Shown: piece after piece, positions 1-64,000 of the stretch
How positions within the stretch are numbered: position 1 is the first letter of the stretch
How the letters are laid out: each line of letters begins with the position of its first letter
IMG/VR virus record: IMGVR_UViG_3300029288_000107
Span: 1-64,000 of that record
From: a virus
Taxonomy: Duplodnaviria > Caudoviricetes
Direction: 5' to 3' (one strand)
DNA: 64,000 nucleotides
The notes under the pieces: model-generated
Told to the model about the DNA's origin: nothing
The model's input: only the letters and a program-made list of their open reading frames with translations
Databases searched by the model: none
Program-made: the position numbers and the translations under genes

Positions 1-213
1 GCTCCGGTACGTGAAGGAGCAGAGCGAGGCCGTGTGTCTGAAGGCGGTGGAGAAGAACGGCGACGCGCTCCGGTACGTGAAGGAGCAGAGCGAGGCCGTG
101 TGTCTGAAGGCGGTGGAGAGCGACGGCGCCGCGCTCCAGTACGTGAAGGAGCAGAGCGAGGCCGTGTGTCTGAAGGCGGTGGAGAGCGACGGCGCCGCGC
201 TCCAGTACGTGAA
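1..213 (+). repeat. 66-bp coding tandem repeat, 3 full copies plus a partial copy visible
   Basis: Units start at 1, 67, 133 and 199 (gctcc(g/a)gtacgtgaa...). Confidence 0.95.
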
Positions 214-298
214 TCCGTCGATTTTCGAACCGGACGGAAACACGAAGGCGAAACAGCCGTGTCCGTGTTGTGGCGGGTGCGGTGAGGTGGAAGAGTAG
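1..298 (+). CDS. 5'-truncated tandem-repeat protein (DUF4116-like 22-aa repeats) with C-terminal CPCCGGCG motif
   Basis: Repeats of KEQSEAVCLKAVExxGxALxYV; the frame is open at the window edge. Confidence 0.75.
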   Translation, partial: LRYVKEQSEAVCLKAVEKNGDALRYVKEQSEAVCLKAVESDGAALQYVKEQSEAVCLKAVESDGAALQYVNPSIFEPDGNTKAKQPCPCCGGCGEVEE

Positions 299-305
299 GT
301 GTAGG

Positions 306-851
306 ATGATGGTGGCGACGGGCGGAGGCATGATCTCGCGGGAGCGGAAGAAGGACCGGCAGCGGCAGCCGTGGCGGCCCGCCGGGCGGCCGGTGACGAC
401 GGGGGCGGAGGCGCGGCAGGCGCGCACGCGCGTGCGCGAGGTGGAGTACGCGACGGGGCGGACCATCGCGCTGGGCGAGTTCGAGTTCGCGCGGGCCGAG
501 ATTCGGCTGGTGGCGGGTGGCCTCAAACGGGAGGCGCTGTTGGAGGCCATGCGGGCCATCGCGGCCGAGTGGTTGGATCGCGAGGAGGCGGCCATCACTG
601 GGGTGCCGCGCGAGGCGCAGCCGTACGCGGCGTTGGCTGGGCTGCGGCGGTCCGTGGGCATCGGCTACGGAATGACGCTGCGGGGCGCGGGCAAGCGCGA
701 GACGGTGAAGTTCGACGTGTTCCAGACGGAGCCGGTGGCGGACGGCGCGGGGATCGGCACCGTGCTGGACGGCATCATGACGTGGGTCGAGGCCAAGGCG
801 AAGGAAGAGAAGGAAGCCGTGACCGGCGGGGCGCCGGACGAAGGGATCTAG
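306..851 (+). CDS. hypothetical protein
   Basis: GC3-rich ORF; start uncertain (306 or 330). Confidence 0.65.
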   Translation: MMVATGGGMISRERKKDRQRQPWRPAGRPVTTGAEARQARTRVREVEYATGRTIALGEFEFARAEIRLVAGGLKREALLEAMRAIAAEWLDREEAAITGVPREAQPYAALAGLRRSVGIGYGMTLRGAGKRETVKFDVFQTEPVADGAGIGTVLDGIMTWVEAKAKEEKEAVTGGAPDEGI

Positions 852-1229
852 GTGGCGACGATGAACGAGACGAAGCGGACGTGGAAGCGGCTGGGCGTGT
901 GGGAGAGGGTGGAGCGCACGACGCAGGTGGATGGGCACACGGTGCCGTACACGGCAGTCGTGGTGACGCACAAGGGACACCGCTGGGAGCGGCCGGATAC
1001 GCGGGAGGGGCGCGCCGAGATCAGCGTGGCCATCCGCACGGTGGAGGACCGGGAACTGCGCCGCGTGCGCATCGAGCGGCTGCGCGCGAAGGTGGCGGAG
1101 TTGGCCAAGGAGATGCCGGGAGAGGTCGACGTCGAGGCCGGTGGCGCCGTGGCGAAGGCGGCCGACCTGCTGCGCACCGCGGGCGAGCTGATGGACGCCG
1201 AGGACGCGCGGGAGCAGAGGACGGCCTAG
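852..1229 (+). CDS. hypothetical protein
   Basis: Packed ORF; start at 852 or 861. Confidence 0.65.
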   Translation: MATMNETKRTWKRLGVWERVERTTQVDGHTVPYTAVVVTHKGHRWERPDTREGRAEISVAIRTVEDRELRRVRIERLRAKVAELAKEMPGEVDVEAGGAVAKAADLLRTAGELMDAEDAREQRTA

Positions 1230-1230
1230 C

Positions 1231-2523
1231 GTGGCGGACGACAAGAAGATCAAGCCTGCGGTGGGCTTCGTGGACAGGCGCAACGCGCTGGCCATCTACC
1301 GCAAGCTGAACGAGGCCCATGGATCGGGCACGATCGCCATGGCGGCGCAGGGGCGCCGCGTGCGCGTCGATCGGATCTCTACGCGCAGCTTGGCCATGGA
1401 CTTCTCGCTGGGGGGCGGCGTGCCTGCCGGGCAGATCATCAAGATCGTGGGGCAGGAGTCGTCGGGGAAGACGACGCTGGCGCTGCGACTGGCGGCCGAC
1501 GCGCAGCAGCGCTGCGCCAACTGTCTGCGCTACGTCCAGGACCTCACGGTGGAGGAGGTCGTGGACGAGGCCACGGGCGAGGTGGACTACCGCGCGCGGG
1601 GCACGTGCGACTGCATGAAGGCGGGGGTGTACACGCCGGTCCAGGCGGAGGCCGAGAAGGACGCGGACTTCGCGGCGCGCGTCGCGGTACTGGTGGAGAA
1701 CAGCTTCGACGAGTGTCGGGTGACCTACGTGGACGCAGAGGCAGCGCTGGACCTGTCATGGGCGGCCCGGGTGGGGGTGGACACGCGGCGGCTCGTGCAC
1801 GTGGTGCCCAAGACGGCGGAGGATGCCGTGGACATCTACGTGGAGATGCTGTTCACCGGGCTGGTAGACGTCATCATCCTCGATTCGATCGCGGCGCTCA
1901 CGCCGGAGGAGGAGGTCGAGGCGTCGTCGCACGACCAGCAGCAGGGGCTCGCGGCGCGCATCATAAACAAGTTCGTGCGGCGCGCCAACGCGGCCAGCAT
2001 CGCGGTGGATCTGGGGAACGGCCGGAGCCGGGCGCCGACGCAGATCTGGCTGAACCAGCTGCGGCAGAAGATCGGAGTGACGTTCGGTGAGGGGCTGGTG
2101 GAGCCGGGCGGCATGGGACAGAAGTTCGCGGCGGGCGTCAAGATCAAGATGTGGGCGAGCGGGTGGAAGAAGCGCGAGCTGCTGGGAGACCTCGCCAAGG
2201 ACGACCGCGTGCGGATCGGGGAGACCGTGGAGGTCAACTGGATGGTCGAGAAAAACAAGTTCGGCCCGGCCAAGGGCGAGGGGCGCTTCATCCAAATCGC
2301 GAGCGGGCCGCGCATGGGTGAGATCGACGAGTTCGGCTTCATGGCGCACCTGGCGGAGGCGCGGGGTTTGCTGCGCAAGGCGGACAAGGGCAACGGCTGG
2401 CTGCTGGGGGATCGGGAGTACAAGCGCAAGGCGGACGCGTACGACAAGATGCGGGAACCCGCGACCCTGGCGGCGCTGCGGGCCATCCTGTTGCAGAAGA
2501 TGAACGAGGAGCGGGACGCGTGA
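1231..2523 (+). CDS. recA: RecA/UvsX-family recombinase with Cys-rich insertion
   Basis: ISTRSLAMDFSLGGGVPAG, Walker A GQESSGKTT, YVDAE, Walker B IILDSIAAL, NQLRQKIGVTFG, PGG, KNKFGP. Confidence 0.95.
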   Translation: MADDKKIKPAVGFVDRRNALAIYRKLNEAHGSGTIAMAAQGRRVRVDRISTRSLAMDFSLGGGVPAGQIIKIVGQESSGKTTLALRLAADAQQRCANCLRYVQDLTVEEVVDEATGEVDYRARGTCDCMKAGVYTPVQAEAEKDADFAARVAVLVENSFDECRVTYVDAEAALDLSWAARVGVDTRRLVHVVPKTAEDAVDIYVEMLFTGLVDVIILDSIAALTPEEEVEASSHDQQQGLAARIINKFVRRANAASIAVDLGNGRSRAPTQIWLNQLRQKIGVTFGEGLVEPGGMGQKFAAGVKIKMWASGWKKRELLGDLAKDDRVRIGETVEVNWMVEKNKFGPAKGEGRFIQIASGPRMGEIDEFGFMAHLAEARGLLRKADKGNGWLLGDREYKRKADAYDKMREPATLAALRAILLQKMNEERDA

Positions 2524-2915
2524 GCGCACGGCCACGAAGCCTTGACGGCATCATCGCGGGTACCGGCAGCCCGCGGGCGCAAGAGGAGCGGATCGCGGCC
2601 CGCATCGGGGGGCGGCGCGTCCCGGGCAGCGGGGCGTCGCCGTACGCGCGTGGCGATGTGAAGGAGGACCGGTACCTGGTGGAGGCAAAGCAAACCGCGA
2701 AGGACTCCATGCGGGTGACATGGGCGTGGTTGGCGAAGATCACGCGGCAGGCGGTGGGCATCGGGCGCGTGCCCGCGCTGGCGATCGAGCTGCGCAGTGG
2801 GGCGCCGCGGGACCCGCTGGTAGGATCGGAGTGGGTGATGCTGCCGCTCGGGGAGTTCGAGCGGCTGCTTGAGGTTGACCGCGATGCACGGGGTGCACAG
2901 ATTGCACGGAGGTGA
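2520..2915 (+). CDS. Hjc-like PD-(D/E)XK Holliday junction resolvase
   Basis: E...GGRRVPGSGA...GDV...LVEAKQT pattern; coupled to recA. Confidence 0.75.
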   Translation: MSARPRSLDGIIAGTGSPRAQEERIAARIGGRRVPGSGASPYARGDVKEDRYLVEAKQTAKDSMRVTWAWLAKITRQAVGIGRVPALAIELRSGAPRDPLVGSEWVMLPLGEFERLLEVDRDARGAQIARR

Positions 2916-2919
2916 CACG

Positions 2920-3294
2920 ATGACGGCGAAGGCGCGGAAGGTGGTAAGGATGCGGCGGAACGACACGGTGGCGATGCGGGCGGAGCCGAAGGGCTCGGCG
3001 GTGCAGGTTGTGGAGCGTCTGCGGCGGCAGGCGGCGGACAACCGGCGCGCGCAGCGGCAGCTGGAGGCGGCGGCCAAGCGCGAGAGCGGGCTGCGGGACC
3101 TCGTGGGGGGCCTGCACTACGAGGTGGCGGGCGTGGATCTGAAGTTCTGGGCCGACACGACGGTGGCGGGCTACCCGCTACGGCTCTTGGTAGGCGTGGC
3201 CAAGCGTGGTGGCGGCCGGACCGCGGCGACGCTGGACGAGGGCGAGGCGCGGCAGCTGATGGGCTTCCTCCGGGCCACGCTGGGTGATGCATGA
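2920..3294 (+). CDS. hypothetical protein
   Basis: GGAGG RBS; packed ORF. Confidence 0.6.
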   Translation: MTAKARKVVRMRRNDTVAMRAEPKGSAVQVVERLRRQAADNRRAQRQLEAAAKRESGLRDLVGGLHYEVAGVDLKFWADTTVAGYPLRLLVGVAKRGGGRTAATLDEGEARQLMGFLRATLGDA

Positions 3295-3518
3295 TCATCT
3301 GCTCGAATGGCGGGCACATTCCGCGTATCATGCGGTGCGCGAAAACCGGCCGCGTGGTGCGCTGGGATCGCCACTGGTGCCGGAACGGAGACGAGTACGT
3401 GTGCGACACCTGCGGGGCAAGGATCATCGCGGGGATCGCGAAAGAAGGATATGAGGATGCGCGCGAGGTTGGCGGGTCCTTTCTCGAAATGGTGGACGCG
3501 GATCACAGCTTGGAATAG
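3291..3518 (+). CDS. small Cys-rich hypothetical protein
   Basis: ATGA overlap; CDTCG motif. Confidence 0.55.
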   Translation: MIICSNGGHIPRIMRCAKTGRVVRWDRHWCRNGDEYVCDTCGARIIAGIAKEGYEDAREVGGSFLEMVDADHSLE

Positions 3519-3549
3519 GCTGCGGCGCGCCGTAGAAAGGTGGAGCAAG

Positions 3550-3960
3550 ATGCCGATGGAACTGACGAGGAACGAGGTGGCCAAGGTCATGGACGGCACC
3601 GCGATCGGGGTGACGCGGTACTTCCCGGCGGAGTGCCCCCTCAAGGCGGGGGACGAGATCACGCTGGCCTACGGGGTGGACCAGGCGACGTCGCACCCGA
3701 CCATCGTGGCGAAGGCCACGGTCATCGGGGTGCGGCCGTTCACGGTGCGGGAGCGCCGGGACAACACGACGGAGGCGCGCGAGGAGGCCCGCAAGGAGGG
3801 CTGGGCGAGCCCGGCCGAGTGGTGGGGCCACTTCGAGATCCGGTACGGCACGTTGCCGGACGAGGCGATCGTGCACCGCATCCAGCTGCGCGTCGAGGAC
3901 CGCGTGGAGGCGGCGGGCGTGCCGGACGCGGGGCAGATGCCGATGCTGGGGCCGCGGTGA
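3550..3960 (+). CDS. ASCH/PUA-like domain protein
   Basis: TR...LKAGD...ATVIGVR...ARKEGWASPAEWWGHF..RYG resembles the ASCH C-terminal motif. Confidence 0.55.
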   Translation: MPMELTRNEVAKVMDGTAIGVTRYFPAECPLKAGDEITLAYGVDQATSHPTIVAKATVIGVRPFTVRERRDNTTEAREEARKEGWASPAEWWGHFEIRYGTLPDEAIVHRIQLRVEDRVEAAGVPDAGQMPMLGPR

Positions 3961-3989
3961 AGTAGCTGCGCACGCGCGTGCGCTGAAGG

Positions 3990-4922
3990 GTGGAGCGGAT
4001 GCTGGGTGATCTGGTGCGGGAGGGGCGGGGCTACGTGCCCGCCGTGAACCGGCGGCTGTACGAACTGATCGACGCGGGCTGGGTCGAGGAGCGCGTGCGG
4101 GCCTACGACGGCACGGACGACGCGGGCCGGTGGCCCGACCATCCGTTCCGCGTGAGCGACCTGCACCGGCTCTGCCCGCGCATGGTCGCTCTGGCGCGGC
4201 GCGAGCCGATCCGGGAGGAGTACCGGGCGGACGCGCTGTGGTTGTTCGCGGCGGGGCATGCGTACCACGACGCGATCCAATCGGCGCTGTCGACGTTGCC
4301 TGGCGCAGAGTGGCGTGGCTGGTGGCAGCGCCGGGGTTCGTGGGACGTACCTGCCGGGCTGGCGGCGGTGCCGGGGCGCTACCTGACAGCGGAGGAGGAG
4401 CGCACTGGCGTGGTGGTAGCCGGGCCGGATCGGGCGCCGGTCCCGCGGCCGGACGGCGACGAGTGGCACTACGTGGAGGTCATGTACCTCGACGACGCGC
4501 TGGGGCTGCGGGGCCACGAGGACGGGTGCATCTGGTGGGGCGAGGGCGAGGAGGAGGGCGAGGAGTTCAAGAGCGTCGCCACGTTCCAAGCCGACAAGCA
4601 CAACCCGCAGCGGGGCGGGGTGCCGAAGGAGGATCACGTCATCCAAGCGCACGGCTACCTGTTGCTGTCGGGGCGGAAGCGGCAGCGCGTAACGTACCTC
4701 GTGAAGGCCAGCGGGGACCTCGGCATGGTCGCGATGGAGCACGTGGTGGAGCGTGACGAGGCGCTCATCGGCGGCATCCGGCAACTGCTGGGGGAGTGCG
4801 CGGCGGCGCGGGTGCTCGGGCCGACGGACCCGCTGCCGGACCCGTTGGCGGCGTGTGACAAGCGGTCGCGGAAGCGGCCCGGGAAGTGCCCGGCGAAGGC
4901 GAGGTGCTTCGAGTGTCGCTAG
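3990..4922 (+). CDS. Cas4-like PD-(D/E)XK exonuclease
   Basis: N-terminal LCPR, GHAYH, GHEDG, EFKS, QAHGY, C-terminal C..C..C cluster (Fe-S staple arrangement). Confidence 0.75.
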   Translation: MERMLGDLVREGRGYVPAVNRRLYELIDAGWVEERVRAYDGTDDAGRWPDHPFRVSDLHRLCPRMVALARREPIREEYRADALWLFAAGHAYHDAIQSALSTLPGAEWRGWWQRRGSWDVPAGLAAVPGRYLTAEEERTGVVVAGPDRAPVPRPDGDEWHYVEVMYLDDALGLRGHEDGCIWWGEGEEEGEEFKSVATFQADKHNPQRGGVPKEDHVIQAHGYLLLSGRKRQRVTYLVKASGDLGMVAMEHVVERDEALIGGIRQLLGECAAARVLGPTDPLPDPLAACDKRSRKRPGKCPAKARCFECR

Positions 4923-4965
4923 GGAAGCGGTGTGAAGAAGTGGTGTATTGGAAAGGAGATTGGAG

Positions 4966-5313
4966 ATGAACAAGTACGAGGACAGTTTTAGACGCGGATC
5001 GCGGGAGGCGAATTGGACGTTCTGGCGAGTGCTGCCGCTGATTATTCTCACCGTGGTTGTTTTTGGTGGCATTAGCTTCGCCTTGAACAGTCTCGGCGTT
5101 TGGGGGCATACCGTGGTGGAGCGCAAGGTGTTCGAACAGTCGTATCAGCGCAGCGAGTCGATCCGCGCGCAGATTGCTACGGACGAGGCGGCGCTGGCGG
5201 AGATCGAGCACAACTTGGCGAACCCTGGGTTGGACGAAAACACACGCTATGCGCTGAAGGCGCAGGCGGCAGCGGCGCGGATGCGCATCGCGGCAGCGAA
5301 GGGGAAGAGGTAA
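4966..5313 (+). CDS. membrane protein
   Basis: Hydrophobic stretch VLPLIILTVVVFGGISFAL; lower GC. Confidence 0.7.
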   Translation: MNKYEDSFRRGSREANWTFWRVLPLIILTVVVFGGISFALNSLGVWGHTVVERKVFEQSYQRSESIRAQIATDEAALAEIEHNLANPGLDENTRYALKAQAAAARMRIAAAKGKR

Positions 5314-5317
5314 AAAG

Positions 5318-5887
5318 ATGAAAAAGTTGTTCGTGGTGTTGATGCTGGTGGTCTCCGGGTGCGCGAAAATGTCAGACAACACAGTGGAGTCGCGGGATGC
5401 GGACCGTGTCTCCCAGCAGCAGTCGCAGTACGAGAAGGGCCAGCCGATCCCGGCGTTCGACTGGAGCCTGGAGCGGCATCTGGTCATCGAGTTGTACAAG
5501 GTGCGTAACCAAAAGGCCGTGACGCATTCCGTTTGGCGCTCCGATCATGGCGTGGTCGAGGGAGATTGCCCGTCGTACGGATACGGTATTCCATACGATA
5601 CGAGCCTAACGAATCCGTTGGTGGCAACCGACATTGACAACCAGGGAGAGGAGCACAGATACCAAGGGGGATCGCTTACGTCCATCGAGCAACCCGAGCC
5701 CAACGGCATCTTTGCATCGAAAAATACGTCGGCAACTTGGGTGATGTGCCTCGGCGAGGGTGGGCAGTTGGAACCGGTCTACGTGGAGACCAAGGTTACG
5801 GTGTTCCCGGGGCCGGTGACGGTGGACTACGCGACGAACAGGGTGACGCGCAGTGGGGCAGCCACCGTGATGATCCCGAAGAAGTAG
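5318..5887 (+). CDS. lipoprotein
   Basis: Signal peptide MKKLFVVLMLVVSGC with lipobox; QPEPNGIF motif. Confidence 0.75.
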   Translation: MKKLFVVLMLVVSGCAKMSDNTVESRDADRVSQQQSQYEKGQPIPAFDWSLERHLVIELYKVRNQKAVTHSVWRSDHGVVEGDCPSYGYGIPYDTSLTNPLVATDIDNQGEEHRYQGGSLTSIEQPEPNGIFASKNTSATWVMCLGEGGQLEPVYVETKVTVFPGPVTVDYATNRVTRSGAATVMIPKK

Positions 5888-5896
5888 AGTGAACGT

Positions 5897-6397
5897 ATGT
5901 CGTTGATGGGCCTCGATTTGTCCTGCACGGCGACGGGCATCGCCGTTCTGGCCGACGACGGCGCCGTGCTGGCGCTGGATCGGGTGGGGCGCAAGCTCAC
6001 GCGCGCGGCGACGGTGCGGGACAAGGTGGAGCGGCTGATGCACATCGCGGACCGTGTTCTGCGCGTGCGGGACCAGTTCGACGTGCGGACCATCGCCGTG
6101 GAGAACTACGCGTTCCACGCGCGGGGGGCGCAGAACGACCTCGCGGAGCTGCACGGCGTGGTCAAGATGCAGCTCTGGCTGCGCAACCAGATCGAGGTGC
6201 GGCTGGTGCATGCCAGCGCGGCGCGCAAGGCGGTGCTGGGCGTGGGCCGCATCGAGAAGGCGGACATCGTGCGCGTCGTGCGAGCGCGCGGTGTGGCGGT
6301 GGCGGACGACAACCAGGCCGATGCATGGGTGGTGGCGGAGTGGCTGCGGCTGGAGGAGGACGCGCACGCTGGTGCGCGCGACAACGGGAAGGAGTGA
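5897..6397 (+). CDS. ruvC: RuvC-like Holliday junction resolvase
   Basis: GLDLSCTATG, AVENY, K.DI, DNQADA acidic catalytic motifs. Confidence 0.85.
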   Translation: MSLMGLDLSCTATGIAVLADDGAVLALDRVGRKLTRAATVRDKVERLMHIADRVLRVRDQFDVRTIAVENYAFHARGAQNDLAELHGVVKMQLWLRNQIEVRLVHASAARKAVLGVGRIEKADIVRVVRARGVAVADDNQADAWVVAEWLRLEEDAHAGARDNGKE

Positions 6398-6400
6398 CCA

Positions 6401-7261
6401 ATGGCGGACGAGAACGGAAACGTGACGACGCTGACGACGCTGCCGGGCGGCGGCGTGCAGGTGGAGACGGTGGATCATGCGGCCATGCGCGCGCGGGCCA
6501 AGGAGCTGCGCTGGCGGTCCGAGCAGGACGCGTGGGACCTATCCGAGGTGCTGTACGACATCTGGCACGGCGCCGTGTACCAGATGTGGGGCTTCACGGA
6601 CTGGAAGGAGTACGTGGAGAGCGAGCTGGAGTTCAAGATCAGCAAGGCCCAGCAGTACGTGGCCGTGCAGGAGTGGGTGCGGCTGTTCGCGCCGGACTTC
6701 GTGGACTGGGTCAAGATCATGGGCATCACGAAGGCGCGCCTCATGAAGACGCGGCTCACGCCCGAGAACGCGGCGGAGTGGCAGCCCCGGCTGGACGGAA
6801 AGACCTACCGGCAGATCGAGGCCATCCTGCTGGGGGAGGACCCCGACGCGGGCGGCGACGGCGAGGGTGGCGAGGGCGGCGAGGGCGGCGGGTCCGGCGA
6901 GGGCAAGGGCCCGGAGCGCGCCGACGTGCTGCGCTTCGCGCTGTTCCCGGCGCAGCGGCGTAACGTGGATCTGGCCGTCGAGCGCGCCAAGGTGCTGGGC
7001 GAGACCGACAAGGACGGCGTGGCGCTGGACTACATCTGCACCGCCTTCCTCAGCACGGACGGCCACTACAAGAAGGTGGACGAGCACTTCGCCGCGGTGG
7101 AGCGCAGCCTCGGCGTGCGGCTGGTCGCGTTCAAGCAGCTGCCGGATCAGACCTACAAGGTCACGTACGGCAAACCGTTCATGGATGAGCTTATGGAAGT
7201 GATCGAAGAAGAGGAAGAGGCGGCGGACGAGCAGAAGGACGATCCGAAGGGCAAGAAGTGA
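6401..7261 (+). CDS. hypothetical protein, possibly DNA-binding
   Basis: Strong codon bias; helical Y..WGF..W.EY.E.EL segment; Gly/Glu linker. Confidence 0.7.
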   Translation: MADENGNVTTLTTLPGGGVQVETVDHAAMRARAKELRWRSEQDAWDLSEVLYDIWHGAVYQMWGFTDWKEYVESELEFKISKAQQYVAVQEWVRLFAPDFVDWVKIMGITKARLMKTRLTPENAAEWQPRLDGKTYRQIEAILLGEDPDAGGDGEGGEGGEGGGSGEGKGPERADVLRFALFPAQRRNVDLAVERAKVLGETDKDGVALDYICTAFLSTDGHYKKVDEHFAAVERSLGVRLVAFKQLPDQTYKVTYGKPFMDELMEVIEEEEEAADEQKDDPKGKK

Positions 7262-7902
7262 TGTCGGAGCGGCGGACCAACGACGCGTACCCGACACCTG
7301 TTTCGCTAGCGCGGCTGGGTTGGGCGCTGGCGCAGCGCTACGTGCCGGATCGCACGGCGCTCCGCGTGTGCGAGCCCGGCTGCGGGGACGCGCAGCCCTT
7401 CCTTGCGGCGGCGGACGCGGACCCGCGCGTGATCCGGCTGGACGGGTTCGACTTGCGGCCCGTGCATCTCGGGGACTGGCCGCGCGGGGCGGGGCGCGCG
7501 ACGATCCGGCCCGGGGTGGACTGGACGGGCGAGCTGGGCGGCGACGGGGCACCGTGGGACGTCATCATCACGAACCCGCCGTTCAGCATCGCGGAGGCGT
7601 TCGCGCGGCGGTCCCTGCCGCGGCTGGCGCCGAGCGGCGTGCTCGTGCTGCTGGTGCGGCTCAGCTTCTTGGCAAGCGAGGGGCGGCGCGGCTTCTGGGC
7701 GGACCACCCGCTGAGCGAGCTGGCCGTGATCCGTCCGCGCCCGAGCTTCACGGGCGACGGGCACAGTGACCCCAGCGAGTACGCCTACGCCGTGTGGGCC
7801 CCCGCGCTGGGGCAGGCGCCCACGATCACGTGGGTGGACTGGGAGAAGCCGCGCGCGGTGCGGCGCGCCACGGGGCCGGAGAAGGTGGACATGCTGATCT
7901 GA
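7261..7902 (+). CDS. N6-adenine DNA methyltransferase
   Basis: DAYPTP, motif I-like EPGCG, motif IV IITNPPF, RPSFT. Confidence 0.85.
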   Translation: MSERRTNDAYPTPVSLARLGWALAQRYVPDRTALRVCEPGCGDAQPFLAAADADPRVIRLDGFDLRPVHLGDWPRGAGRATIRPGVDWTGELGGDGAPWDVIITNPPFSIAEAFARRSLPRLAPSGVLVLLVRLSFLASEGRRGFWADHPLSELAVIRPRPSFTGDGHSDPSEYAYAVWAPALGQAPTITWVDWEKPRAVRRATGPEKVDMLI

Positions 7903-7941
7903 AAAAAAAAGGTTGACACGGCGCTGCCGTGTGTTACAAGT
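7902..7941 (+). promoter_or_regulatory. phage sigma70-type promoter (family member 1)
   Basis: A-tract, TTGACA 7913-7918, 16 bp spacer, TG-n-TACAAG 7935-7940. Confidence 0.8.
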
Positions 7942-7984
7942 GGAAGAGGAAGCCAGCGAGGGGCGCTGGGAAGGAGCCAAGATC

Positions 7985-8344
7985 ATGACAGAGAAGCGGG
8001 GACCGTTCGTGCTGCACTACCGCACGCGGGAGGACGGCGCGGTGACGTTCGTGGTGGACCGGAGCGCGGGGCTGCGGGTCGGCTGGGCGTTCTGCGCGCC
8101 GCAGGATGCCTTCTCGCGGCGCCGGGGGCGGACGATCGCGGCGGGGCGCTGCGAGGCGCTGGACGGGCGCTTCGCGGGAGTGGAGGACAACTTCGAGTTG
8201 TGCGACCAGCTGGTGGAGGCCATGGCGGACGAGCGCCGCCAGTTCGAGCAGATCGAGTGCGGTGACGGCACGGTGGATCCGGAGCCGCGCATCCCGCGCT
8301 GGTTCCCTCAGTTCGAGCGGAGCTGGAGCGCGGCGGATCGTTGA
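7985..8344 (+). CDS. hypothetical protein
   Basis: AAGGAG RBS; FC.P.D.FSRRRGR.IA.GR motif. Confidence 0.7.
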   Translation: MTEKRGPFVLHYRTREDGAVTFVVDRSAGLRVGWAFCAPQDAFSRRRGRTIAAGRCEALDGRFAGVEDNFELCDQLVEAMADERRQFEQIECGDGTVDPEPRIPRWFPQFERSWSAADR

Positions 8345-8374
8345 CAGGAAATCGTGGAGAAAGCGAGGACGAGG

Positions 8375-9253
8375 ATGGGTCGAGAGAGAGTCCCGGTGGA
8401 GCGCACGGCGGACAACGCGTTCGGCAAGGAAGGCATCAGGGAGCGGCACCCGGCGTTCGGGATGATCGGCATCTATCGGACGAACGGGCAGCGCCACCTG
8501 TTCGGGTCGCCGCTGGAGAAGCACCAGAACTACGTGACGATCCGTGCGCACCGGGCGGAGCGGCTGCGCAGTGGCGTGGGCTACGACCACTACTTCGCGC
8601 GCAAGCAGGTCATCGAGATCGCGTTGAGCGAGGCGCAGTTCGCGCAGCTCATCACCAGCTGGAACAGCGGCGAAGGCGTGCCCTGCACGCTGGACTGGAT
8701 CGCGGGCGAGGGCATGCTGCCGGACTGGCCCGACGAGGACCACACGTCGGACACGGCGCGGGTGCGCGAGGAGTTCAAGGACCGCATCGCCGACGTCAGG
8801 AAGAAGATGGTCAGCTCCATCAACCTGATGGAGGGGTTGCTGGAGAAGAAGGGGGCGCTCACGAAGGCCGAGAAGGACCAGATCCGCTTCGGCATGACGG
8901 CGGTGCAGCGGCTCCTTGACGACACCGGCCCGTTCATGGCGGAGCAGTTCGTGGAGGCGACCGAGGGTACGGTCCAGAAGGCGAAGACGGAGATCGACGC
9001 GTTCGCGACGCGCGTGATCCAGCAGACGGGCCTGGACGCGCTGCGCGAGATGCGGGTGTTGGGGCTGGAGTCTGGACACGATCCAGAGCGTGCGCGCAAG
9101 GTCGCCGAGTTGCAGGCGGAGCTGAAGGCGGAGCGCGAGGCGGTGGAGCGCGAGGGGTGCAGCGAGTGCGGCGAGTTCCCGTGCAAGGAGCTGGCGTGCC
9201 CGCACATCCCGGGCGCGGGCGGCGTGGAGTTCGAGCCGGAGGAAGAGGACTGA
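8375..9253 (+). CDS. hypothetical phage protein
   Basis: Long GC3-rich ORF; C-terminal CxxC..C...C. Confidence 0.7.
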   Translation: MGRERVPVERTADNAFGKEGIRERHPAFGMIGIYRTNGQRHLFGSPLEKHQNYVTIRAHRAERLRSGVGYDHYFARKQVIEIALSEAQFAQLITSWNSGEGVPCTLDWIAGEGMLPDWPDEDHTSDTARVREEFKDRIADVRKKMVSSINLMEGLLEKKGALTKAEKDQIRFGMTAVQRLLDDTGPFMAEQFVEATEGTVQKAKTEIDAFATRVIQQTGLDALREMRVLGLESGHDPERARKVAELQAELKAEREAVEREGCSECGEFPCKELACPHIPGAGGVEFEPEEED

Positions 9254-9453
9254 TGGGCAAGCACATGGACGATTGTTGCTCGGCGTGCAACCTGTGGATG
9301 CCGGGGTCGGACCACGACCGCTTCGAGGAGGAGGTGGCGATCTGCAACGGGTGCGGACACCTCGTGCACAGGGGCTGCCTGGAGCCAGAATACGGCGAGA
9401 TGTGCAGGCCCTGTTGGGACCAGCGGGCGGAAGAGGAGGACCTGCTTTTGTAG
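9253..9453 (+). CDS. small Cys/His-rich protein
   Basis: TGATG overlap; CxxC, CxxC..HxxC, CxxC. Confidence 0.6.
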   Translation: MGKHMDDCCSACNLWMPGSDHDRFEEEVAICNGCGHLVHRGCLEPEYGEMCRPCWDQRAEEEDLLL

Positions 9454-9481
9454 TTGACACGGCGCGTGTCGGTGTTATGAT
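9454..9481 (+). promoter_or_regulatory. phage sigma70-type promoter (family member 2)
   Basis: TTGACA 9454-9459, 16 bp spacer, TG-n-TATGAT 9476-9481. Confidence 0.85.
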
Positions 9482-9536
9482 GCGTGGTAGAAGTCAGCGC
9501 GGGGCTGGCACAGACAGATGAGGAAGGGGTTGCGAA

Positions 9537-10601
9537 GTGAACGTAGATGTCAGAACCGAATCCGAATTGCGCGCTGCTATTGCGGCGGGTAACACGCCGG
9601 TCGTTGTCGGAACGATCGAGATGCAGACGGTCGGGACAGAGTCGCCAAATATCGTGGTCGCGGCTGGAGGGTCGTTGAGCATCGTGGCGTGGGAGTCCAG
9701 CCAGCCGCACGTGGAGGCGTGGGAGTCCAGCCAGCCGCACGTGGAGGCGAGGGAGTCCAGCCAGCCGCACGTGGTGGCGTGGGGGTCCAGCCAGCCGCAC
9801 GTGGTGGCGTGGGGGTCCAGCCAGCCGCACGTGGTGGCGAGGGGGTCCAGCCAGCCGCACGTGGTGGCGTGGGGGTCCAGCCAGCCGCACGTGGGGGCGT
9901 GGGGGTCCAGCCAGCCGCACGTGGTGGCGTGGGGGTCCAGCCAGCCGCACGTGGTGGCGAGGGGGTCCAGCCAGCCGCACGTGGTGGCGTGGGGGTCCAG
10001 CCAGCCGCACGTGGTGGCGAGGGGGTCCAGCCAGCCGCACGTGGAGGCGTGGGGGTCCAGCCAGCCGCACGTGGAGGCGAGGGGAACAGTACAACTCTCC
10101 GTGCGCGGAGCGGTCGCCGTCGTTGCCTCTGCGATGGTTGCGATCTGCGTGCTCGGCGGGAATCCGACGATAGATGGCGGCGGATTCGTCACGCGCGTCG
10201 ATCGAAGCACGCCCGAGAAGTGGTGCGAATACTACGGCATCGAGATGGCGGACGGATACGCGCTGCTATACAAGGCCGTGCGCGACGATTACCTGTCGCG
10301 ATACAAAATGTCGTACGCACCCGGGACATGCCCGGAGGCTCCGGACTGGGACGGACCGGCGCGTGAGTGCGGTGGCGGGCTGCACTTCTCGCCGTGCGTT
10401 GCTATGGCGCGAGCGTTCGACGACGAGGCGACACGGTATCTGGCGTGTCCGGTGTTGCTCGCTGAGATGGTCGTGCACCCTGACGGCAACTATCCCGAGA
10501 AGTGCAAGGCGAAGCGGGTGGCGCTGCCGTGTTGGGAGGTGGACGAGGACGGGACGGCCGTGGCGGACGCGGTCGTGAACTGGCCGCCGAAGGAGAGATA
10601 G
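9537..10601 (+). CDS. decapeptide-repeat (beta-helix-like) protein with conserved C-terminal phage domain
   Basis: 13 x (V/I)xA(W/R)(G/E)SSQPH; C-terminal LYKAV...CGGGLHFSP...YLACPV. Confidence 0.8.
   Translation: MNVDVRTESELRAAIAAGNTPVVVGTIEMQTVGTESPNIVVAAGGSLSIVAWESSQPHVEAWESSQPHVEARESSQPHVVAWGSSQPHVVAWGSSQPHVVARGSSQPHVVAWGSSQPHVGAWGSSQPHVVAWGSSQPHVVARGSSQPHVVAWGSSQPHVVARGSSQPHVEAWGSSQPHVEARGTVQLSVRGAVAVVASAMVAICVLGGNPTIDGGGFVTRVDRSTPEKWCEYYGIEMADGYALLYKAVRDDYLSRYKMSYAPGTCPEAPDWDGPARECGGGLHFSPCVAMARAFDDEATRYLACPVLLAEMVVHPDGNYPEKCKAKRVALPCWEVDEDGTAVADAVVNWPPKER
9681..10084 (+). repeat. 30-bp coding tandem repeat, 13 copies
   Basis: Units end in gtccagccagccgcac at 9710, 9740 ... 10070. Confidence 0.97.
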
Positions 10602-10605
10602 GAGG

Positions 10606-10989
10606 ATGACGATGCGGATCAAAGTTGGCGACTGCGTGTGCTTCGACGGCAGCGACTGGAAGGTCGCGGAGTTCGTGGCGGAGGTGCCGGGGACGCCGCG
10701 GATGCAGTTCGCGGTGCTCGTGGAGCTGGTACGGCTGGACCGCATGACCTATCGGACGGTGACCGTTCCGGTCGGCCTACTCGAACGCCTTGAGGCGCTG
10801 GAGGAGGAGGCGGTGGCGGCGGAGGAGACGTGCGAGCGGTTTCGGGTGGCCATGACGCTTGCCTACGGGCACGTGGGGGTGGCGGACGTGCAGTCCGTGC
10901 CGTCCGACGACGCGATCATCATGGGGCACGTGCGAGCGGCAGCGAAGATGCTGAAGGAGGCGCTCCTCCACAAAAAGGAGACGCCATGA
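10606..10989 (+). CDS. hypothetical protein
   Basis: GGAGG RBS; packed ORF. Confidence 0.6.
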   Translation: MTMRIKVGDCVCFDGSDWKVAEFVAEVPGTPRMQFAVLVELVRLDRMTYRTVTVPVGLLERLEALEEEAVAAEETCERFRVAMTLAYGHVGVADVQSVPSDDAIIMGHVRAAAKMLKEALLHKKETP

Positions 10990-11237
10990 CGGTTGGAGAA
11001 CTGCGGAAGTTGTTGGACGGCCTCGCGGACGAGACGCCCGTTGTGATCGCGACCTATGACGAGGACGGTCGCTGTGACTACGAGTACGAATCGGCGAGCG
11101 CGGAACCGATGACGGCGATCCGACTGCACCGGCGCAAGCGGGATTACGGGGACGAGTGGGTGTCGGACAGCGAGGCGAACCTGGTGCAGCGGGCGCAGCA
11201 GCCGCGCAGACGCGAGCAGGTGCTGCTTGTGGGGTGA
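10986..11237 (+). CDS. hypothetical protein (MTVGEL-type; similar to the IS-split gene at 37324)
   Basis: ATGA overlap; MTVGELRKLL...PVVI...VLLVG. Confidence 0.65.
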   Translation: MTVGELRKLLDGLADETPVVIATYDEDGRCDYEYESASAEPMTAIRLHRRKRDYGDEWVSDSEANLVQRAQQPRRREQVLLVG

Positions 11238-11253
11238 CACCGAGGGAGGATCC

Positions 11254-11751
11254 ATGAAGTTGCGTTGCATCGAGTGCGGAGCGTTTGTATCCACGGACCT
11301 GCCGAAGGGCACCGTGGTCCGCGGCACGACGACGTGTCCCGAGTGCGAGGAGCGGCACTCGGAGCTTGCGGCCGTGAAGGCGATCGTGATCCCGTTGGGG
11401 GATCTGTGCGTGGTGCCGCGGCGGACCGTGCGCAGCGACCTGCTGATCCGTCCGCTGTGCGAGGTGCCGGGTGGGGTGGTATGCCGCGCCGGGATGAACG
11501 CGCAGGGGGCCGTGTTCGCGATCCTGTCGGACGGGGGCAAGCTGGGGCTCAAGCCGGGCGAGTTCGACTTCGTGTGCCCCTTCGCGGCGCGCGCGGAGAC
11601 GCTGCTGCCGTGCGAGGACGAGCGGATCCCGGGGCACGGGTGGCGGGTCGTGGGCACGCTGGGGCGGGTGACGGTGGACGGGGTCGATCGGCAGATCGCG
11701 CGGGTCGCCGTCGGGGCGCAGGGCTGGCGGCTGGAGCTGGAGGAGGACTGA
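11254..11751 (+). CDS. zinc-ribbon hypothetical protein
   Basis: CIECG...CPEC; GGAGG RBS. Confidence 0.6.
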   Translation: MKLRCIECGAFVSTDLPKGTVVRGTTTCPECEERHSELAAVKAIVIPLGDLCVVPRRTVRSDLLIRPLCEVPGGVVCRAGMNAQGAVFAILSDGGKLGLKPGEFDFVCPFAARAETLLPCEDERIPGHGWRVVGTLGRVTVDGVDRQIARVAVGAQGWRLELEED

Positions 11752-11752
11752 C

Positions 11753-12160
11753 ATGGAGTACCGAAGTTCGCGGTCCGCGTGTACGTCGCTGCGGTGCGAC
11801 GGGATGCCGGGTGGGGTCCGGTGCGCGAACCGGTTTCACCCGCGGCGGGGCGTGACAAACACGGGGGTGGAGACGAGGCGCAAGGCATACCGGCAGGGGT
11901 GGATCGCGGTGCTGGAGGCGGGCGCGATCCCGCGCGACTTCTGCTGCCGCGAGTGTCAGTCATCGGTTACGGATGGGGGGGGGATGATCATGGATCCGAA
12001 CGCGATGTTGGCGGAGCTGCGGGAGAAAATAAAGGAGGGGCGCGCTCGCGCCCCATTTAGCGAAGATGGGTGGGCGTGGAATGAGATCGTCGATGCGTTT
12101 CAAGCCATCGACGGCTTTCTGTCCGCGGGCGGCTGCCTGCCGGAGGACTGGGCGCGATGA
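11753..12160 (+). CDS. hypothetical protein
   Basis: Packed ORF; C-terminal MDPNA.L...LS.GG.LP.DW module. Confidence 0.55.
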   Translation: MEYRSSRSACTSLRCDGMPGGVRCANRFHPRRGVTNTGVETRRKAYRQGWIAVLEAGAIPRDFCCRECQSSVTDGGGMIMDPNAMLAELREKIKEGRARAPFSEDGWAWNEIVDAFQAIDGFLSAGGCLPEDWAR

Positions 12161-12519
12161 GCAAGAGACCGATCGCGTGGGTGGAAGATCACGGAGTGGC
12201 CGAGTCACGTCACGGAGGAGTTCGGGATCAGGAACTGGAAGCGTTGGGTGCGCGGCACTTCGAGGGTCGCTGGCAGGGTGATGCGATGGCGCTGGCGCAT
12301 GCGGCGTGGGAGGCGGGCTGGGACTCGGCTGTCTTGGCCGCGATTGAGTGGTTGCAGGATCCGGAGAGGTTGAACCGCGCGCAGGAGAAGCTGCGTGAGA
12401 TGTTCAAAGTCGGAGGAGTGCAGTTCGCGAAAGAGACAGGTTACGCAATCTACGGAACGTTGGCGCGTCAGATCGTGCAGGCGGCCGACGGAGGGGCGAA
12501 TGATGGAGAGGTGGCCTGA
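12157..12519 (+). CDS. hypothetical protein
   Basis: ATGA overlap. Confidence 0.55.
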   Translation: MSKRPIAWVEDHGVAESRHGGVRDQELEALGARHFEGRWQGDAMALAHAAWEAGWDSAVLAAIEWLQDPERLNRAQEKLREMFKVGGVQFAKETGYAIYGTLARQIVQAADGGANDGEVA

Positions 12520-12712
12520 ACTGTTTGCGTTGGGGCTGCTGCTGGCGATCGTCGCGGTGGCTGTGCTGTCGTTTGCCAATGGAAAGGTCGTGCCCGTGGA
12601 GCCGTGCCGGTGCGTGTGCGCGTCGTGTCCGGCGCCAGCCGCGTCGGATCCGGTGGATGCGGGGGTGGGGCAGCGGCAGTCGGACTCCGCGATGGAGAAG
12701 CGGGCGAGGTAG
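12500..12712 (+). CDS. small membrane-anchored Cys-rich protein
   Basis: TM segment LFALGLLLAIVAVAVLSF; PCRCVCASC. Confidence 0.5.
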   Translation: MMERWPELFALGLLLAIVAVAVLSFANGKVVPVEPCRCVCASCPAPAASDPVDAGVGQRQSDSAMEKRAR

Positions 12713-12739
12713 CGCACGCGCGTGCGCGGGGAGACGGCG

Positions 12740-13081
12740 ATGAGGGCGCGGCGGCTGAAGCAGATCGCTGACTGGATCAACGCGAACCTAGCGGACGCGG
12801 GCTACCGTGCGGAGGTCGTTCTCGGCTACTGCTCCACGGACACGCACATCGCGGGGACGCGGTTCCGCAGGCCGGGGCAGGGGCGGCATGGGTACCGGTT
12901 GTTCGTGTACCGGCACGCGGACGGGGATCCGACGTTCCGGACGCTGAACGCGCGGGGATCGTGGCCGCGAGAGGGGGAGCACGTCGTGCTGGATCACAAT
13001 GCGGCGGAGACGTACCGGTGCAACCAGGAGGTTGAGGACTGGCTGGCTCGCGAACTGCGCGATCTTGGGAGGGCTCCGTGA
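12740..13081 (+). CDS. hypothetical protein
   Basis: GGAG RBS; packed ORF. Confidence 0.6.
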   Translation: MRARRLKQIADWINANLADAGYRAEVVLGYCSTDTHIAGTRFRRPGQGRHGYRLFVYRHADGDPTFRTLNARGSWPREGEHVVLDHNAAETYRCNQEVEDWLARELRDLGRAP

Positions 13082-13269
13082 GGGCGCGAGACGTGGTCGG
13101 GCGACGGATCATCGGTGTTCGGCAGACACGAATTCGGGACAAGTGCGCCAAGATCGTGATGCACATCGATGCGCTTGTTCTGGACAACGGTGACGAGATC
13201 CACTTCAACGTCGCGGAGCTTGGTTGGGATTACGCCGTGGAATCGTGGATCAAGAGACGGGAGCTGTAG
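13078..13269 (+). CDS. hypothetical protein
   Basis: GTGA overlap. Confidence 0.5.
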   Translation: MRARDVVGRRIIGVRQTRIRDKCAKIVMHIDALVLDNGDEIHFNVAELGWDYAVESWIKRREL

Positions 13270-13270
13270 C

Positions 13271-14131
13271 ATGGCAGCGACGCGCATCGAGTGGTGTAAC
13301 GAGGTCAGCAATTCATTCACCGGCTGCAAGGGCCCGAGCGGGGTGCCGTGCGGTTTCTGCTATGCACGGCGCATGGCGCACCGGCTGGCGGGGGCGCCCG
13401 GGACGGTGTACGGGCGCGTGCGGGCGGCGTGCGGGGACGAGTTCGCGCCCGCGTTCCACGCGGACGTGTGGGAGCGCGCGGTGGAGCGGTACGGGCGCCG
13501 GAAGAAGCCGCGCCGCATCTTCGTGACCAGCATGGGGGACGTGTGCTTCGAGGGCACGGCGGCCTACTTCGACCGTCTGGGGAAGCGGGGCGCGGAGGTG
13601 CGCACGCGCGAGGTGCAGGAGTTGACGGCGGAATTCGCCGAACGGTGCCCGCAGCACACGGCGCTGGTGCTGACGAAGCGGCCCGACCTGCTGGATCGGA
13701 CAGTGGCGTGGCCGTCAAACGTGCACTTGGGCGTGAGCCTGTCGCGCAGTACCGACGCGGGGCGGGTGGACGCGCTGCACAGCTGGTACGGAGCGCAGGC
13801 GGCGTACAACGGGATCGGCGCTGACGGGCAGGCGCGGGGGCCCGGCCTGCTCTGGGCCAGCGTGGAGCCGCTGCTGGACACGTACTTCGATCCGGAGTGC
13901 TTGGCGGGGTTGGGTTGGGTGGTGGTGGGGTTCCAGACGGGGCCGCACCTGGACCCGCACTACCCGATCCACGCGGTGCGATGCATCCGGGACTGGTGCG
14001 CGGACAACAAGGTGCCGCTGTTCTGCAAGGACTCGATCGGGAAGGTGATGCCCGGCTCGTGGGCGTGCTGTTCCGGGGACGCGGGCGCGGAGTGCGCGCC
14101 CATTGAAGAGTGCGAAGGAGGGGAGAGATGA
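13271..14131 (+). CDS. phage Gp37/Gp68 (DUF5131) radical-SAM-like protein
   Basis: TRIEW...N.FTGC......CGFCYARRMA, IFVTSMGD, LTKRP, NVHLGVS, SVEPLL, WVVVG, VPLFCK. Confidence 0.85.
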   Translation: MAATRIEWCNEVSNSFTGCKGPSGVPCGFCYARRMAHRLAGAPGTVYGRVRAACGDEFAPAFHADVWERAVERYGRRKKPRRIFVTSMGDVCFEGTAAYFDRLGKRGAEVRTREVQELTAEFAERCPQHTALVLTKRPDLLDRTVAWPSNVHLGVSLSRSTDAGRVDALHSWYGAQAAYNGIGADGQARGPGLLWASVEPLLDTYFDPECLAGLGWVVVGFQTGPHLDPHYPIHAVRCIRDWCADNKVPLFCKDSIGKVMPGSWACCSGDAGAECAPIEECEGGER

Positions 14132-15354
14132 CAAGCAATACCGTACTGGCTGCAACACACAACATAGCGGAACTTCTCTCTCGCATCTCCGCGCTCGAAT
14201 CCGCGCTCAAACAGGCGCAGGAAGACGCGAGCCGGATGCGGTTCACACTTGGCGCGCTCTTGATGTCGGGAAAACTCGACGACGTGACAGCGAAGGAAGT
14301 TCGAGAACCCGGTGAACAACTGAAGGCGAAGATGGACGAACTCGAATCCGCGCTCGCGGAGAGGGAGCGGGAGATCGAGAGGCTGCGGGAGCGGCTGCAA
14401 ACCGCTGTTGGCGATTGGGGCGTCGCCGTTACGGACAGGATGGAGGCGCTCAAACTGGCCGAAGATGCACTCGCGGTGGCGCGGGAGCGAGAATGCAAGC
14501 GGTACGACTGCCCGTATTGGGGCGCAGAAATCCTGCGCCTACGTTCCGATATTGCAGCGGCGAGGGAGGCGATAAAGAACCTCCAAGCGACGTGCGACGA
14601 GTACGAGATTCGACTTGGTCGGGACATGGACGGAAGACCGCCGATTGACGAACCTGAAGTCCCACTACTCGTTGCCGCGCTCGCGGCGGCGCGGGAGGAA
14701 AACGAGAGGCTGCGGGATGCGCTAGAGTCGAACGGTGGCGCGTGGAAGTTCTGCATCACTGGGCATTGTGAGAAAGAGATTTGTCCACAAGGTCCGGAGT
14801 TTGTTTGTCTATGTCGAGATCCGGCGGATGGATCGTGCGACCTTGCCGAATACTGGCGACAGCACTACGACGAACTCTCCTCCCTCCGCGCGCAGCTCGC
14901 CGCCGCAGAGGAGAAGATCCCGACGCTTGAAAAGGCCAACATGGGCGAGTTCATGGGACACCCGTTTTCGTACTGGCTCGCGCTCGATGACCTCGCGGCG
15001 CGCGACATGCTCCACCACGGGGACGTTGTCGGAGAGGCTCCGCGCAACGATGGCCTTGGTTCGATGCTCGCCGCCGCTCGCGCGGACGCCGTGAGAGAGT
15101 TCGCGGAGTGGCTGTCAACGCGGGGTCATTCTATCGCTGGCAGGAGCGATGTATACTTGGAGAGTCCCATCCACACCGTCGCCCGCTACCTATCCTCGCG
15201 CGGCGTCCCCAGCGCCCGGCCGGATGACGCGGGAAGAATAAAACGTGCTGCACAGGTGATAGCCGACCGCATCGGTTTTTCCCCCGACAATGTGTACGAC
15301 GTTGCGCGCGATGCGCTCGCCGCCGCAGACGTGGCCGAGCGAGGTGGACAATGA
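14128..15354 (+). CDS. mosaic coiled-coil protein (Ead/Ea22-like architecture)
   Basis: Repeated AAAREExERLR / ESALAERERE heptads alternating with lower-GC Cys-rich modules. Confidence 0.6.
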   Translation: MTSNTVLAATHNIAELLSRISALESALKQAQEDASRMRFTLGALLMSGKLDDVTAKEVREPGEQLKAKMDELESALAEREREIERLRERLQTAVGDWGVAVTDRMEALKLAEDALAVARERECKRYDCPYWGAEILRLRSDIAAAREAIKNLQATCDEYEIRLGRDMDGRPPIDEPEVPLLVAALAAAREENERLRDALESNGGAWKFCITGHCEKEICPQGPEFVCLCRDPADGSCDLAEYWRQHYDELSSLRAQLAAAEEKIPTLEKANMGEFMGHPFSYWLALDDLAARDMLHHGDVVGEAPRNDGLGSMLAAARADAVREFAEWLSTRGHSIAGRSDVYLESPIHTVARYLSSRGVPSARPDDAGRIKRAAQVIADRIGFSPDNVYDVARDALAAADVAERGGQ

Positions 15355-15515
15355 CACAAAAATTCACGCCCGAGCAAAACCGCGAATTCAACGCGCTCAT
15401 GCGGGGCATCGAGCAAATGCTCGAAATCTGGAAGGAGTCGCAACTTCCGACGAAAAAAACGGCACGTTCGCGGAAAAACAAACCTGCTACGGCTGGGAAA
15501 AAGAGGGGACGATGA
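15351..15515 (+). CDS. small basic hypothetical protein
   Basis: ATGA overlaps on both sides; MTQKFTPEQNREFNALM... Confidence 0.5.
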   Translation: MTQKFTPEQNREFNALMRGIEQMLEIWKESQLPTKKTARSRKNKPATAGKKRGR

Positions 15516-15844
15516 GCGACATCAACCCGAGGATCGTGGACGGGAAGCCGGTGTTTTCGGGTGATGCAAGTCGCCCATTTTGGAATGCAATCAGACGTGT
15601 CAAGGGACTGAAAACACACGCCGTTTTGTACAGCTACGGATGCAAAGCACAAGAGATGGAATCGGAAAACACGAAACTCCGCCGCCAGCGCGACGAGGCC
15701 CGCCGGGAGTTGTGCGAGATCGGAGCGTCGTACAATTGCAAGATTGATGGATGTTTCGTAACGCCGCTCGAATACGCGATGGACCGTGAGTGGGGGTACC
15801 TGTACGCGGACGCACGCGCGTGCGCGAAGGGAGGCGAGGGATGA
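15512..15844 (+). CDS. hypothetical protein, paralog of 20324-20704
   Basis: MSDINPRIVDG.PV.SG / LRRQRDEA / W.YLY blocks shared. Confidence 0.7.
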   Translation: MSDINPRIVDGKPVFSGDASRPFWNAIRRVKGLKTHAVLYSYGCKAQEMESENTKLRRQRDEARRELCEIGASYNCKIDGCFVTPLEYAMDREWGYLYADARACAKGGEG

Positions 15845-16188
15845 GCGCGGTAACGTGGGACGGGAAATGCACGCGGTGTGGATTGCAGACGACCACCGGA
15901 GGCTGTTTCAACCCGACGTGTCCCAATTACAGTGGGTGCACCACTCACGGGCAGACGGTCATGCAGGCCGCGCCGCCGAGGTGGAGCACGACGCCTCCGA
16001 CGGAGCCGGGGCCGCGTTGGGCTAAGAAGAACGAGGATAGTGAACCAGAGATTGCAGACGTCGTTGCAGACGACGACGGTTGGTTTGTCATGCGGACAGG
16101 CGAATCTTGTGCGTTCGGTGTGCATGAGTTCGCCCTTTGGTGGCCCGTGCCGATCCCCGAGCCGCCGAGAGAGGATGGCGACCGATGA
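15841..16188 (+). CDS. hypothetical protein
   Basis: ATGA overlap; WSTTPPTEPG...WWPVPIPEP. Confidence 0.6.
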   Translation: MSAVTWDGKCTRCGLQTTTGGCFNPTCPNYSGCTTHGQTVMQAAPPRWSTTPPTEPGPRWAKKNEDSEPEIADVVADDDGWFVMRTGESCAFGVHEFALWWPVPIPEPPREDGDR

Positions 16189-16625
16189 AGACGATCCTGA
16201 TGCATGTGTCGGACGAGTTCTACGCGGCCTTGCACGAGGTGGCGGACGGTGTAACGCAGGTTGACGGCATGGGGTTCGTCATCGACGGCGTGCGCGAGGA
16301 GCCGATGTTCAGCGAGGCGGAGGGGGAGGACATCGCGGTCATGGTCTGCAACTTGGCCTGCGCCAAGTGGGCGTTCGTGACGCAGGGGACCGACGCGCAT
16401 CGAACCATTCGGGCGTGCGATCAGGCTACGTCGTCACGGTTCAAGGGGGGCGCCCCGAACAGCTGCCCGAAGTGCCACGAGGAGCTGTGCACGTGGATCG
16501 CGCGCTGCCCGGCCTGTGGCGGCGAGGTGGGCCAGGTGGCGGCCACGTCCTACTACGAGCACCTGGAGAGCGTCATCGCGGATCTGAAGGTGAGGCTGGA
16601 TCTGGAAGAAAGGGAGCGGAAGTGA
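16185..16625 (+). CDS. hypothetical protein with zinc ribbon
   Basis: CPKC...CPACG. Confidence 0.6.
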   Translation: MKTILMHVSDEFYAALHEVADGVTQVDGMGFVIDGVREEPMFSEAEGEDIAVMVCNLACAKWAFVTQGTDAHRTIRACDQATSSRFKGGAPNSCPKCHEELCTWIARCPACGGEVGQVAATSYYEHLESVIADLKVRLDLEERERK

Positions 16626-16804
16626 TCGCGATCTCGTCATGTCTTCTCGGTGCGATCCTGACGTTCGGGTTCGTGTGGGCAGCGTCGGGGATGTGGTCGT
16701 TCGTGGAGGACCTAGACAACAAGGGGCGCGTCGCGATCATCGTCTTGCTGGCGGTGGAGCTGTTCGTGACGTGGATGCTGATCGGGCGTGTCAACGGGTG
16801 GTAG
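16622..16804 (+). CDS. small two-TM membrane protein
   Basis: GTGA overlap; two hydrophobic segments. Confidence 0.5.
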   Translation: MIAISSCLLGAILTFGFVWAASGMWSFVEDLDNKGRVAIIVLLAVELFVTWMLIGRVNGW

Positions 16805-16813
16805 GAGGGCAGG

Positions 16814-17122
16814 ATGGTTGAGGAGAGGTTCTGCGTGGACTGCGGGAAGTCGAGTCGCGCGTGGATCGGCGCCATCGAAGCGAAGGACGGCGGCGTGTGC
16901 GGGGACTGCGCAAGGACACGGTGCGACGCGGTTGGCGAACTGGCGAAGCGTCTGCGCGAGTGGCGCAGGGCCGAGCGCGTTGCGGTAATCGCGATGGTCT
17001 GGTTGGCCGGAAAGTTGTCGAAGAAGGGGAAACTGTCGACGGCCTGGTTGAAGGAGGCGTTCGAGATCGCCGAGAAGGCTGCGGACAAGGAGATGAAAGA
17101 TGAAATCGAACAAGGAAGATAG
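16814..17122 (+). CDS. hypothetical protein
   Basis: GGAGG RBS; CVDCG...CGDC. Confidence 0.55.
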   Translation: MVEERFCVDCGKSSRAWIGAIEAKDGGVCGDCARTRCDAVGELAKRLREWRRAERVAVIAMVWLAGKLSKKGKLSTAWLKEAFEIAEKAADKEMKDEIEQGR

Positions 17123-17564
17123 GTACGAGCGGGAGCGGAGCCGCGCGCGCTGGGTGGGTCACATCCTGACTGGGGTGAGCACGCTCGGCCTCATGGGCAT
17201 CTACACGTACATGCTGCTGGTCATCGCGGACAAGCAGGACCGGATCGAGGCGCTGGAGCGGGGCTGCCCGAATCCGGTGGTCGAGATGGAGGAGTACCGG
17301 GGCGTCGTGCACGCGCTGGACAGGTGCTACCAGCGGCTGGACGAGGAGCAGCAGAACGTGCTGGGCATGCGGTCCGAACTGGACCACTGTGGCTACGTCG
17401 AGCGGATCACGCATCTGGAGCACCCGGACGCGGAGATCAACTGCCAAGGGCTGCTGAACAGGGCCTTGCAGGACGTCTGGTTCGACGCCGAGAGTGCGCT
17501 GTACGACTGCTACGAGGTCAAGCGCAACGAGTGCTGGTGTCCGTTCGAAGAGGAAGATCCGTGA
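17100..17564 (+). CDS. membrane-anchored Cys-containing protein
   Basis: TM segment followed by an acidic helical domain. Confidence 0.6.
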   Translation: MKSNKEDRYERERSRARWVGHILTGVSTLGLMGIYTYMLLVIADKQDRIEALERGCPNPVVEMEEYRGVVHALDRCYQRLDEEQQNVLGMRSELDHCGYVERITHLEHPDAEINCQGLLNRALQDVWFDAESALYDCYEVKRNECWCPFEEEDP

Positions 17565-17830
17565 TGGGCGAGGTAAAGTTCCAGACGCTGGAGGAGGCGG
17601 TGGCGGCGGCGCGGGCGCGGCGCTCGAAGCAGGTGGACTGGTACGAGTTCATCGACGTCGAGACGGGCCTGTGCGCGCTGTGCGGCAACACCGGGATCCT
17701 GCGCGTGGAGTCGCTCAACCCGATGCGCACGCTGCGCCTTGGGTACGAGGGGCCGTGCGTGTGTCCAAACGGGCGATCGATCAAGAAGGGAGTAACGTCG
17801 GCGGCGAGGACGTGGAGCGGTAAGCCATGA
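17564..17830 (+). CDS. hypothetical protein
   Basis: TGATG overlap; CALCGNTG...CVCPNG. Confidence 0.6.
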   Translation: MGEVKFQTLEEAVAAARARRSKQVDWYEFIDVETGLCALCGNTGILRVESLNPMRTLRLGYEGPCVCPNGRSIKKGVTSAARTWSGKP

Positions 17831-18081
17831 AGATCACGAAGTGGATCACGGTGGAGCGGGAGATCGAGGTGGACCTGGACGTGGAGGACCTGCGCAGCCT
17901 GGTGCTGGAGGCGGAGTTCGCGGACCAGCGGGTGGAGGTGCTGGTGTCGCGGGCAGTGACCGTGCTGCGCGCGATCCCGATGGAGCGGCTGAACGAGGCG
18001 ACCCGCCACCTGGTAGCGGTCGCGCTGCGGGACGAGGCGCGGCGGTACGCCACGCGCTTCGATGAGTTGGATCGATGCTGA
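17827..18081 (+). CDS. hypothetical protein
   Basis: ATGA overlap. Confidence 0.6.
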   Translation: MKITKWITVEREIEVDLDVEDLRSLVLEAEFADQRVEVLVSRAVTVLRAIPMERLNEATRHLVAVALRDEARRYATRFDELDRC

Positions 18082-18440
18082 CCGAGGAGCAGTTTCAAGC
18101 GGCGGTTTACGAGGCCATCGAGGCCCACCCGGAGTGGGCGCCGGGCCTCATGGAGGCGGCGCGGCAGGGCCTGCTGGAGCGGGTGCGGCGCGATGCGCAG
18201 CGGGCCGCCGACATGGAGACGATCGCGATCACGGCCTTGGCGCGGACGCCTGCGCGGAGCCTGCGCCGCGACGACATGACCCTCATCCTCGACAAGCTGC
18301 GCGTGCACGAGGGCGGCACCACGTTCCGGTGGGAGCACGTTGTGGACCACCTCCGCAAGGGAGCGGCAGCCGAGGCGGTTCGGAAGCGGAAAAACGGGGC
18401 GCGGCGGGAGCGGCCCTTGACAAGGGACGACCCGACGTAG
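18075..18440 (+). CDS. hypothetical protein
   Basis: GC3-rich packed ORF. Confidence 0.6.
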   Translation: MLTEEQFQAAVYEAIEAHPEWAPGLMEAARQGLLERVRRDAQRAADMETIAITALARTPARSLRRDDMTLILDKLRVHEGGTTFRWEHVVDHLRKGAAAEAVRKRKNGARRERPLTRDDPT

Positions 18441-18451
18441 GGACGATGCGA

Positions 18452-18479
18452 GTTCCGAGGTACGGAACGCTTTTCTCTT
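18452..18479 (+). terminator. probable intrinsic terminator directly before a promoter
   Basis: GTTCCG-aggta-CGGAAC stem followed by gcTTTTCTCTT. Confidence 0.5.
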
Positions 18480-18505
18480 GACACGGCATCGGCACGTGCT
18501 ACAAG
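18478..18505 (+). promoter_or_regulatory. phage sigma70-type promoter (family member 3)
   Basis: TTGACA 18478-18483, 16 bp spacer, TG-n-TACAAG 18500-18505. Confidence 0.75.
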
Positions 18506-18544
18506 GGGAGGGAGCCCGGCGCGAGGCCGGGGAGGAGGCGCGCG

Positions 18545-18886
18545 GTGAAGCTGGTCTACGTGGCGGGCCCGTACCGGGCGGAGACGGGGCAGGAGCGGCA
18601 GCGGAACGTGCTGCGGGCCGCACTGCGCGGCGCCACGGTGGCGAAGCATGGCGGCATGCCGGTGGTGCCGCACTTGCTGACGCGGGGCCTTGAGGGCGCG
18701 GCGGCGGAGGAGTTCTGGATCCGGGGAACCATGGCGGTGCTGGGGCGGTGCGACGCGGTGTTCCTCGTGGAGGGGTGGAAGGGGTCGGTCGGCAGCGTGG
18801 ACGAGGTGGCGGAGGCCGTGCGGATCGGGATCCCGGTGTTCGAGGACGAGCTGGCGTTGGCGCGCTGGCTGCACGGGGAGGTGTAG
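18545..18886 (+). CDS. DUF1937/DUF4406-like (nucleoside deoxyribosyltransferase-fold) protein
   Basis: VYVAGPY...PH...RCDAVFLVEGWKGSVG...E...A...GIPVF. Confidence 0.75.
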   Translation: MKLVYVAGPYRAETGQERQRNVLRAALRGATVAKHGGMPVVPHLLTRGLEGAAAEEFWIRGTMAVLGRCDAVFLVEGWKGSVGSVDEVAEAVRIGIPVFEDELALARWLHGEV

Positions 18887-18888
18887 AG

Positions 18889-19410
18889 ATGGCCAAGAAG
18901 TCGAAGTTGCTGAAGGATCTGGAGGCGTTCAACCCGTGCCAGACGTGCGAGACGGCGCGGGAGCGGGACGCGCTGCGCACGCGTGTGCGCGAGCTGGAGG
19001 AGCAGCTGGAGGGCGAGCGGCGCATCCACGAGCAGACGGCGGTGCAGGCGGCGGACGAGTCGTGTCGGCAGCGGGCCGAGCGGATCCGGGCCCGCACGCA
19101 GCACTACCTGGGCAAGTGGACGGAGGTCGACGCCAACCAGACCTACCGCATCATGCGGCGCATGGCGGTGTACGAGACGGCGGTCAAGAACATCATGGGG
19201 CACGTGACGCAGCGCGCCCTGCTGATCTGCCCGCACTGCGGCAAGGTGTGGCAGGTGGAGCGCAGCGCGCTGACGCCGGGCAGCGGGTGGCGGCTGTGCG
19301 AGTCGTGCCAGGAGGCTGTGCCGGACCCGTGGGCGGCGGGGGACTGGCTGGCGGAGGGGCGCAACGGGGTCGCGCTGGCGACGAAGGATTCGGCGAAGCG
19401 GGGTAAGTAG
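18889..19410 (+). CDS. coiled-coil / zinc-finger hypothetical protein
   Basis: CQTC, CPHCG, CESC. Confidence 0.6.
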   Translation: MAKKSKLLKDLEAFNPCQTCETARERDALRTRVRELEEQLEGERRIHEQTAVQAADESCRQRAERIRARTQHYLGKWTEVDANQTYRIMRRMAVYETAVKNIMGHVTQRALLICPHCGKVWQVERSALTPGSGWRLCESCQEAVPDPWAAGDWLAEGRNGVALATKDSAKRGK

Positions 19411-19478
19411 CGCACGAAATTCTATCGCGGACGGGATGAAAGCGGAAAAATCCCGAGGTGCGAGCAGAAACGAGGATC

Positions 19479-19520
19479 TTGACACGGCCAGTTGACGCGT
19501 TGTGTTTGAAGTAAGTTCGG
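19479..19520 (+). promoter_or_regulatory. possible degenerate member of the promoter family
   Basis: TTGACACGGC at 19479, but no convincing -10 at 16-17 bp. Confidence 0.4.
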
Positions 19521-19542
19521 AACGGACACGGGAGGTGCATTG

Positions 19543-20067
19543 ATGAGGTGGTTGATGGTGCTGGTGCTGGCGGGGTGCGGGGAGGCGGTGTCCACTGGGC
19601 CGAAGTGGAACTGGAACTGCGACGGGGACGAGGCCAGCGTGAACGAGGCGGTGCAGGAGTGCCTGCGGTCCATGGCGCTGGCGACGGGGGACGCGCAGGA
19701 CAGCAGCGCAGGCATCTTCCTCGACAAGTGCGACTGGTACGCGCGCAACCTGTTCTGCGAGCGCGAGGTCGTTTCGGAGACCGTGACGGATCCTGTCGTG
19801 GCGCCCGAGTCGCCCGACGAGGCGCTGGCGGCGGAGCTGGCCGCGTGCGAGGCGCGAGAGGAGGCGTTGGAGGAGCTGCGGATGGACCTGGGGCGCTGCC
19901 CCGGGTGGAAGACGTTCCGCGATGACTGCCGGGCGTGGGAGACGAACATCGAGATCATCTGCGCGCCGGGGCCGAACCGGGAGTTGTGCGGGCGTGAGGA
20001 GCAGGCGGACTACCAGACCCTCACGCAGTACGGCAGCCTGGACGAGGCGTGGGAGGCGACGCGATGA
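19543..20067 (+). CDS. Cys-rich lipoprotein
   Basis: MRWLMVLVLAGC lipobox. Confidence 0.7.
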   Translation: MRWLMVLVLAGCGEAVSTGPKWNWNCDGDEASVNEAVQECLRSMALATGDAQDSSAGIFLDKCDWYARNLFCEREVVSETVTDPVVAPESPDEALAAELAACEAREEALEELRMDLGRCPGWKTFRDDCRAWETNIEIICAPGPNRELCGREEQADYQTLTQYGSLDEAWEATR

Positions 20068-20327
20068 GAGACATCCGTAAAGAAGCGTCGGTTGCTGCCG
20101 AGAAGCGCGCGAAAATGATGCAGAAAGAAGCTGGCGGGAGGATGGTTTCCTACAGCCTGTCAGACTTCTCGGACGGGTACGTCGCCGGGTACGAAGCTGC
20201 GAAGGCGGAAGCGGTTATGGTTCAATGTGCCAATTGTTTCGGCACTGGCCAAGTCAAAAACAAGAGCGGCGCGTCAGTGCATGTTGTGTGCCCGTTATGC
20301 ACAGGCACCGGACGGAGGCTCCCATGA
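20064..20327 (+). CDS. hypothetical protein with DnaJ-type CxxCxGxG motifs
   Basis: CANCFGTG, CPLCTGTG. Confidence 0.6.
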   Translation: MRDIRKEASVAAEKRAKMMQKEAGGRMVSYSLSDFSDGYVAGYEAAKAEAVMVQCANCFGTGQVKNKSGASVHVVCPLCTGTGRRLP

Positions 20328-20704
20328 GCGAGATCAACCCGCGCATCGTGGATGGAGAGCCGGTGTGCTCGGGGTCGGAGTGCCCGGAGTGTAAATTTTA
20401 CGGCGGGACCGGGATGGGAACGTATGTTTGCAAGGAAACAGGTGGCGTTGCACCCGTGAACAACTACTGCATCCCCGGCCTCCGTCGCCAGCGCGACGAG
20501 GCGATCGATGCCGCCGTGCGGCAGGCGTCCGACCTCGGACGGCAACTCGGCGAGGCGAAGGCACGGGGCGACACGCTGGAGCGGGAGCGCGACGAGGCCA
20601 GGCGGTCTGTGATCTGTTACATGCGTACTTCGTGTAGTCAGGACAACGTGAATCGGTTTGTTCAGGAGCGCGGCTGGTCGTACCTGTACGAGGCGGCGCG
20701 ATGA
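20324..20704 (+). CDS. hypothetical protein, paralog of 15512-15844
   Basis: MSEINPRIVDG.PV.SG / LRRQRDEA / W.YLY blocks shared. Confidence 0.7.
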   Translation: MSEINPRIVDGEPVCSGSECPECKFYGGTGMGTYVCKETGGVAPVNNYCIPGLRRQRDEAIDAAVRQASDLGRQLGEAKARGDTLERERDEARRSVICYMRTSCSQDNVNRFVQERGWSYLYEAAR

Positions 20705-21003
20705 GCAAGGTCTTTCACAAGGACGTGGGCGTGTTCGATCCCCACTGCCTGGACTGGGACGGGGATCGGTTCGTGGATGACGATGGCCGCGAGGTTCCGT
20801 CCGCGTTGGTGGAGCTACTCGGCGATGGGGGAGCGGGACACACGGAGCCGACCGCGCGGTTCGAGGTATGGAAGGACAAGGGCGCCGACGAGGAGGTGTG
20901 CGTGGTGTGCGGTAGCCACCAGTTCTACGTGGGCGGCCACGACTGGGAGACCTACACGAAGTGCGTGAGCTGCGGCACCGAGCGGTGCGTGCACAGCGGC
21001 TGA
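20701..21003 (+). CDS. zinc-ribbon hypothetical protein
   Basis: CVVCG...CVSCG. Confidence 0.6.
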   Translation: MSKVFHKDVGVFDPHCLDWDGDRFVDDDGREVPSALVELLGDGGAGHTEPTARFEVWKDKGADEEVCVVCGSHQFYVGGHDWETYTKCVSCGTERCVHSG

Positions 21004-21014
21004 CGGGGGCGACG

Positions 21015-21647
21015 ATGAGGCGCGGGAAGAAGGACATCACGGTGGGGGATCTGGTGACGGCGGCGGTGCGGCAGGGGCAGAAGCTGGACTTCCGGTTCGT
21101 GCCGTTGACGGCGGCGGATCGTCGGAAGGGCGACGCGGAGCGGTACCAGAAGACGTTCGGGCCGGTGCTGGAGGAGTTGGGGCTGCTGGACGAGGAGGGC
21201 ATGAGGATGACGAAGAGCAAGGCGACGAAGGACGAGCTGCGAAGCAAGCTGTGGGAGGCGCTCCAGGAGGCGGACAAGCTGCGGGAGCGGGTGTGGATGC
21301 TGGAGTCGGTTGAAGGCGCGGCGAAGCTGCTGGCGGATCGCTTCGTGGACCACATGAACGCGACGTGCGGGCACCCCGGCGTGGACAACGAGGATGCGAC
21401 GAAGACTCGGAAGAGCCTTTGCGACTTCCTGTACAGGCTGAGCGATGCGAACAGGATGGCCCTGGTCCTGCAAGACGGTAACGGTGGCACGCATGCGACG
21501 GTGGCTGGCGCGCACAGCTCGAACATCGAGGTCGAGTTGAGCTTCGAGGAGATGCTGGAGAGGGTGCAGCGGGAGTTCGCGGATACCATGGTGCGGGACG
21601 GGGGCGCGCTGAAGCTGGTGCGGCTGGCGCTGGAGAAGAAGGCATGA
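21015..21647 (+). CDS. hypothetical protein
   Basis: GC3-rich ORF; start uncertain. Confidence 0.55.
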   Translation: MRRGKKDITVGDLVTAAVRQGQKLDFRFVPLTAADRRKGDAERYQKTFGPVLEELGLLDEEGMRMTKSKATKDELRSKLWEALQEADKLRERVWMLESVEGAAKLLADRFVDHMNATCGHPGVDNEDATKTRKSLCDFLYRLSDANRMALVLQDGNGGTHATVAGAHSSNIEVELSFEEMLERVQREFADTMVRDGGALKLVRLALEKKA

Positions 21648-21925
21648 TGGCAGCGGCGGATCGGCCGAACGGCCTGGAGCTGTCGCTGCGGGGTGAGATC
21701 GCGCGGCTGGAGCGCCGTGTGCTGGAGGAGGCGCGTTCGCACGATGCGACGCGGCACCGTCTGAAGTGTAGGGAGCGGGAGCTGGAGCGGCTGCGCGACA
21801 ACTTCTACAGCAGGCGCGTGGAGGGGGCGACGGAGGAGGAGCGGGCGGTCTTCAACTGGATGATGGTCTACAACCTGAGCCTCGACGAGGCCCAGGGCCT
21901 GTGGAGGAAACAGCATGGCGGCTAG
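21644..21925 (+). CDS. hypothetical protein
   Basis: ATGA overlap. Confidence 0.55.
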   Translation: MMAAADRPNGLELSLRGEIARLERRVLEEARSHDATRHRLKCRERELERLRDNFYSRRVEGATEEERAVFNWMMVYNLSLDEAQGLWRKQHGG

Positions 21926-22223
21926 GGACGTGCCGGGCCAGTGCAACGCGCACTTCGAGGTCGGGGACGATCACGGCGACAACCTCTGCACCATGAGGTG
22001 TGGGCGGGTGGTTGGGCACGGCGGCGATCACATCGATCGGTGGACCTACACGGGTGCGGATGACCAGGCGCACGAGGCCGAGTTCCGGTGGGCGGTGGCT
22101 CAGAAGCCATGGGACGCGCCGAGCCCGTGCGAGGGCTGTCCGGAGGTGGAGAGTTGCGACGGGATCGGGGAGTGCACGTGTCCGGAGCGGTTGGATGTGC
22201 ACGCGCGTGCGCAGGAGGAGTGA
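21915..22223 (+). CDS. Cys-rich hypothetical protein
   Basis: GGAGG RBS. Confidence 0.6.
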   Translation: MAARDVPGQCNAHFEVGDDHGDNLCTMRCGRVVGHGGDHIDRWTYTGADDQAHEAEFRWAVAQKPWDAPSPCEGCPEVESCDGIGECTCPERLDVHARAQEE

Positions 22224-22224
22224 G

Positions 22225-22647
22225 ATGAGCGACGAGTTCAAGATCCTGCCGGGGCAGGTGACGCAGCTGACGACGAGAGACGAGCGTACGCCAGCTGAGC
22301 GTGAGGCGGATTCGCGGCGCCTGACGCGAAGGTTCCGGCCCGAAGAGATTGCTGCGCACAAGGGAAACTGTAAGACCACGGTGTCGAAGGGCGGCGGACC
22401 GGTGGAGACGTGCCTCGAAGTGCCACCCGACTTCTCGGACTGGATGACGCCGCGTGGGATCTGTCAGCAGTGCGGGGAGCGGACCGCGACGGTGGTGTGG
22501 GCGCCGGACGGCACGATGGGGGCCATCCACGGGGGCTACCAGTACTGGTGCAACCGGTGCGCGCTGCGGGAGCAGGTGGCGCACGCGCGGGAGTGCGCGA
22601 ACAAGCTGCCAGGGCTGGAGCGGCAGTTGAGGGAGGAGGAGCGATGA
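22225..22647 (+). CDS. hypothetical protein
   Basis: GGAGGAG RBS; CQQC...CNRC. Confidence 0.6.
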   Translation: MSDEFKILPGQVTQLTTRDERTPAEREADSRRLTRRFRPEEIAAHKGNCKTTVSKGGGPVETCLEVPPDFSDWMTPRGICQQCGERTATVVWAPDGTMGAIHGGYQYWCNRCALREQVAHARECANKLPGLERQLREEER

Positions 22648-22979
22648 CGAAGCGGACGAAGACGGAGAAGGCGTGGACGTGGAAGCAGATCGCGAAACTG
22701 CACGGGAAGGCCGCGAAGGAATTCATGAAGACGTACGGAGATCGCGGCGTGGTGGCACTGCTTGCCTCTGGGCACGCCCCGGGCACGTGGAAGGCGGAGT
22801 GCCCCTACGCAGGACGCGAGCCGTGCGTGGTTGGGCACAAGGACAAGGGCAAGTGCCCCATGGACGACGGCAGAGAGTGGAGGAAGGGGCGTAACGCCGA
22901 CCCGTGCTCGCAGGACGCCATGGAGGTCTACGCCCGCATGGTCAAGAAGCTCGGACGGCAGGCGAAGGAGGAGCGATGA
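22644..22979 (+). CDS. hypothetical protein sharing a C-terminal block with 31377-31727
   Basis: CSQDAMEVYARMVKKLG vs CSAKKAMAVYARMIKKLG. Confidence 0.65.
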   Translation: MTKRTKTEKAWTWKQIAKLHGKAAKEFMKTYGDRGVVALLASGHAPGTWKAECPYAGREPCVVGHKDKGKCPMDDGREWRKGRNADPCSQDAMEVYARMVKKLGRQAKEER

Positions 22980-23233
22980 ACGAGGTGGAGCGCGACAAGG
23001 CGAAGCAGGGATCGCCGTGCTACGAGTGCCCGTACTGCCGACGCAAGCGGTGGTGGCAGTTCATCACGGGGTCGCGGTGCGCGCACTCGTCGATGCTGCA
23101 CCCGGTGTCGGGGGAGGCGTACCAGTCGTGTGAGGATGTTCGTGGGGTCATCGGCGGGAAACTCTCGAACGGTAAACCCCTGACGTGCTTGGGCTACTTC
23201 CCCGACGAACACGCGGTGCGGTGGAGCAGGTAG
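22976..23233 (+). CDS. Cys-rich hypothetical protein
   Basis: ATGA overlap. Confidence 0.55.
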   Translation: MNEVERDKAKQGSPCYECPYCRRKRWWQFITGSRCAHSSMLHPVSGEAYQSCEDVRGVIGGKLSNGKPLTCLGYFPDEHAVRWSR

Positions 23234-23241
23234 GAGGAGAG

Positions 23242-23616
23242 ATGTCCATGATTGGATCCAAGGAGACAATCGGATTCGAGGAGTTCTTCGCACTCGTGCG
23301 ATCTGGGCAGGCGAGGTGCGGTCTGTGCGCCATGCACTACGAAACGGACGGATCGGTGTGCGATGAGGGAATTCTGACGGACTCGCCGCATCGGAAGCAC
23401 AATGGGTTCGGGCGTGTGGATGTTGCGGACGAGATGGTAGGCTACTGTCCGGGCGATCTGGGTCCGATCGAGGCGGAGGTGGCGCTGGCCGACGATCCCA
23501 ACCCGCAGGTGCAGGCGCTGCTGATGTTCATCCGGACCCTCCGTGCGCAGATCGAGCGGGACGCGGTGGCCCGGTGGGAGCAACAGAGACAAGAGGAGGA
23601 GCGATGTCCACGGTGA
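23242..23616 (+). CDS. hypothetical protein
   Basis: AGGAGG RBS. Confidence 0.6.
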   Translation: MSMIGSKETIGFEEFFALVRSGQARCGLCAMHYETDGSVCDEGILTDSPHRKHNGFGRVDVADEMVGYCPGDLGPIEAEVALADDPNPQVQALLMFIRTLRAQIERDAVARWEQQRQEEERCPR

Positions 23617-24149
23617 AGGACGGCAACTACGCGCAGCCGGAGGGGCCGGAGAACGCGACGCCGCCGAGCCAGCGGATCCCGACGGCGCAGCCGCAGGACG
23701 TGACGACGGCCAACACGAATGTGGGAGACTCGGAACTGGTCCAGCTGCGGATGCGCGTGAAAGAGCTGCAACGGTTCTGGGATGCGGAGCACCGACTGGC
23801 ATTGGAGTTGAGTGCGTCGACCGACCTGCACAGCCGCATGATGGAGCGCGCTCGGAAGCTGTGGCAGGAGGCGCACCCGGATAAGGCGGACTGGTGGATC
23901 GACGGGGCGAAGAACGTGGTCTGGATGGTGGAGGAGAACGCTAGGCTGCGCATGCGCGTGGCGGAGCTGGAGAGGTTGGAGTGGACGCTGGCGGGTACGC
24001 GGTTTGCACGGGCCGAGCTGGAGCAGGAGGTGGCGCGGCTCCAGTGTGAGATCGGCGTGTGCGACCAGCACGGGACGATCAACCAGGTGATCGATACGCA
24101 CTGCGAGGCATGCTACGAGGAGTACTGCGAAAGGAAGGGCTACAGATGA
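23604..24149 (+). CDS. coiled-coil hypothetical protein
   Basis: Internal duplicate LRMRVKELQR / LRMRVAELER. Confidence 0.6.
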   Translation: MSTVKDGNYAQPEGPENATPPSQRIPTAQPQDVTTANTNVGDSELVQLRMRVKELQRFWDAEHRLALELSASTDLHSRMMERARKLWQEAHPDKADWWIDGAKNVVWMVEENARLRMRVAELERLEWTLAGTRFARAELEQEVARLQCEIGVCDQHGTINQVIDTHCEACYEEYCERKGYR

Positions 24150-24316
24150 TCCTGATGCAGCCGGTGACGTTCAAGACGTGGGTGCCGTACCAAGGCGTGG
24201 CCTACTACGTGATCGAGTGCCCGTTCTGGCTGCCAGACACACTGTCGGCGCAGACGAACTGGTTCAACGAGGCGTGCAGGCAGCACGTGCAGGCGTGGTC
24301 GTACCCGACCGTGTGA
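24146..24316 (+). CDS. hypothetical protein
   Basis: ATGA overlap. Confidence 0.5.
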   Translation: MILMQPVTFKTWVPYQGVAYYVIECPFWLPDTLSAQTNWFNEACRQHVQAWSYPTV

Positions 24317-24328
24317 GGAGAACGGCTG

Positions 24329-24583
24329 ATGGTAGAGTTTACGTTCGTTGCCTCCGTGGGGTGGAAACGGTACCCGGACGGGACCGATGCCGACGTGCCG
24401 TTCCTCATGGAGAACCTGACCGACTACGATCCGAACGAGGACCACATCTGCGGCGGGTGCGGTGCGGCGGTGCCGGGAAGGTTCCTGTGCTGCTGTGCCG
24501 AGTGCTGGGATGTCCTCGAGCTGCTCGCGCAGGGGAAGAAGGACGAGTACGACAGGCGGTACGAGGAGAGGAGGTCCCGATGA
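24329..24583 (+). CDS. hypothetical protein
   Basis: GAGGAG RBS. Confidence 0.55.
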   Translation: MVEFTFVASVGWKRYPDGTDADVPFLMENLTDYDPNEDHICGGCGAAVPGRFLCCCAECWDVLELLAQGKKDEYDRRYEERRSR

Positions 24584-24969
24584 GCTTCATGGTGTTCGTG
24601 GAGGGCAAGCAGGCGCCGATGCGGGAGCACGAGACGTTGGAGGAGGCGCGCGTGGAGGCCGAGCGGCTGGCGACGGGCAACGAGGGGCGGCGGGTCCTCG
24701 TGCTGAGCGTGGTGGCCGTGCTGGAGCCGATCAGGGGGCATCGGTGGCGGGACGGGGCGCTGCCGGTGCCGGACCTGCCCAAGGTGGATCCGCCCGCGCC
24801 GTGGCCGACGCCAGGGAATCCATGGGTCCCGGTGGAGCCGAAGCCATGGGGGACGCCGAAGATGCCGGACGTGGTCTACTACGGGTGCCAGTCGGGCGGG
24901 ACGACCGACATCGGCACGACGGGTGACGCCTCCTGGTACGGAGAAGGTGGGCCGGAGGAGCAGAAGTGA
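24580..24969 (+). CDS. hypothetical protein with Pro-rich tail
   Basis: P...HETLEEA..EAERLA motif. Confidence 0.6.
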   Translation: MSFMVFVEGKQAPMREHETLEEARVEAERLATGNEGRRVLVLSVVAVLEPIRGHRWRDGALPVPDLPKVDPPAPWPTPGNPWVPVEPKPWGTPKMPDVVYYGCQSGGTTDIGTTGDASWYGEGGPEEQK

Positions 24970-25253
24970 GCGGGCCGTACTACGATCCACAGACGGGGCA
25001 CTACGCGATCGACCCGCCAGACGATACAAAGGGTGGGTACGTCGAGCGGATGGAGGCGGAGATGGATCGGCTGCGCACGCGCGTGCGCGAGCAGGACGCC
25101 ACGATCCTGCGAATAAAGCAGCGCACGGCGCCGCTGCTGACGCTGCTGCTGGCGGAGTTCGAGTACGACGGGCAGGAGAACGTGACGGAGTGCGCGGCGC
25201 GGATCCTGCTGGAGCAGCGGGCGGAGATCGCGCGGCTGCGCGAGGGGAGGTAG
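24966..25253 (+). CDS. hypothetical protein
   Basis: GTGA overlap. Confidence 0.55.
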   Translation: MSGPYYDPQTGHYAIDPPDDTKGGYVERMEAEMDRLRTRVREQDATILRIKQRTAPLLTLLLAEFEYDGQENVTECAARILLEQRAEIARLREGR

Positions 25254-25256
25254 GGG

Positions 25257-26063
25257 GTGGGCGCGAAGGGCAAGCGGGGCGATCCGAGCATCGGGAACAA
25301 GACGTTGGGGCCGAGCAAGACGGCCATCAAGGAGGCGGAGCCCACCGTGGAGCACGCGTCGAAGTGGATCGATCGGGACGCGCTGGCGCCCTACCTCCAG
25401 CGCATCATGGACCTGCCGTGCTGGCCCGACGCCGAGGTGCAGCTCATGGCGGGCATGCCGACGGCCGACGTGGCGCGCTACATCCAGAAGGATCGGGAGG
25501 AGGCGAAGTGGTTGACCGCGTGGAGCCTGCGCACCTACCTGGACGCGCTGCGCAACGCGGCGCCGCCCCTGTGGCGCATCGTGATGTTCGGGCCGCAGCG
25601 CGGCGAGCAGCTGGCCAAGCGGTTCGGCGCGCGCAACGCCATGCTGCACACGCTGTGGGAGCAGATCGGCGAGCTGGAGGTCAAGGTGCGGCGCGAGCTG
25701 GCCCGCGAGGAGTTGACCGGCGTGAATTCCGAGTCCGTGCTAGCCATGTGGGGCACCATGGTGAAGCTCATCGGGCAGGCGCACCAGATCCAGAAGGACC
25801 TGGGGCTCATTGTGCCCGAGATGCCGGAGGGGCAGGGCGGGTTCGACGTGGAGTTCGTGCAGAGCGTGCGGGCCCGGGCGGGCGACGCGGCGGCCAAGGC
25901 GCTGCTGGATCCGGCGGCGCAGGGGCGGGTGCTGGAGGCGCTGCGGCGCGCCATGCAGGCGGCCGGGCTGCCGGGCAGCGGGCTGGACACGGCGACGGAC
26001 TACCAGTACCGAGGGGTGTACGGCGAGGCGGAGGAGGCCGGGACCGACGGCGAGGAGGATTGA
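25257..26063 (+). CDS. hypothetical helical protein (possible DNA-binding or small-terminase-like; unproven)
   Basis: Long GC3-rich ORF. Confidence 0.6.
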   Translation: MGAKGKRGDPSIGNKTLGPSKTAIKEAEPTVEHASKWIDRDALAPYLQRIMDLPCWPDAEVQLMAGMPTADVARYIQKDREEAKWLTAWSLRTYLDALRNAAPPLWRIVMFGPQRGEQLAKRFGARNAMLHTLWEQIGELEVKVRRELAREELTGVNSESVLAMWGTMVKLIGQAHQIQKDLGLIVPEMPEGQGGFDVEFVQSVRARAGDAAAKALLDPAAQGRVLEALRRAMQAAGLPGSGLDTATDYQYRGVYGEAEEAGTDGEED

Positions 26064-26659
26064 TGGTGAAGCGAACGGAACAGGACTTGACGGCGGCCGC
26101 GGTGGAGCAGCTGGCGGATCGGCTCCGGATCCAGTACGGCACGCGCGTGCGCGCCAAGGAGGAGGCGCCCGCCATGCACGCGCTGGCGCACCTGCTGGAC
26201 GCGCTGGGCGTGCAGGACCACGACGCGTTCCTCACGCAGTACTCCATCACGCTGGGCTACGACGTGTGGCTGTGCTTCCGGCCCGGGACGGACCAGCTGG
26301 CACCGATCCAGCAGGTCAAGGCGCTGGGGCACGAGCACGAGCACGTGGTGATCATGCAGGCGGAGGGGGCGGCGGCCTACGGCATGCTGTACGCCACCAG
26401 CCCGGCGTGGCGGGCCGTCTGCGAGGCGCGCTGCTACACGGTGGACCTGGAGCTGCACTGGCTGTGGACGCGGGCGACGCGGGGGCGCGGCGTGGTGCAG
26501 CGCTACGACATGGCGGCGACGCTGGCCCCGTACGGCTGTCGGGCCGGGGACTGCGTGGCGGCGCAGCGGGTCATCGACAGCGCGGCGCGCGTGCTGCGGC
26601 GCGGTGGGGTCGGCACGGAGTTGGCGCAGCGGATCGGGCGCTGGCGCGGGTGGCTGTGA
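26063..26659 (+). CDS. HExxH zincin-like metallopeptidase
   Basis: LGHEHEHV with downstream EARCY. Confidence 0.6.
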   Translation: MVKRTEQDLTAAAVEQLADRLRIQYGTRVRAKEEAPAMHALAHLLDALGVQDHDAFLTQYSITLGYDVWLCFRPGTDQLAPIQQVKALGHEHEHVVIMQAEGAAAYGMLYATSPAWRAVCEARCYTVDLELHWLWTRATRGRGVVQRYDMAATLAPYGCRAGDCVAAQRVIDSAARVLRRGGVGTELAQRIGRWRGWL

Positions 26660-26672
26660 AAGGAGGGCGAGG

Positions 26673-26957
26673 ATGTGTAGCAGAAGTGATCTGGTGACGC
26701 GCGTGCTGGCGGTGTTGGGGATCGTGCTGGGCGTGGTCGGCGTGCTGCTGAGCCTCAACGGCTGCGCGGATCTGTGCGCCACGGTGGGCGCCACGCGCTG
26801 CGCCGGGGAGGCGCAGGAGGTCTGCGCGGGCGACGGGCGATGGGCCATGGTGCGGGACTGTGCCGACGTCGTGGACACGGTGGGGGGCGCGTGGACGTGC
26901 TGCGTCGGCGACGATGCGGGACCCGAGTGCTGGCCCGTGGAGGACTGCCCGCAGTAG
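26673..26957 (+). CDS. Cys-rich lipoprotein
   Basis: Hydrophobic signal ending LSLNGC; multiple Cys. Confidence 0.65.
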   Translation: MCSRSDLVTRVLAVLGIVLGVVGVLLSLNGCADLCATVGATRCAGEAQEVCAGDGRWAMVRDCADVVDTVGGAWTCCVGDDAGPECWPVEDCPQ

Positions 26958-26958
26958 G

Positions 26959-26998
26959 AAAAAAAAGATGTTGACACGGCGTGTGGATGTGTTATAAT
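26959..26998 (+). promoter_or_regulatory. phage sigma70-type promoter (family member 4; full consensus)
   Basis: A-tract, TTGACA 26971-26976, 16 bp spacer, TG-n-TATAAT 26993-26998. Confidence 0.9.
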
Positions 26999-27051
26999 AG
27001 GGGTAGTATGAGAAGAGGTGCGGCACGGGGCCGCGCGAGGAGGAGGTGCCC

Positions 27052-28479
27052 ATGGGATGGTTCGAGGTAGATAAGGGGGGCCTACGGCAGCTGCTGGAGG
27101 GGCGCGACAAGGCGTTCATTCTGCGGGAGCTGGTGCAGAACGCATGGGACGAGCCTGACGTGACGCGGTGCGACGTGACGCTGGAGATCGGGCCGGGGCG
27201 CGGCATGGCCCGGGTCATCGTGACGGACGATGCGCCCGAAGGGTTCGTGGACATCTCGCACGCGTACACGCTGTTCGCGCACACGCGCAAGCGGGCGAGC
27301 GCGGAGCGGCGCGGGCGCTTCAACATGGGGGAGAAGCAGGTGTTGGCGCTCTGCACGGAGGCCCGCATCGTCACGACCACGGGCACGGTCATCTTCAAGG
27401 GCAAGGATCGGTCGCGCGGGCGCGAGTGCACGAAGTCGGGGTCGGAATTCCGCGCGCTGATCCCCATGACGCGGACGGAGATCCGGGAGGCGGTGGCCGC
27501 TGCGCGGACCTTCATGCCGCCACGGAGCATCCGGTACACCGTCAACGGGGAGGAGATCCTTCCGAGAGAGCCGAACAAGCGGCTGGAAGCCACGCTGACC
27601 ACGGAGTACGAGGACGGCGAGGGGCGGTACCGGACCACGCGGCGCAAGACGACCATCGAGGTGCACGTGCCCCGCGAGGGTGAGCGCGCGATGATCTTCG
27701 AGATGGGGCTGCCCATCGTAGAGACGGGCGATCGCTACCACTACAACATCGGGCAGCGCGTGCCCATGAACATGGACCGCGACAACGTGAGCGCGGCCTT
27801 CCTGCGGGACGTGCGCGCCGAGGTGCTGAACGTCATGGTCCACCAGATCGGCGAGGGTGGAATCAGCGACGCCTGGGTGCGCGACGCGATGAGCGACGAG
27901 CGGATCGTCCCGGAAGCTGTCCGCAGGGTCGTCAGCACGCGGTGGGGCGACCGGGTAGCGGTGGGAGTGCCCGGCGACACGAAGAGTCGTGAGGAGGCCA
28001 TCTCGCGCGGCTACCGGGTGGTCACGGGTAGCGAGCTGAGCGAGGCCGAGTGGGACGCGGTGCGGGCGGCCGGGGCCATCGAGTCCACGACGCGGTTGTT
28101 CCCGGTGCTGACGGTGGGCGGGTGGCAGTTGAGCGAGGGCGAGATCACGGACGGCATGCGGCGGGTGGAGCGCATGACGAGGTTCATCGGGAAGACGGCG
28201 CTGAACGTCGCCGTGAAGGTGCGCTTCACCGAGGCGCCGGAGGCGACGACGTGCGCCGACTACTGCCGGGACGACCACGTGCTGCGGTTCAACGTGGGCG
28301 TGCTGGGTCAGGCGTGGTTCGATGGCAGCACGCGCGAGATCGTGAAGCTCATCGTGCACGAGCTGGGGCACGAGGGTGGTGGCCACCTGGAGCGCGGCTA
28401 CCACGAGTGCCTGTGCGACATCGCGGCGGCGCTGGCATGTCTTCCCCGTTTAGATGTCGTGTTGTGGCAGGCGGAGTAG
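27052..28479 (+). CDS. GHKL-family ATPase fused to a C-terminal HExxH domain
   Basis: N-box LRELVQNAWDE, G1 TDDAPEGF, G2 RGRFNMGEK, GSEF; C-terminal IVHELGH. Confidence 0.8.
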   Translation: MGWFEVDKGGLRQLLEGRDKAFILRELVQNAWDEPDVTRCDVTLEIGPGRGMARVIVTDDAPEGFVDISHAYTLFAHTRKRASAERRGRFNMGEKQVLALCTEARIVTTTGTVIFKGKDRSRGRECTKSGSEFRALIPMTRTEIREAVAAARTFMPPRSIRYTVNGEEILPREPNKRLEATLTTEYEDGEGRYRTTRRKTTIEVHVPREGERAMIFEMGLPIVETGDRYHYNIGQRVPMNMDRDNVSAAFLRDVRAEVLNVMVHQIGEGGISDAWVRDAMSDERIVPEAVRRVVSTRWGDRVAVGVPGDTKSREEAISRGYRVVTGSELSEAEWDAVRAAGAIESTTRLFPVLTVGGWQLSEGEITDGMRRVERMTRFIGKTALNVAVKVRFTEAPEATTCADYCRDDHVLRFNVGVLGQAWFDGSTREIVKLIVHELGHEGGGHLERGYHECLCDIAAALACLPRLDVVLWQAE

Positions 28480-28483
28480 ATGC

Positions 28484-28711
28484 GTGAGCAGGAAGCAATG
28501 GGTGGCGCGGCTGCGGTGCCTGCGGTGCGGGCATCGATGGGAGCAACCACCGGGGCCTGCTTCGCCGTTCTGGATACAGAAGGGGGCGCAAGAGGGCGAT
28601 CCGCAGAAGTACGCGGACAGGTTCTGTCCGGCGTGCGGGCACCTGTACGCGAAGTGGGAGAACTGGGCCGCGTTCGCGGGGATTGCGGACAGGGAGCGGA
28701 AGAAAAATTGA
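28484..28711 (+). CDS. zinc-ribbon protein
   Basis: CLRCGH...CPACGH. Confidence 0.55.
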   Translation: MSRKQWVARLRCLRCGHRWEQPPGPASPFWIQKGAQEGDPQKYADRFCPACGHLYAKWENWAAFAGIADRERKKN

Positions 28712-28735
28712 CACGGCCACGCTCTGTGTTATAGT
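28703..28735 (+). promoter_or_regulatory. phage sigma70-type promoter (family member 5)
   Basis: A-tract, TTGACA 28708-28713, 16 bp spacer, TG-n-TATAGT 28730-28735. Confidence 0.85.
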
Positions 28736-28778
28736 GCGAGGCAGGAACGAGCTGCGTGGGGCAGCTGAGAGGTGGGCG

Positions 28779-29276
28779 ATGACAGACGAACGGCACCTGC
28801 GGGAGATGCTGGAGGACGCGTTGGGGCGCGTGAAGCGCGAACTGGAGGCGCAGGAGCAGCTCACGGCGCAGTACAAGGCCAAGTGCGAGAGTCTGAAGGC
28901 GTGGAAGGAGAGCGCGATCGAGGTCGAGCGCGAGTGGGACGCGCAGGCCATCGCGACGATGCTGGGCGGACGGTTGGGGGACAGCTGTCGCAGGGTCGTG
29001 GCGGAGAAAGTGCCGCAGCTGATCGCCCGCGTTGAGTCCGCCGAAGCCGCGCTCGCGGAGAGGGAGCGGGAGTGCGAGCGGCTGCGGGGTGTCATGATAG
29101 TGATCGAGGAAGCGTCCGCCAATTGCTCGTGTGAGCATGAGTTGGAATGCGCCGCCTATCGCTTCTCGCACACAATGGCACGACCTGAGTGTGTGAAAAA
29201 TCATCCGGAGTGGGCGGCACAGTTGGACGCGGCCCGCGCCGTTCTCGCCGCCGCAGACGAGGTGAAGCATGGGTGA
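28779..29276 (+). CDS. mosaic coiled-coil protein sharing blocks with 14128-15354
   Basis: AALAERERECERLR and LAAAD ending. Confidence 0.65.
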   Translation: MTDERHLREMLEDALGRVKRELEAQEQLTAQYKAKCESLKAWKESAIEVEREWDAQAIATMLGGRLGDSCRRVVAEKVPQLIARVESAEAALAERERECERLRGVMIVIEEASANCSCEHELECAAYRFSHTMARPECVKNHPEWAAQLDAARAVLAAADEVKHG

Positions 29277-29565
29277 CACGTTCTGGATGATCGTCACGAG
29301 CTGCATCCTGTGCGCGTGGGTCGCCACGGCGGGGATCTGTCTGGAACGAGCCATCAAGCGGTCGACGGCGCTCGTGCGTGCCAGGCTGAGGATCGAAGAT
29401 CTCGAAGCAGACCTCGAAGAGGTGCTGTCGTACGTCCGCGACGACGCCTACTGCCCGTGCTGCGGGGACAATGGTCCGGAGCATGGTGACGGTTGCGAGC
29501 ACCGGGACGAGCGCATGGACAAGGCGCGGGCCGTGCTGGCCGACTTCGGCGAGGTGGGATCATGA
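29269..29565 (+). CDS. membrane-anchored hypothetical protein
   Basis: N-terminal TM; CPCCG. Confidence 0.55.
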   Translation: MGDTFWMIVTSCILCAWVATAGICLERAIKRSTALVRARLRIEDLEADLEEVLSYVRDDAYCPCCGDNGPEHGDGCEHRDERMDKARAVLADFGEVGS

Positions 29566-29843
29566 AGGTGGAGCTGCGCAGCGACGAGAACCCCAGGTGG
29601 GCGTGCTGCCGGGCGGCGATCGGGCGGGAGCCGCTCGGTTGGGAGTTCATGATCTGGAACGGGCGTCGTTGGGTAGACTACGCACGTGAGAACGGAATAC
29701 AGAGACCGGCGCGCATCGGGATCTGCGACGAGGTGTTCCGGATCGGATGGGACAAGGGCAAGACGTCGGCAGAGATCCATGCGGAGTACAACGCGTGGTT
29801 GGTTGCGGCGGTGGAGGCTGGCCGGTTCGGAGGGTTGGACTGA
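29562..29843 (+). CDS. hypothetical protein
   Basis: ATGA overlap. Confidence 0.55.
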   Translation: MKVELRSDENPRWACCRAAIGREPLGWEFMIWNGRRWVDYARENGIQRPARIGICDEVFRIGWDKGKTSAEIHAEYNAWLVAAVEAGRFGGLD

Positions 29844-29873
29844 GGCGCACGCGCGTGCGTTGGGAGGTGAGGG

Positions 29874-30971
29874 ATGAAAAGCGTGACGGATATGCTTGAT
29901 GGTCTGTACGGGAAGTCAGAGGGTGGGATGTCGGGAGGGTTCAAGACCGGCGACATCGTGCAGATGAAGAGCGACACGGATCCGGAGTTGTGCTGGCGGC
30001 TGGACGAGTTGCTGGGTCCGCAGTCCTTCCACGCGGTCCGGATGGACGGCGTCGGCGGAGGGTGGGTGTATATCGACAACATGCGGCACGTGGATCCGGG
30101 GTTCCGGGTCGGGGACATCGTGCGAGCCATGGCGCCAGCTGGCAGCGCCGAGTGGTGTGTTGGTCTGAGCGGACGTGTCACCAGTGTTGGGGAGCAAGAA
30201 GTTTGTGTGAACTTCACCCAACCGAACGACGGAATAGAGATTGGAGTTAATTACTGCGGTCGTCTGGAGCGGTTGCAGCTGGTGCGGCGCCGCGTGGTGG
30301 CGTCGTGGACTCCGAAGATCGGAGATCGCGTGCGGGTCAAGGACGATGCGAAGTGCGCGGATCTGTTGAAGCGGTGTCGCGGTACGGTTGGGGTCGTCAG
30401 TGCGATTTCAGACGGAGTGTACGTCTGTCACTGTGGATACGATGCTCCAAATGCGGTGTTCGAGTCGTGGTGGTGGGCTGTTGACTCGGTAACTCCGGTC
30501 AGCGAGGTGCGGGTGTCGGAGGATTCTCGCGGCATGTGCACGATTCGCGCGGTGGGCATGACGGATGCGCAGGTGTACGGGGCGGCGCGCCTGCCGCGTG
30601 AGACCTGGAGTGCGGACATCGTGCTGGCGGATGGAAGATCGGTGACGCTGCCGGGGCCGGACCCGACGCGGTGGGAGCTGGTGGAGGAGCGTCCGTGCGC
30701 GGAGGTGCGGCAGGCGTGGGCGCGCAGCAACGATCAGGTGGTCATCGCGGATCCGAGCGGGGACGTGATGAAGGGGGAGACGTTTCCGGTACGCCACGAC
30801 GAGGGGTTGTGCTGGTTGACGGACATGGCGCGCATCGTGAACGAGACGCGGCGCCTGAGCGCCTTCGACGTGCGCTACACCCACGTGACGCGGCTGCGGC
30901 ATTGGCGGGAGCGCAGGGTGGTGGAGGAGCGCTACAGTGGCTGCGAGAGCATCCTGTCGTGCCTGTGGTGA
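29874..30971 (+). CDS. protein with three tandem SH3/KOW-like modules
   Basis: FKTGDIVQM, FRVGDIVRA, PKIGDRVRV. Confidence 0.6.
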   Translation: MKSVTDMLDGLYGKSEGGMSGGFKTGDIVQMKSDTDPELCWRLDELLGPQSFHAVRMDGVGGGWVYIDNMRHVDPGFRVGDIVRAMAPAGSAEWCVGLSGRVTSVGEQEVCVNFTQPNDGIEIGVNYCGRLERLQLVRRRVVASWTPKIGDRVRVKDDAKCADLLKRCRGTVGVVSAISDGVYVCHCGYDAPNAVFESWWWAVDSVTPVSEVRVSEDSRGMCTIRAVGMTDAQVYGAARLPRETWSADIVLADGRSVTLPGPDPTRWELVEERPCAEVRQAWARSNDQVVIADPSGDVMKGETFPVRHDEGLCWLTDMARIVNETRRLSAFDVRYTHVTRLRHWRERRVVEERYSGCESILSCLW

Positions 30972-30981
30972 GGAGGGCGTC

Positions 30982-31161
30982 GTGAGCAGCGACAACGACA
31001 AGAAGAAGCGCAGCGACAAGCGCGCGCTGGACGAGTTGAGTGACGGCATCGAGGAGGTGGAGCCGGTGCAGCGGGTGGTGCCGGTCTGGAAGCCGAAGCT
31101 GGGCGACCTCTTCGATCTGAAGAAGGGCACGCGGAAGGAGAATCATGGGAAGGGCACGTGA
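30982..31161 (+). CDS. hypothetical protein
   Basis: GAGGAGG RBS, GTG start. Confidence 0.5.
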   Translation: MSSDNDKKKRSDKRALDELSDGIEEVEPVQRVVPVWKPKLGDLFDLKKGTRKENHGKGT

Positions 31162-31375
31162 GCGGGGCACGCGGGAGGAGCGGATCGCGCAGTCGATCGA
31201 TCGGGACCGGGCGGACAAGGCGGCGCGGGCAGCGGCGGAGCAGGCGCGCTGGGACGCGTTGACGACGGAGCAGCAGGAGGCCGAGGTGGCGGAGCGGCGA
31301 CGGCGCAAGGAATCGCGGAAGACGATGCTCGCATTGACGGCGATGGTTGCCGCTGCGGCGAGCGAGGAGGTCTAA
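31145..31375 (+). CDS. Arg-rich hypothetical protein
   Basis: MGRARERGTREERIAQ. Confidence 0.55.
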   Translation: MGRARERGTREERIAQSIDRDRADKAARAAAEQARWDALTTEQQEAEVAERRRRKESRKTMLALTAMVAAAASEEV

Positions 31376-31376
31376 G

Positions 31377-31727
31377 ATGCGGCACTGGGAGAGCATGGGG
31401 GGCGAGCCGATCAGCGGGACGAGGGCGGACGCCAACCGGGAGCTGTGGTTGAAGATCTTTGAGATGTCCATGGTGGTGGGCAGCGAGGACACGCGCGCGT
31501 TCCTGAGCGCCTACGGCGAGCGCGCGCAGGCCGCGATCCTGGCGGCGGACGGGATGTGTTGGGAGTGGAACTGCAAGGACTGCCCGCTATCGTACCGCAG
31601 CCGGTGGAGCAAGCGGAGTCGGATCGCGTGGGTGGGGGACAGCGAGTCGTGCAGCGCCAAGAAGGCCATGGCGGTGTACGCGCGCATGATCAAGAAGCTG
31701 GGCAAGAAGCCGGAGGGAAGATCATGA
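31377..31727 (+). CDS. hypothetical protein sharing a C-terminal block with 22644-22979
   Basis: AMAVYARMIKKLG. Confidence 0.65.
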   Translation: MRHWESMGGEPISGTRADANRELWLKIFEMSMVVGSEDTRAFLSAYGERAQAAILAADGMCWEWNCKDCPLSYRSRWSKRSRIAWVGDSESCSAKKAMAVYARMIKKLGKKPEGRS

Positions 31728-32023
31728 AGAAGAAGCCGGTGGCGCGGCTGGGCCGTCCGCCCAAGGGCGCCGTGAACGTGGAGAGGCTGCTGAAGAACGG
31801 CAAGTGGATCAAGGACGACGGCAAGCCGGGCGTGGCGTTCAGCGGGCAGAGGAAGCTCACAGGGAAAGGGTGCAGCGACATGCCGTTCCCGTTCGCGTGG
31901 GCCAACTTCGATATCGAACATGACTGGGACGCGTGCGCGCGAGAAGCGATGAGTTACACCTGCCGTCGGTTCGGGGGAGCGAACGGTGAGCAGTTCGTGG
32001 TGCCGAGGAAGCGGAAGAAATAA
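31724..32023 (+). CDS. basic hypothetical protein with AT-hook-like GRPPK
   Basis: ARLGRPPKG. Confidence 0.55.
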   Translation: MKKKPVARLGRPPKGAVNVERLLKNGKWIKDDGKPGVAFSGQRKLTGKGCSDMPFPFAWANFDIEHDWDACAREAMSYTCRRFGGANGEQFVVPRKRKK

Positions 32024-32024
32024 G

Positions 32025-32052
32025 TTGACACGGCGCGGAGTCGTGTTACAGT
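32025..32052 (+). promoter_or_regulatory. phage sigma70-type promoter (family member 6)
   Basis: TTGACA 32025-32030, 16 bp spacer, TG-n-TACAGT 32047-32052. Confidence 0.85.
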
Positions 32053-32089
32053 TGGGGTTGCGAGGGGCGCCTGCGAGGGGCGCGCGGAG

Positions 32090-33244
32090 GTGCGGATGGG
32101 ACGTGGGCGGCGGCTGGGCCCGCTGAAGAAGGACAGGGGCAAGGTGCTGCGCGGGGACGACGGCCGGTCGTACCGCATCACGCAGATCCTGGCGTGCCTG
32201 CGGACCGGGTCGCGTCGGTGCGACGGCATCGTGCACCGCGTCGGGCGGATCAGCTTCAGCGGCAGGGCCTTCGATGTGCTGCCGCGCGCGAAGTTTCAGC
32301 ACTGCACCTCGAAGTTCTTCCCGGGCGAGGTGCCGTGGGAGGAGCGCACGGTGCAGGCTGGGATGCGCAGCGGGATGACACAGGCCGCTGCGGTGGCGGC
32401 GGTGAGGCAGGTGTACGAGGCGGACAAACGAGCCGTGGAGGCCGTTGTGGAGGCGCCCATGGAGGGGCGCGAGGAGGACGGGATGAACGCGACGAAGAAG
32501 GTGGTGCGGGCGGTGCGGTTCAACAACGAGAAGAACGGGCCGATGCTGCTGGACGCGGTGCGGGTGCACCAGCGGGACACGGGCAAGAAGCTCATGTTCG
32601 ACAACTTCTGGCCCAGCTTCGCGCAGTACGCGGAGCAGAGCGCGCTGCTGAAGAAGTACGGGGGCGACGCGAACTGCTGGCGCGGCCGCTACAACAACGC
32701 GGCGTACCGGTTCAGCCCCGAGGGCGAGGTGATGCGCCAGCAGGCGGACCGCGTGCGCGCCGTGGCCAAGCAGCAGGGCATCAGAGTGCAGGCCCTCATC
32801 GACATCATGGGGGGCAACGCGGGCGCGGCGGACGCGCAGCTCACGGCCACGCGGCCGTGGGAGGACGGCATGCTGGCCGCGCTGGCGGGCGCGTTGAAGG
32901 TGGACGTGGCGTACCTGCGGGACGGGACGTCGGTCGCGGCGCGGCAGACCACGCTAGCCGACCTGCGGGGGCCGTCGGAGGAGGCGCAGCGGGCCACGAA
33001 GCCGGTCGTGGAGGCGGTGCAGCATGCGCAGGTCCGTGCGAACGCCGACGCGGAGGAGCTGCGGATCCTGCGCAAGATCATCGGTGGCATGGGGCGGCTG
33101 GCGGACAACGGGTTCGACATGCCGAACCTCATAGTGCGGGCGGCGGTGCAGCAGGCGCGTGGCGCCGACCCCTTCATCGGCATGGTCGAGGCGCTGGTGA
33201 ACAACCGGCCGGGTCAGGTGTTGACGGAGGACGGGAGGCGGTAG
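32090..33244 (+). CDS. multidomain protein with an XRE-like HTH region (candidate regulator)
   Basis: DRVRAVAKQQGI..QAL...LAALAGALKVDVAYLRDG; start uncertain. Confidence 0.55.
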   Translation: MRMGRGRRLGPLKKDRGKVLRGDDGRSYRITQILACLRTGSRRCDGIVHRVGRISFSGRAFDVLPRAKFQHCTSKFFPGEVPWEERTVQAGMRSGMTQAAAVAAVRQVYEADKRAVEAVVEAPMEGREEDGMNATKKVVRAVRFNNEKNGPMLLDAVRVHQRDTGKKLMFDNFWPSFAQYAEQSALLKKYGGDANCWRGRYNNAAYRFSPEGEVMRQQADRVRAVAKQQGIRVQALIDIMGGNAGAADAQLTATRPWEDGMLAALAGALKVDVAYLRDGTSVAARQTTLADLRGPSEEAQRATKPVVEAVQHAQVRANADAEELRILRKIIGGMGRLADNGFDMPNLIVRAAVQQARGADPFIGMVEALVNNRPGQVLTEDGRR

Positions 33245-33246
33245 CG

Positions 33247-33705
33247 ATGGACGGGAAGATGATCGAGGCGGGATCGCGGTGGGCGGAGGTGGAGCGCACG
33301 GAGGACGGCCGGGTGATCCTGCGCGGCGACATCGTGTGCTGCGACGTGCCCAACCACAACGGGCGGATCTACCCGCGCGCGGTGATGGAAGCGGCCGTGG
33401 TGAAGGCGCAGGAGTCCATCCAGCGGGGATCCTTCTTCGCGGTGATCCCGGACGATCGCTACGGACGCGTTCACTTGGCCGACGTGGCGGGGCGGGTGCG
33501 GGCGCTGGCCGTGGGGGAGCGCGTGCGGGGAGACGTCGAGATGCTCGACACGGACCGGGGCAAGAGCATCCGCGTGCTGATGGATGCGGGGAAGCCGGTG
33601 CGCCTCTACCTGCGCGGCAGGGGATCGCTCCGGGAGGTGGACGGCGTGCAGGTCGTGCAGGACGACTTTGTGTTCGACGGCGTCGGCATCACGGCGGAGG
33701 AGTAG
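33247..33705 (+). CDS. T4 gp21-like prohead protease paralog, probably inactive
   Basis: PNHNGRIYP, GDVEMLDT.RGK, RGRGS, VQDDF; LDHP and SSRG motifs lost. Confidence 0.7.
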   Translation: MDGKMIEAGSRWAEVERTEDGRVILRGDIVCCDVPNHNGRIYPRAVMEAAVVKAQESIQRGSFFAVIPDDRYGRVHLADVAGRVRALAVGERVRGDVEMLDTDRGKSIRVLMDAGKPVRLYLRGRGSLREVDGVQVVQDDFVFDGVGITAEE

Positions 33706-33717
33706 AAGGAGGAGCTG

Positions 33718-33945
33718 ATGGGTGTGGTGCGGGTGAACGTCGGGGATCTGACCGCCGGAGAGTCCATGCAGCGGCTGCGGACGGTGCGCGGGCAGTACCA
33801 GGAGCGCTGGTTGATGCAGCACGTGAGCGCGGCCACGGAGGACCTGTTTGTCCCGTACTGGCGGTGCGCGTTCTGCGACGCGCACGTGAAGGCGGATCGC
33901 GAGCGCTGCGGCGAGTGCGGGGCCTCGCGGCCGGGGAGGGTGTGA
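33718..33945 (+). CDS. zinc-finger hypothetical protein
   Basis: WRCAFC...RCGECGA. Confidence 0.55.
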   Translation: MGVVRVNVGDLTAGESMQRLRTVRGQYQERWLMQHVSAATEDLFVPYWRCAFCDAHVKADRERCGECGASRPGRV

Positions 33946-34163
33946 TGGCAACGTGGCGCGTGAGCGTGGCCGTGTACCGCGTGGTGGAGCAGGCGGTGGT
34001 GGAGGTCGACGTTGGCGAGGGCGTCGGGGGCGGCCTGCTGACGGAGGCAGTGGTGGAGCGGATGGCGCGCGAGGTGGCGTTCAAGAAGGCGGTGGCTGGC
34101 GACGTGACGTTTGAGAAGCGGACCGGGGCACCGTTCGTAGTGATGGTGATGGCGGTGGAGTGA
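33945..34163 (+). CDS. hypothetical protein
   Basis: TGATG overlap. Confidence 0.5.
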   Translation: MATWRVSVAVYRVVEQAVVEVDVGEGVGGGLLTEAVVERMAREVAFKKAVAGDVTFEKRTGAPFVVMVMAVE

Positions 34164-34177
34164 AAGGGAGGCGAAGG

Positions 34178-34570
34178 ATGAGTGAAGACCAGATCGTGAA
34201 GTTCGATCCCGCGCAGTTCGCGTCGCAGCTCAAGGACAAGATCCGGCTGGACATCGCGCAGTTCCTGCCGGAGGACGAGTGGAAGCGGCTGATCGAGGCG
34301 GAGGTGAAGGGCTTCCTGGAGGGGCGGTGGGAGAAGGAAGACTACTATCGAGACCGTCAGAGGTACTACCCCAGCGGGTTGCGTCTCGCGGTGTTGGCCG
34401 TCATGGAGGCGGAGACGACGCGGTTCGTGAAGGAGTACATGGGGCAGTACCAGAACTACGGCGGCCAGGTGGCGAACAAGGTGGACGAAGTCATCGCCCA
34501 AAACATAGAGGGGCTGGTCCGGGCAGCGCTGGGGCCGTTCTTGCAGCGCGTGTTCAACGGGCAGCTGTAG
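34178..34570 (+). CDS. hypothetical protein
   Basis: GGAGG RBS. Confidence 0.65.
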   Translation: MSEDQIVKFDPAQFASQLKDKIRLDIAQFLPEDEWKRLIEAEVKGFLEGRWEKEDYYRDRQRYYPSGLRLAVLAVMEAETTRFVKEYMGQYQNYGGQVANKVDEVIAQNIEGLVRAALGPFLQRVFNGQL

Positions 34571-34578
34571 GGGGATTC

Positions 34579-35025
34579 ATGGACTGCACGGCGTGTAGCA
34601 GGGAGGGGACGATCGAGTGCATCGCGTGCTTGCGGGAGCAGCTGGAGAAGGCGGAGCGCGAGATCGAGGAGGTGCGGTCGGCGGTGTGCGCCGACGACAC
34701 CGAGACGACCGTGGAGGCCGCGCTGCACCTGGCGCAGGCGGCGGAGAAGAAGGGGCAGGAGGTGGCGTTTGCGGCGGCGCTGCGGGTTGGTCCGAACGAC
34801 ATCGTGCTCGTGCGTCCGAACCTAGGAGACCTGCCTCCTCACGTGCAGCGGCACCACATGCGGCGGGTGCGGACGGACCTGCTGGAGCTGCTGGAGCGGG
34901 AGGGCGTGCGGCACAGTGGCGTGATCATGCTGGCGCCCGGTTGGGAGCTGTCGGCGGTGTCGCGCGAGCAGCTGCGGGCCCTGCTGGACGGTGCACGCGC
35001 GTGCGCGACAGAGGAGGACGCATGA
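34579..35025 (+). CDS. hypothetical protein
   Basis: CTAC...CIAC followed by a coiled coil. Confidence 0.55.
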   Translation: MDCTACSREGTIECIACLREQLEKAEREIEEVRSAVCADDTETTVEAALHLAQAAEKKGQEVAFAAALRVGPNDIVLVRPNLGDLPPHVQRHHMRRVRTDLLELLEREGVRHSGVIMLAPGWELSAVSREQLRALLDGARACATEEDA

Positions 35026-35288
35026 GGCACCGGACGGCAGCTGGGCGGCGGGATCACCACGCGAAGCAGCGGGTGCGCAAGCAGAGGTATCGGGCGTGGG
35101 AGGCGGAGTACGCGTCGTTCCTGGAGGGGTTGGGGGCCGATCGTGCGACACGCAAGCAAATGTACCGGTTCAGACACATCGCGCGGCCGATCGTGCGGCG
35201 CTGTTTCGACGGCGAGTTGATGCGGGAGATGTTCGGGGTGGAGGTGCGGATCGCGCAGGACGCGATGGTGAGCACGGCGGGCGCGTAG
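35022..35288 (+). CDS. Arg-rich hypothetical protein (may extend through TAG to 35333)
   Basis: ATGA overlap; the in-frame continuation ends in TGA overlapping the next ATG. Confidence 0.55.
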   Translation: MRHRTAAGRRDHHAKQRVRKQRYRAWEAEYASFLEGLGADRATRKQMYRFRHIARPIVRRCFDGELMREMFGVEVRIAQDAMVSTAGA

Positions 35289-35332
35289 GCCCTGCCGAAG
35301 CTGGCCGAGATGGTCGGCGGAGGGGAGACTTG

Positions 35333-35686
35333 ATGGGCTACGAGGCGACGACAGAGGTGACTGCGGAGCAGGTCTTCGCGTGGGCGCAGGAGGACATGGC
35401 GGCGCAGCGGAAGGAGCAGGGGGAGTTCCTCTATCTCCGACGCGGGTACTGCGGCCTCCTCCACGTGAGGGAGGATGGCCACGTCGATGCGGCGCAGGAC
35501 GCGGTGTACTCGCACGGCTACCGGGTGGTCTTCTGGCGGTTCGAGGACGGGCGGCCCCGCGAGGTCTGCGCGGTGGAGAAGGCGGACGCGGCGGAGCGCG
35601 CGCACTGGGGCAAGCCTGCGCCGGAACGGAAGCCGGGGCCGTACGTGTGCTCGCGGATGCGGGCCGCACAAGGGGAGGAGCCATGA
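35333..35686 (+). CDS. hypothetical protein
   Basis: GGAG RBS; packed ORF. Confidence 0.55.
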   Translation: MGYEATTEVTAEQVFAWAQEDMAAQRKEQGEFLYLRRGYCGLLHVREDGHVDAAQDAVYSHGYRVVFWRFEDGRPREVCAVEKADAAERAHWGKPAPERKPGPYVCSRMRAAQGEEP

Positions 35687-36051
35687 CGCGGCAGGAGGAG
35701 CTGGTGTGGGCGGCGGCCTGGGCGCTGGGGCTGCATGAGACGGACAGCGGGTACTCGTTGACGCAGCGGCGGAAGCACGCGCGGGCGAAAGCGGCCATCG
35801 CAGTGGGAGCGTTGCGGGAGGAGGCGGACGACCCCATGGTGCGGGAATCGGACGATTGGGCCGAAGAGATGCTGCGCCAGATGGCGGGGGAGCCGAACTG
35901 CTTCACCAGGAGACGACCGGATCCGCAGCGGGGGGCCGTTTACATCATGTGTCAGCACCCGCAGGTCGAGGCAGCGGATCACTGCCATCGGTGCGCGGCG
36001 TTCGGTGGCTGGCCGGAGGAGGAAAGCGATGGCGCTTCTGATAATGGATGA
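35683..36051 (+). CDS. hypothetical protein, similar to 36839-37111
   Basis: E.VWAAA...MLRQMAGE. Confidence 0.6.
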   Translation: MTRQEELVWAAAWALGLHETDSGYSLTQRRKHARAKAAIAVGALREEADDPMVRESDDWAEEMLRQMAGEPNCFTRRRPDPQRGAVYIMCQHPQVEAADHCHRCAAFGGWPEEESDGASDNG

Positions 36052-36247
36052 CAAGCCGGTGTCGGTGATACTCGACGAGGCAGTCCTCGTGAGTCGTGTG
36101 CTGAAGGAAGCCGGGCACGTCACGATGGCGGGCACCGTTGATGCCGTCGTGCGGCTGGCGCGCGATCTGGTTCACGGGGAGGAGTTGCGGCGGGGATCCG
36201 CCGAGCAGGCCGAGATGATGGAGAGGCTGGCAAGGGTGAAGTCATGA
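36029..36247 (+). CDS. hypothetical protein
   Basis: GGAGGAGG RBS. Confidence 0.5.
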   Translation: MALLIMDDKPVSVILDEAVLVSRVLKEAGHVTMAGTVDAVVRLARDLVHGEELRRGSAEQAEMMERLARVKS

Positions 36248-36645
36248 TGGACATGAAGCGGTTGGGGGCGATGCGGGCGGCTCTGTACGGGCCCGGGGCG
36301 GGCAGGACCACGGCGGCGCTGGCGGAGGCGCTGGATCGGCTGTGGAGCTTGCAGGGGGATCCGGCGGTGCTGGTCTTCGTGGGGTGCGGGCCGACGACGA
36401 TGATCCCGTCCTGGAAGGAGGACGCGCGCACGGTGGCGGAGGCCATGGGCATGGTCGTCACGGGGGAGCGCAGGGATGCGCTGGTGATCGGGCCGTGGAA
36501 TCGCGAGCTACGGTTCGTGACGGCGCGCCAGTTCCTGCACGGGATCGAGGGGCGGGGGCGCAACTGGGGAGGGCGCCGGGAGCCGTCCTTCGTGGCGGAC
36601 CCGGGCGTGCTGGAGCTGCTGTGGCGGCTGCGGAGGAAGGCATGA
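36244..36645 (+). CDS. hypothetical protein with degenerate P-loop-like GPGAGRTT
   Basis: ATGA overlap. Confidence 0.5.
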   Translation: MMDMKRLGAMRAALYGPGAGRTTAALAEALDRLWSLQGDPAVLVFVGCGPTTMIPSWKEDARTVAEAMGMVVTGERRDALVIGPWNRELRFVTARQFLHGIEGRGRNWGGRREPSFVADPGVLELLWRLRRKA

Positions 36646-36842
36646 GGCTGGCCAAGGTGCAGTTCCCAGCGGTGTACGTCGAGTACGCGCCGGAATACCC
36701 GTTCAAGGAGGGCGACGTGGTGCTGCTGTTGGGGGAGATCGAGAACATGCCGGGGCACCTAGTGGTGGCGCTGATGGACGGACGCGTGCTGTTCGGGTTC
36801 CACCCGGAGCTGTTCCGGGTGCTGACGGAGGACGAGACATGA
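36642..36842 (+). CDS. hypothetical protein
   Basis: LGEIENMPGH.VV motif. Confidence 0.6.
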   Translation: MRLAKVQFPAVYVEYAPEYPFKEGDVVLLLGEIENMPGHLVVALMDGRVLFGFHPELFRVLTEDET

Positions 36843-37111
36843 TCCTGAGCCAAGGAGAGATGAAGGTGTGGGCGGCGGCGTTCGTGGAGGCGTACCACCG
36901 GCAGATGCGAAACATCATCTTTGAAAATCCCAAGGCGGCTACCCACGACGAGCAGGAGGTCCATCGGAAGACGCGCGGGAGGGCGATCATCGATGCGTGG
37001 GGGATCGTGATGGAGATGCGGAAGGCGGAGTAGGAGACGCGGGCCACCTTCAATCCAGACGGCGACCGGCACATCCAGATGCTCCGCGCCATGCTGGGGG
37101 ACGATGGTTAG
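36839..37111 (+). pseudogene. hypothetical gene with an internal amber codon at 37031-37033
   Basis: The in-frame continuation ETRATFNPDGDRHIQMLRAMLGDDG ends at TAG 37109-37111, abutting ATG 37112. Confidence 0.55.
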
Positions 37112-37327
37112 ATGAACCGTCCCAAGGTGGAAGAGGGGCCAAGGTTCTACGCCAAGGGGTGGGACGGGCGGTTTTTCTGTCCGTTCCTCCCGTTGCGCGT
37201 GAGCGATCTGGACGGGAGCGCCTACTGGTTGGGTCCGGGCGGGGCGCGGTGGACGGACGCGCAGGTCAACGCGGACGTGGATCGGCAGCTCCAGGAGTTC
37301 CTGCGGGCGAAGGAGGGTGAGGGATGA
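37112..37327 (+). CDS. hypothetical protein
   Basis: Packed ORF. Confidence 0.55.
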   Translation: MNRPKVEEGPRFYAKGWDGRFFCPFLPLRVSDLDGSAYWLGPGGARWTDAQVNADVDRQLQEFLRAKEGEG

Positions 37328-37448
37328 CGGTCAAGGAACTGATTGCGGAGTTGGCGAAGTGCGATGGTGACGCGCCGGTCTGGACGGAGGGGTGCGACAG
37401 CTAGTGAAAACAGACTCAAGTCTGGACATTGAGGGACAAACAATATGC

Positions 37449-37477
37449 TTGACACCTATACCAAAAACACGTAGGAT
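37449..37477 (+). promoter_or_regulatory. IS-internal sigma70 promoter
   Basis: TTGACA 37449-37454, 17 bp spacer, TAGGAT 37472-37477; ATG follows at 37484 (probably leaderless). Confidence 0.7.
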
Positions 37478-37483
37478 TGACCC

Positions 37484-37621
37484 ATGAAGAAGGATCAGCG
37501 GTTACAGGTGCAGTTCGATGCGGAGATGGCGGCGTGGCTAAAGGCGGAGGCTGAGCGGCGCCGGTGCAGCATAGCGCAGATCATCCGCGATCTGGTGCTG
37601 GCGGCCATGGAAGCGAAGTGA
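37484..37621 (+). CDS. ribbon-helix-helix (CopG-like) protein, 45 aa; not in the ORF track
   Basis: MKKDQRLQVQFDAEMAAWLKAEAERRRCSIAQIIRDLVLAAMEAK; GTGA overlap with tnpB. Confidence 0.75.
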   Translation: MKKDQRLQVQFDAEMAAWLKAEAERRRCSIAQIIRDLVLAAMEAK

Positions 37622-38868
37622 AGGCGTACCGCACCGAGTTGGACCTGAACAACAAGCAGCGCACGGCGTGTCTGCGGCATGCGGGGGCGGCGCGGTTCAC
37701 CTACAACTGGGGGCTGCAACGCAAGCGTATGGCTTGGGAAGGACGAAAGTCCGTGTTGGATGCTGGAGTGCCCAAAGAGGATGCGCCCAATGTACCCACG
37801 GCCATTGATCTACACCGCGAGCTGAACACGCTCAAGAAGACGGACTTCCCATGGATGTACGAGGTGAGTAAGTGCGCGCCGCAGGAGGCGTTGCGGAACC
37901 TCGACAAGGCGTTTGAGGGGTTCTTCCGGCGCTGCAAGCAGGGCGAGGCCAAGAAGGGATATCCGAAGTTCAAGAGCCGGAAGCAGGGCATTGGATCGTT
38001 TGCGTTGACTGGCACGATCCACGTTTCGGAACGGACCATTCAGTTGCCGCGTCTAGGTGTATTGCGATTGAAAGAGCACGGGTACTTTCCGACGACGGCT
38101 CGGATAACGCGCGCGACGGTATCTGAGCGTGCTGGGCGATGGTTCGTATCCATCCTGACGGACGAGGAACCGGTGCGCAAGAAGGGCACGGAGGTGCTCG
38201 GGGTAGATGTTGGCATCGCGCACCTGGCGGTGTTGTCGGATGGCACGGTGTTCGAGAATCCGATGGCGCTCAAGATCGCACAGGATCGGGTGCGGCGGTT
38301 GCAGAAGTCGGTTAGCCGAAAGGTGAAGGGATCGAAGAATCGGAAGAAGGTAGTGCAGCGGTTGGCGCGGCAGCATTACCGGGTAGCGTGCGTGAGGAGC
38401 AACGCGATCCACCAGGCGACGTCGGCGATATCCAAGAGGGCGGCGGTGGTGGGGATCGAGACGCTCAACGTGCGCGGCATGCTGAAGAATCACTGCCTGG
38501 CTGGTGCCTTGTCCGATGCGGGCATGTCGGAGTTCTTGCGGCAGCTGGAGTATAAGGTGGGCTGGTCGGGCGGCGTGGTGGCGAAGGCGGATCGCTTCTA
38601 TCCATCCTCGAAGCTCTGTTCAGATTGCGGGTACGAGATGGAGGATCTGCCGCTGTCGGTACGGGAGTGGGACTGTCCTGGTTGCGGATCCGTGCATGAT
38701 CGCGACATCAACGCGGCGATGAACCTTCAAAACATGGCGGCCAGTTCGGCCGTGACAGCCTGTGGAGAGGATCGCTCTGGCGCGCAGATGCGGAAGCGCG
38801 TGAAACGAACTTCTGTGAAGCAGGAAATCAACACTGAGCGAGGCATGTCCTCGCTTGGGTCAGTTTGA
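37618..38868 (+). CDS. tnpB: TnpB RNA-guided endonuclease
   Basis: AYRTEL..NNKQ...HAGAARF.YNWGL; YPKFK; RuvC GVDVG, IETLNV, HDRDINAA; CSDCG/CPGCG zinc finger. Confidence 0.95.
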   Translation: MKAYRTELDLNNKQRTACLRHAGAARFTYNWGLQRKRMAWEGRKSVLDAGVPKEDAPNVPTAIDLHRELNTLKKTDFPWMYEVSKCAPQEALRNLDKAFEGFFRRCKQGEAKKGYPKFKSRKQGIGSFALTGTIHVSERTIQLPRLGVLRLKEHGYFPTTARITRATVSERAGRWFVSILTDEEPVRKKGTEVLGVDVGIAHLAVLSDGTVFENPMALKIAQDRVRRLQKSVSRKVKGSKNRKKVVQRLARQHYRVACVRSNAIHQATSAISKRAAVVGIETLNVRGMLKNHCLAGALSDAGMSEFLRQLEYKVGWSGGVVAKADRFYPSSKLCSDCGYEMEDLPLSVREWDCPGCGSVHDRDINAAMNLQNMAASSAVTACGEDRSGAQMRKRVKRTSVKQEINTERGMSSLGSV

Positions 38869-38896
38869 TGGAACGGTGCGACTGCTGGGGGATCGC
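38700..38896 (+). ncRNA. predicted omegaRNA (reRNA) scaffold overlapping the tnpB 3' end, plus about 20 nt flanking guide
   Basis: By analogy to TnpB elements: GCCTGTGGAG...TGAAGCAGGAA pairing segments, hairpin GAGCGAGG-catgt-CCTCGCTT, end GAACGG; 5' boundary approximate. Confidence 0.55.
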
Positions 38897-39020
38897 GTTC
38901 GAGGTGCGGGAGCGTTCGAAGTTCTGTCCGGACGTTGGGGAGGAGCACCCGGAGTTCCCGGAGTACGGAGATGGGATGCCCGCCAACGCGGTGCTGATCC
39001 TGCGGTAGGGAGGGTGAGGG

Positions 39021-39290
39021 ATGAGCGACGAATTCTACAGTTGGGTGCAGGAGGCGACGCCCGGGGCGCCGCACGCGCAGGACGTCTGGCTCTACCAGTC
39101 GCCCGCGGCGTGGTGGAGGCGGCTCTGGTGGCGCGTGCGGATGCTGCTGGGGCGGATCGTGTCGCGCGTGAAGCCGCGCCCGAACATGGTGCTCTATGGC
39201 TGCGTGCCGGTGCGGTGCTCCGCGCCCGAGGGGGACGACGTTGTCTCGGTGGTCTCGGTGAGCGAATTCACGTGCACGAGGCAGCTTTGA
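39021..39290 (+). CDS. hypothetical protein
   Basis: RBS and packing. Confidence 0.5.
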   Translation: MSDEFYSWVQEATPGAPHAQDVWLYQSPAAWWRRLWWRVRMLLGRIVSRVKPRPNMVLYGCVPVRCSAPEGDDVVSVVSVSEFTCTRQL

Positions 39291-39292
39291 GG

Positions 39293-39697
39293 ATGCCAAA
39301 CAGGGAGAGCCGCCGGAACCGACGGTTCCTGTGCGCGCTCGCGGTGCGGGTGCTGCGCGACGTGGAGCTGCTGGGGGGAGAGGTGGACCCGCGCGCCTAC
39401 GAGTTGATCCGAATGGCGCGGCACCACACGGTGCAGCCGATGCGGGTGCCGGAACTGCTGTTCGCCTACGAGGAGGCGCGGGCGCTGTTCCATCACCGCG
39501 GCAACAACTACACCCACTACGCCTTGTTGAAGGCGACGCTGTTCCATGAGGCCAACCACAAGGGCATCTTAAACTACGTGGGGTACGTGCTGCACGGGCG
39601 GCGGGAGAGCCCCTACGCACAGCTCTGGATCGCGTGGGTGCGGGCGCAGGCGCCGCGGTTGGGCATCGCGGTGCCGTACATCACGGATGGAGGTTAG
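39293..39697 (+). CDS. hypothetical protein
   Basis: GC3-rich frame. Confidence 0.55.
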   Translation: MPNRESRRNRRFLCALAVRVLRDVELLGGEVDPRAYELIRMARHHTVQPMRVPELLFAYEEARALFHHRGNNYTHYALLKATLFHEANHKGILNYVGYVLHGRRESPYAQLWIAWVRAQAPRLGIAVPYITDGG

Positions 39698-39699
39698 GC

Positions 39700-39939
39700 A
39701 TGATCGAGTACAACGAGGAGACGTGCGTTACGGCGGGGGCGTTGCGGGAGGTCGGGGTGCCGATCCCGGAGAACGTTCCGGACTGCGCGTGGGTGCCCCG
39801 GTGGTCGTTCCGGCCGGAGGTCGTGCAGGGCAGCGCGCATGACGACGGGCAGGGGCGCATGAGCATCGGGATCGCGGTGCGGTTCGACGAGCCGTTCCGC
39901 TGGGTGGAGGGGACGTTCCAGGTGGGAGGCGAGGGATGA
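39700..39939 (+). CDS. hypothetical protein
   Basis: GGAGG RBS. Confidence 0.6.
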   Translation: MIEYNEETCVTAGALREVGVPIPENVPDCAWVPRWSFRPEVVQGSAHDDGQGRMSIGIAVRFDEPFRWVEGTFQVGGEG

Positions 39940-40499
39940 GCGCGTTCCTGTGGATGGCCCTGTGCTTCGGCGGCGGCCTGCTCTGCGGGTCGATCGCGAC
40001 GCTCCTCGTGGAGGGGCGCCCGCAGCGGCGGTGGCGGCGCTGGCGCGAGAACCGGGCCTGGCGGGCGCAGGAGCGCCGGGGCGGCAAGCGGTGCCGCTGC
40101 GGGGCCACGATGCGACAGGAGTACAGCGAGGTCTCGATGGGGCGCTGCCTGCACGACTTCGATCCGGCCTCCGTGATCTACTGGCGCTGCGACGCCTGCG
40201 AGCGCACCTGCGCGGATCGCGATGGCAGTGGCGTAGACGCCGGGACGATCCCAGCGGAGGAGTGGTGCATCCACGACGCGCAGGGGTTCGTGCGCGAGCT
40301 GGGGGCGGTGAAGCTGCTCCAGATCCGGGGGCGCGGGACGGTGGCGCAGGTGCCCCGCACGAGCCCGCGCTTCTTCGAGATCGGGCAGCGGGTGGACGTG
40401 CAGGGACGGCGGTTTGTGATCTCGGGGATCGAGTACAGCAGCGGGGCCCATGGGGTGCTGCCCGGTGTGGGCCTCGTGCTGCGGACGGAGGGGGCATGA
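39936..40499 (+). CDS. membrane-anchored hypothetical protein
   Basis: N-terminal TM; Cys motifs. Confidence 0.55.
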   Translation: MSAFLWMALCFGGGLLCGSIATLLVEGRPQRRWRRWRENRAWRAQERRGGKRCRCGATMRQEYSEVSMGRCLHDFDPASVIYWRCDACERTCADRDGSGVDAGTIPAEEWCIHDAQGFVRELGAVKLLQIRGRGTVAQVPRTSPRFFEIGQRVDVQGRRFVISGIEYSSGAHGVLPGVGLVLRTEGA

Positions 40500-40771
40500 G
40501 CGAGCTGCCGAACGTGGACGAGGCGGAGGGGCTGCCGTTGGAGGTCTTCGCGGGCCTGAGCCTCGTGCTGCACGTGGAGTCGGAGCTGGTAGGTGGGGTG
40601 CTGTTCGTGAGCAACGACTACGTGGCGGCGCCGGGGGATCCGGTCGCGTACCGCGCGTGGGAGCTGGCGTCCCTGCTGTGGCTGGATCAGCGGGTGGTGC
40701 GGCTGACGCACGCGGTCAAGAGTACGTTTGCGGGCGCGCGGGTGACGGCAACGGAAAGGATGAAGGCATGA
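40496..40771 (+). CDS. hypothetical protein
   Basis: ATGA overlap. Confidence 0.55.
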   Translation: MSELPNVDEAEGLPLEVFAGLSLVLHVESELVGGVLFVSNDYVAAPGDPVAYRAWELASLLWLDQRVVRLTHAVKSTFAGARVTATERMKA

Positions 40772-41532
40772 CGATGAGGTGCGGACGTTGTGGAGTGGAG
40801 GTGCAGGGGTCGGACGCGACGGCGGTGGAGGCGCTGACCGTGGAAGGGACGCTGCTGTGTTCGGTGCTGTGCGCCGACTGCGCGAGGGTGCTGAAGGCCG
40901 GGAAGTATCCCGGGGTGACCATGCGCGCGGACGGGCGGCTGGAGGCGATCCCGAGCGTGCCTGCCAACGACTGCGACAAGCTGGGAGAGCACGGGTGCGG
41001 GGTGCACTGCGGGCCGTGTGACTTCGACGCGGGCAACCAGGCGGACTGCCCGTACCACCAGGACAACGTGCACGCGCGTGCGTCGGAGGGGGATGTGCTT
41101 GTTGTGACGGAGGCGGAGTGGAATCGCGCGGTAGCCCTCCGCGAGCGACTGGCAGCCTACGCGCACGAGGCGTGGGCGATGTGGATGCGGCACCTGAGCA
41201 TGCGGCAGCGCGGGACGAGTTGGCGGGGGGAGCGCGAAATCTGGGAGTTCGAAGTTGAGGACGCGAAGCGGTGGGACAGGCAGGTACGGACGACCTACGC
41301 GGAGCTGCCGGAGGCCGAGAAGGCGAGCGATCGGGCGCAGGCGGACCGCATCCTGGCGATCCTGCGCGGGGCGGACACCACGGTGGCCAAGGAGGAGGCG
41401 GTGCCGTTGGCGGAGCGTCCATGCATGTTCGAGGGGTGTCGCACCCGCACGCATCGGGTCGATCGGGGATACTGTCCGGCGTGCAAGGCGCGGATGAAGG
41501 CGCGCGAGGCGATCCTGCGGGGGGAGGGATGA
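40768..41532 (+). CDS. mosaic protein with a RyR-like segment
   Basis: LAAYAHEAWA.W...YAELPEAEKASDR; ends AILRGEG. Confidence 0.6.
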   Translation: MTMRCGRCGVEVQGSDATAVEALTVEGTLLCSVLCADCARVLKAGKYPGVTMRADGRLEAIPSVPANDCDKLGEHGCGVHCGPCDFDAGNQADCPYHQDNVHARASEGDVLVVTEAEWNRAVALRERLAAYAHEAWAMWMRHLSMRQRGTSWRGEREIWEFEVEDAKRWDRQVRTTYAELPEAEKASDRAQADRILAILRGADTTVAKEEAVPLAERPCMFEGCRTRTHRVDRGYCPACKARMKAREAILRGEG

Positions 41533-41852
41533 TGCGGTTGTTCGACTTGCAGTTCCTGCTTGGACATCGCCTGGATCTGGTCAACCAGGTGGAGGGCGAC
41601 GACGAGTTCATACACAGCGAGAAGTTCTGCGATCTGGACGAGGAGCAGCGTGCGCGGTTCGAGGGCGGCGCGCGTGGGCGACTGTTCCAGCTGCGGGAGA
41701 TCGAGGCGATCGACCTGGCGCACCCGGAACAGGCGGACGCGTGGCTAGGACCACCGTGGCCCATTCGGAAGTCGCTGGAGGAACTGGCGAAGATGGACTT
41801 GCCGTCGAGTTCCAGTTGGAAGGTGCGGGCGATCCTGCGCGGGGAGGGGTGA
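41529..41852 (+). CDS. hypothetical protein
   Basis: ATGA overlap; ends AILRGEG. Confidence 0.6.
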
Positions 41853-42142
41853 TGAACGGACGGACCATGGTGGTGATCGGTGGGGCGCACGCCGGGCAGC
41901 GGGTGGAGGATGTGGCGGGGCCGATGTTGCGCCTGGCCATGTACGCGACACCGCAGGCGATGCTCCCGGGAAGGGGGCTGCCTCCGGACACGACGGTGCG
42001 GGAGGTGGAGTACCGGCGGGTGCGGTTGGCGGAACTGGACGTAACGCTGGAGGCATGGGTCCACCCGTCGGTGCTATCGCCGCTGCGGGAGTTGCTGGAC
42101 CACTACCGGCCGATACGTGCGGTCGTGAGCGAGGAGGGGTGA
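41852..42142 (+). CDS. hypothetical protein
   Basis: TGATG overlap; IGG.H.G motif. Confidence 0.6.
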
Positions 42143-42144
42143 GA

Positions 42145-42291
42145 ATGCGGGTGCGTCCAATCTTCGCCTGGTACGACTGCTGGGTGGGCGTCTTTTGGGA
42201 TCGCGGCAAGCGGATGCTATATGTGTTCCCGCTGCCCATGCTGGGGGTGCGGATCGAGTTCGGAGGAACGTCATGGAGAGACCAAACGTAA
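42145..42291 (+). CDS. hypothetical protein
   Basis: FAWYD.WVGVFWD....LY.FPLP..G. Confidence 0.6.
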
Positions 42292-42482
42292 AGTGCCCCG
42301 TGTGCGGCAGCGCGATAACGAGGTTCCGTATCTACGAGGACGGCAGTCCGGGCGTGGCGACGTGTGGGTGCGGCGCGGAGGTGCCGGTCCTGCGCGAACA
42401 GGTCCGGCTTCTGCGCGGTCCCGATATCGTGTGGAATGGAGAGAGGTGGGAGACGGTGACAGATTCGGAGGATCGATCATGA
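42273..42482 (+). CDS. zinc-ribbon hypothetical protein
   Basis: CPVCG...CGCG. Confidence 0.5.
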
Positions 42483-42688
42483 TGCGGATTAAGTACCTAC
42501 TGCGTTGTGCCTGCCATTGGTTGCGGTGCTCGTTGCCAGCTTTGGAGGAATTCTACGAGGCCGGGTGGTGGACGCGCGTGCGTATGCAGTTTTGTGGGGG
42601 AATCTGGATCTGGCATCCAGATCGTGGACGCGTGTGGGTGTACCAGATCAACGGGGAATCCTGGCGGGACGCGCTGGAGGAAGACTGA
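42479..42688 (+). CDS. hypothetical protein
   Basis: ATGA overlap. Confidence 0.45.
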   Translation: MMRIKYLLRCACHWLRCSLPALEEFYEAGWWTRVRMQFCGGIWIWHPDRGRVWVYQINGESWRDALEED

Positions 42689-42690
42689 TC

Positions 42691-43020
42691 ATGGGTGCGA
42701 TACCGATGCCGCCTCCGCCGAGGCGGGTGAACGTGACGCGAGAGGTCGTGGAGGCGCGGATGGGCAGTGGGCCGCCGTACCCGTTCCACTTCGTGGGGAC
42801 GCAGCGGCCCGCGCATCCCAAGATGGGTGATTGCCTGTTCGTTGAGGAGACGGGCGAGGAGTTCATCTACTGCCCCGAGAGCGAAACGTGGCAACTGCTG
42901 GCGGGGGCGGGGTACGACTACGACTGGAGGCGCGAGCGCGAGTGGCACTGCGCCTACTGTCGGACGGTGTTCGTGGAGCAGCGGTGCCCGACCTGTGGTG
43001 CCGGGCGCGGGGAGGAGTAG
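42691..43020 (+). CDS. zinc-finger hypothetical protein
   Basis: WHCAYC...RCPTCGA. Confidence 0.55.
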   Translation: MGAIPMPPPPRRVNVTREVVEARMGSGPPYPFHFVGTQRPAHPKMGDCLFVEETGEEFIYCPESETWQLLAGAGYDYDWRREREWHCAYCRTVFVEQRCPTCGAGRGEE

Positions 43021-43023
43021 GAG

Positions 43024-43311
43024 ATGAAAACGGCATCGAAACTGTACGAGATCACGGCGAAGCGTCGGCGCGCAGCGATCGACAAACACGTGGACGGGAT
43101 CTGGCGCATGATGTCATCCCTTGCTGAGGGGCACGGGACTGGCAACTACACGGCGGAGATCGAGAGTGACGCTCCTAGTGCTGTTGTGTCAGCGGTCGCG
43201 AGCATCTTCCGGGAGCACGGGTACGCCGTGCAGGTGCGCGACGCGGACCCCATGGAGAAGCGGGATTGGCGGATCGTGATCAGCTGGGAACCGGCAGAGG
43301 AGGAGGCGTGA
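43024..43311 (+). CDS. hypothetical protein
   Basis: RBS; ends IVISW. Confidence 0.6.
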   Translation: MKTASKLYEITAKRRRAAIDKHVDGIWRMMSSLAEGHGTGNYTAEIESDAPSAVVSAVASIFREHGYAVQVRDADPMEKRDWRIVISWEPAEEEA

Positions 43312-43712
43312 TGGGCAAGCGGATGGATCGGTGGTTTCGGAGGCCGGGGTCGTGGGCGCGGGTGTGGGGCGTATGGGGCGCGGTCCTGATGGCGGCACTG
43401 GCGACGTGGCAGGGCTTGCACGGGGAGGCGAGTTGGCTGGTCTGCATCGTGATGCTGCTGTGCGTGATACTGGGGGAGATGGTGGCGCTGCGGAAGTACG
43501 CGGAAGCGCACTGGGACGATCTGCACGGGCCGGTGCGGGAGACGCTGCGGGGCGCCGTGAACTTTGATAGGTTCGACATCAGGCCGGGCAGCACGGTCAA
43601 CTTCGACGGCAAGGAGTTCCGCGTGCAGCAGGTGACGCACGAGATCGCGATGGGGGCGAGCGCAGGCGACACGACGAGCTTCGAGGCGACGCGGGGAGAG
43701 GATCGCGCGTAA
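43311..43712 (+). CDS. two-TM membrane protein
   Basis: Two hydrophobic segments. Confidence 0.55.
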   Translation: MGKRMDRWFRRPGSWARVWGVWGAVLMAALATWQGLHGEASWLVCIVMLLCVILGEMVALRKYAEAHWDDLHGPVRETLRGAVNFDRFDIRPGSTVNFDGKEFRVQQVTHEIAMGASAGDTTSFEATRGEDRA

Positions 43713-43737
43713 GCGCACGCGCGTGCGCAAGGACGAC

Positions 43738-44127
43738 ATGAAAGACAAGGACGACAACCTGATCGCTGAGAACGTGGTGCGCGCGTTGGGAGACCTGCGC
43801 CTGCACGCGATGCGGTCGGAGTACGCGGTGCACGAGGCGATTGCGACGTGTTTGCGGGCGGCGGGGATCGCGTTCGAGCATGAGGTGCGGGTCGGATCGC
43901 GGTGTCGGGTGGACTTCCTGTGCGCGGGCGGCGTGGCGATCGAGGTGAAGCGCGGGAAGCCCATCACTAGGGTGGTTGCTGAGCAGGTGGAGCGCTACTG
44001 CATGTGCGATCCGGTGCGGGCGCTCGTGTTGGTGACGGAACGCGGGTTGCAGCAGGTGGTGACGGAGGCGCACGGCAAGCCGGTGCGCACGGTCACGTTG
44101 GCGGAGAACTGGGGGATCGCACTGTGA
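43738..44127 (+). CDS. small PD-(D/E)XK nuclease coupled to the helicase
   Basis: SE...HEV...RVDFL...AIEVK...QVERY. Confidence 0.7.
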   Translation: MKDKDDNLIAENVVRALGDLRLHAMRSEYAVHEAIATCLRAAGIAFEHEVRVGSRCRVDFLCAGGVAIEVKRGKPITRVVAEQVERYCMCDPVRALVLVTERGLQQVVTEAHGKPVRTVTLAENWGIAL

Positions 44128-45947
44128 CGGACCGAATCCCGGACTATCTGGCCGAACCGACCTACGCAGGGCACCTGTATGGGGAGCTGCAATACAACGT
44201 CGACCGCAAGCGGTTCGTGATCGCGGGGGAGCCCGCCATGCGGGAGTTTGCCAAGCGCTTATTCCCGGGAGCCCGGGTGACGCGCGACCTGGTGGCCTTC
44301 GACGACACGCGGCGCGCGGCGGGGGACCTCAACTGGTTCCTGCTTCGGTTCCCGCTGCGGATCGGATGCCCGGAGGAACTGGCGGCGGCGCGGCAGCGCG
44401 CTGTGGATCACGCTCTGCGGCGCACGGCGAACGCCGACTTGACGGCGACGGTGCCTCCGGCGGAGTTCACGGGGAAGCTCTTTCCCTACCAGCAGGTGGG
44501 GGTGTCCTACCTGTGCAGCAACGAGCGCACGCTGCTGGCGGACGGCATGGGGCTCGGGAAGACGTGGACGGCGTTGGGGGCTGCGGCGCAGGTGGGCAAG
44601 TATCCCGTGCTGATCGTCTGCCAGACGCACGTGCAACGGCAGTGGCAGCGGGCGGTCGGCGCGTTGCTCGACATGCCGGGCACGGGGCAGGAGATTATCG
44701 GGGAGACGCAATGGGATCGGGCGGAGCGCAAGGGCAAGGCGCTGGCGCCGATCCTGCGCACGTTGACGCCGTACGATCTGCCGAGCACGCCGTTCGCGAT
44801 CATCCACTACGGCCTGCTGTCCGCATGGCGAGAGGATCTGGAGCGGCGCGGATACCCCGTCGTCATTTTCGACGAGGTGCAGGAGCTGCGCCACGACGGC
44901 AGCCGCAAGTACAGCGCGGCGTCGCTGCTGTCGTCGGCGGCGGACTGCGTGTGGGGGTTGTCGGGGACTCCGATCTATGGGTACGGTGCGGAGATCTGGA
45001 ACGTGACGAACGCCATCGACTTCAATTGTTTGGGGTCGTTCGAGGCGTTCTCTCGGGAGTGGTGCACGGGATACGGTGTCAAGGTGATCGAGCAGCCGAA
45101 CGTGCTGGGAGACTACCTGCGCCGGGAGGGGCTGATGCTGCGGCGCCGCCAGTCGGAGGTGCAGCCGGACCTACCGCCCGTCCTGCGGCGGGTGCAGGAG
45201 TTGGACCACGATGAGGAGTTGCACGCGCAACTCATGCGCGAGGCGATAGCCACGGCGCGCGGATTCAACGAGTTGGCCTGGCATCGTCGAGGGCAGGCGG
45301 CACGGGATATTGATCGCCGATCACGATACGCAGCGGGGATCGCCAAGGCTCACCAGGTGGGGGCATTCATCGTAGGATTGATGGAGGCTGGGGAGCGTCC
45401 GCTGGTGTTCGCCTGGCATCACGACGTGCACGATGTGCTGCGGGAGATGCTGGCCCCCTACCATCCGGCGGTGCTGACGGGGCGCGAGACGGAGCGGCAG
45501 AAGGATGCAGCGCTCCGGAGCTTCGTGAACGATCAGGCTGGCGTGGCGATCTTGTCGTTGCGAACGGCAGCAGGCATCGACGGGTTGCAGGCGCGGGCGA
45601 CCTGCGTGGTCATGGCCGAGTTGGACTGGGCGCCTGCGGTGCACGGGCAATGCGAAACGCGAGCGGCTAGGCTTGGCGTGCCGGACACGGTGACGGAGAT
45701 CCCGAGCTACTACTGCGTGGCGCGGACGGGATACGATGTCACCATGATGGACGTGCTTGGGCTCAAGACGGCGCAGTTTCAGGGGATCATGGGCGACGAG
45801 CCGGAGACGGCAGAGGAGAAGGTGGCGCAGGACGAGGCCGTGGCCCGGCGCCTGCAAACGCTGATCGAGCGGTTGGCGGGGCACGAGGTGCAGTTGCGCG
45901 TGAACAGCGGGGAGATTGTGCAGGCGTTGGAAGAGGAGGAGGAGTGA
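44124..45947 (+). CDS. SNF2-family helicase
   Basis: LFPYQ, LLADGMGLGKT, FDEVQ, LSGTP, MLRR, GIDGLQ, ELDW.P...Q...R..RLG. Confidence 0.92.
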   Translation: MTDRIPDYLAEPTYAGHLYGELQYNVDRKRFVIAGEPAMREFAKRLFPGARVTRDLVAFDDTRRAAGDLNWFLLRFPLRIGCPEELAAARQRAVDHALRRTANADLTATVPPAEFTGKLFPYQQVGVSYLCSNERTLLADGMGLGKTWTALGAAAQVGKYPVLIVCQTHVQRQWQRAVGALLDMPGTGQEIIGETQWDRAERKGKALAPILRTLTPYDLPSTPFAIIHYGLLSAWREDLERRGYPVVIFDEVQELRHDGSRKYSAASLLSSAADCVWGLSGTPIYGYGAEIWNVTNAIDFNCLGSFEAFSREWCTGYGVKVIEQPNVLGDYLRREGLMLRRRQSEVQPDLPPVLRRVQELDHDEELHAQLMREAIATARGFNELAWHRRGQAARDIDRRSRYAAGIAKAHQVGAFIVGLMEAGERPLVFAWHHDVHDVLREMLAPYHPAVLTGRETERQKDAALRSFVNDQAGVAILSLRTAAGIDGLQARATCVVMAELDWAPAVHGQCETRAARLGVPDTVTEIPSYYCVARTGYDVTMMDVLGLKTAQFQGIMGDEPETAEEKVAQDEAVARRLQTLIERLAGHEVQLRVNSGEIVQALEEEEE

Positions 45948-46426
45948 TGCGAAGGTTTTTCTACGACACGGAGTTCATGGAGAGTCCCGGCATGCTGGAG
46001 CTGCTGAGCATTGGCGTGGTGAGCGAGAGCGGGCGGGAGTGCTACCTGGAGAACTACGAGGCGGACCTGAGCCGGGCGAATCCGTGGGTGCGCGAGCACG
46101 TGCTGCCGCACCTGAACCATCCGGACGTGCTGCGCGGGACGCGGAAGATGATCGCGGAGTCTCTGCTGTGGTTCCTACAGCCGTCGAAGGCGGACCCGGT
46201 GGAACTGTGGAGCTATTACGGGGCCTACGATCACGTGGCGCTGTGCTGGCTCTGGGGGCCCATGGTGGACCTACCGCCGGGCATGCCGATGCTGACGCTG
46301 GACGTGAAGCAGCTGGCGCTGAGCCTGGGCGATCCGAAGCTGCCGAAGCAGACCGGGGCCGAGCACAACGCGCTGGCGGATGCGCGGTGGACGCGGGAGG
46401 CGTGGTTGTTTCTGGAGAGTCTGTAA
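45947..46426 (+). CDS. DEDDh 3'-5' exoribonuclease (RNase AS/DUF5051-like)
   Basis: FYDTEF, LLSIG, AYDHV, HNALADARW. Confidence 0.85.
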   Translation: MRRFFYDTEFMESPGMLELLSIGVVSESGRECYLENYEADLSRANPWVREHVLPHLNHPDVLRGTRKMIAESLLWFLQPSKADPVELWSYYGAYDHVALCWLWGPMVDLPPGMPMLTLDVKQLALSLGDPKLPKQTGAEHNALADARWTREAWLFLESL

Positions 46427-46452
46427 CGCACGCGCGTGCGAGAGGAGGCATC

Positions 46453-46671
46453 ATGACGGATCGAGTGAGCGGCTTGACGGTGATCTTGGACAAGGACGTG
46501 CGGGAGGACGACGTGGACGGTCTGGCGCAGGCGATCGGTCACATGCGGGGCGTGATCAAGGTGACGAAGGAGACGGCGGCGCCGTTCCCGGAGTCGGTGG
46601 CGCGGGCGCGGCTCGCGGAGGATCTGGCGGGGCGTTTTAGGGCCATCCTGGACGATCTGTGGAGGGTCTGA
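46453..46671 (+). CDS. hypothetical protein
   Basis: MTDR...LTV.L.KD.REDD....AI..MRGV..V. Confidence 0.65.
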   Translation: MTDRVSGLTVILDKDVREDDVDGLAQAIGHMRGVIKVTKETAAPFPESVARARLAEDLAGRFRAILDDLWRV

Positions 46672-47036
46672 TGGCGGCGTTCGACGGCCCGACCTGCGAC
46701 TACAACACGACGAGGTGCTACCACGTGCCGTACGGGGTGACGGTGTCGCGCACGGACGACGTGACGCGGGCCACTAGCACGGTGCCGTGGGACGACGTGG
46801 TGGTGAACAACACGACGGCGACGTGGCCGAGCGCGGAGATCGACCTGGACCTGCCCGCGTTCGAGCCTCCGAAGCGGCCGGTGGCGCTGCGCACGAGCGT
46901 GCGTGAGGTGGTGAGCGCGATGCTGTCGCCGAAGACAGTGGATCGGGTGACGCAGGTGGCATGGACGCGGGGGCGGGCGCCGCGAGGCTGTAGCTTCCGC
47001 ACGCTGCGGTGCTGGGGAACGGATCGGAGGAGGTAG
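46671..47036 (+). CDS. hypothetical protein
   Basis: TGATG overlap. Confidence 0.45.
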   Translation: MAAFDGPTCDYNTTRCYHVPYGVTVSRTDDVTRATSTVPWDDVVVNNTTATWPSAEIDLDLPAFEPPKRPVALRTSVREVVSAMLSPKTVDRVTQVAWTRGRAPRGCSFRTLRCWGTDRRR

Positions 47037-47037
47037 G

Positions 47038-47466
47038 ATGTCGAGCGAGAACGTACAGGGCATGCGGGACCGGTTGGAGCGCTTCATCAAGGCCATGCAG
47101 TCGGTGGGGGACGCCGTGGACGGGCGAACGACAGCGGAGCCGCCGTCCTTCCTGCTGCGCGTGCTGGCCATCGTGGACACGGCGCTGGCGCAGCTGCCGT
47201 TCCGGGAGGGGGATCGCGTGGCGCTGGTGCGGGACCTCCAGATCCCAAGGAACGATGGCTGGTACCACTGCCGCCACTTCCTCGTGCAGGGCGCGGTGGG
47301 CACGGTGCGCGAGGTGGTGCACAGCGGGGGCGACCACTTCACGTTCTACGTGCGCTTCGACGACGAGTCGTGGGTTGACGATCGCGGCGAGGTGCACGCC
47401 ACGGCGGAGGAGAACCGCCACGTGTTCGGGTTCCGCGAGGGCGAGTTGCGGCGCCACGGCATCTGA
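47038..47466 (+). CDS. hypothetical protein with SH3-like domain
   Basis: PFREGDRV...GTVREV...VRFD. Confidence 0.65.
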   Translation: MSSENVQGMRDRLERFIKAMQSVGDAVDGRTTAEPPSFLLRVLAIVDTALAQLPFREGDRVALVRDLQIPRNDGWYHCRHFLVQGAVGTVREVVHSGGDHFTFYVRFDDESWVDDRGEVHATAEENRHVFGFREGELRRHGI

Positions 47467-47473
47467 ACCGCTG

Positions 47474-47501
47474 TTGCCGGGACCGTGCATGGTGTTATAG
47501 T
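47474..47501 (+). promoter_or_regulatory. promoter for the terminase/head operon
   Basis: TTGCCG, 16 bp spacer ending GTGT, TATAGT 47496-47501; same geometry as the promoter family. Confidence 0.6.
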
Positions 47502-47509
47502 GTGAAGTC

Positions 47510-49561
47510 GTGACGGTGATCCGCACACAGGAGGGGCGCCGCAAGAGCGTGCTGCGCCCGCAGGACGCGGCGAGCGTGCTGGCCCGGCAGATTGGCACCA
47601 TGCCGCCGGGCGAGGTGGCGCTGCTGGATCTCGTGATCGCGGACCGTGTGGCCCATCAGAAGGTGGAGGCGGCCCGCTGGCGTCGCAAGCCAGTGTCCAC
47701 GGCGCAGTTTCTGGAGGATCCGTACTTTCTCGGCGATTCCTGTCGCACATTGTTCCCGGCCCTTCGGGAGGACCTGATCCGGCTGTTCGAGGGAGGGTAC
47801 CGGGAGATCATCGCTGGTGGAGCCATCGGTGTGGGCAAAACCATGATGTCGACGCTGGTGCTGTGTCGCGTGCTCTACGAGTTGAGCTGCATGGCGTCGC
47901 CGCACGCGGCCTTCGGGCTGTCTCCTGGGAGCGAGATCCTGATCCCGCTGGTGTCCAAGAACTTGTTGCTCACGCGCCGTGTCATCAAGAGTGCTGTGGA
48001 CGACAAGCTCAAGCTGTCGCCCTACTTCTTGAACGAGTTCACGCCGCAGTTCCGGACGGAGGAGACGATCTTCCCCGGTAACATCCGCATGGTGGTTGGG
48101 TCATATGGTGCAGAGCGTGTATTGGGTGGAAACGTTGCGGCAGCTTATTTGGACGAAACAAATTTCCCCCCTGGTACGCGCAAGCAGGTCATCACGCAGA
48201 CGTTGGGCAAGAAGGTCAGCGAGGCGCACTTCGACGTGGTGGAGAAGGTCTACACGAATCTGATGACGCGCATCAAAAGCCGCCTCATGCGCAGCGGGGG
48301 CGACACGCCGGGGCTGATCATCTTGACGTCGTCGGCGGGAACGATCAATTCGTTCATTGATCGGCGGGTCAAGGAGGCCGAGAACGACCCGCTGTGTTTC
48401 GTGCGCGACCACACGTCGTGGACGGCGCGGCCCAAAAGCCACTTCTGCGGGAAGACGTTCCGGGTCGTGTGCGGGACGTCCTCCGTGCAGTCGAAGATCC
48501 TCGATGACAACGAGGAGGTGGACCATGGGCAGCTGGAGCGGCAGAATTCGTTCGTGGTCGAGGTGCCGGTGGAGTTCAAGCGCGACTTCGAACTGAACCT
48601 GGAGGACTCGCTGCGGGACATCGCGGGCATATCGACGCAGGCGATCTCGGCCTACATCCAGCGCGTGGAGGCGTTGGAGGATGCCGTGCGAGACGATCGC
48701 ACGCACCCGTGGGGGAAGGAGGCGTGGATCGCGGGTACACCCATGACCTTCCGCTGGGACCTGTTGTGCCAGGAGGTGGAGCACAGCGTAGCGGGGGGGA
48801 AGAAGGAACTGCTGTGGCAGCCGCTGAGAAATCCGAGTGCGCCGCGCTGGATTCACATCGACACCTCGCTGTCGGGGGATGCGACGGGGATCACTATGGC
48901 GCACATCGCGAGGTTCATGGAGGTGCAGCGGCGCATGCCGGACGGTCGCCCCGTGGTGGAGTTGGCGCCGTTCTATGTGGTGGACTTCATGCTGTGCATC
49001 CGGCCGCCGAGCGGGGAGCAGATCTTCCTCGGGGACGTGCGGCAAATCGTGTACGAGTTGCAGAACCACGGCTACTACATCATGGGGTTGAGCACGGACC
49101 AGTTCCAAGCGGCCGATCTGCGGCAGCAGGTCACGCGGACGGCGGGCATCAAGACTGTGCTTCAGTCGGTGGACTTGACTACGGCGCCATACGATACGTT
49201 AAAGGGGGCGATCTACGAGGGGCGGCTGGAGTTGTACCGGTACGAGCCGCTGCTTGAGGAGCTTCGGGCGCTAGAGTATGATCGCGAGCGAGGGAAAGTT
49301 GACCACCCGAAGCATGTCGGGAAAGACGTGGCGGACAGTTTGGCGGGCGCAATTTTTGGACTGGCACAGAACGCGAGCCGAATGCCGGTGATGCGGAGCG
49401 TGGAGGACGTGGAGGCGCCGCCGACGGAGCAGGATGTCATGGGTCGCATCGTGAGCGGCGGCCAGGTGAAGGGGCCGGTGGACGCGGATGAGATGCGGGC
49501 GCGGCAGGAGGCGGAGCAGGCGGTAGGGCCCATCGCGGTGCCCTTCCTGTTCGGGGACTGA
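47510..49561 (+). CDS. terL: terminase large subunit
   Basis: Walker A GGAIGVGKT, Walker B AYLDE, LTSS, RNase H IHIDTSLSGD, STDQFQ, DHP...KDVADS; upstream of portal. Confidence 0.9.
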   Translation: MTVIRTQEGRRKSVLRPQDAASVLARQIGTMPPGEVALLDLVIADRVAHQKVEAARWRRKPVSTAQFLEDPYFLGDSCRTLFPALREDLIRLFEGGYREIIAGGAIGVGKTMMSTLVLCRVLYELSCMASPHAAFGLSPGSEILIPLVSKNLLLTRRVIKSAVDDKLKLSPYFLNEFTPQFRTEETIFPGNIRMVVGSYGAERVLGGNVAAAYLDETNFPPGTRKQVITQTLGKKVSEAHFDVVEKVYTNLMTRIKSRLMRSGGDTPGLIILTSSAGTINSFIDRRVKEAENDPLCFVRDHTSWTARPKSHFCGKTFRVVCGTSSVQSKILDDNEEVDHGQLERQNSFVVEVPVEFKRDFELNLEDSLRDIAGISTQAISAYIQRVEALEDAVRDDRTHPWGKEAWIAGTPMTFRWDLLCQEVEHSVAGGKKELLWQPLRNPSAPRWIHIDTSLSGDATGITMAHIARFMEVQRRMPDGRPVVELAPFYVVDFMLCIRPPSGEQIFLGDVRQIVYELQNHGYYIMGLSTDQFQAADLRQQVTRTAGIKTVLQSVDLTTAPYDTLKGAIYEGRLELYRYEPLLEELRALEYDRERGKVDHPKHVGKDVADSLAGAIFGLAQNASRMPVMRSVEDVEAPPTEQDVMGRIVSGGQVKGPVDADEMRARQEAEQAVGPIAVPFLFGD

Positions 49562-49592
49562 GCGACGCACGCGCGTGCGCGAGAGGTAGCGG

Positions 49593-51314
49593 ATGGCCAA
49601 GTGGACCGATCGGGTGCGTTCGTGGTGGCGGGGCCGCGGCAGCAGCGATGAGCTGGCTGAGGTGGCGCGCGGCGTAGGGCAGGGCAGCCCGGACGCGCTG
49701 CGTGTGCTGCCGCCGGACGCGGGGCCGGTAGTCACGCCCATGCTGCACGCGGATGGCCTCACGGACGGCATGGGGGCCATGCTCAGCGTGGGCACCGACC
49801 TACTGAGCAAATACATCGACATCGAATTGATGGACGAGTACCCTCCTCTGAGCGCGACCCTCGACGTCTACGCCGATGACGCCACGGTGCAGGACGTGCA
49901 GCGGGGCCACACTATCTGGGCCACCGGCAACGAGAAGCTGGCCCGGGACCTCGCGAACGACATGCTGTACCGCATCTTGCGCATCGACGACGACGCGTGG
50001 GGGGCCATGCGGACGATGGTCAAGTACGGAAATACCCCGGCAGAGATCGTGGCAAACGAGCGCGGCGTTCTGGGTCTCAACTTCCTGCCGCCCGCGTCGG
50101 TGCGCAAGGTGCTGGACCACAAGGGGGCGGTGGTCGGCTACGTGCAATCGGTGAGCGCGGCGGGCTTCGCGGCGGTGACCAGCGAGAGCTTCCCCAAGTT
50201 GCTGAAGGAGCGGGCGGCGGGCCCCAACAAGGACGGGGTGGTGGTGTTCGCGCCGTGGGAGGTCGTGTGGTGGCAGATGCCCGCCAAGCAGAGCCGGGCG
50301 CCGTACGGGGAGTCGGTGCTGAGCGCGGCGCGCTGGGCCTGGAAGCGGCTCATCATGCTGGAGGACGCCGCGGTGCAGATGCGGCTTACGAAGGCGCCTT
50401 CGAGATATGCAGTATATGTGGAATGTGGCCACATGCCGCCGAACCAGCAGTTGGCCTACCTGCGCAACGTCAAGAACCAGTGGAAGAAGCGAAAGGTGGT
50501 AGACCCGTCCACGGGGCAGCTCGATTTCCGGCCGAATCCTGCCGGGCTCGACGAGGACCTGTTCATCCCGGTGGTGGACGGGCGCGAGGCGACGCGGGTC
50601 GACGTGCTGAACGGCATCGACTTCAACATCATCGACGATCTGGAGTACTTCCGGGGGCAGATGATGAGCGCGACTCACGTGCCGAAGTCGTACATCTTCC
50701 AGACCGATGAGGTCACGCGTGCAAGTTTGTCACAATCCGATGTGATGTTCGCGCGGACGGCCATGCGGGTGCAGCGCCAGTTCATGGCGGGGATTCGGCA
50801 GGTGCAGCGGCTGCACTTCGCGCTGTTGGGGGTGGACCCGGACCAGGTGGAGTTGGACTTCGACATGACCGTGCCGTCGAGTGTGCTGGAGATGTCGCAG
50901 ATCGAGTCGGGCAACGCGCGGGCCGCGCTGGCGGCGGCGGTGGCCGACTTCTACGATCGCAAGACCATCCTGACGGAGGTGCTGGGCAAGAGCGAGGCGG
51001 AGGCCGAGACCATCATGCGGGCGCGCAAGAACGACTACGCCAACCAGGTCAGTCTGGAGGCGGCTGGGCAGCAGGCCATGATGGGCGGGGAGGCTGCGTT
51101 CGGGGGCGAGGCGGGCGCTGAGGGCGGCGCGCTGCCCACGCTGCCAGGCGAGGAGGCAGAGGGCGAGGAGGCGGCGGCCACGGAGGCGCTCCGGAAGCGG
51201 CTGGACAGGTTGGTGGAGGACGTGGAGCACTTGAACGGGGCGGTGCGGCGCACGGAGGATAACGTGCGGCGCCTGCCGCGGGTGCTGGCGCGATCGGCGC
51301 GGGGCCGGGGCTAG
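49593..51314 (+). CDS. portal protein (T4 gp20-like)
   Basis: YGESVL..AR..WK.L...EDA, R..KAP.R...YV..G.MP, DEDLFIP, DDLEYFR. Confidence 0.92.
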   Translation: MAKWTDRVRSWWRGRGSSDELAEVARGVGQGSPDALRVLPPDAGPVVTPMLHADGLTDGMGAMLSVGTDLLSKYIDIELMDEYPPLSATLDVYADDATVQDVQRGHTIWATGNEKLARDLANDMLYRILRIDDDAWGAMRTMVKYGNTPAEIVANERGVLGLNFLPPASVRKVLDHKGAVVGYVQSVSAAGFAAVTSESFPKLLKERAAGPNKDGVVVFAPWEVVWWQMPAKQSRAPYGESVLSAARWAWKRLIMLEDAAVQMRLTKAPSRYAVYVECGHMPPNQQLAYLRNVKNQWKKRKVVDPSTGQLDFRPNPAGLDEDLFIPVVDGREATRVDVLNGIDFNIIDDLEYFRGQMMSATHVPKSYIFQTDEVTRASLSQSDVMFARTAMRVQRQFMAGIRQVQRLHFALLGVDPDQVELDFDMTVPSSVLEMSQIESGNARAALAAAVADFYDRKTILTEVLGKSEAEAETIMRARKNDYANQVSLEAAGQQAMMGGEAAFGGEAGAEGGALPTLPGEEAEGEEAAATEALRKRLDRLVEDVEHLNGAVRRTEDNVRRLPRVLARSARGRG

Positions 51315-51317
51315 ACC

Positions 51318-52049
51318 ATGGGGCTCCGGGCGCTGCTGGCCGTGGTGGAGGCCACCTACGCGCGTGACGCGAGCGTGCGTGAGCAAGCGGAGCGCTTCTA
51401 CAAGGACCTGTACGACTATCTGAACGTGGAGAAGGACGTGCTGGAGCGGCGGCTCACGCCGGGCAAGAACGGCGTGTTCAGCGTCATGGCGCGGGCCTTC
51501 ACGGACGTGGGGCCCGCGAACCTGATCGTGGTGTTCGCCACGTCGGTGGGTGGGCGCAAGGGTGGCACGGGGAAGCTGGGCCATATGGACGCGATGGTGA
51601 TCAACGCGTTGCTGGCACCGGGGGATCTGGCACACCTACAAAGCCGTGTGCAGAAGAACGTTGTGGTTCACGAGATGGTTCACATCCTGGACCCGGGGCG
51701 TCGCAAGGGCCAGATGAGCGCGAAGGCGGTGGAGCGCGGCGACGTGGCGGGCTACTACAACGAGCCCGGCGAGTGGAACGCGTACTGGCAGGAGGGGGCG
51801 TCGCAGCTGGAGCGGATGCTGCGCACGCTGACCAACAATGCCGGTCTGGATCCGGACTCGCGGTCGAAGGCGTTGGACTTCATGTTCGGGGACGGGAGCC
51901 TGCGATCCTTGCAGGGCAAGGTGGAGCGGTTCTGGGACGTTGACTTCCTGGACGCGATGGACGCCAAGGTGCGGCGCAAGTTCGACAAGCGGCTGGCGGC
52001 GCTGTGGGCCGCGTTGCGCGAGCAGGGGATGCTGCGGGGCGCGCCATGA
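51318..52049 (+). CDS. putative internal head protein with HExxH metallopeptidase motif
   Basis: VVHEMVH...YYN.P.E.NAY; N-terminus MGLRALLAVVE. Confidence 0.65.
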   Translation: MGLRALLAVVEATYARDASVREQAERFYKDLYDYLNVEKDVLERRLTPGKNGVFSVMARAFTDVGPANLIVVFATSVGGRKGGTGKLGHMDAMVINALLAPGDLAHLQSRVQKNVVVHEMVHILDPGRRKGQMSAKAVERGDVAGYYNEPGEWNAYWQEGASQLERMLRTLTNNAGLDPDSRSKALDFMFGDGSLRSLQGKVERFWDVDFLDAMDAKVRRKFDKRLAALWAALREQGMLRGAP

Positions 52050-52777
52050 GTCTGCGCGGCCTTGCTCAACTGTTGGAGGGATCGACGGCTTCGCCCGAGG
52101 TGGAGGCCCTCGTCACGGAGATGATGCCGGTGCTGTCGCGGGGGCTGCCGCGGCCGATCATCCGCATGGTGGAGAAGCTGGGGGTGAAGTGGCTGGGTGA
52201 GTGCCGGTACAAGGTGGGCGACGCCACCACGACCATCTCCGTGCAGCGGTTCGTGGCTGGGGATGAGCCGACGCTGCGGCGCGTGATCGCGCACGAGTTG
52301 TGCCACCACGAGGACTTGTTGGCGGGGTGGGATGAAGCGGCGGCGAAGGGCTGGTCAACCGAGACCTTCCTCATGGATCGCAAGATTGAGAGCAAGGGGC
52401 ACGGGCCCGAGTGGCAGGCCATCGCGGCGGAGTTCAACCATCGGTACGGTGCGGGCTTCGTGACGCCCAAGAGCGACGAAAGCTACGCCAAGCAGTCGGC
52501 CACGCGGGACGCGCTGCTGTTGCTGTGGCAGAACGGGGCGCGTCTCATGTGGGCGGTCAGCGTGCGGCCCAGCGCGCGGCAGCGAGCGTACATCGAAAAG
52601 AAGCTGGGCGGCATCGACGGCCCGAGTATGCGGCTGGTGGCGACGCGCGACGTGGATCTGATACAGGGCGGCCCGCGGCCGGGTGATGGGTTCGCGTACT
52701 CCCACGACGTGCGGGTCAACGAGAAGCTGCTGCGGGCGTGGGAGGACGGGAAGAGGGTAGATCTGGCCGATGTGTAG
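52046..52777 (+). CDS. SprT-like metalloprotease, putative internal head protein
   Basis: LGEC, IAHELCH, GHGPEWQ; N-terminus MSLRGLAQLLE. Confidence 0.75.
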   Translation: MSLRGLAQLLEGSTASPEVEALVTEMMPVLSRGLPRPIIRMVEKLGVKWLGECRYKVGDATTTISVQRFVAGDEPTLRRVIAHELCHHEDLLAGWDEAAAKGWSTETFLMDRKIESKGHGPEWQAIAAEFNHRYGAGFVTPKSDESYAKQSATRDALLLLWQNGARLMWAVSVRPSARQRAYIEKKLGGIDGPSMRLVATRDVDLIQGGPRPGDGFAYSHDVRVNEKLLRAWEDGKRVDLADV

Positions 52778-52787
52778 GAGGCGTGAC

Positions 52788-53321
52788 ATGAGCTTGAGGG
52801 AATTGCGGCGGGACGTCGAGGAGCGGGCGCTGGACGAGGGGCTGGTGGGCAGCATCCTGCGCGGGGCCGGGCGGATCCTCGCGGCGCCGTTCGGCTCGGT
52901 AGCGAGGTCGGCGGAGGCGGCGGCCAAGCGGGCCAAGAACGCCAAGGCGAAGGGCAAGGTGGCAGCGAAGCCGGGGACGAAGGCGAAGCCGAAGGCGGGA
53001 CAGAAGGCGTCGGGGCAGCCCAAGGGGGCTCCCAAGCTGCCAGCGAAGGGCAAGAAGAAGGCGGCTGCCGGGGCGGTGCGGTCGCTGCGACGTGCCTCCA
53101 CGACGCAGTTGGAGCGCACGGCGAAGCGGGCGAAGAACCCGCAGATGCGGGTGGCGGCCAAGCGGGAGCTGGCGCGGCGCAAGGCGGGGCGGGGCAAGCA
53201 GGCGGTAGTCGCGAAGTCGGGGACGCAGGCGAAGCCGAAGCCGAAGGCGGGGCCGAGCCTCGCGAGCCGGGTGCGCGGCGCGCTGGCGGGCGCCAAGACG
53301 GGCTGGAAGGGGTCGCGCTGA
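52788..53321 (+). CDS. Lys/Ala/Arg-rich basic protein (putative DNA-condensing core protein)
   Basis: Histone-like composition after MSLRELRRDVEERALDE. Confidence 0.65.
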   Translation: MSLRELRRDVEERALDEGLVGSILRGAGRILAAPFGSVARSAEAAAKRAKNAKAKGKVAAKPGTKAKPKAGQKASGQPKGAPKLPAKGKKKAAAGAVRSLRRASTTQLERTAKRAKNPQMRVAAKRELARRKAGRGKQAVVAKSGTQAKPKPKAGPSLASRVRGALAGAKTGWKGSR

Positions 53322-54178
53322 TGGGGCTGCGGGCCATCCGAGATCGGGCACGGGGCGGCTACCTCGCGGAGGCGCGCGGGGCGGTGGCGGTGGACGTGGC
53401 GGCCTACGCGCGGGACCTCAAGAGCTACGTGTCGCAGTTGAGCATGGGGGCCGAGCGGACGAAGCAACGGTACGACGCGGGCGATCCCGACGTGCGCGAG
53501 CGCTACAAGAACTACGCACCCAGTGGCTACCCGTGGAAGGACGCGCGCATTGACGTGGCAGATCGCGTGCGCGAGACCAAGCGCAACATGGAGGGCGTGG
53601 CGCGGCAGATCGCGGCGGCCGTGGGGCGTGTGGAGGTGTGGTCGGGAACGCCGTTGATGGTTCGGCCGAACTACAGATACAGCGAGAATCATTGGGGCGC
53701 GGAGATGCGGCCGGAGGGGGCGCCGACGGACGCCACGGTGGACTTCGTGGGGGGGCGCAACGCGCCGGGGTTCACGCTGTTCTCGGACGGGACCGTGGAC
53801 GACGTGCTGGACGCGGGGGATCGCGACTTCTTCACGGACCCGGCGGTGGAGGCGGACTACTTCGCGCTGGTGAGCGAGCTGCGCAGTCCGGGCAGCACGG
53901 CGCGGACGGGCAAGGTGGTCACGCTGTTCACGGCGCGGCCGCGCAAGGATCGGGCCCAGTACGACGGGGCTAAGGCGATCCCGCACGGCATCTTCCTGAC
54001 CACGGGAGAGGACCGCGCGTACCGGTTGGGCATGGATCTGGGCGGCGAGCGCGACGTGTACCGGGTGCGCATCGACAGTCGGCACTTGGTGCAGACCTTG
54101 GACGCGGGCGGCGTGCGCGAGTACCAGGCGGTGGGGCGCGGCACGGTGCCAGTGGTGTCGATCGATCTGGTCGCGTGA
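53321..54178 (+). CDS. putative internal head protein with a possible C-terminal ADP-ribosyltransferase-like fold
   Basis: VVTLF...GIFLTT...A...VYRVRI...REY pattern. Confidence 0.5.
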   Translation: MGLRAIRDRARGGYLAEARGAVAVDVAAYARDLKSYVSQLSMGAERTKQRYDAGDPDVRERYKNYAPSGYPWKDARIDVADRVRETKRNMEGVARQIAAAVGRVEVWSGTPLMVRPNYRYSENHWGAEMRPEGAPTDATVDFVGGRNAPGFTLFSDGTVDDVLDAGDRDFFTDPAVEADYFALVSELRSPGSTARTGKVVTLFTARPRKDRAQYDGAKAIPHGIFLTTGEDRAYRLGMDLGGERDVYRVRIDSRHLVQTLDAGGVREYQAVGRGTVPVVSIDLVA

Positions 54179-54191
54179 GAAGGAGGAAGAG

Positions 54192-55052
54192 ATGGGATTC
54201 GTACGGAAGGCAGACATCGAACGGCACCGGGCTGGGTGCCTGGAGGCGCGGGTGGCGGCGGTGCGAGAGGCGGCCGAGCGGGCACTGGGCACGGAGATCG
54301 AGGTGATCGCGACGCACGCGGACCACGCCATCGTGCGGGCGGGCAGCGCCGTGAAGCGGCTGACCTACAGCCTCGCGGAGAGCGGCGGCCTCGCGGGCGG
54401 CGTGGCGGTGGAGGACGCGGACATGGCGGCATTGGAGGGGATGGATCTGGACGCGGCGGTGGCGGAGGATCTGCGGGGCGTTGTGGCGGCCATGCTGGCG
54501 GGGCAGGCACTGCCGCGCACGCGCGTGCGTGACCTGTCGCGCATGGCGCGGCGGGATGGCGCGTACTGGCTGGGCGAGGCCGTGGCGGGGTGCGCGCGGG
54601 TCGAGGCGCCGTGGCGGAACTGGTTCGCGCCGCAGTCGGCGACGGTGCGGGAAGCGCTGCACGGGCGCATCCGGGAGATCGAGGAGCCGGTGCCGCGCCA
54701 GCGCTTCGGCAAGCTGCCGGAGGGCAAGCTGCCGGAGTACGCGGGCGAGCTGCGGGAGGGGCTGGCCGCGCTGCGCGTGGTGGCCCGGGGGCTGTTTGAC
54801 GATTTAACGGACGATGTGGCATACCAAGAGGCGGGATTGGCGGCCGTGCACCAATCGCTGCGCGATGAGGCCAGCACCATGGATCGGGGGTTGGCGTGGT
54901 TGGAGCGGATGGCGTGGGCGGGCAGGGAAGGCGTGGTGGCGACGGCTCACGATCAGATCGCAGCGACGCTGCGGGACGCGCTGGTGGTGCGGGAGCACTT
55001 GCGAACGAGAAGGAGCACGGACCATGGAGAGGAAAGTTCAGCCGCTGAGTGA
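54192..55052 (+). CDS. hypothetical head-module protein
   Basis: AGGAGG RBS; position in the head operon. Confidence 0.65.
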   Translation: MGFVRKADIERHRAGCLEARVAAVREAAERALGTEIEVIATHADHAIVRAGSAVKRLTYSLAESGGLAGGVAVEDADMAALEGMDLDAAVAEDLRGVVAAMLAGQALPRTRVRDLSRMARRDGAYWLGEAVAGCARVEAPWRNWFAPQSATVREALHGRIREIEEPVPRQRFGKLPEGKLPEYAGELREGLAALRVVARGLFDDLTDDVAYQEAGLAAVHQSLRDEASTMDRGLAWLERMAWAGREGVVATAHDQIAATLRDALVVREHLRTRRSTDHGEESSAAE

Positions 55053-56094
55053 GGACCTGACCGGGCTCGGGTTCACCGACCGGACGCCGGGGGGCGCGCA
55101 GGCGTTCGCGGGGATGATCGATCTCATCCCCGGGGCGTTCGAGCCCACGGGGGCAGCCGGAGCGCCCGCGGCGCCCGCGGCGCCGATGACGGAGGACGCA
55201 GCGCCTGGCGCGGACGCGGCCGACCCCATCGACGGGCCGGTCGTGTCGGAGCAGACGCTGGAGTGCGTCGGCGCCATCCTCGCGCACGCTCCCCTCACGG
55301 AGGACACCGAGATCGACCTGGAGGCCATGGACCCCGAGAAGCTGGAGCAGATGGGTGAGGCCATCGAGCAGCGGCTGCGCGATCTCCAGCAGGTGGTCGA
55401 CGAGATGGCCGACAAGGAGGTCCCGGCGGAGCTGGAGGAGCGCACCAGCGAGATCATGGGGCGCGTGATCACCGAGATCAAGATGCTGCGCATCCTCGGC
55501 GGCAAGGTGACCCGCGTCCTCAAGCGCATCGGCTCTGCGGCGATCAAGGCGCACCGCAAGGCCAAGATGTACTACAAGAAGAAGAAGGCCCATGTGAAGC
55601 AGCTCCGGAAGAAGGCGGGTCGCAAGGCGAAGACCAAGATCATGGCCGCCAAGACGGCGCGCAAGCGGCTCAGCATGGGGCTCAAGAGCATCGCCAAGAA
55701 GGCGGGCGGGGCCATCAAGGGCGCGCTGAGCAAGGTCCGGAAGGCCAAGGGCGGCGGCGGCCTCGTGGCGCACGAGAGCGATCTCGCGGCGCGGCTGTCG
55801 GCCCTGCTGGACGAGGGGCACCGCGAGGATCGCAGCGAGGCGCAGCGCGAGCGCGACGACCTCGTGGAGTGCATCGGCAACGTGCTGACGCTCATCGAGT
55901 GGATCACGCAGGACGACGAGGCGGTCGGCCTCATGGCCGAGGAGTACGAGCGCATCGCGGACGAGTTCTGCGCGGGCGCGCTGAACGAGGCCAAGACGGA
56001 CGAGGCGGCCTTCATCGGGCGCGTGACGCCGATCGTGCGGGCCATCGGGGCCTGCGTGGAGGAGCTGGAAAAAAACTTGGGCCGCTCCGCGTAG
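55024..56094 (+). CDS. putative prohead core protein (acidic-basic-acidic); -1 frameshift candidate extending to 56291
   Basis: Directly upstream of the protease; several LxE sites; ends GAA AAA AAC. Confidence 0.7.
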   Translation: MERKVQPLSEDLTGLGFTDRTPGGAQAFAGMIDLIPGAFEPTGAAGAPAAPAAPMTEDAAPGADAADPIDGPVVSEQTLECVGAILAHAPLTEDTEIDLEAMDPEKLEQMGEAIEQRLRDLQQVVDEMADKEVPAELEERTSEIMGRVITEIKMLRILGGKVTRVLKRIGSAAIKAHRKAKMYYKKKKAHVKQLRKKAGRKAKTKIMAAKTARKRLSMGLKSIAKKAGGAIKGALSKVRKAKGGGGLVAHESDLAARLSALLDEGHREDRSEAQRERDDLVECIGNVLTLIEWITQDDEAVGLMAEEYERIADEFCAGALNEAKTDEAAFIGRVTPIVRAIGACVEELEKNLGRSA

Positions 56095-56140
56095 CGCAGG
56101 AGGCGCGGGGCTCCGGTTGGGCGCGGACCCGGTCGGAGCG
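56070..56140 (+). other. candidate -1 programmed ribosomal frameshift signal
   Basis: A AAA AAC at 56070-56076, upstream GGAGG, downstream stem 56084-56111. Confidence 0.65.
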
Positions 56141-56300
56141 CCGTCGCCGTATCGGTGCGGAAGCGGGGCTGGCGCAGGTGAGACCGGAGGGGTGCAAGAC
56201 GCGGCGCAAGGTGGGCCGCGCCGCCCGGTGGCGGGAGCTGCGGAACCCGATCGCGCGGTCCGAGTTCAAGTTCCACCGGCGTAAGGGGTGAGGAGAACCG

Positions 56301-57941
56301 ATGGGCTGGCTTTTCGAGATGATCCCGACCGGGCTGACGTTGACGGAGGCGGCGGGCGGCAAGCTCACGGCGCGGGGGCTGTTCGGCATCTGCGGCGTGC
56401 CCACGGCGAACGGCCGCATCTACCCGAAGAAGCTGGTGGAGCGGGAGATCGGGCGGCTTGGAGAGCGCATGAAGAACCGGCAGGTGCTGATGCAGCTCGA
56501 TCATCCTTCTGACGGAAAAGCATCGCTGTTGCAAGCGGCGGCGCTGCTCACCGGATTGGACCTCGACGGCGACAACGTCATGGGCGAGGCGGAGATCCTC
56601 GGCACGCCCAACGGCAAGATCCTGCGGGCGCTCATCGAGGCGCAGGTGAAGGTGGGCGTGAGCAGCCGGGGTTTCGGCAGCACCAAGGCTACCAACGAGG
56701 GCGAGGAGGTCGGCGAGGACTTCGCGCTGGCGAGCTACGACTTCGTGGCGGACCCCAGCGTGCGGACCGCGCTTCCCAAGTTCTACGCGGAGAGCGTGGA
56801 GGCGCCCGCCGAGGAGGCGCCGCTGGAGCTGTTCCAGCGGGAGTTCCCGGAGGCGTTCGCGCAGTTGACGGAGGCGGCGACCCGGGACGCGGTGGCGCGG
56901 GCGCAGGAGCAGACGGCGGCCATCATTGCGAAGGCGGTCGAGACGGAACGCACGCGCGTGCGAGACGAGATGACGGAGGCGTTCGAGCACCAGCTGCGGG
57001 ACGCCGTGGTTGGCTTGCGTGAGGATTTGGAGCGCGATCTGCGCGAGGAGTACGAGCGGGACCCGGCGGTGGCGGGGGCCCGGGCGGCGCTGGCGCAGGT
57101 GGTGGAGATGATCCGGCCGTACCAGCAGGCGCCGGACGCCGACGCGGTGCGGGACGCGCTGCGGGCGCGGGAGCTGGAGCTGGCCACGGCGCATGAGGCG
57201 ACGGCGCAGGCGGAGGAGCGGGCGGCGCGGTCGGACCGGCTGCTCGCGCTGGAGACCAAGCTGGCGGGGCACCCGCTGGCGGATCCGCTGCGCAAGGTGC
57301 TGGCGCCGGTGGTGGCGCGCGAGCGCGATGAGGGGCTGGCCGGGCGGCTGGACGACCTCATTGCGGAGGCGGCCGACATGGTCCCGGCGAGCGAGGTGGA
57401 GGCGCGGGCGGCCGAGCGCATCGCGCTCACCGAGGCGCAGGATCTGATCAAGGAGAACGAGCAGAAACGGTCCCAACTGGCGGAACGGGTGGACGAGTTG
57501 AAGGCCAAGTTGGTCGAAGCGGTGAAGCTGGGGCAGGAAGCGGACGGGCTGCGGGCGGAGGCCGAGCAGCGCGCGGAGGAGGCGGAAGCCAAGCTCGACG
57601 AGGGCGAGGCGGAGGTCGACGAGCGCGAGCTGGCGGCATTCAAACGCGGTGCGGCGGCGATTCTGCCTGCGGGCGCACGGGCGCGCAAGCTCATCGAGGC
57701 GGCTGGCGACGAGGCCGAGGTGGAGCAGGTGCTGGTGGAGAGCAGGGCGCAAGCCATGGGTGACGGGGACTTGGAGCAGGCGCGGCAGGCGGTCCGGGGC
57801 CGAGGGATGGCACCGGGGGCGGCCGCGTTCCGGCTGGAGGAGGGGGCGTCGCGCGGTGGTGCGCGGGGCTCCGACGAGGTGGTCTCGGCCACGGGCCTGA
57901 CCGCCAACGACATGACCGCGCTACTAGGAGACGGTCAGTAG
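56301..57941 (+). CDS. prohead protease (T4 gp21-like) fused to a coiled-coil scaffold
   Basis: ANGRIYP, QLDHP, TPNGKIL, GVSSRGFGS, DFVADPS; long acidic helical C-terminus. Confidence 0.92.
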   Translation: MGWLFEMIPTGLTLTEAAGGKLTARGLFGICGVPTANGRIYPKKLVEREIGRLGERMKNRQVLMQLDHPSDGKASLLQAAALLTGLDLDGDNVMGEAEILGTPNGKILRALIEAQVKVGVSSRGFGSTKATNEGEEVGEDFALASYDFVADPSVRTALPKFYAESVEAPAEEAPLELFQREFPEAFAQLTEAATRDAVARAQEQTAAIIAKAVETERTRVRDEMTEAFEHQLRDAVVGLREDLERDLREEYERDPAVAGARAALAQVVEMIRPYQQAPDADAVRDALRARELELATAHEATAQAEERAARSDRLLALETKLAGHPLADPLRKVLAPVVARERDEGLAGRLDDLIAEAADMVPASEVEARAAERIALTEAQDLIKENEQKRSQLAERVDELKAKLVEAVKLGQEADGLRAEAEQRAEEAEAKLDEGEAEVDERELAAFKRGAAAILPAGARARKLIEAAGDEAEVEQVLVESRAQAMGDGDLEQARQAVRGRGMAPGAAAFRLEEGASRGGARGSDEVVSATGLTANDMTALLGDGQ

Positions 57942-57969
57942 CGGCACCAAGTCGCCGCAGGAGAGAACG

Positions 57970-59616
57970 ATGACGAACAGCAACGGAATGGAGGCCCGGA
58001 GCCTGCTGGAGCAGGCGGGCGGGCGCGGACAGGGCACCATGCTCGACGAGTCCTACAACGCGCAGGTCGTGCGCAAGTGGTCCGACATGGACGTGCAGGG
58101 CGGGAAGGTCAACTTCCTGCGCGACCTCGACCCGCAGCGGGCTAAGGTGGCGGCGCTGTGTCTGGAGAACCAGGCGCGGTTCCTGCGCAACCTCAACGAG
58201 GACACGCTTTCGACGAACAGCGGCAGCTTCCAGAAGTACATCTTCCCGGTCGTGCGCCGCCTGTTCCCGAACCTGATCCTCAACGACATCGCGACGGTGC
58301 AGCCCATGACGGGTCCGCAGGGCGCGATGTTCACGCTGGAGTACCGCTACGACGACCGCAAGGGCACCAAGCGTCCGTGGGGCGGCATCGCGTTGCAGCC
58401 GTACCAGATGGGGTACGAGGGCGCGCTGGCGGCGAGCGACGACGCGATCAAGAACTTCGCGAAGAACTACGCGAACGAGTACGTGGACTACGACGCGGTC
58501 TGCACCGACACCGGCGCGGCGCCCGCGACGCTGTCCAACACGGATCTCAACTGCCGCGTCCCGGCCTGGTGGCCGATCCGGGCCCCGGGAACCAGCGGGC
58601 AGCGCACCTTCGCCGTGACGGCGGTGTGCCGTGTGACGGACGCTGCGGTGCCGGTGGTCGGCGCCTACACCAGCATCAGCACCAAGGCGGCGGCGACGGC
58701 GGTCCTCACGGACCAGTACGCGCACGCGACGGGCACGCTGGACATCTCGACGGGCGCGTGGACGGTCAACGCGCTGCTCATCGCGGGCGGCGCCTCGACG
58801 TTCGTGGCGAACACGGTCATCTACCTCCAGTACTGGGTCAACAGCGAGTTGACCTACACGGTCACCGGCAACCGGCTCCAGCGCATGTCGCTGAACCTGA
58901 CCCGGCACGACATCGTGGCCGAGCCGTGGCGGCTCAGCGCGGCCTGGTCGCTGGACGCGGCGCAGGACCTGCGGGCGCAGCAGGGCATGGACCTCGAAGC
59001 CGAGATGGTGGCGGGCATCGCCAACGAGATCGGCTGCGAGATCGACCGCACCGGCATCGACATGATGATCAACGGCGCGGCGCACGCGGCGTCGTACGCC
59101 TACGCGGGCACCTGGCCGGGCGACATGGAGAAGATCCACACGGCGGTCACCTACATCGACGCGCTGAGCGCCGCCATCTCGAAGGCGGGCGGGCGCGGCC
59201 CGGCGACGTTCGTGGTGGCGGGGCCGGAGGCGTCGGCGCTGCTCGGGCAGCTCGGCGCGCACACCGACTGGGCGAGCAACATGCAGATGCAGCAGCCCGC
59301 GTCGCACGGCGACCGCAACACGAACTACCCGATCAAGCGGGTGGGCTCGATCAACGGGAAGTACACGCTGTACGAGAACCCGTGGCAGGACAGCACGAAG
59401 GTGCTGGTCGGCTACAAGGGCGGCTCGTGGCTGGACGCGGGCTTCGGCTACGCGCCGTACATCCCGCTCTACGCGACGGACACCTGGACCGATCCGGACA
59501 CCCTGATCCAGAAGAAGGGCATGGCCAGCCGCGGCGCGCTGAAGCTGCTCCGTTCGGAGTACTACGGCGTGCTCACGCTCACCGGCCTGCCGACCGTCAC
59601 GTCGACCCTCGCCTAG
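57970..59616 (+). CDS. major capsid protein (T4 gp23-like)
   Basis: VQPMTGPQG, WSLDAAQDLRA.QG.D.EAE...EIDR, VGYKG.S..DAG..YAPYIPL. Confidence 0.95.
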   Translation: MTNSNGMEARSLLEQAGGRGQGTMLDESYNAQVVRKWSDMDVQGGKVNFLRDLDPQRAKVAALCLENQARFLRNLNEDTLSTNSGSFQKYIFPVVRRLFPNLILNDIATVQPMTGPQGAMFTLEYRYDDRKGTKRPWGGIALQPYQMGYEGALAASDDAIKNFAKNYANEYVDYDAVCTDTGAAPATLSNTDLNCRVPAWWPIRAPGTSGQRTFAVTAVCRVTDAAVPVVGAYTSISTKAAATAVLTDQYAHATGTLDISTGAWTVNALLIAGGASTFVANTVIYLQYWVNSELTYTVTGNRLQRMSLNLTRHDIVAEPWRLSAAWSLDAAQDLRAQQGMDLEAEMVAGIANEIGCEIDRTGIDMMINGAAHAASYAYAGTWPGDMEKIHTAVTYIDALSAAISKAGGRGPATFVVAGPEASALLGQLGAHTDWASNMQMQQPASHGDRNTNYPIKRVGSINGKYTLYENPWQDSTKVLVGYKGGSWLDAGFGYAPYIPLYATDTWTDPDTLIQKKGMASRGALKLLRSEYYGVLTLTGLPTVTSTLA

Positions 59617-59640
59617 TCCTGCGCTGATCAAGCGCCCTCC

Positions 59641-59669
59641 TTGAGATAAAGCGTCACGTATTGTACAGT
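59641..59669 (+). promoter_or_regulatory. possible promoter after the capsid gene
   Basis: TTGAGA, 17 bp spacer, TACAGT in an AT-richer gap. Confidence 0.45.
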
Positions 59670-59707
59670 CACTTCAAGGCGCGCCCCTGCGCGTCGTCAT
59701 GGAGGTA

Positions 59708-60085
59708 ATGATGAGGTACATCGCGTTGGAGCAGGTGGGGAGACCCATGCACCTGACGGGCGTGCGGGCACGGATGCAGGGCACGGTGCGCGTGGCAGAA
59801 CACGCGTCGGTGCTGATCCTGCCGGGGGGCATCACGGAGGACACGGATCTGGACCTGTCGCCGTGGGTGGCGGCAGGGTTCGTCATGCCGATGCCGGAGC
59901 GGGTGGCGCCGGTCCCGAAGCCGGAGCCGAAGGTGGAGCCGGAGGCGCCGAAGGCAGCGGATCCTGTGGCGGAGACCACGAAGGCGGAGGATCCGCTGGA
60001 GCCCGTGGTGGAACCGGAGCCGCCGGTGGTCGCGAGCGCGGCCCCGGAGGCGGTGCGGGCCGGGCGCGCGCGGCGGCGGGTCTAG
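59708..60085 (+). CDS. hypothetical protein with Pro/Glu-rich tail
   Basis: GGAGGT RBS. Confidence 0.55.
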   Translation: MMRYIALEQVGRPMHLTGVRARMQGTVRVAEHASVLILPGGITEDTDLDLSPWVAAGFVMPMPERVAPVPKPEPKVEPEAPKAADPVAETTKAEDPLEPVVEPEPPVVASAAPEAVRAGRARRRV

Positions 60086-60086
60086 C

Positions 60087-60650
60087 ATGCGTCTGGACGA
60101 GCTGAACGCGCGGGCTGTGGCGCCCGCGGAGTTGGGCGTAGGGAGCCTCGTGGAGGTGCGGACCCGCATGGGGGCCGTGGTGGCGGAGGGGGCCGCGGCG
60201 TACCCGACGGCGCATGGGACCTGCGTGGGGGGCCGCTTCTTCGACGGGGCGCTCTACCTGTTCCTGCCGAAGGAAACGCACGCGCGTGCGCCATTGGACG
60301 AGGCCAAGGCCAAGGAGAGGCGGGGCAAGTCCAAGTTGGGGCCGCTGGACCCGGAGGCGCTGCCGGATGACGTGCGGCTCGCCGTTACGGTGGACCACGA
60401 CCTCAACGAGGAGGACGTGCAGCGCGTGCTGGCCTCCATCGGCGATGCGGCGCTACAGGCACTGAAGGGAGTCGGCATGCGGGAGGACGAGGTCTACGCC
60501 CGCGTGGCCGCCGTGCTGAAGGCCGTGGAAAACTGCCTCGTGGCCAAGGAGGGCGCTGCGGAGGACGCGGCCGCCGCCAAGGCGCGCGTGGATGCGGCGA
60601 GCAAGGTCAAGCGCAAGGCGAGCGGCACCGACGCCGACGACGAGGAATAG
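60087..60650 (+). CDS. hypothetical virion-module protein
   Basis: GC3-rich ORF; LDE motifs. Confidence 0.65.
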   Translation: MRLDELNARAVAPAELGVGSLVEVRTRMGAVVAEGAAAYPTAHGTCVGGRFFDGALYLFLPKETHARAPLDEAKAKERRGKSKLGPLDPEALPDDVRLAVTVDHDLNEEDVQRVLASIGDAALQALKGVGMREDEVYARVAAVLKAVENCLVAKEGAAEDAAAAKARVDAASKVKRKASGTDADDEE

Positions 60651-60653
60651 CAC

Positions 60654-61364
60654 GTGGGCACCGAGGCGGAGATCATCCTGTTCGTGCAGCGCACGCTGGG
60701 ATCGACCGTGGTGGACTGCGAGCTGACCACGGATCAGGCGGCGGAGGCCGTGACGTCGGCCAAGATGTGGTACGCGCACTACATCGGGCAGTACAAGAGC
60801 ACGACCATCACGCTGACCTCGGGCCTGACGGAGTACGCGGTGCCCACCGACTGCGATGCGATTGTGGAGGTCGTGAGCGACGCGGCGGACTCCGTGCTGA
60901 CGTGGGGCGGGTTCGACATCCCGGTCAACTTGACGCCCATCCTGCCGCGCGTGGGGGCCGGGTCGGGCTACATCTCGGACCTGACGCAGATGCTCCAGTA
61001 TACGGGGGCCATCCGGCGCACCGTGGCGCGGGACCAGGACTGGTACTACGACGAGGCGCGGCGGATCCTCGTCATCACGCCGACCACGAGCGGCGCCTCC
61101 ATGGTGCGCATCTGGTACATGGCCAACACGGTCGACGTGCAGCTGCTCAAGTACTACGAGTTTGGGCTGGTGCGGGAGTACGCGCTGGCGCAGGCCATGG
61201 AGAACCTGGGCAACATCCGCAGCAAGTACAGCGAGATGCCGGGCGCGGCGGGAGGCTTCTCCATGAACGGGGATCTGCTGGCGAGCAACGCCATGACGCG
61301 GAAGCAGGAACTGACCGACCAGCTGCTGAAGCTCCAGCCGCCGGTTGGCTTCATCAAGGGGTGA
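60654..61364 (+). CDS. neck / head-completion protein (T4 gp13-like)
   Basis: LG..VVD.EL..DQ; YALA.A.E.LG.IRSKY...PG..G....NG..L. Confidence 0.8.
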   Translation: MGTEAEIILFVQRTLGSTVVDCELTTDQAAEAVTSAKMWYAHYIGQYKSTTITLTSGLTEYAVPTDCDAIVEVVSDAADSVLTWGGFDIPVNLTPILPRVGAGSGYISDLTQMLQYTGAIRRTVARDQDWYYDEARRILVITPTTSGASMVRIWYMANTVDVQLLKYYEFGLVREYALAQAMENLGNIRSKYSEMPGAAGGFSMNGDLLASNAMTRKQELTDQLLKLQPPVGFIKG

Positions 61365-61368
61365 TCGC

Positions 61369-61752
61369 ATGAAGACGGTAAGGGATCTGATGGAGGGCAC
61401 GGGCGAGGGGGTCGAGTTCTCCGCGTTGCAGAACGAGATTGCGGTCAAGTTCCTCGGGGCGGCGGCCAAGGCCATCAAGGCGTTCGCCAAGGGGCACGTG
61501 ACGAAGGCGGAGGTGAACGAGGGGCGGAACCACGCCGCGACCTACCTGTCCGTGGAGGCCACGACGCTTGGCGACATCGAGTTCTCGTGGACCTGCCAGA
61601 TCATGGTCGTGGACACGTTCGCGTGCGAGCTGCACGCCATGACGAATCGGGCCGACGAGCGGCGCACCGTCGACAGCAAGATGCGGCTCGCGATGGGGGA
61701 GTGCACCCCGGCGAAGGTCGTGGAACTGTTCAAGCAGGCGTACGGGATCTAG
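61369..61752 (+). CDS. putative internal head protein
   Basis: N-terminus MKTVRDLME. Confidence 0.55.
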   Translation: MKTVRDLMEGTGEGVEFSALQNEIAVKFLGAAAKAIKAFAKGHVTKAEVNEGRNHAATYLSVEATTLGDIEFSWTCQIMVVDTFACELHAMTNRADERRTVDSKMRLAMGECTPAKVVELFKQAYGI

Positions 61753-61784
61753 CGCGCACGAGCGTGTGCGATTAGGAGAGGATC

Positions 61785-63311
61785 ATGGACGAGCGGCAAC
61801 CGATCGATGAGGCCAAGTTTCCAGCGGCGGGCAAGGGCATGGAGTGGGGCGAGAAGGAGCCGGTCGCGCCGGAGACGTTGCCGTCGTTCGTGGAGAAGTT
61901 GAAGCGGGACGAGGGCATGTTCGTGCTCGCCACCTACACGCGCATGACGTGGTTCGACCGCAAGGCGTGGGAAGCGTGGGAGCGGACCGGCAAGCTGATG
62001 ATCAAGGTGGCCAAGGACGGACGGAACTTCTGGACGTTGGAGGGGCGTGGCGTCAAGTACGTGTTCACGCAGCCGACGTCGATCTTCTGGTTGCCACGGC
62101 AGCCGGTGGAGGAGAGCATGGACGCGAACGACATGCGGAGTTGGATCGATCGGTGCGCGGGCATCGAGGTGGCGGCGGTGGCGGAGGCGGTGCGGCCGCT
62201 CGGGGGGCTGGACGTGGCGGCGGCGGACGACGAGGTGCAGATCCACTTCGAGAGCGCGGCCGACGCGCAGCTGGTCTACGACTTCCTGATCGGGGCGGGC
62301 ACTGGCGTCCGGCTGCTGGAGCCCGGCGAGGTGCAGCTGCGGGTCATCGAGGGATGGGACCAGTGCACGGTGGCGTTCGCGCCGCACGTGCGGTACCTCA
62401 AGCCGGAGATCATCGCGGCCGTGCTGGAGGCGTTTGCCGACCGCATCCACGAGGCGGCGTGGGATGCCGCGCAGCGCGACCTCGCGGAGGAGGTGCAGGC
62501 GCTCCAGGAGTTCAACCCGTACCACGACAAGCAGGGCAACTTCGGGTCCAAGGCGGGGCTGGCGGCGGCCAAGGCGGGCTCCTACAGCAAGGGGAGCCGC
62601 AAGAACAAGGTCAGCGGCAAGACCAAGAAGGGCCTCAAGCTGGTGGCCACCAAGTTGCCGTGCGGGCGCGACGCGCGGGACTCGGGCCGGAACCAGCGAT
62701 GCTGGGACGGCGCGAAGCTGGACTGGACGGGGCAGGCCGCGGCGCGCGTGCTCAAGAAGGCCAAGGCGCAGGGCAAGATCCACGATGCGGTCACGGCGTA
62801 CGACCGTGCGATCCTGGAGCGGGCGGCGCGGGCGCTGGACGCGCGAGCGGCGATGATGGACGAGGCGGCGGGCGCCAAGAAGCTGCGTACAGCGGTCAGC
62901 ACGGCCTACAACAAGTACTTCGAGAACGTGCCGGTGGACATCTTCGCGATCGGCAAGATCGGCAAGGAGATCGAGGCGCTGATCGTGGCGGGCAAGGACC
63001 TGGACGCGGAGATGCCCGCGATCGTGAAGAAGTACCGGAAGGAAGAGTCGGATGGGCGCTCCGTGCGGGACCTGCTGAGCGAGCTGGGCGGGCAGACCTT
63101 CGGGGGGCGGCGCGGGGGCCGTGATCCGTACTGGATGGCCGCCAAGTACGCGGGAAAGGACAAGAACGGGACGCCGTTCCGGAAGGGCGACCAGGTCTTC
63201 TACTACCCGAACACGAAGACGGTGCTGGCTGGCGACGCGGCGGAGAAGGCGGCGGCGGAGTTCCAGGGGGCCAAGGACGACGAGCGGCAGTACAACTACG
63301 GCATGGAGTAG
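61785..63311 (+). CDS. multi-module putative head polyprotein
   Basis: Modules separated by hydrophobic-x-E sites; FNPYHDKQGNF motif. Confidence 0.65.
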   Translation: MDERQPIDEAKFPAAGKGMEWGEKEPVAPETLPSFVEKLKRDEGMFVLATYTRMTWFDRKAWEAWERTGKLMIKVAKDGRNFWTLEGRGVKYVFTQPTSIFWLPRQPVEESMDANDMRSWIDRCAGIEVAAVAEAVRPLGGLDVAAADDEVQIHFESAADAQLVYDFLIGAGTGVRLLEPGEVQLRVIEGWDQCTVAFAPHVRYLKPEIIAAVLEAFADRIHEAAWDAAQRDLAEEVQALQEFNPYHDKQGNFGSKAGLAAAKAGSYSKGSRKNKVSGKTKKGLKLVATKLPCGRDARDSGRNQRCWDGAKLDWTGQAAARVLKKAKAQGKIHDAVTAYDRAILERAARALDARAAMMDEAAGAKKLRTAVSTAYNKYFENVPVDIFAIGKIGKEIEALIVAGKDLDAEMPAIVKKYRKEESDGRSVRDLLSELGGQTFGGRRGGRDPYWMAAKYAGKDKNGTPFRKGDQVFYYPNTKTVLAGDAAEKAAAEFQGAKDDERQYNYGME

Positions 63312-63314
63312 GTC

Positions 63315-63827
63315 ATGACGGTGCGCGTCTGGGGCGAGCAGGATCGGGTGATCCTGCGGCGGTGGGAGGCCGAGCGGAACGAGCTGATCGGGCCGACGGC
63401 GCTCTACTACAGTCTGGTCCGGGGGGCGCATGTGGATCCGTTGTACCAGGAGCCCGTAGCCGACCCGCTGTACGGGGGCCCGCCGACGGGCACGGGGGCC
63501 CGGCACACCGACGCGTTCGAGTACGTGGGGCCGTACAGCGTCATCGTGGCCGTGCTGTTCGAGCGGTCCTCGGGCCGCACCGTGCAGGCCGACGAGACCG
63601 GCGTGGAGGCGATGTACGACGGCGAGGTCTACGTGGCCCGCGACGAGTGGGAAGGCAAGGTGACGAGCGGGGTGCCCAAGGAGGCCGACGTGCTGTTCGT
63701 CAACAACGAGTGGTGGGACGTCATCGCGGCCAACACGGGCGGCCACGTCACGGACAGCGGGCACTTCGTGGGGTGGAAGCTTCAGGTCAAGAAGCGGGAT
63801 CGGTTCGAACCGAACCGGAAGGTCTGA
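63315..63827 (+). CDS. neck / head-closure protein (T4 gp14-like)
   Basis: YYSL....VDPLYQE, PKEADV, WWDV; position after the gp13-like gene. Confidence 0.6.
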   Translation: MTVRVWGEQDRVILRRWEAERNELIGPTALYYSLVRGAHVDPLYQEPVADPLYGGPPTGTGARHTDAFEYVGPYSVIVAVLFERSSGRTVQADETGVEAMYDGEVYVARDEWEGKVTSGVPKEADVLFVNNEWWDVIAANTGGHVTDSGHFVGWKLQVKKRDRFEPNRKV

Positions 63828-63837
63828 GGAGGGCAGC

Positions 63838-64000
63838 ATGAAGGTGCGGGATCTGATCGAAGTTGATCAGGGGCGTGACATTTGGATGGCGGGCATCGAG
63901 GAGATCGAGGGCCTGACCGGGCGGAACCAGCACGCGGAGGCGCTGCTGGCCAAGGCGAAGATGCTGCGGGCGCGCCGCGAGATGGCCGTCATCGCGCTGA
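63838..64000 (+). CDS. 3'-truncated putative internal head protein
   Basis: GAGGAGG RBS; MKVRDLIEV... runs off the window. Confidence 0.6.
   Translation, partial: MKVRDLIEVDQGRDIWMAGIEEIEGLTGRNQHAEALLAKAKMLRARREMAVIAL

Follow-up and report, generated by a model that had tools for sequence, protein, structure and literature searches.

Dispersed symmetric or operator-like sites are already described in phages. Cluster O mycobacteriophages carry a 17-bp dyad repeat (TGTTCGGNNNCCGAACA), present more than 30 times per genome; its inverted arms are invariant, its centre varies and it shows no meaningful orientation relative to transcription. The copies occupy short-intergenic, near-5'-end and internal positions, and the authors read the repeat as the site of a dimeric protein (Cresawn et al. 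2015, PMC4351075). In the Cluster A phages L5 and Bxb1, stoperators are genome-wide copies of a short site found mainly in short intergenic spaces inside operons, where bound repressor halts elongating polymerase; each is an asymmetric 13-mer that points along transcription and binds the monomeric immunity repressor of a temperate phage (PMC9283540). The SAS/ESAS of Cluster K is a repeated motif standing immediately 5' of many start codons and conserved across subclusters (Pope et al. 2011, PMC3203893). The SAS is asymmetric, includes the ribosome-binding site, lies 3-7 bp from the start and occurs only in the genome's non-structural half; a role in translation is proposed for it (PMC3203893).

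The record studied here comes from an uncultured T4-like myovirus and totals 104,812 bp, of which the window is the first 64,000 nt. Its genes lie on one strand throughout the contig. This contig, 57% complete, is called G000, and the comparison records are G001 to G008 (G002 is 88% complete). It carries a dispersed palindrome that had been thought to have no described phage counterpart, which is wrong in view of the Cluster O dyad repeats (PMC4351075) and the Cluster A stoperators (PMC9283540). Like the Cluster O repeat, the palindrome has invariant inverted arms, a variable centre, tens of copies and both intergenic and coding positions. It differs in sequence and half-site arrangement, so the likeness is one of kind and not of homology, and the present clade consists of uncultured T4-like myoviruses, unlike the temperate-like Mycobacterium siphoviruses of Cluster O. 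Beyond Cluster O, the present system can be followed through deeply diverged relatives, in which its specificity drifts and one universal site is embedded in coding sequence. Like stoperators it occurs in many copies across the genome, 26 in this record, the intergenic ones almost all in short spaces within operons, but it is an orientation-free perfect dyad and not an asymmetric, one-way 13-bp site, and, unlike stoperator phages, this phage shows no sign of lysogeny genes. As with the SAS, the motif is repeated just upstream of the starts of many genes and is conserved across lineages; unlike the SAS, the dyad stands 5' of the ribosome-binding site, with 9-28 nt (median 15.5) between its end and the start, and occurs in all regions. 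By analogy with stoperators, we propose that polymerase could be stopped at the dyad sites.

Enrichment and positions of the palindrome

The initial annotation listed 16 perfect copies of the palindromic 12-mer GCACGCGCGTGC in the window, and every one was found where it had been placed, against about 0.1 expected; dinucleotide shuffles of the window give 0.11 copies, with a maximum of 1. The whole record holds 26 perfect copies, a mean density of one perfect 16-base palindrome per ~4 kb. GCACGCGCGTGC tops all 12-mers of the record, and the runner-up among palindromic 12-mers occurs twice. The excess also holds against the null models that had been called for, namely Markov models of order 1-5 (0.06-0.19 copies expected versus 26) and synonymous-codon shuffles (0.58 coding copies versus 13 observed). 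The base after the palindrome is G in 16/16 window copies and the base before it is C in 12/16, again as first described, and this phage's version can be written (G/a)CGCAC-GCGC-GTGCG(C/t).

The copies in the window are given below, without strand.

424..435: perfect copy, RTRVR frame, inside gene 306-851
3970..3981: perfect copy, 9 nt past the stop of 3550-3960; ATG 3999 is 17 nt downstream
6363..6376: degenerate copy CGCACGCtgGTGCG; ATG 6401 is 24 nt downstream
12714..12725: perfect copy, 1 nt past TAG 12712; a ribosome-binding site follows, ATG 14 nt downstream
15812..15823: perfect copy in the final codons of 15512-15844; ATG 15841 is 17 nt downstream
18977..18988: one-mismatch copy, internal
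22199..22210: perfect copy in the final codons of 21915-22223; ATG 22225 is 14 nt downstream
25075..25086: perfect copy, RTRVR frame, inside 24966-25253; gene 25257-26063 is 170 nt downstream
26139..26150: perfect copy inside 26063-26659; then GGAGG and an in-frame ATG 23 nt downstream
29847..29858: perfect copy, 3 nt past TGA 29843; ATG 29874 is 15 nt downstream
34993..35004: perfect copy in the final codons of 34579-35025; ATG 35022 is 17 nt downstream
41070..41081: perfect copy, HARA frame, inside 40795-41532
43715..43726: perfect copy, 2 nt past TAA 43712; ATG 11 nt downstream
46428..46439: perfect copy, 1 nt past TAA 46426; ATG 46453 is 13 nt downstream
46891..46902: one-mismatch copy, internal
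49567..49578: perfect copy, 5 nt past TGA 49561; ATG 49593 of the portal gene is 14 nt downstream
54517..54528: perfect copy, RTRVR frame, in head-module gene 54192-55052, codons 109-113
56950..56961: perfect copy inside protease/scaffold gene 56301-57941; in-frame ATG (MTEAFE) 8 nt downstream
60278..60289: perfect copy, HARA frame, inside 60087-60650
61755..61768: degenerate copy CGCACGaGCGTGtG; ATG 61785 is 16 nt downstream

One-mismatch copies had been reported at 18977, 42570 and 46891; all three exist, and a fourth, at 35775, had been overlooked. Since near-copies occur at about background frequency, those at 18977 and 46891 may be chance matches. The two-mismatch copy claimed near 61756 is real.

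Conservation in related phages

Relatives whose capsid protein is 44-49% identical, and whose GC content ranges from 35 to 68%, carry the same 16-bp dyad, GCG(A/C)AC-N4-GT(T/G)CGC, its arms conserved and its centre lineage-specific. Copies number 5 to 42 per relative record: 42 in G001, 26 in G002, 5 in G003, 13 in G004 and 17 in G005. With a looser pattern we count 40 in G006, 29 in G007 and 30 in G008. Reversed-pattern controls yield 0-6 matches.

Individual sites are conserved as well. The junction at the portal gene start also has a site in G001, G001 shares the arrangement of site and internal ATG in the protease/scaffold gene, and the junction orthologous to that of the degenerate copy at 61755..61768 holds perfect sites in G002, G003 and G005. 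The internal site of head gene 54192-55052 is present in 27/27 clade loci covering the gene, where it encodes the peptide R-T-(R/Q)-V-R. There the synonymous positions follow the motif of each lineage, so that the dyad is conserved with co-evolving specificity, and the check on relatives and synonymous positions proposed at the outset comes out in its favour. Several sites, including this universal one, lie far from any gene start.

This comparative evidence is decisive. Because relatives carry their own versions of the palindrome, its most likely role is to dock a protein dimer, encoded by the phage, that would control gene blocks. The strict purine/pyrimidine alternation that had suggested Z-DNA is present in this phage but does not extend to relatives, whose arm reads CGAAC.

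Symmetry of the site

As first reported, coding copies are read in all three frames (RTRVR, ARAC and HARA). This agrees with the earlier view that the palindrome is a DNA-level signal and not a peptide motif, most likely bound by a dimeric protein. The dimeric reading gains from the flanks of the dyad, which are symmetric (G before, C after), from the non-palindromic centres (TTGA/TCAA, CTGG/CCAG), which appear either way round on the coding strand of relatives, and from the arms of the G001 sites, whose positions 3 and 12 vary independently (11/11/10/9, Fisher P=1).

The same data bear on whether the element acts as a hairpin, either of single-stranded DNA or of RNA, where it could serve as a stabiliser or in processing or attenuation. 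The folding energy of the 16-mer is -9.4 kcal/mol, two G001 copies (19576 and 91986) are followed by T-runs like those of intrinsic terminators, and the arms of G002 sites covary (18/26 symmetric versus ~8 expected, counted from the site list). However, A-G or C-U mismatches interrupt the centre of the 5-6 bp stem in 21/41 G001 sites, and for such mixed-arm RNA the folding energy is only -2.7 kcal/mol; in native context, hairpins are no better than in shuffled sequence (z -0.8 to +1.4). No T-run follows any G000 copy, an Rfam search with the element gave no match, and a loop needs neither symmetric G...C flanks nor mostly self-complementary centres. Stem covariation together with a U-tract, as in an intrinsic terminator, was not found, with the caveat that G002 arms covary. 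Since G001 arms vary independently, hairpin pairing is ruled out as a conserved property, which points to a site that would be read on double-stranded DNA by a symmetric dimer; we consider a hairpin function very improbable.

Placement relative to genes

Using independent gene calls, we recovered the placement classes initially described, with 6 window copies just after stops, 3 in last codons and 7 internal. About two thirds of copies end 10-18 nt 5' of a start codon, just upstream of the ribosome-binding site, and the previous stop is often only 0-9 nt upstream of the site. Ends fall between -6 and 30 nt from a called start for 17/26 copies, versus 1.6 under random placement. Across six genomes, a ribosome-binding site and start codon follow 76/126 sites at 9-28 nt (median 15.5 nt), compared with 6-18% of random positions. 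Sites are present in all genome regions. They avoid the long intergenic gaps, which carry promoters: 10/11 intergenic copies in G000 lie in gaps consisting of the site and a ribosome-binding site alone, that is, 10 in tight junctions versus 1 in long gaps, despite 3.6 times more bases in the latter. This preference for tight stop-to-ribosome-site junctions over free long intergenic DNA points to gene expression.

Most sites being directly 5' of genes, they could be intra-operon promoters or core elements for middle/late transcription by a phage-modified or phage-encoded polymerase factor. It fits that the 47-102 kb late region has no other conserved motif, that the internal site of the protease/scaffold gene precedes a conserved internal ATG, and that relatives encode Sigma70_r4 proteins. 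Nevertheless, a two-fold symmetric, orientation-independent site would fire both ways, whereas the genes are on one strand only. Between the 16-mer and the ATG there are just 8-16 nt, taken up by the ribosome-binding site, so that a normal start site and leader could not fit. Sites are also found upstream of, or in the leaders of, complete sigma70-type promoters, and several conserved sites have no start downstream. A promoter function thus seems improbable to us. Sigma70-type TTGACACGG promoters are limited to 7.9-32 kb plus one at 102.5 kb. The T4-type late promoter was considered and rejected: the motif is GC-rich and symmetric and does not resemble the asymmetric TATAAATA-like -10 element, which stands about 6-7 nt ahead of the start site, and TATAAATA is absent from the contig.

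Spacing and chromosome organisation

Palindromic sites of 13-16 bp dispersed over a replicon are known from KorB-OB of plasmid RK2, ParB-parS and Noc-NBS, and the bound dimer of these systems can act at a distance. The present site is likewise a palindrome of about 16 bp, with symmetric G...C flanks, and we take a 16-bp dyad with a CACGTG or CCCGGG centre to be close to parS and NBS in form. It might load or dock a protein that coats, organises or silences the phage chromosome in the manner of those systems, junctions being the cheapest places in coding capacity.

Spacing in G000 is, as the suggested regularity check confirmed, more even than chance (CV 0.45, P<0.0005 versus both uniform placement and random gene starts), and weakly so in G001, G004 and G003, which keeps the parS/Noc-like organising reading alive. 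Sites act without regard to orientation in their sequence, and where genes are tightly packed, in the head module, they go inside genes and keep intervals of 2.4-5.8 kb. G001 encodes a ParB_N protein. But PF02195 (ParB_N) was found in G001 only and is absent from G000, G002, G004 and G005, all five records being incomplete, and thus from a genome as complete (88%) as G002. Rather than using the long intergenic stretches that stand free, sites make tight junctions of their own, and junction placement is not known as a feature of the KorB-OB, ParB-parS or Noc-NBS systems. Spacing is irregular in G005 (CV 0.92), and relatives' gaps reach 11-21 kb. We therefore hold an organising role to be unlikely, if the strongest of the alternatives.

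Sites might instead be substrates of DNA transactions: crossovers for module shuffling (PeSL-like), packaging initiation sites, or targets of a site-specific nickase or endonuclease. Short identical repeats can promote recombination; the gene family of 76529-76972 sits elsewhere in G001, and in each of the two genomes its 5' edge has a site; and the family of 25257-26063 has a site within 200 nt in 7/11 lineages. The latter is a putative small terminase, judged from its position and from a weak hint of a language model, and searches for a small-terminase fold or family gave no match. Against these roles, and against the recombination role proposed initially, many sites occur at conserved junctions of perfect colinearity and none at insertion/deletion hot spots, and there is no evident use for cuts at 26-42 places per genome. 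We rate them as the least probable of all. The initial interpretation is supported in part: a DNA-level dimer site remains the most likely reading, the recombination idea fails, Z-DNA proneness is not shared by relatives, and the organising reading is weakened.

A possible operator set and its binder

We tentatively, and a little short of even confidence, read the palindrome as the present version of a clade-wide dyad forming a putative genome-wide operator set, bound by a dimer and gating transcription at junctions. A putative phage-encoded symmetric dimer would read the dyad on double-stranded DNA, one half-site per subunit. The sites stand within co-directional operons at gene junctions, past the stop and 5' of the next ribosome-binding site, with a few at conserved places inside genes. 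Bound there, the dimer would block or gate RNA polymerase in a stoperator-like way or, alternatively, repress locally where a site overlaps a promoter, so that the one-strand genome would be split into ~4 kb blocks whose expression is set by the extent of site occupancy. Both protein binding at the dyad and the transcriptional effect are what we infer from the pattern of sites. The sites of G001 keep no fixed register with sigma70-type promoters: some are upstream, some overlap and some are downstream. They are also found at the terminator position just 5' of the next early promoter, two of these (19576 and 91986) with a T-run behind them. This pattern argues for a gate or repressor rather than a promoter.

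Several points count against the operator reading. A pure junction gate leaves start-distant sites, the universal one among them, unexplained; the arm covariation of G002 is not predicted by a simple model of independent half-sites; and if polymerase stalled at a site abutting a stop codon, the upstream message would lack that stop.

It also counts against this reading that Pfam and PHROGs revealed no HTH family among this contig's proteins. A MerR-type winged-HTH protein (MerR_1), conserved in six relatives (G001, G002, G004 and G006-G008), is the only recurrent binder candidate, and is only a candidate; it was not found in the 57%-complete G000 contig, and its gene has no dyad site at its own start. 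MerR-family operators are 7-4-7 type dyads centred in an over-long spacer of 19-20 bp that separates the -35 and -10 hexamers. The present dyad is similar in form, being 6-4-6 and having, as a rule, a flexible pyrimidine-purine step in its centre, but, unlike them, it is not flanked by -35 and -10 elements, having coding sequence upstream and a ribosome-binding site downstream.

More speculatively, and as something of a long shot, the clade could time its one-strand genome with a single symmetric gatekeeper and 25-45 dyad gates that open by replication-driven titration. If so, replication would multiply the sites and titrate the gatekeeper, coupling late expression to replication by a means unlike T4's sliding-clamp route. 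Finally, drift in specificity (at least six motif classes) may be channelled by a master site that also encodes R-T-(R/Q)-V-R in an essential head gene, because the variable motif positions are mostly third codon positions in that frame.

The phage and its genome

By its sequence, the viral record whose initial 64 kb form the window (G000; 104,812 bp, CheckV completeness 57%) is an uncultured T4-like myovirus. All of its called genes (170/170) are carried on the + strand, with a GC content of 67% and a GC skew of +0.19. Pfam matches in the window include RecA, an SNF2 helicase and an IS605-type TnpB, as well as the following genes, and sheath and baseplate genes are found beyond the window in the record.

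49593-51311, + strand: T4-type portal
about 56301-57941, + strand: prohead protease with a fused, longer C-terminal part
57970-59613, + strand: gp23-type capsid protein

A search for a close cultured phage found none, the capsid protein being at most 30% identical to any and blastn returning short matches only. The sequencing runs listed with this phage are of DNA, from landfill and groundwater. Three other features were observed. At 9695-10085, within gene 9675-10601, a 30-bp unit (GTCCAGCCAGCCGCACGTGG...) is present in thirteen tandem copies and encodes a 10-residue protein repeat; the IS605-family TnpB at 37484-38868 (OrfB_IS605, with a Cas12f-like TNB domain) is served by a TTGACA promoter of its own and contains no palindrome copy; and a caspase-family Peptidase_C14 protein is encoded amid tail and baseplate genes at 76959-77783 of the record (L267:12959-13780, by our label for that stretch).

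Enrichment of the palindrome

The initial annotation had described 16 perfect copies of the palindrome GCACGCGCGTGC in the window. All of them were confirmed, as were the G after every copy, the 12 full 14-mers, the placement classes and the use of three reading frames. In 100 dinucleotide-preserving shuffles of the window the 12-mer occurred on average 0.11 times and at most once, versus 16 seen. The motif is unusually sharp, since allowing one mismatch adds just 4 copies (2.7 expected); the one-mismatch copies already listed are among them, while the one at 35775 had been overlooked. The full record holds 26 perfect copies, making this its most frequent 12-mer, and the next palindromic 12-mer has 2. 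Markov models of orders 1-5 expect 0.06-0.19 copies in the record, and reshuffling of synonymous codons leaves 0.58 coding copies against the 13 seen. The 14-mer is preceded by G or A and followed by C or T, and the site is therefore a symmetric 16-mer. A scan of viral contigs with the 14-mer pattern gave mostly single chance matches among the matches listed.

The sites mark operon junctions

Of the 26 copies, 17 end at -6 to 30 nt from the start of a gene in our own annotation, where random placement gives 1.6. [quoted passage not shown] Tight gaps hold 10 of the intergenic copies and long gaps 1, despite the 3.6 times more bases in long gaps, and it is these avoided long gaps that contain the sigma70-type promoters of the phage. 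The sites mark junctions within long co-directional operons, not promoter regions.

Two details of individual junctions were recorded. Of the contig's 9 TAA stops, 4 stand immediately before a palindrome copy (43712, 46426; record 99080, 102534), with about 0.7 expected, perhaps because such junctions require translation to end efficiently or require an A/T flank. The copy at 56950, in the protease gene, has an in-frame ATG (MTEAFE) 8 nt downstream that is conserved also in the related record G001, which suggests, by analogy with lambda C/Nu3, a nested scaffold-like product from gene 56301-57941.

Conservation of the dyad in related phages

Relatives were found via the capsid protein, and whole records were then compared. 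Relatives closer still, with capsid proteins 70-83% identical, and another contig of this phage, 127 kb long, lie outside the comparison. The clade comprises genomes of up to about 160-170 kb, with a GC content of 35-68%, from landfill, groundwater and sediment metagenomes. The relatives have all their genes on one strand, and each record has many dyads, with the arms kept and the centre specific to the lineage.

Dyads in related uncultured T4-like records (record; size; GC content; site; copies)
G001; 161 kb; 66%; CG(A/C)AC-ACGT-GT(T/G)CG; 42
G002; 161 kb; 66%; CG(C/T)A(C/T)-GCGC-(A/G)T(A/G)CG; 26
G004; 58 kb; 65%; CGAAC-C(C/T)(A/G)G-GTTCG; 13
G005; 104 kb; 52%; CGAAC-T(C/T)(A/G)A-GTTCG; 17
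G003; 31 kb; 35%; CGAAC-TCGA-GTTCG; 5

Three more records (G006, G007 and G008) have sites of the G004 or G002 type, and a looser pattern finds 29-40 per record. Controls with reversed patterns in the relatives gave 0-6 matches. Site specificity has co-evolved through at least six motif classes across the clade. An RBS and start codon follow 9-28 nt after the site in 76 of 126 sites from six genomes (median 15.5 nt), compared with 6-18% of random positions. Junctions that keep the site across genomes include those before the portal gene and before the G000 genes at 97203 and 76529. Sites occupy junctions whose gene order is perfectly colinear, and none is present at insertion/deletion hot spots; this synteny argues against the recombination signal put forward initially, and a role as recombination or cassette boundary is unlikely.

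Conservation extends to a coding copy. The one at 54517, in the head-module gene 54192-55052, occurs at homologous codons in all 27 of 27 clade loci covering the gene and is missing from an outgroup at greater distance. The encoded peptide is R-T-(R/Q)-V-R (RMRMR in G002), in a poorly conserved region of the protein, and at synonymous positions the copy always spells the lineage's own motif; the 35%-GC phage uses CGA/CGC arginine codons there.

In L135, part of a less closely related T4-like contig (its capsid protein is 30% identical), we observed five copies of an 18-bp palindrome, C(T/C)GGACCGTACGGTCC(G/A)G, which may be unrelated to the clade dyad or a very diverged counterpart of it.

L135, positions 1630, 7073, 13304, 16484 and 20200: 18-bp palindrome, not adjoining starts

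Probable recognition as duplex DNA

Because the G000 copies are all perfect, they cannot decide between recognition as DNA and as RNA; the relatives can. At the third arm position of the G001 sites the left arm has A or C and the right arm T or G, and the four combinations occur 11, 11, 10 and 9 times (Fisher P=1), so that in half of the sites an A-G or C-U mismatch would interrupt the 5-6 bp stem midway. Mismatched G001 sites fold as RNA at -2.7 kcal/mol, versus -9.4 for the G000 16-mer. The centres TTGA/TCAA and CTGG/CCAG (in G005 and G004, respectively) are present in both orientations on the coding strand, the G and C flanking the site are symmetric, and hairpins in their native context fold no better than shuffled sequence. 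An Rfam search of the element gave no match. These results agree with independent reading of the two half-sites, on duplex DNA, by a putative symmetric dimer (a dimeric protein had been proposed in the initial annotation), and a selected hairpin misfits them. One caveat comes from G002, where symmetric arm pairs are found in 18 of 26 sites versus about 8 expected from half-site frequencies (our own count); to explain this covariation, that lineage would have to have paralogous binders or some constraint on pairing. The strict purine/pyrimidine alternation noted earlier as prone to Z-DNA holds in G000; since it is lost in the CGAAC lineages, Z-DNA is not the conserved property.

Relation to promoters and possible function

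Eight sigma70-type promoters (TTGACACGG...TGTTATAAT) were found in G000, seven of them within 7.9-32 kb and the eighth at 102.5 kb; their leaders are about 50-80 nt long.

Window 7913, 9454, 18478, 19479, 26971, 28708 and 32025, and record 102560: sigma70-type promoters of the form TTGACACGG-N-(TG)TTATAAT

G001 has 26 such promoters (TTGACAAAC...), and its sites are in no fixed register to them: in 6 of the 26, a site precedes the -35 by 8-26 nt and stands immediately behind the previous stop codon, while one further site overlaps a start site and one is within a leader, at about +37. Two of these six sites (oriented 19576 and 91986) run straight into a T-run and then an early promoter, and there the dyad looks like a working intrinsic terminator.

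By analogy with stoperators, we favour an operator that would block or gate polymerase over a promoter, because a two-fold symmetric, orientation-free site cannot alone direct one-way transcription and because the RBS fills the 8-16 nt between site and ATG. Chromosome coating, or a ParB/KorB-like system, is a live alternative to such a gate. The G000 sites are spaced more evenly than chance (CV 0.45, P<0.0005) and some conserved copies are far from any start, both in keeping with the parS-like organising role suggested in the initial annotation. A ParB_N gene was found in one of the five records searched (G001), the other four being incomplete.

Comparison with known systems

Temporal control of genes is classically illustrated by T4-like phages, which use early, middle and late promoters and couple late transcription to the clamp. 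To our knowledge a genome-wide set of dyad operators is not part of that picture, and here an entire environmental T4-like clade carries a putative one. Phages with dispersed, near-invariant dyad or operator sites are already known. Cluster O mycobacteriophages have 34 copies of TGTTCGGNNNCCGAACA, proposed by the authors to be the site of a dimeric protein (PMC4351075), and the G000 element is alike in kind, not in sequence. Cluster A stoperators are dispersed repressor sites that halt elongation (PMC9283540); the G000 element lacks the asymmetry and orientation that define them. Unlike the Cluster K start-associated sequences, which are also located at starts (PMC3203893), it does not include the RBS. 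New here are the view of an entire clade, in which at least six motif classes co-evolve, the coding-embedded site conserved throughout the clade loci and the evidence pointing to duplex-DNA recognition.

Candidates for the binding protein

Motif-class drift across the clade is a natural experiment, and its correlation with protein sequence should reveal the binder and its recognition code. No DNA-binding family was found among about 150 contig proteins with Pfam and PHROGs. A pooled scan of G001 yielded Sigma70_r4 proteins and a MerR_1 protein. The latter type (180-195 aa, wHTH at about residues 100-150; closest solved structures MerR, CadR and CarH) is present in G001, G002, G004, G006, G007 and G008, where its gene adjoins the RecA module and has no site at its own start; a profile search of six reading frames found no MerR-like protein in the incomplete G000, G003 and G005. 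We treat this putative binder as no more than a lead. A gene of 68-71 aa that follows a promoter overlapped by a site (G001, G005) was rejected, its protein being acidic and absent from G002.

Three candidates had been named in the initial annotation. The only match of 6401-7261 was a PHROG of unknown function, 32090-33244 had no Pfam match, and 25257-26063 had none in Pfam, PHROGs or PDB. The AlphaFold model of the last (pLDDT 65) has a small helical domain and a long helical hairpin, with structural matches to generic coiled coils only. Its family is the sole non-structural-looking one common to all six genomes, and the adjacency of sites to it, seen in 7 of 11 lineages, does not decide the matter. 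It is usually encoded upstream of a large gene that adjoins the portal gene. The large gene beside the portal in G000 (47510-49561, 683 aa) has homologues of 1047-1811 aa, and the portal (49593-51314, 573 aa) homologues of 913-1010 aa, in some relatives (G001, G002), lengths that suggest inteins or inserted domains.
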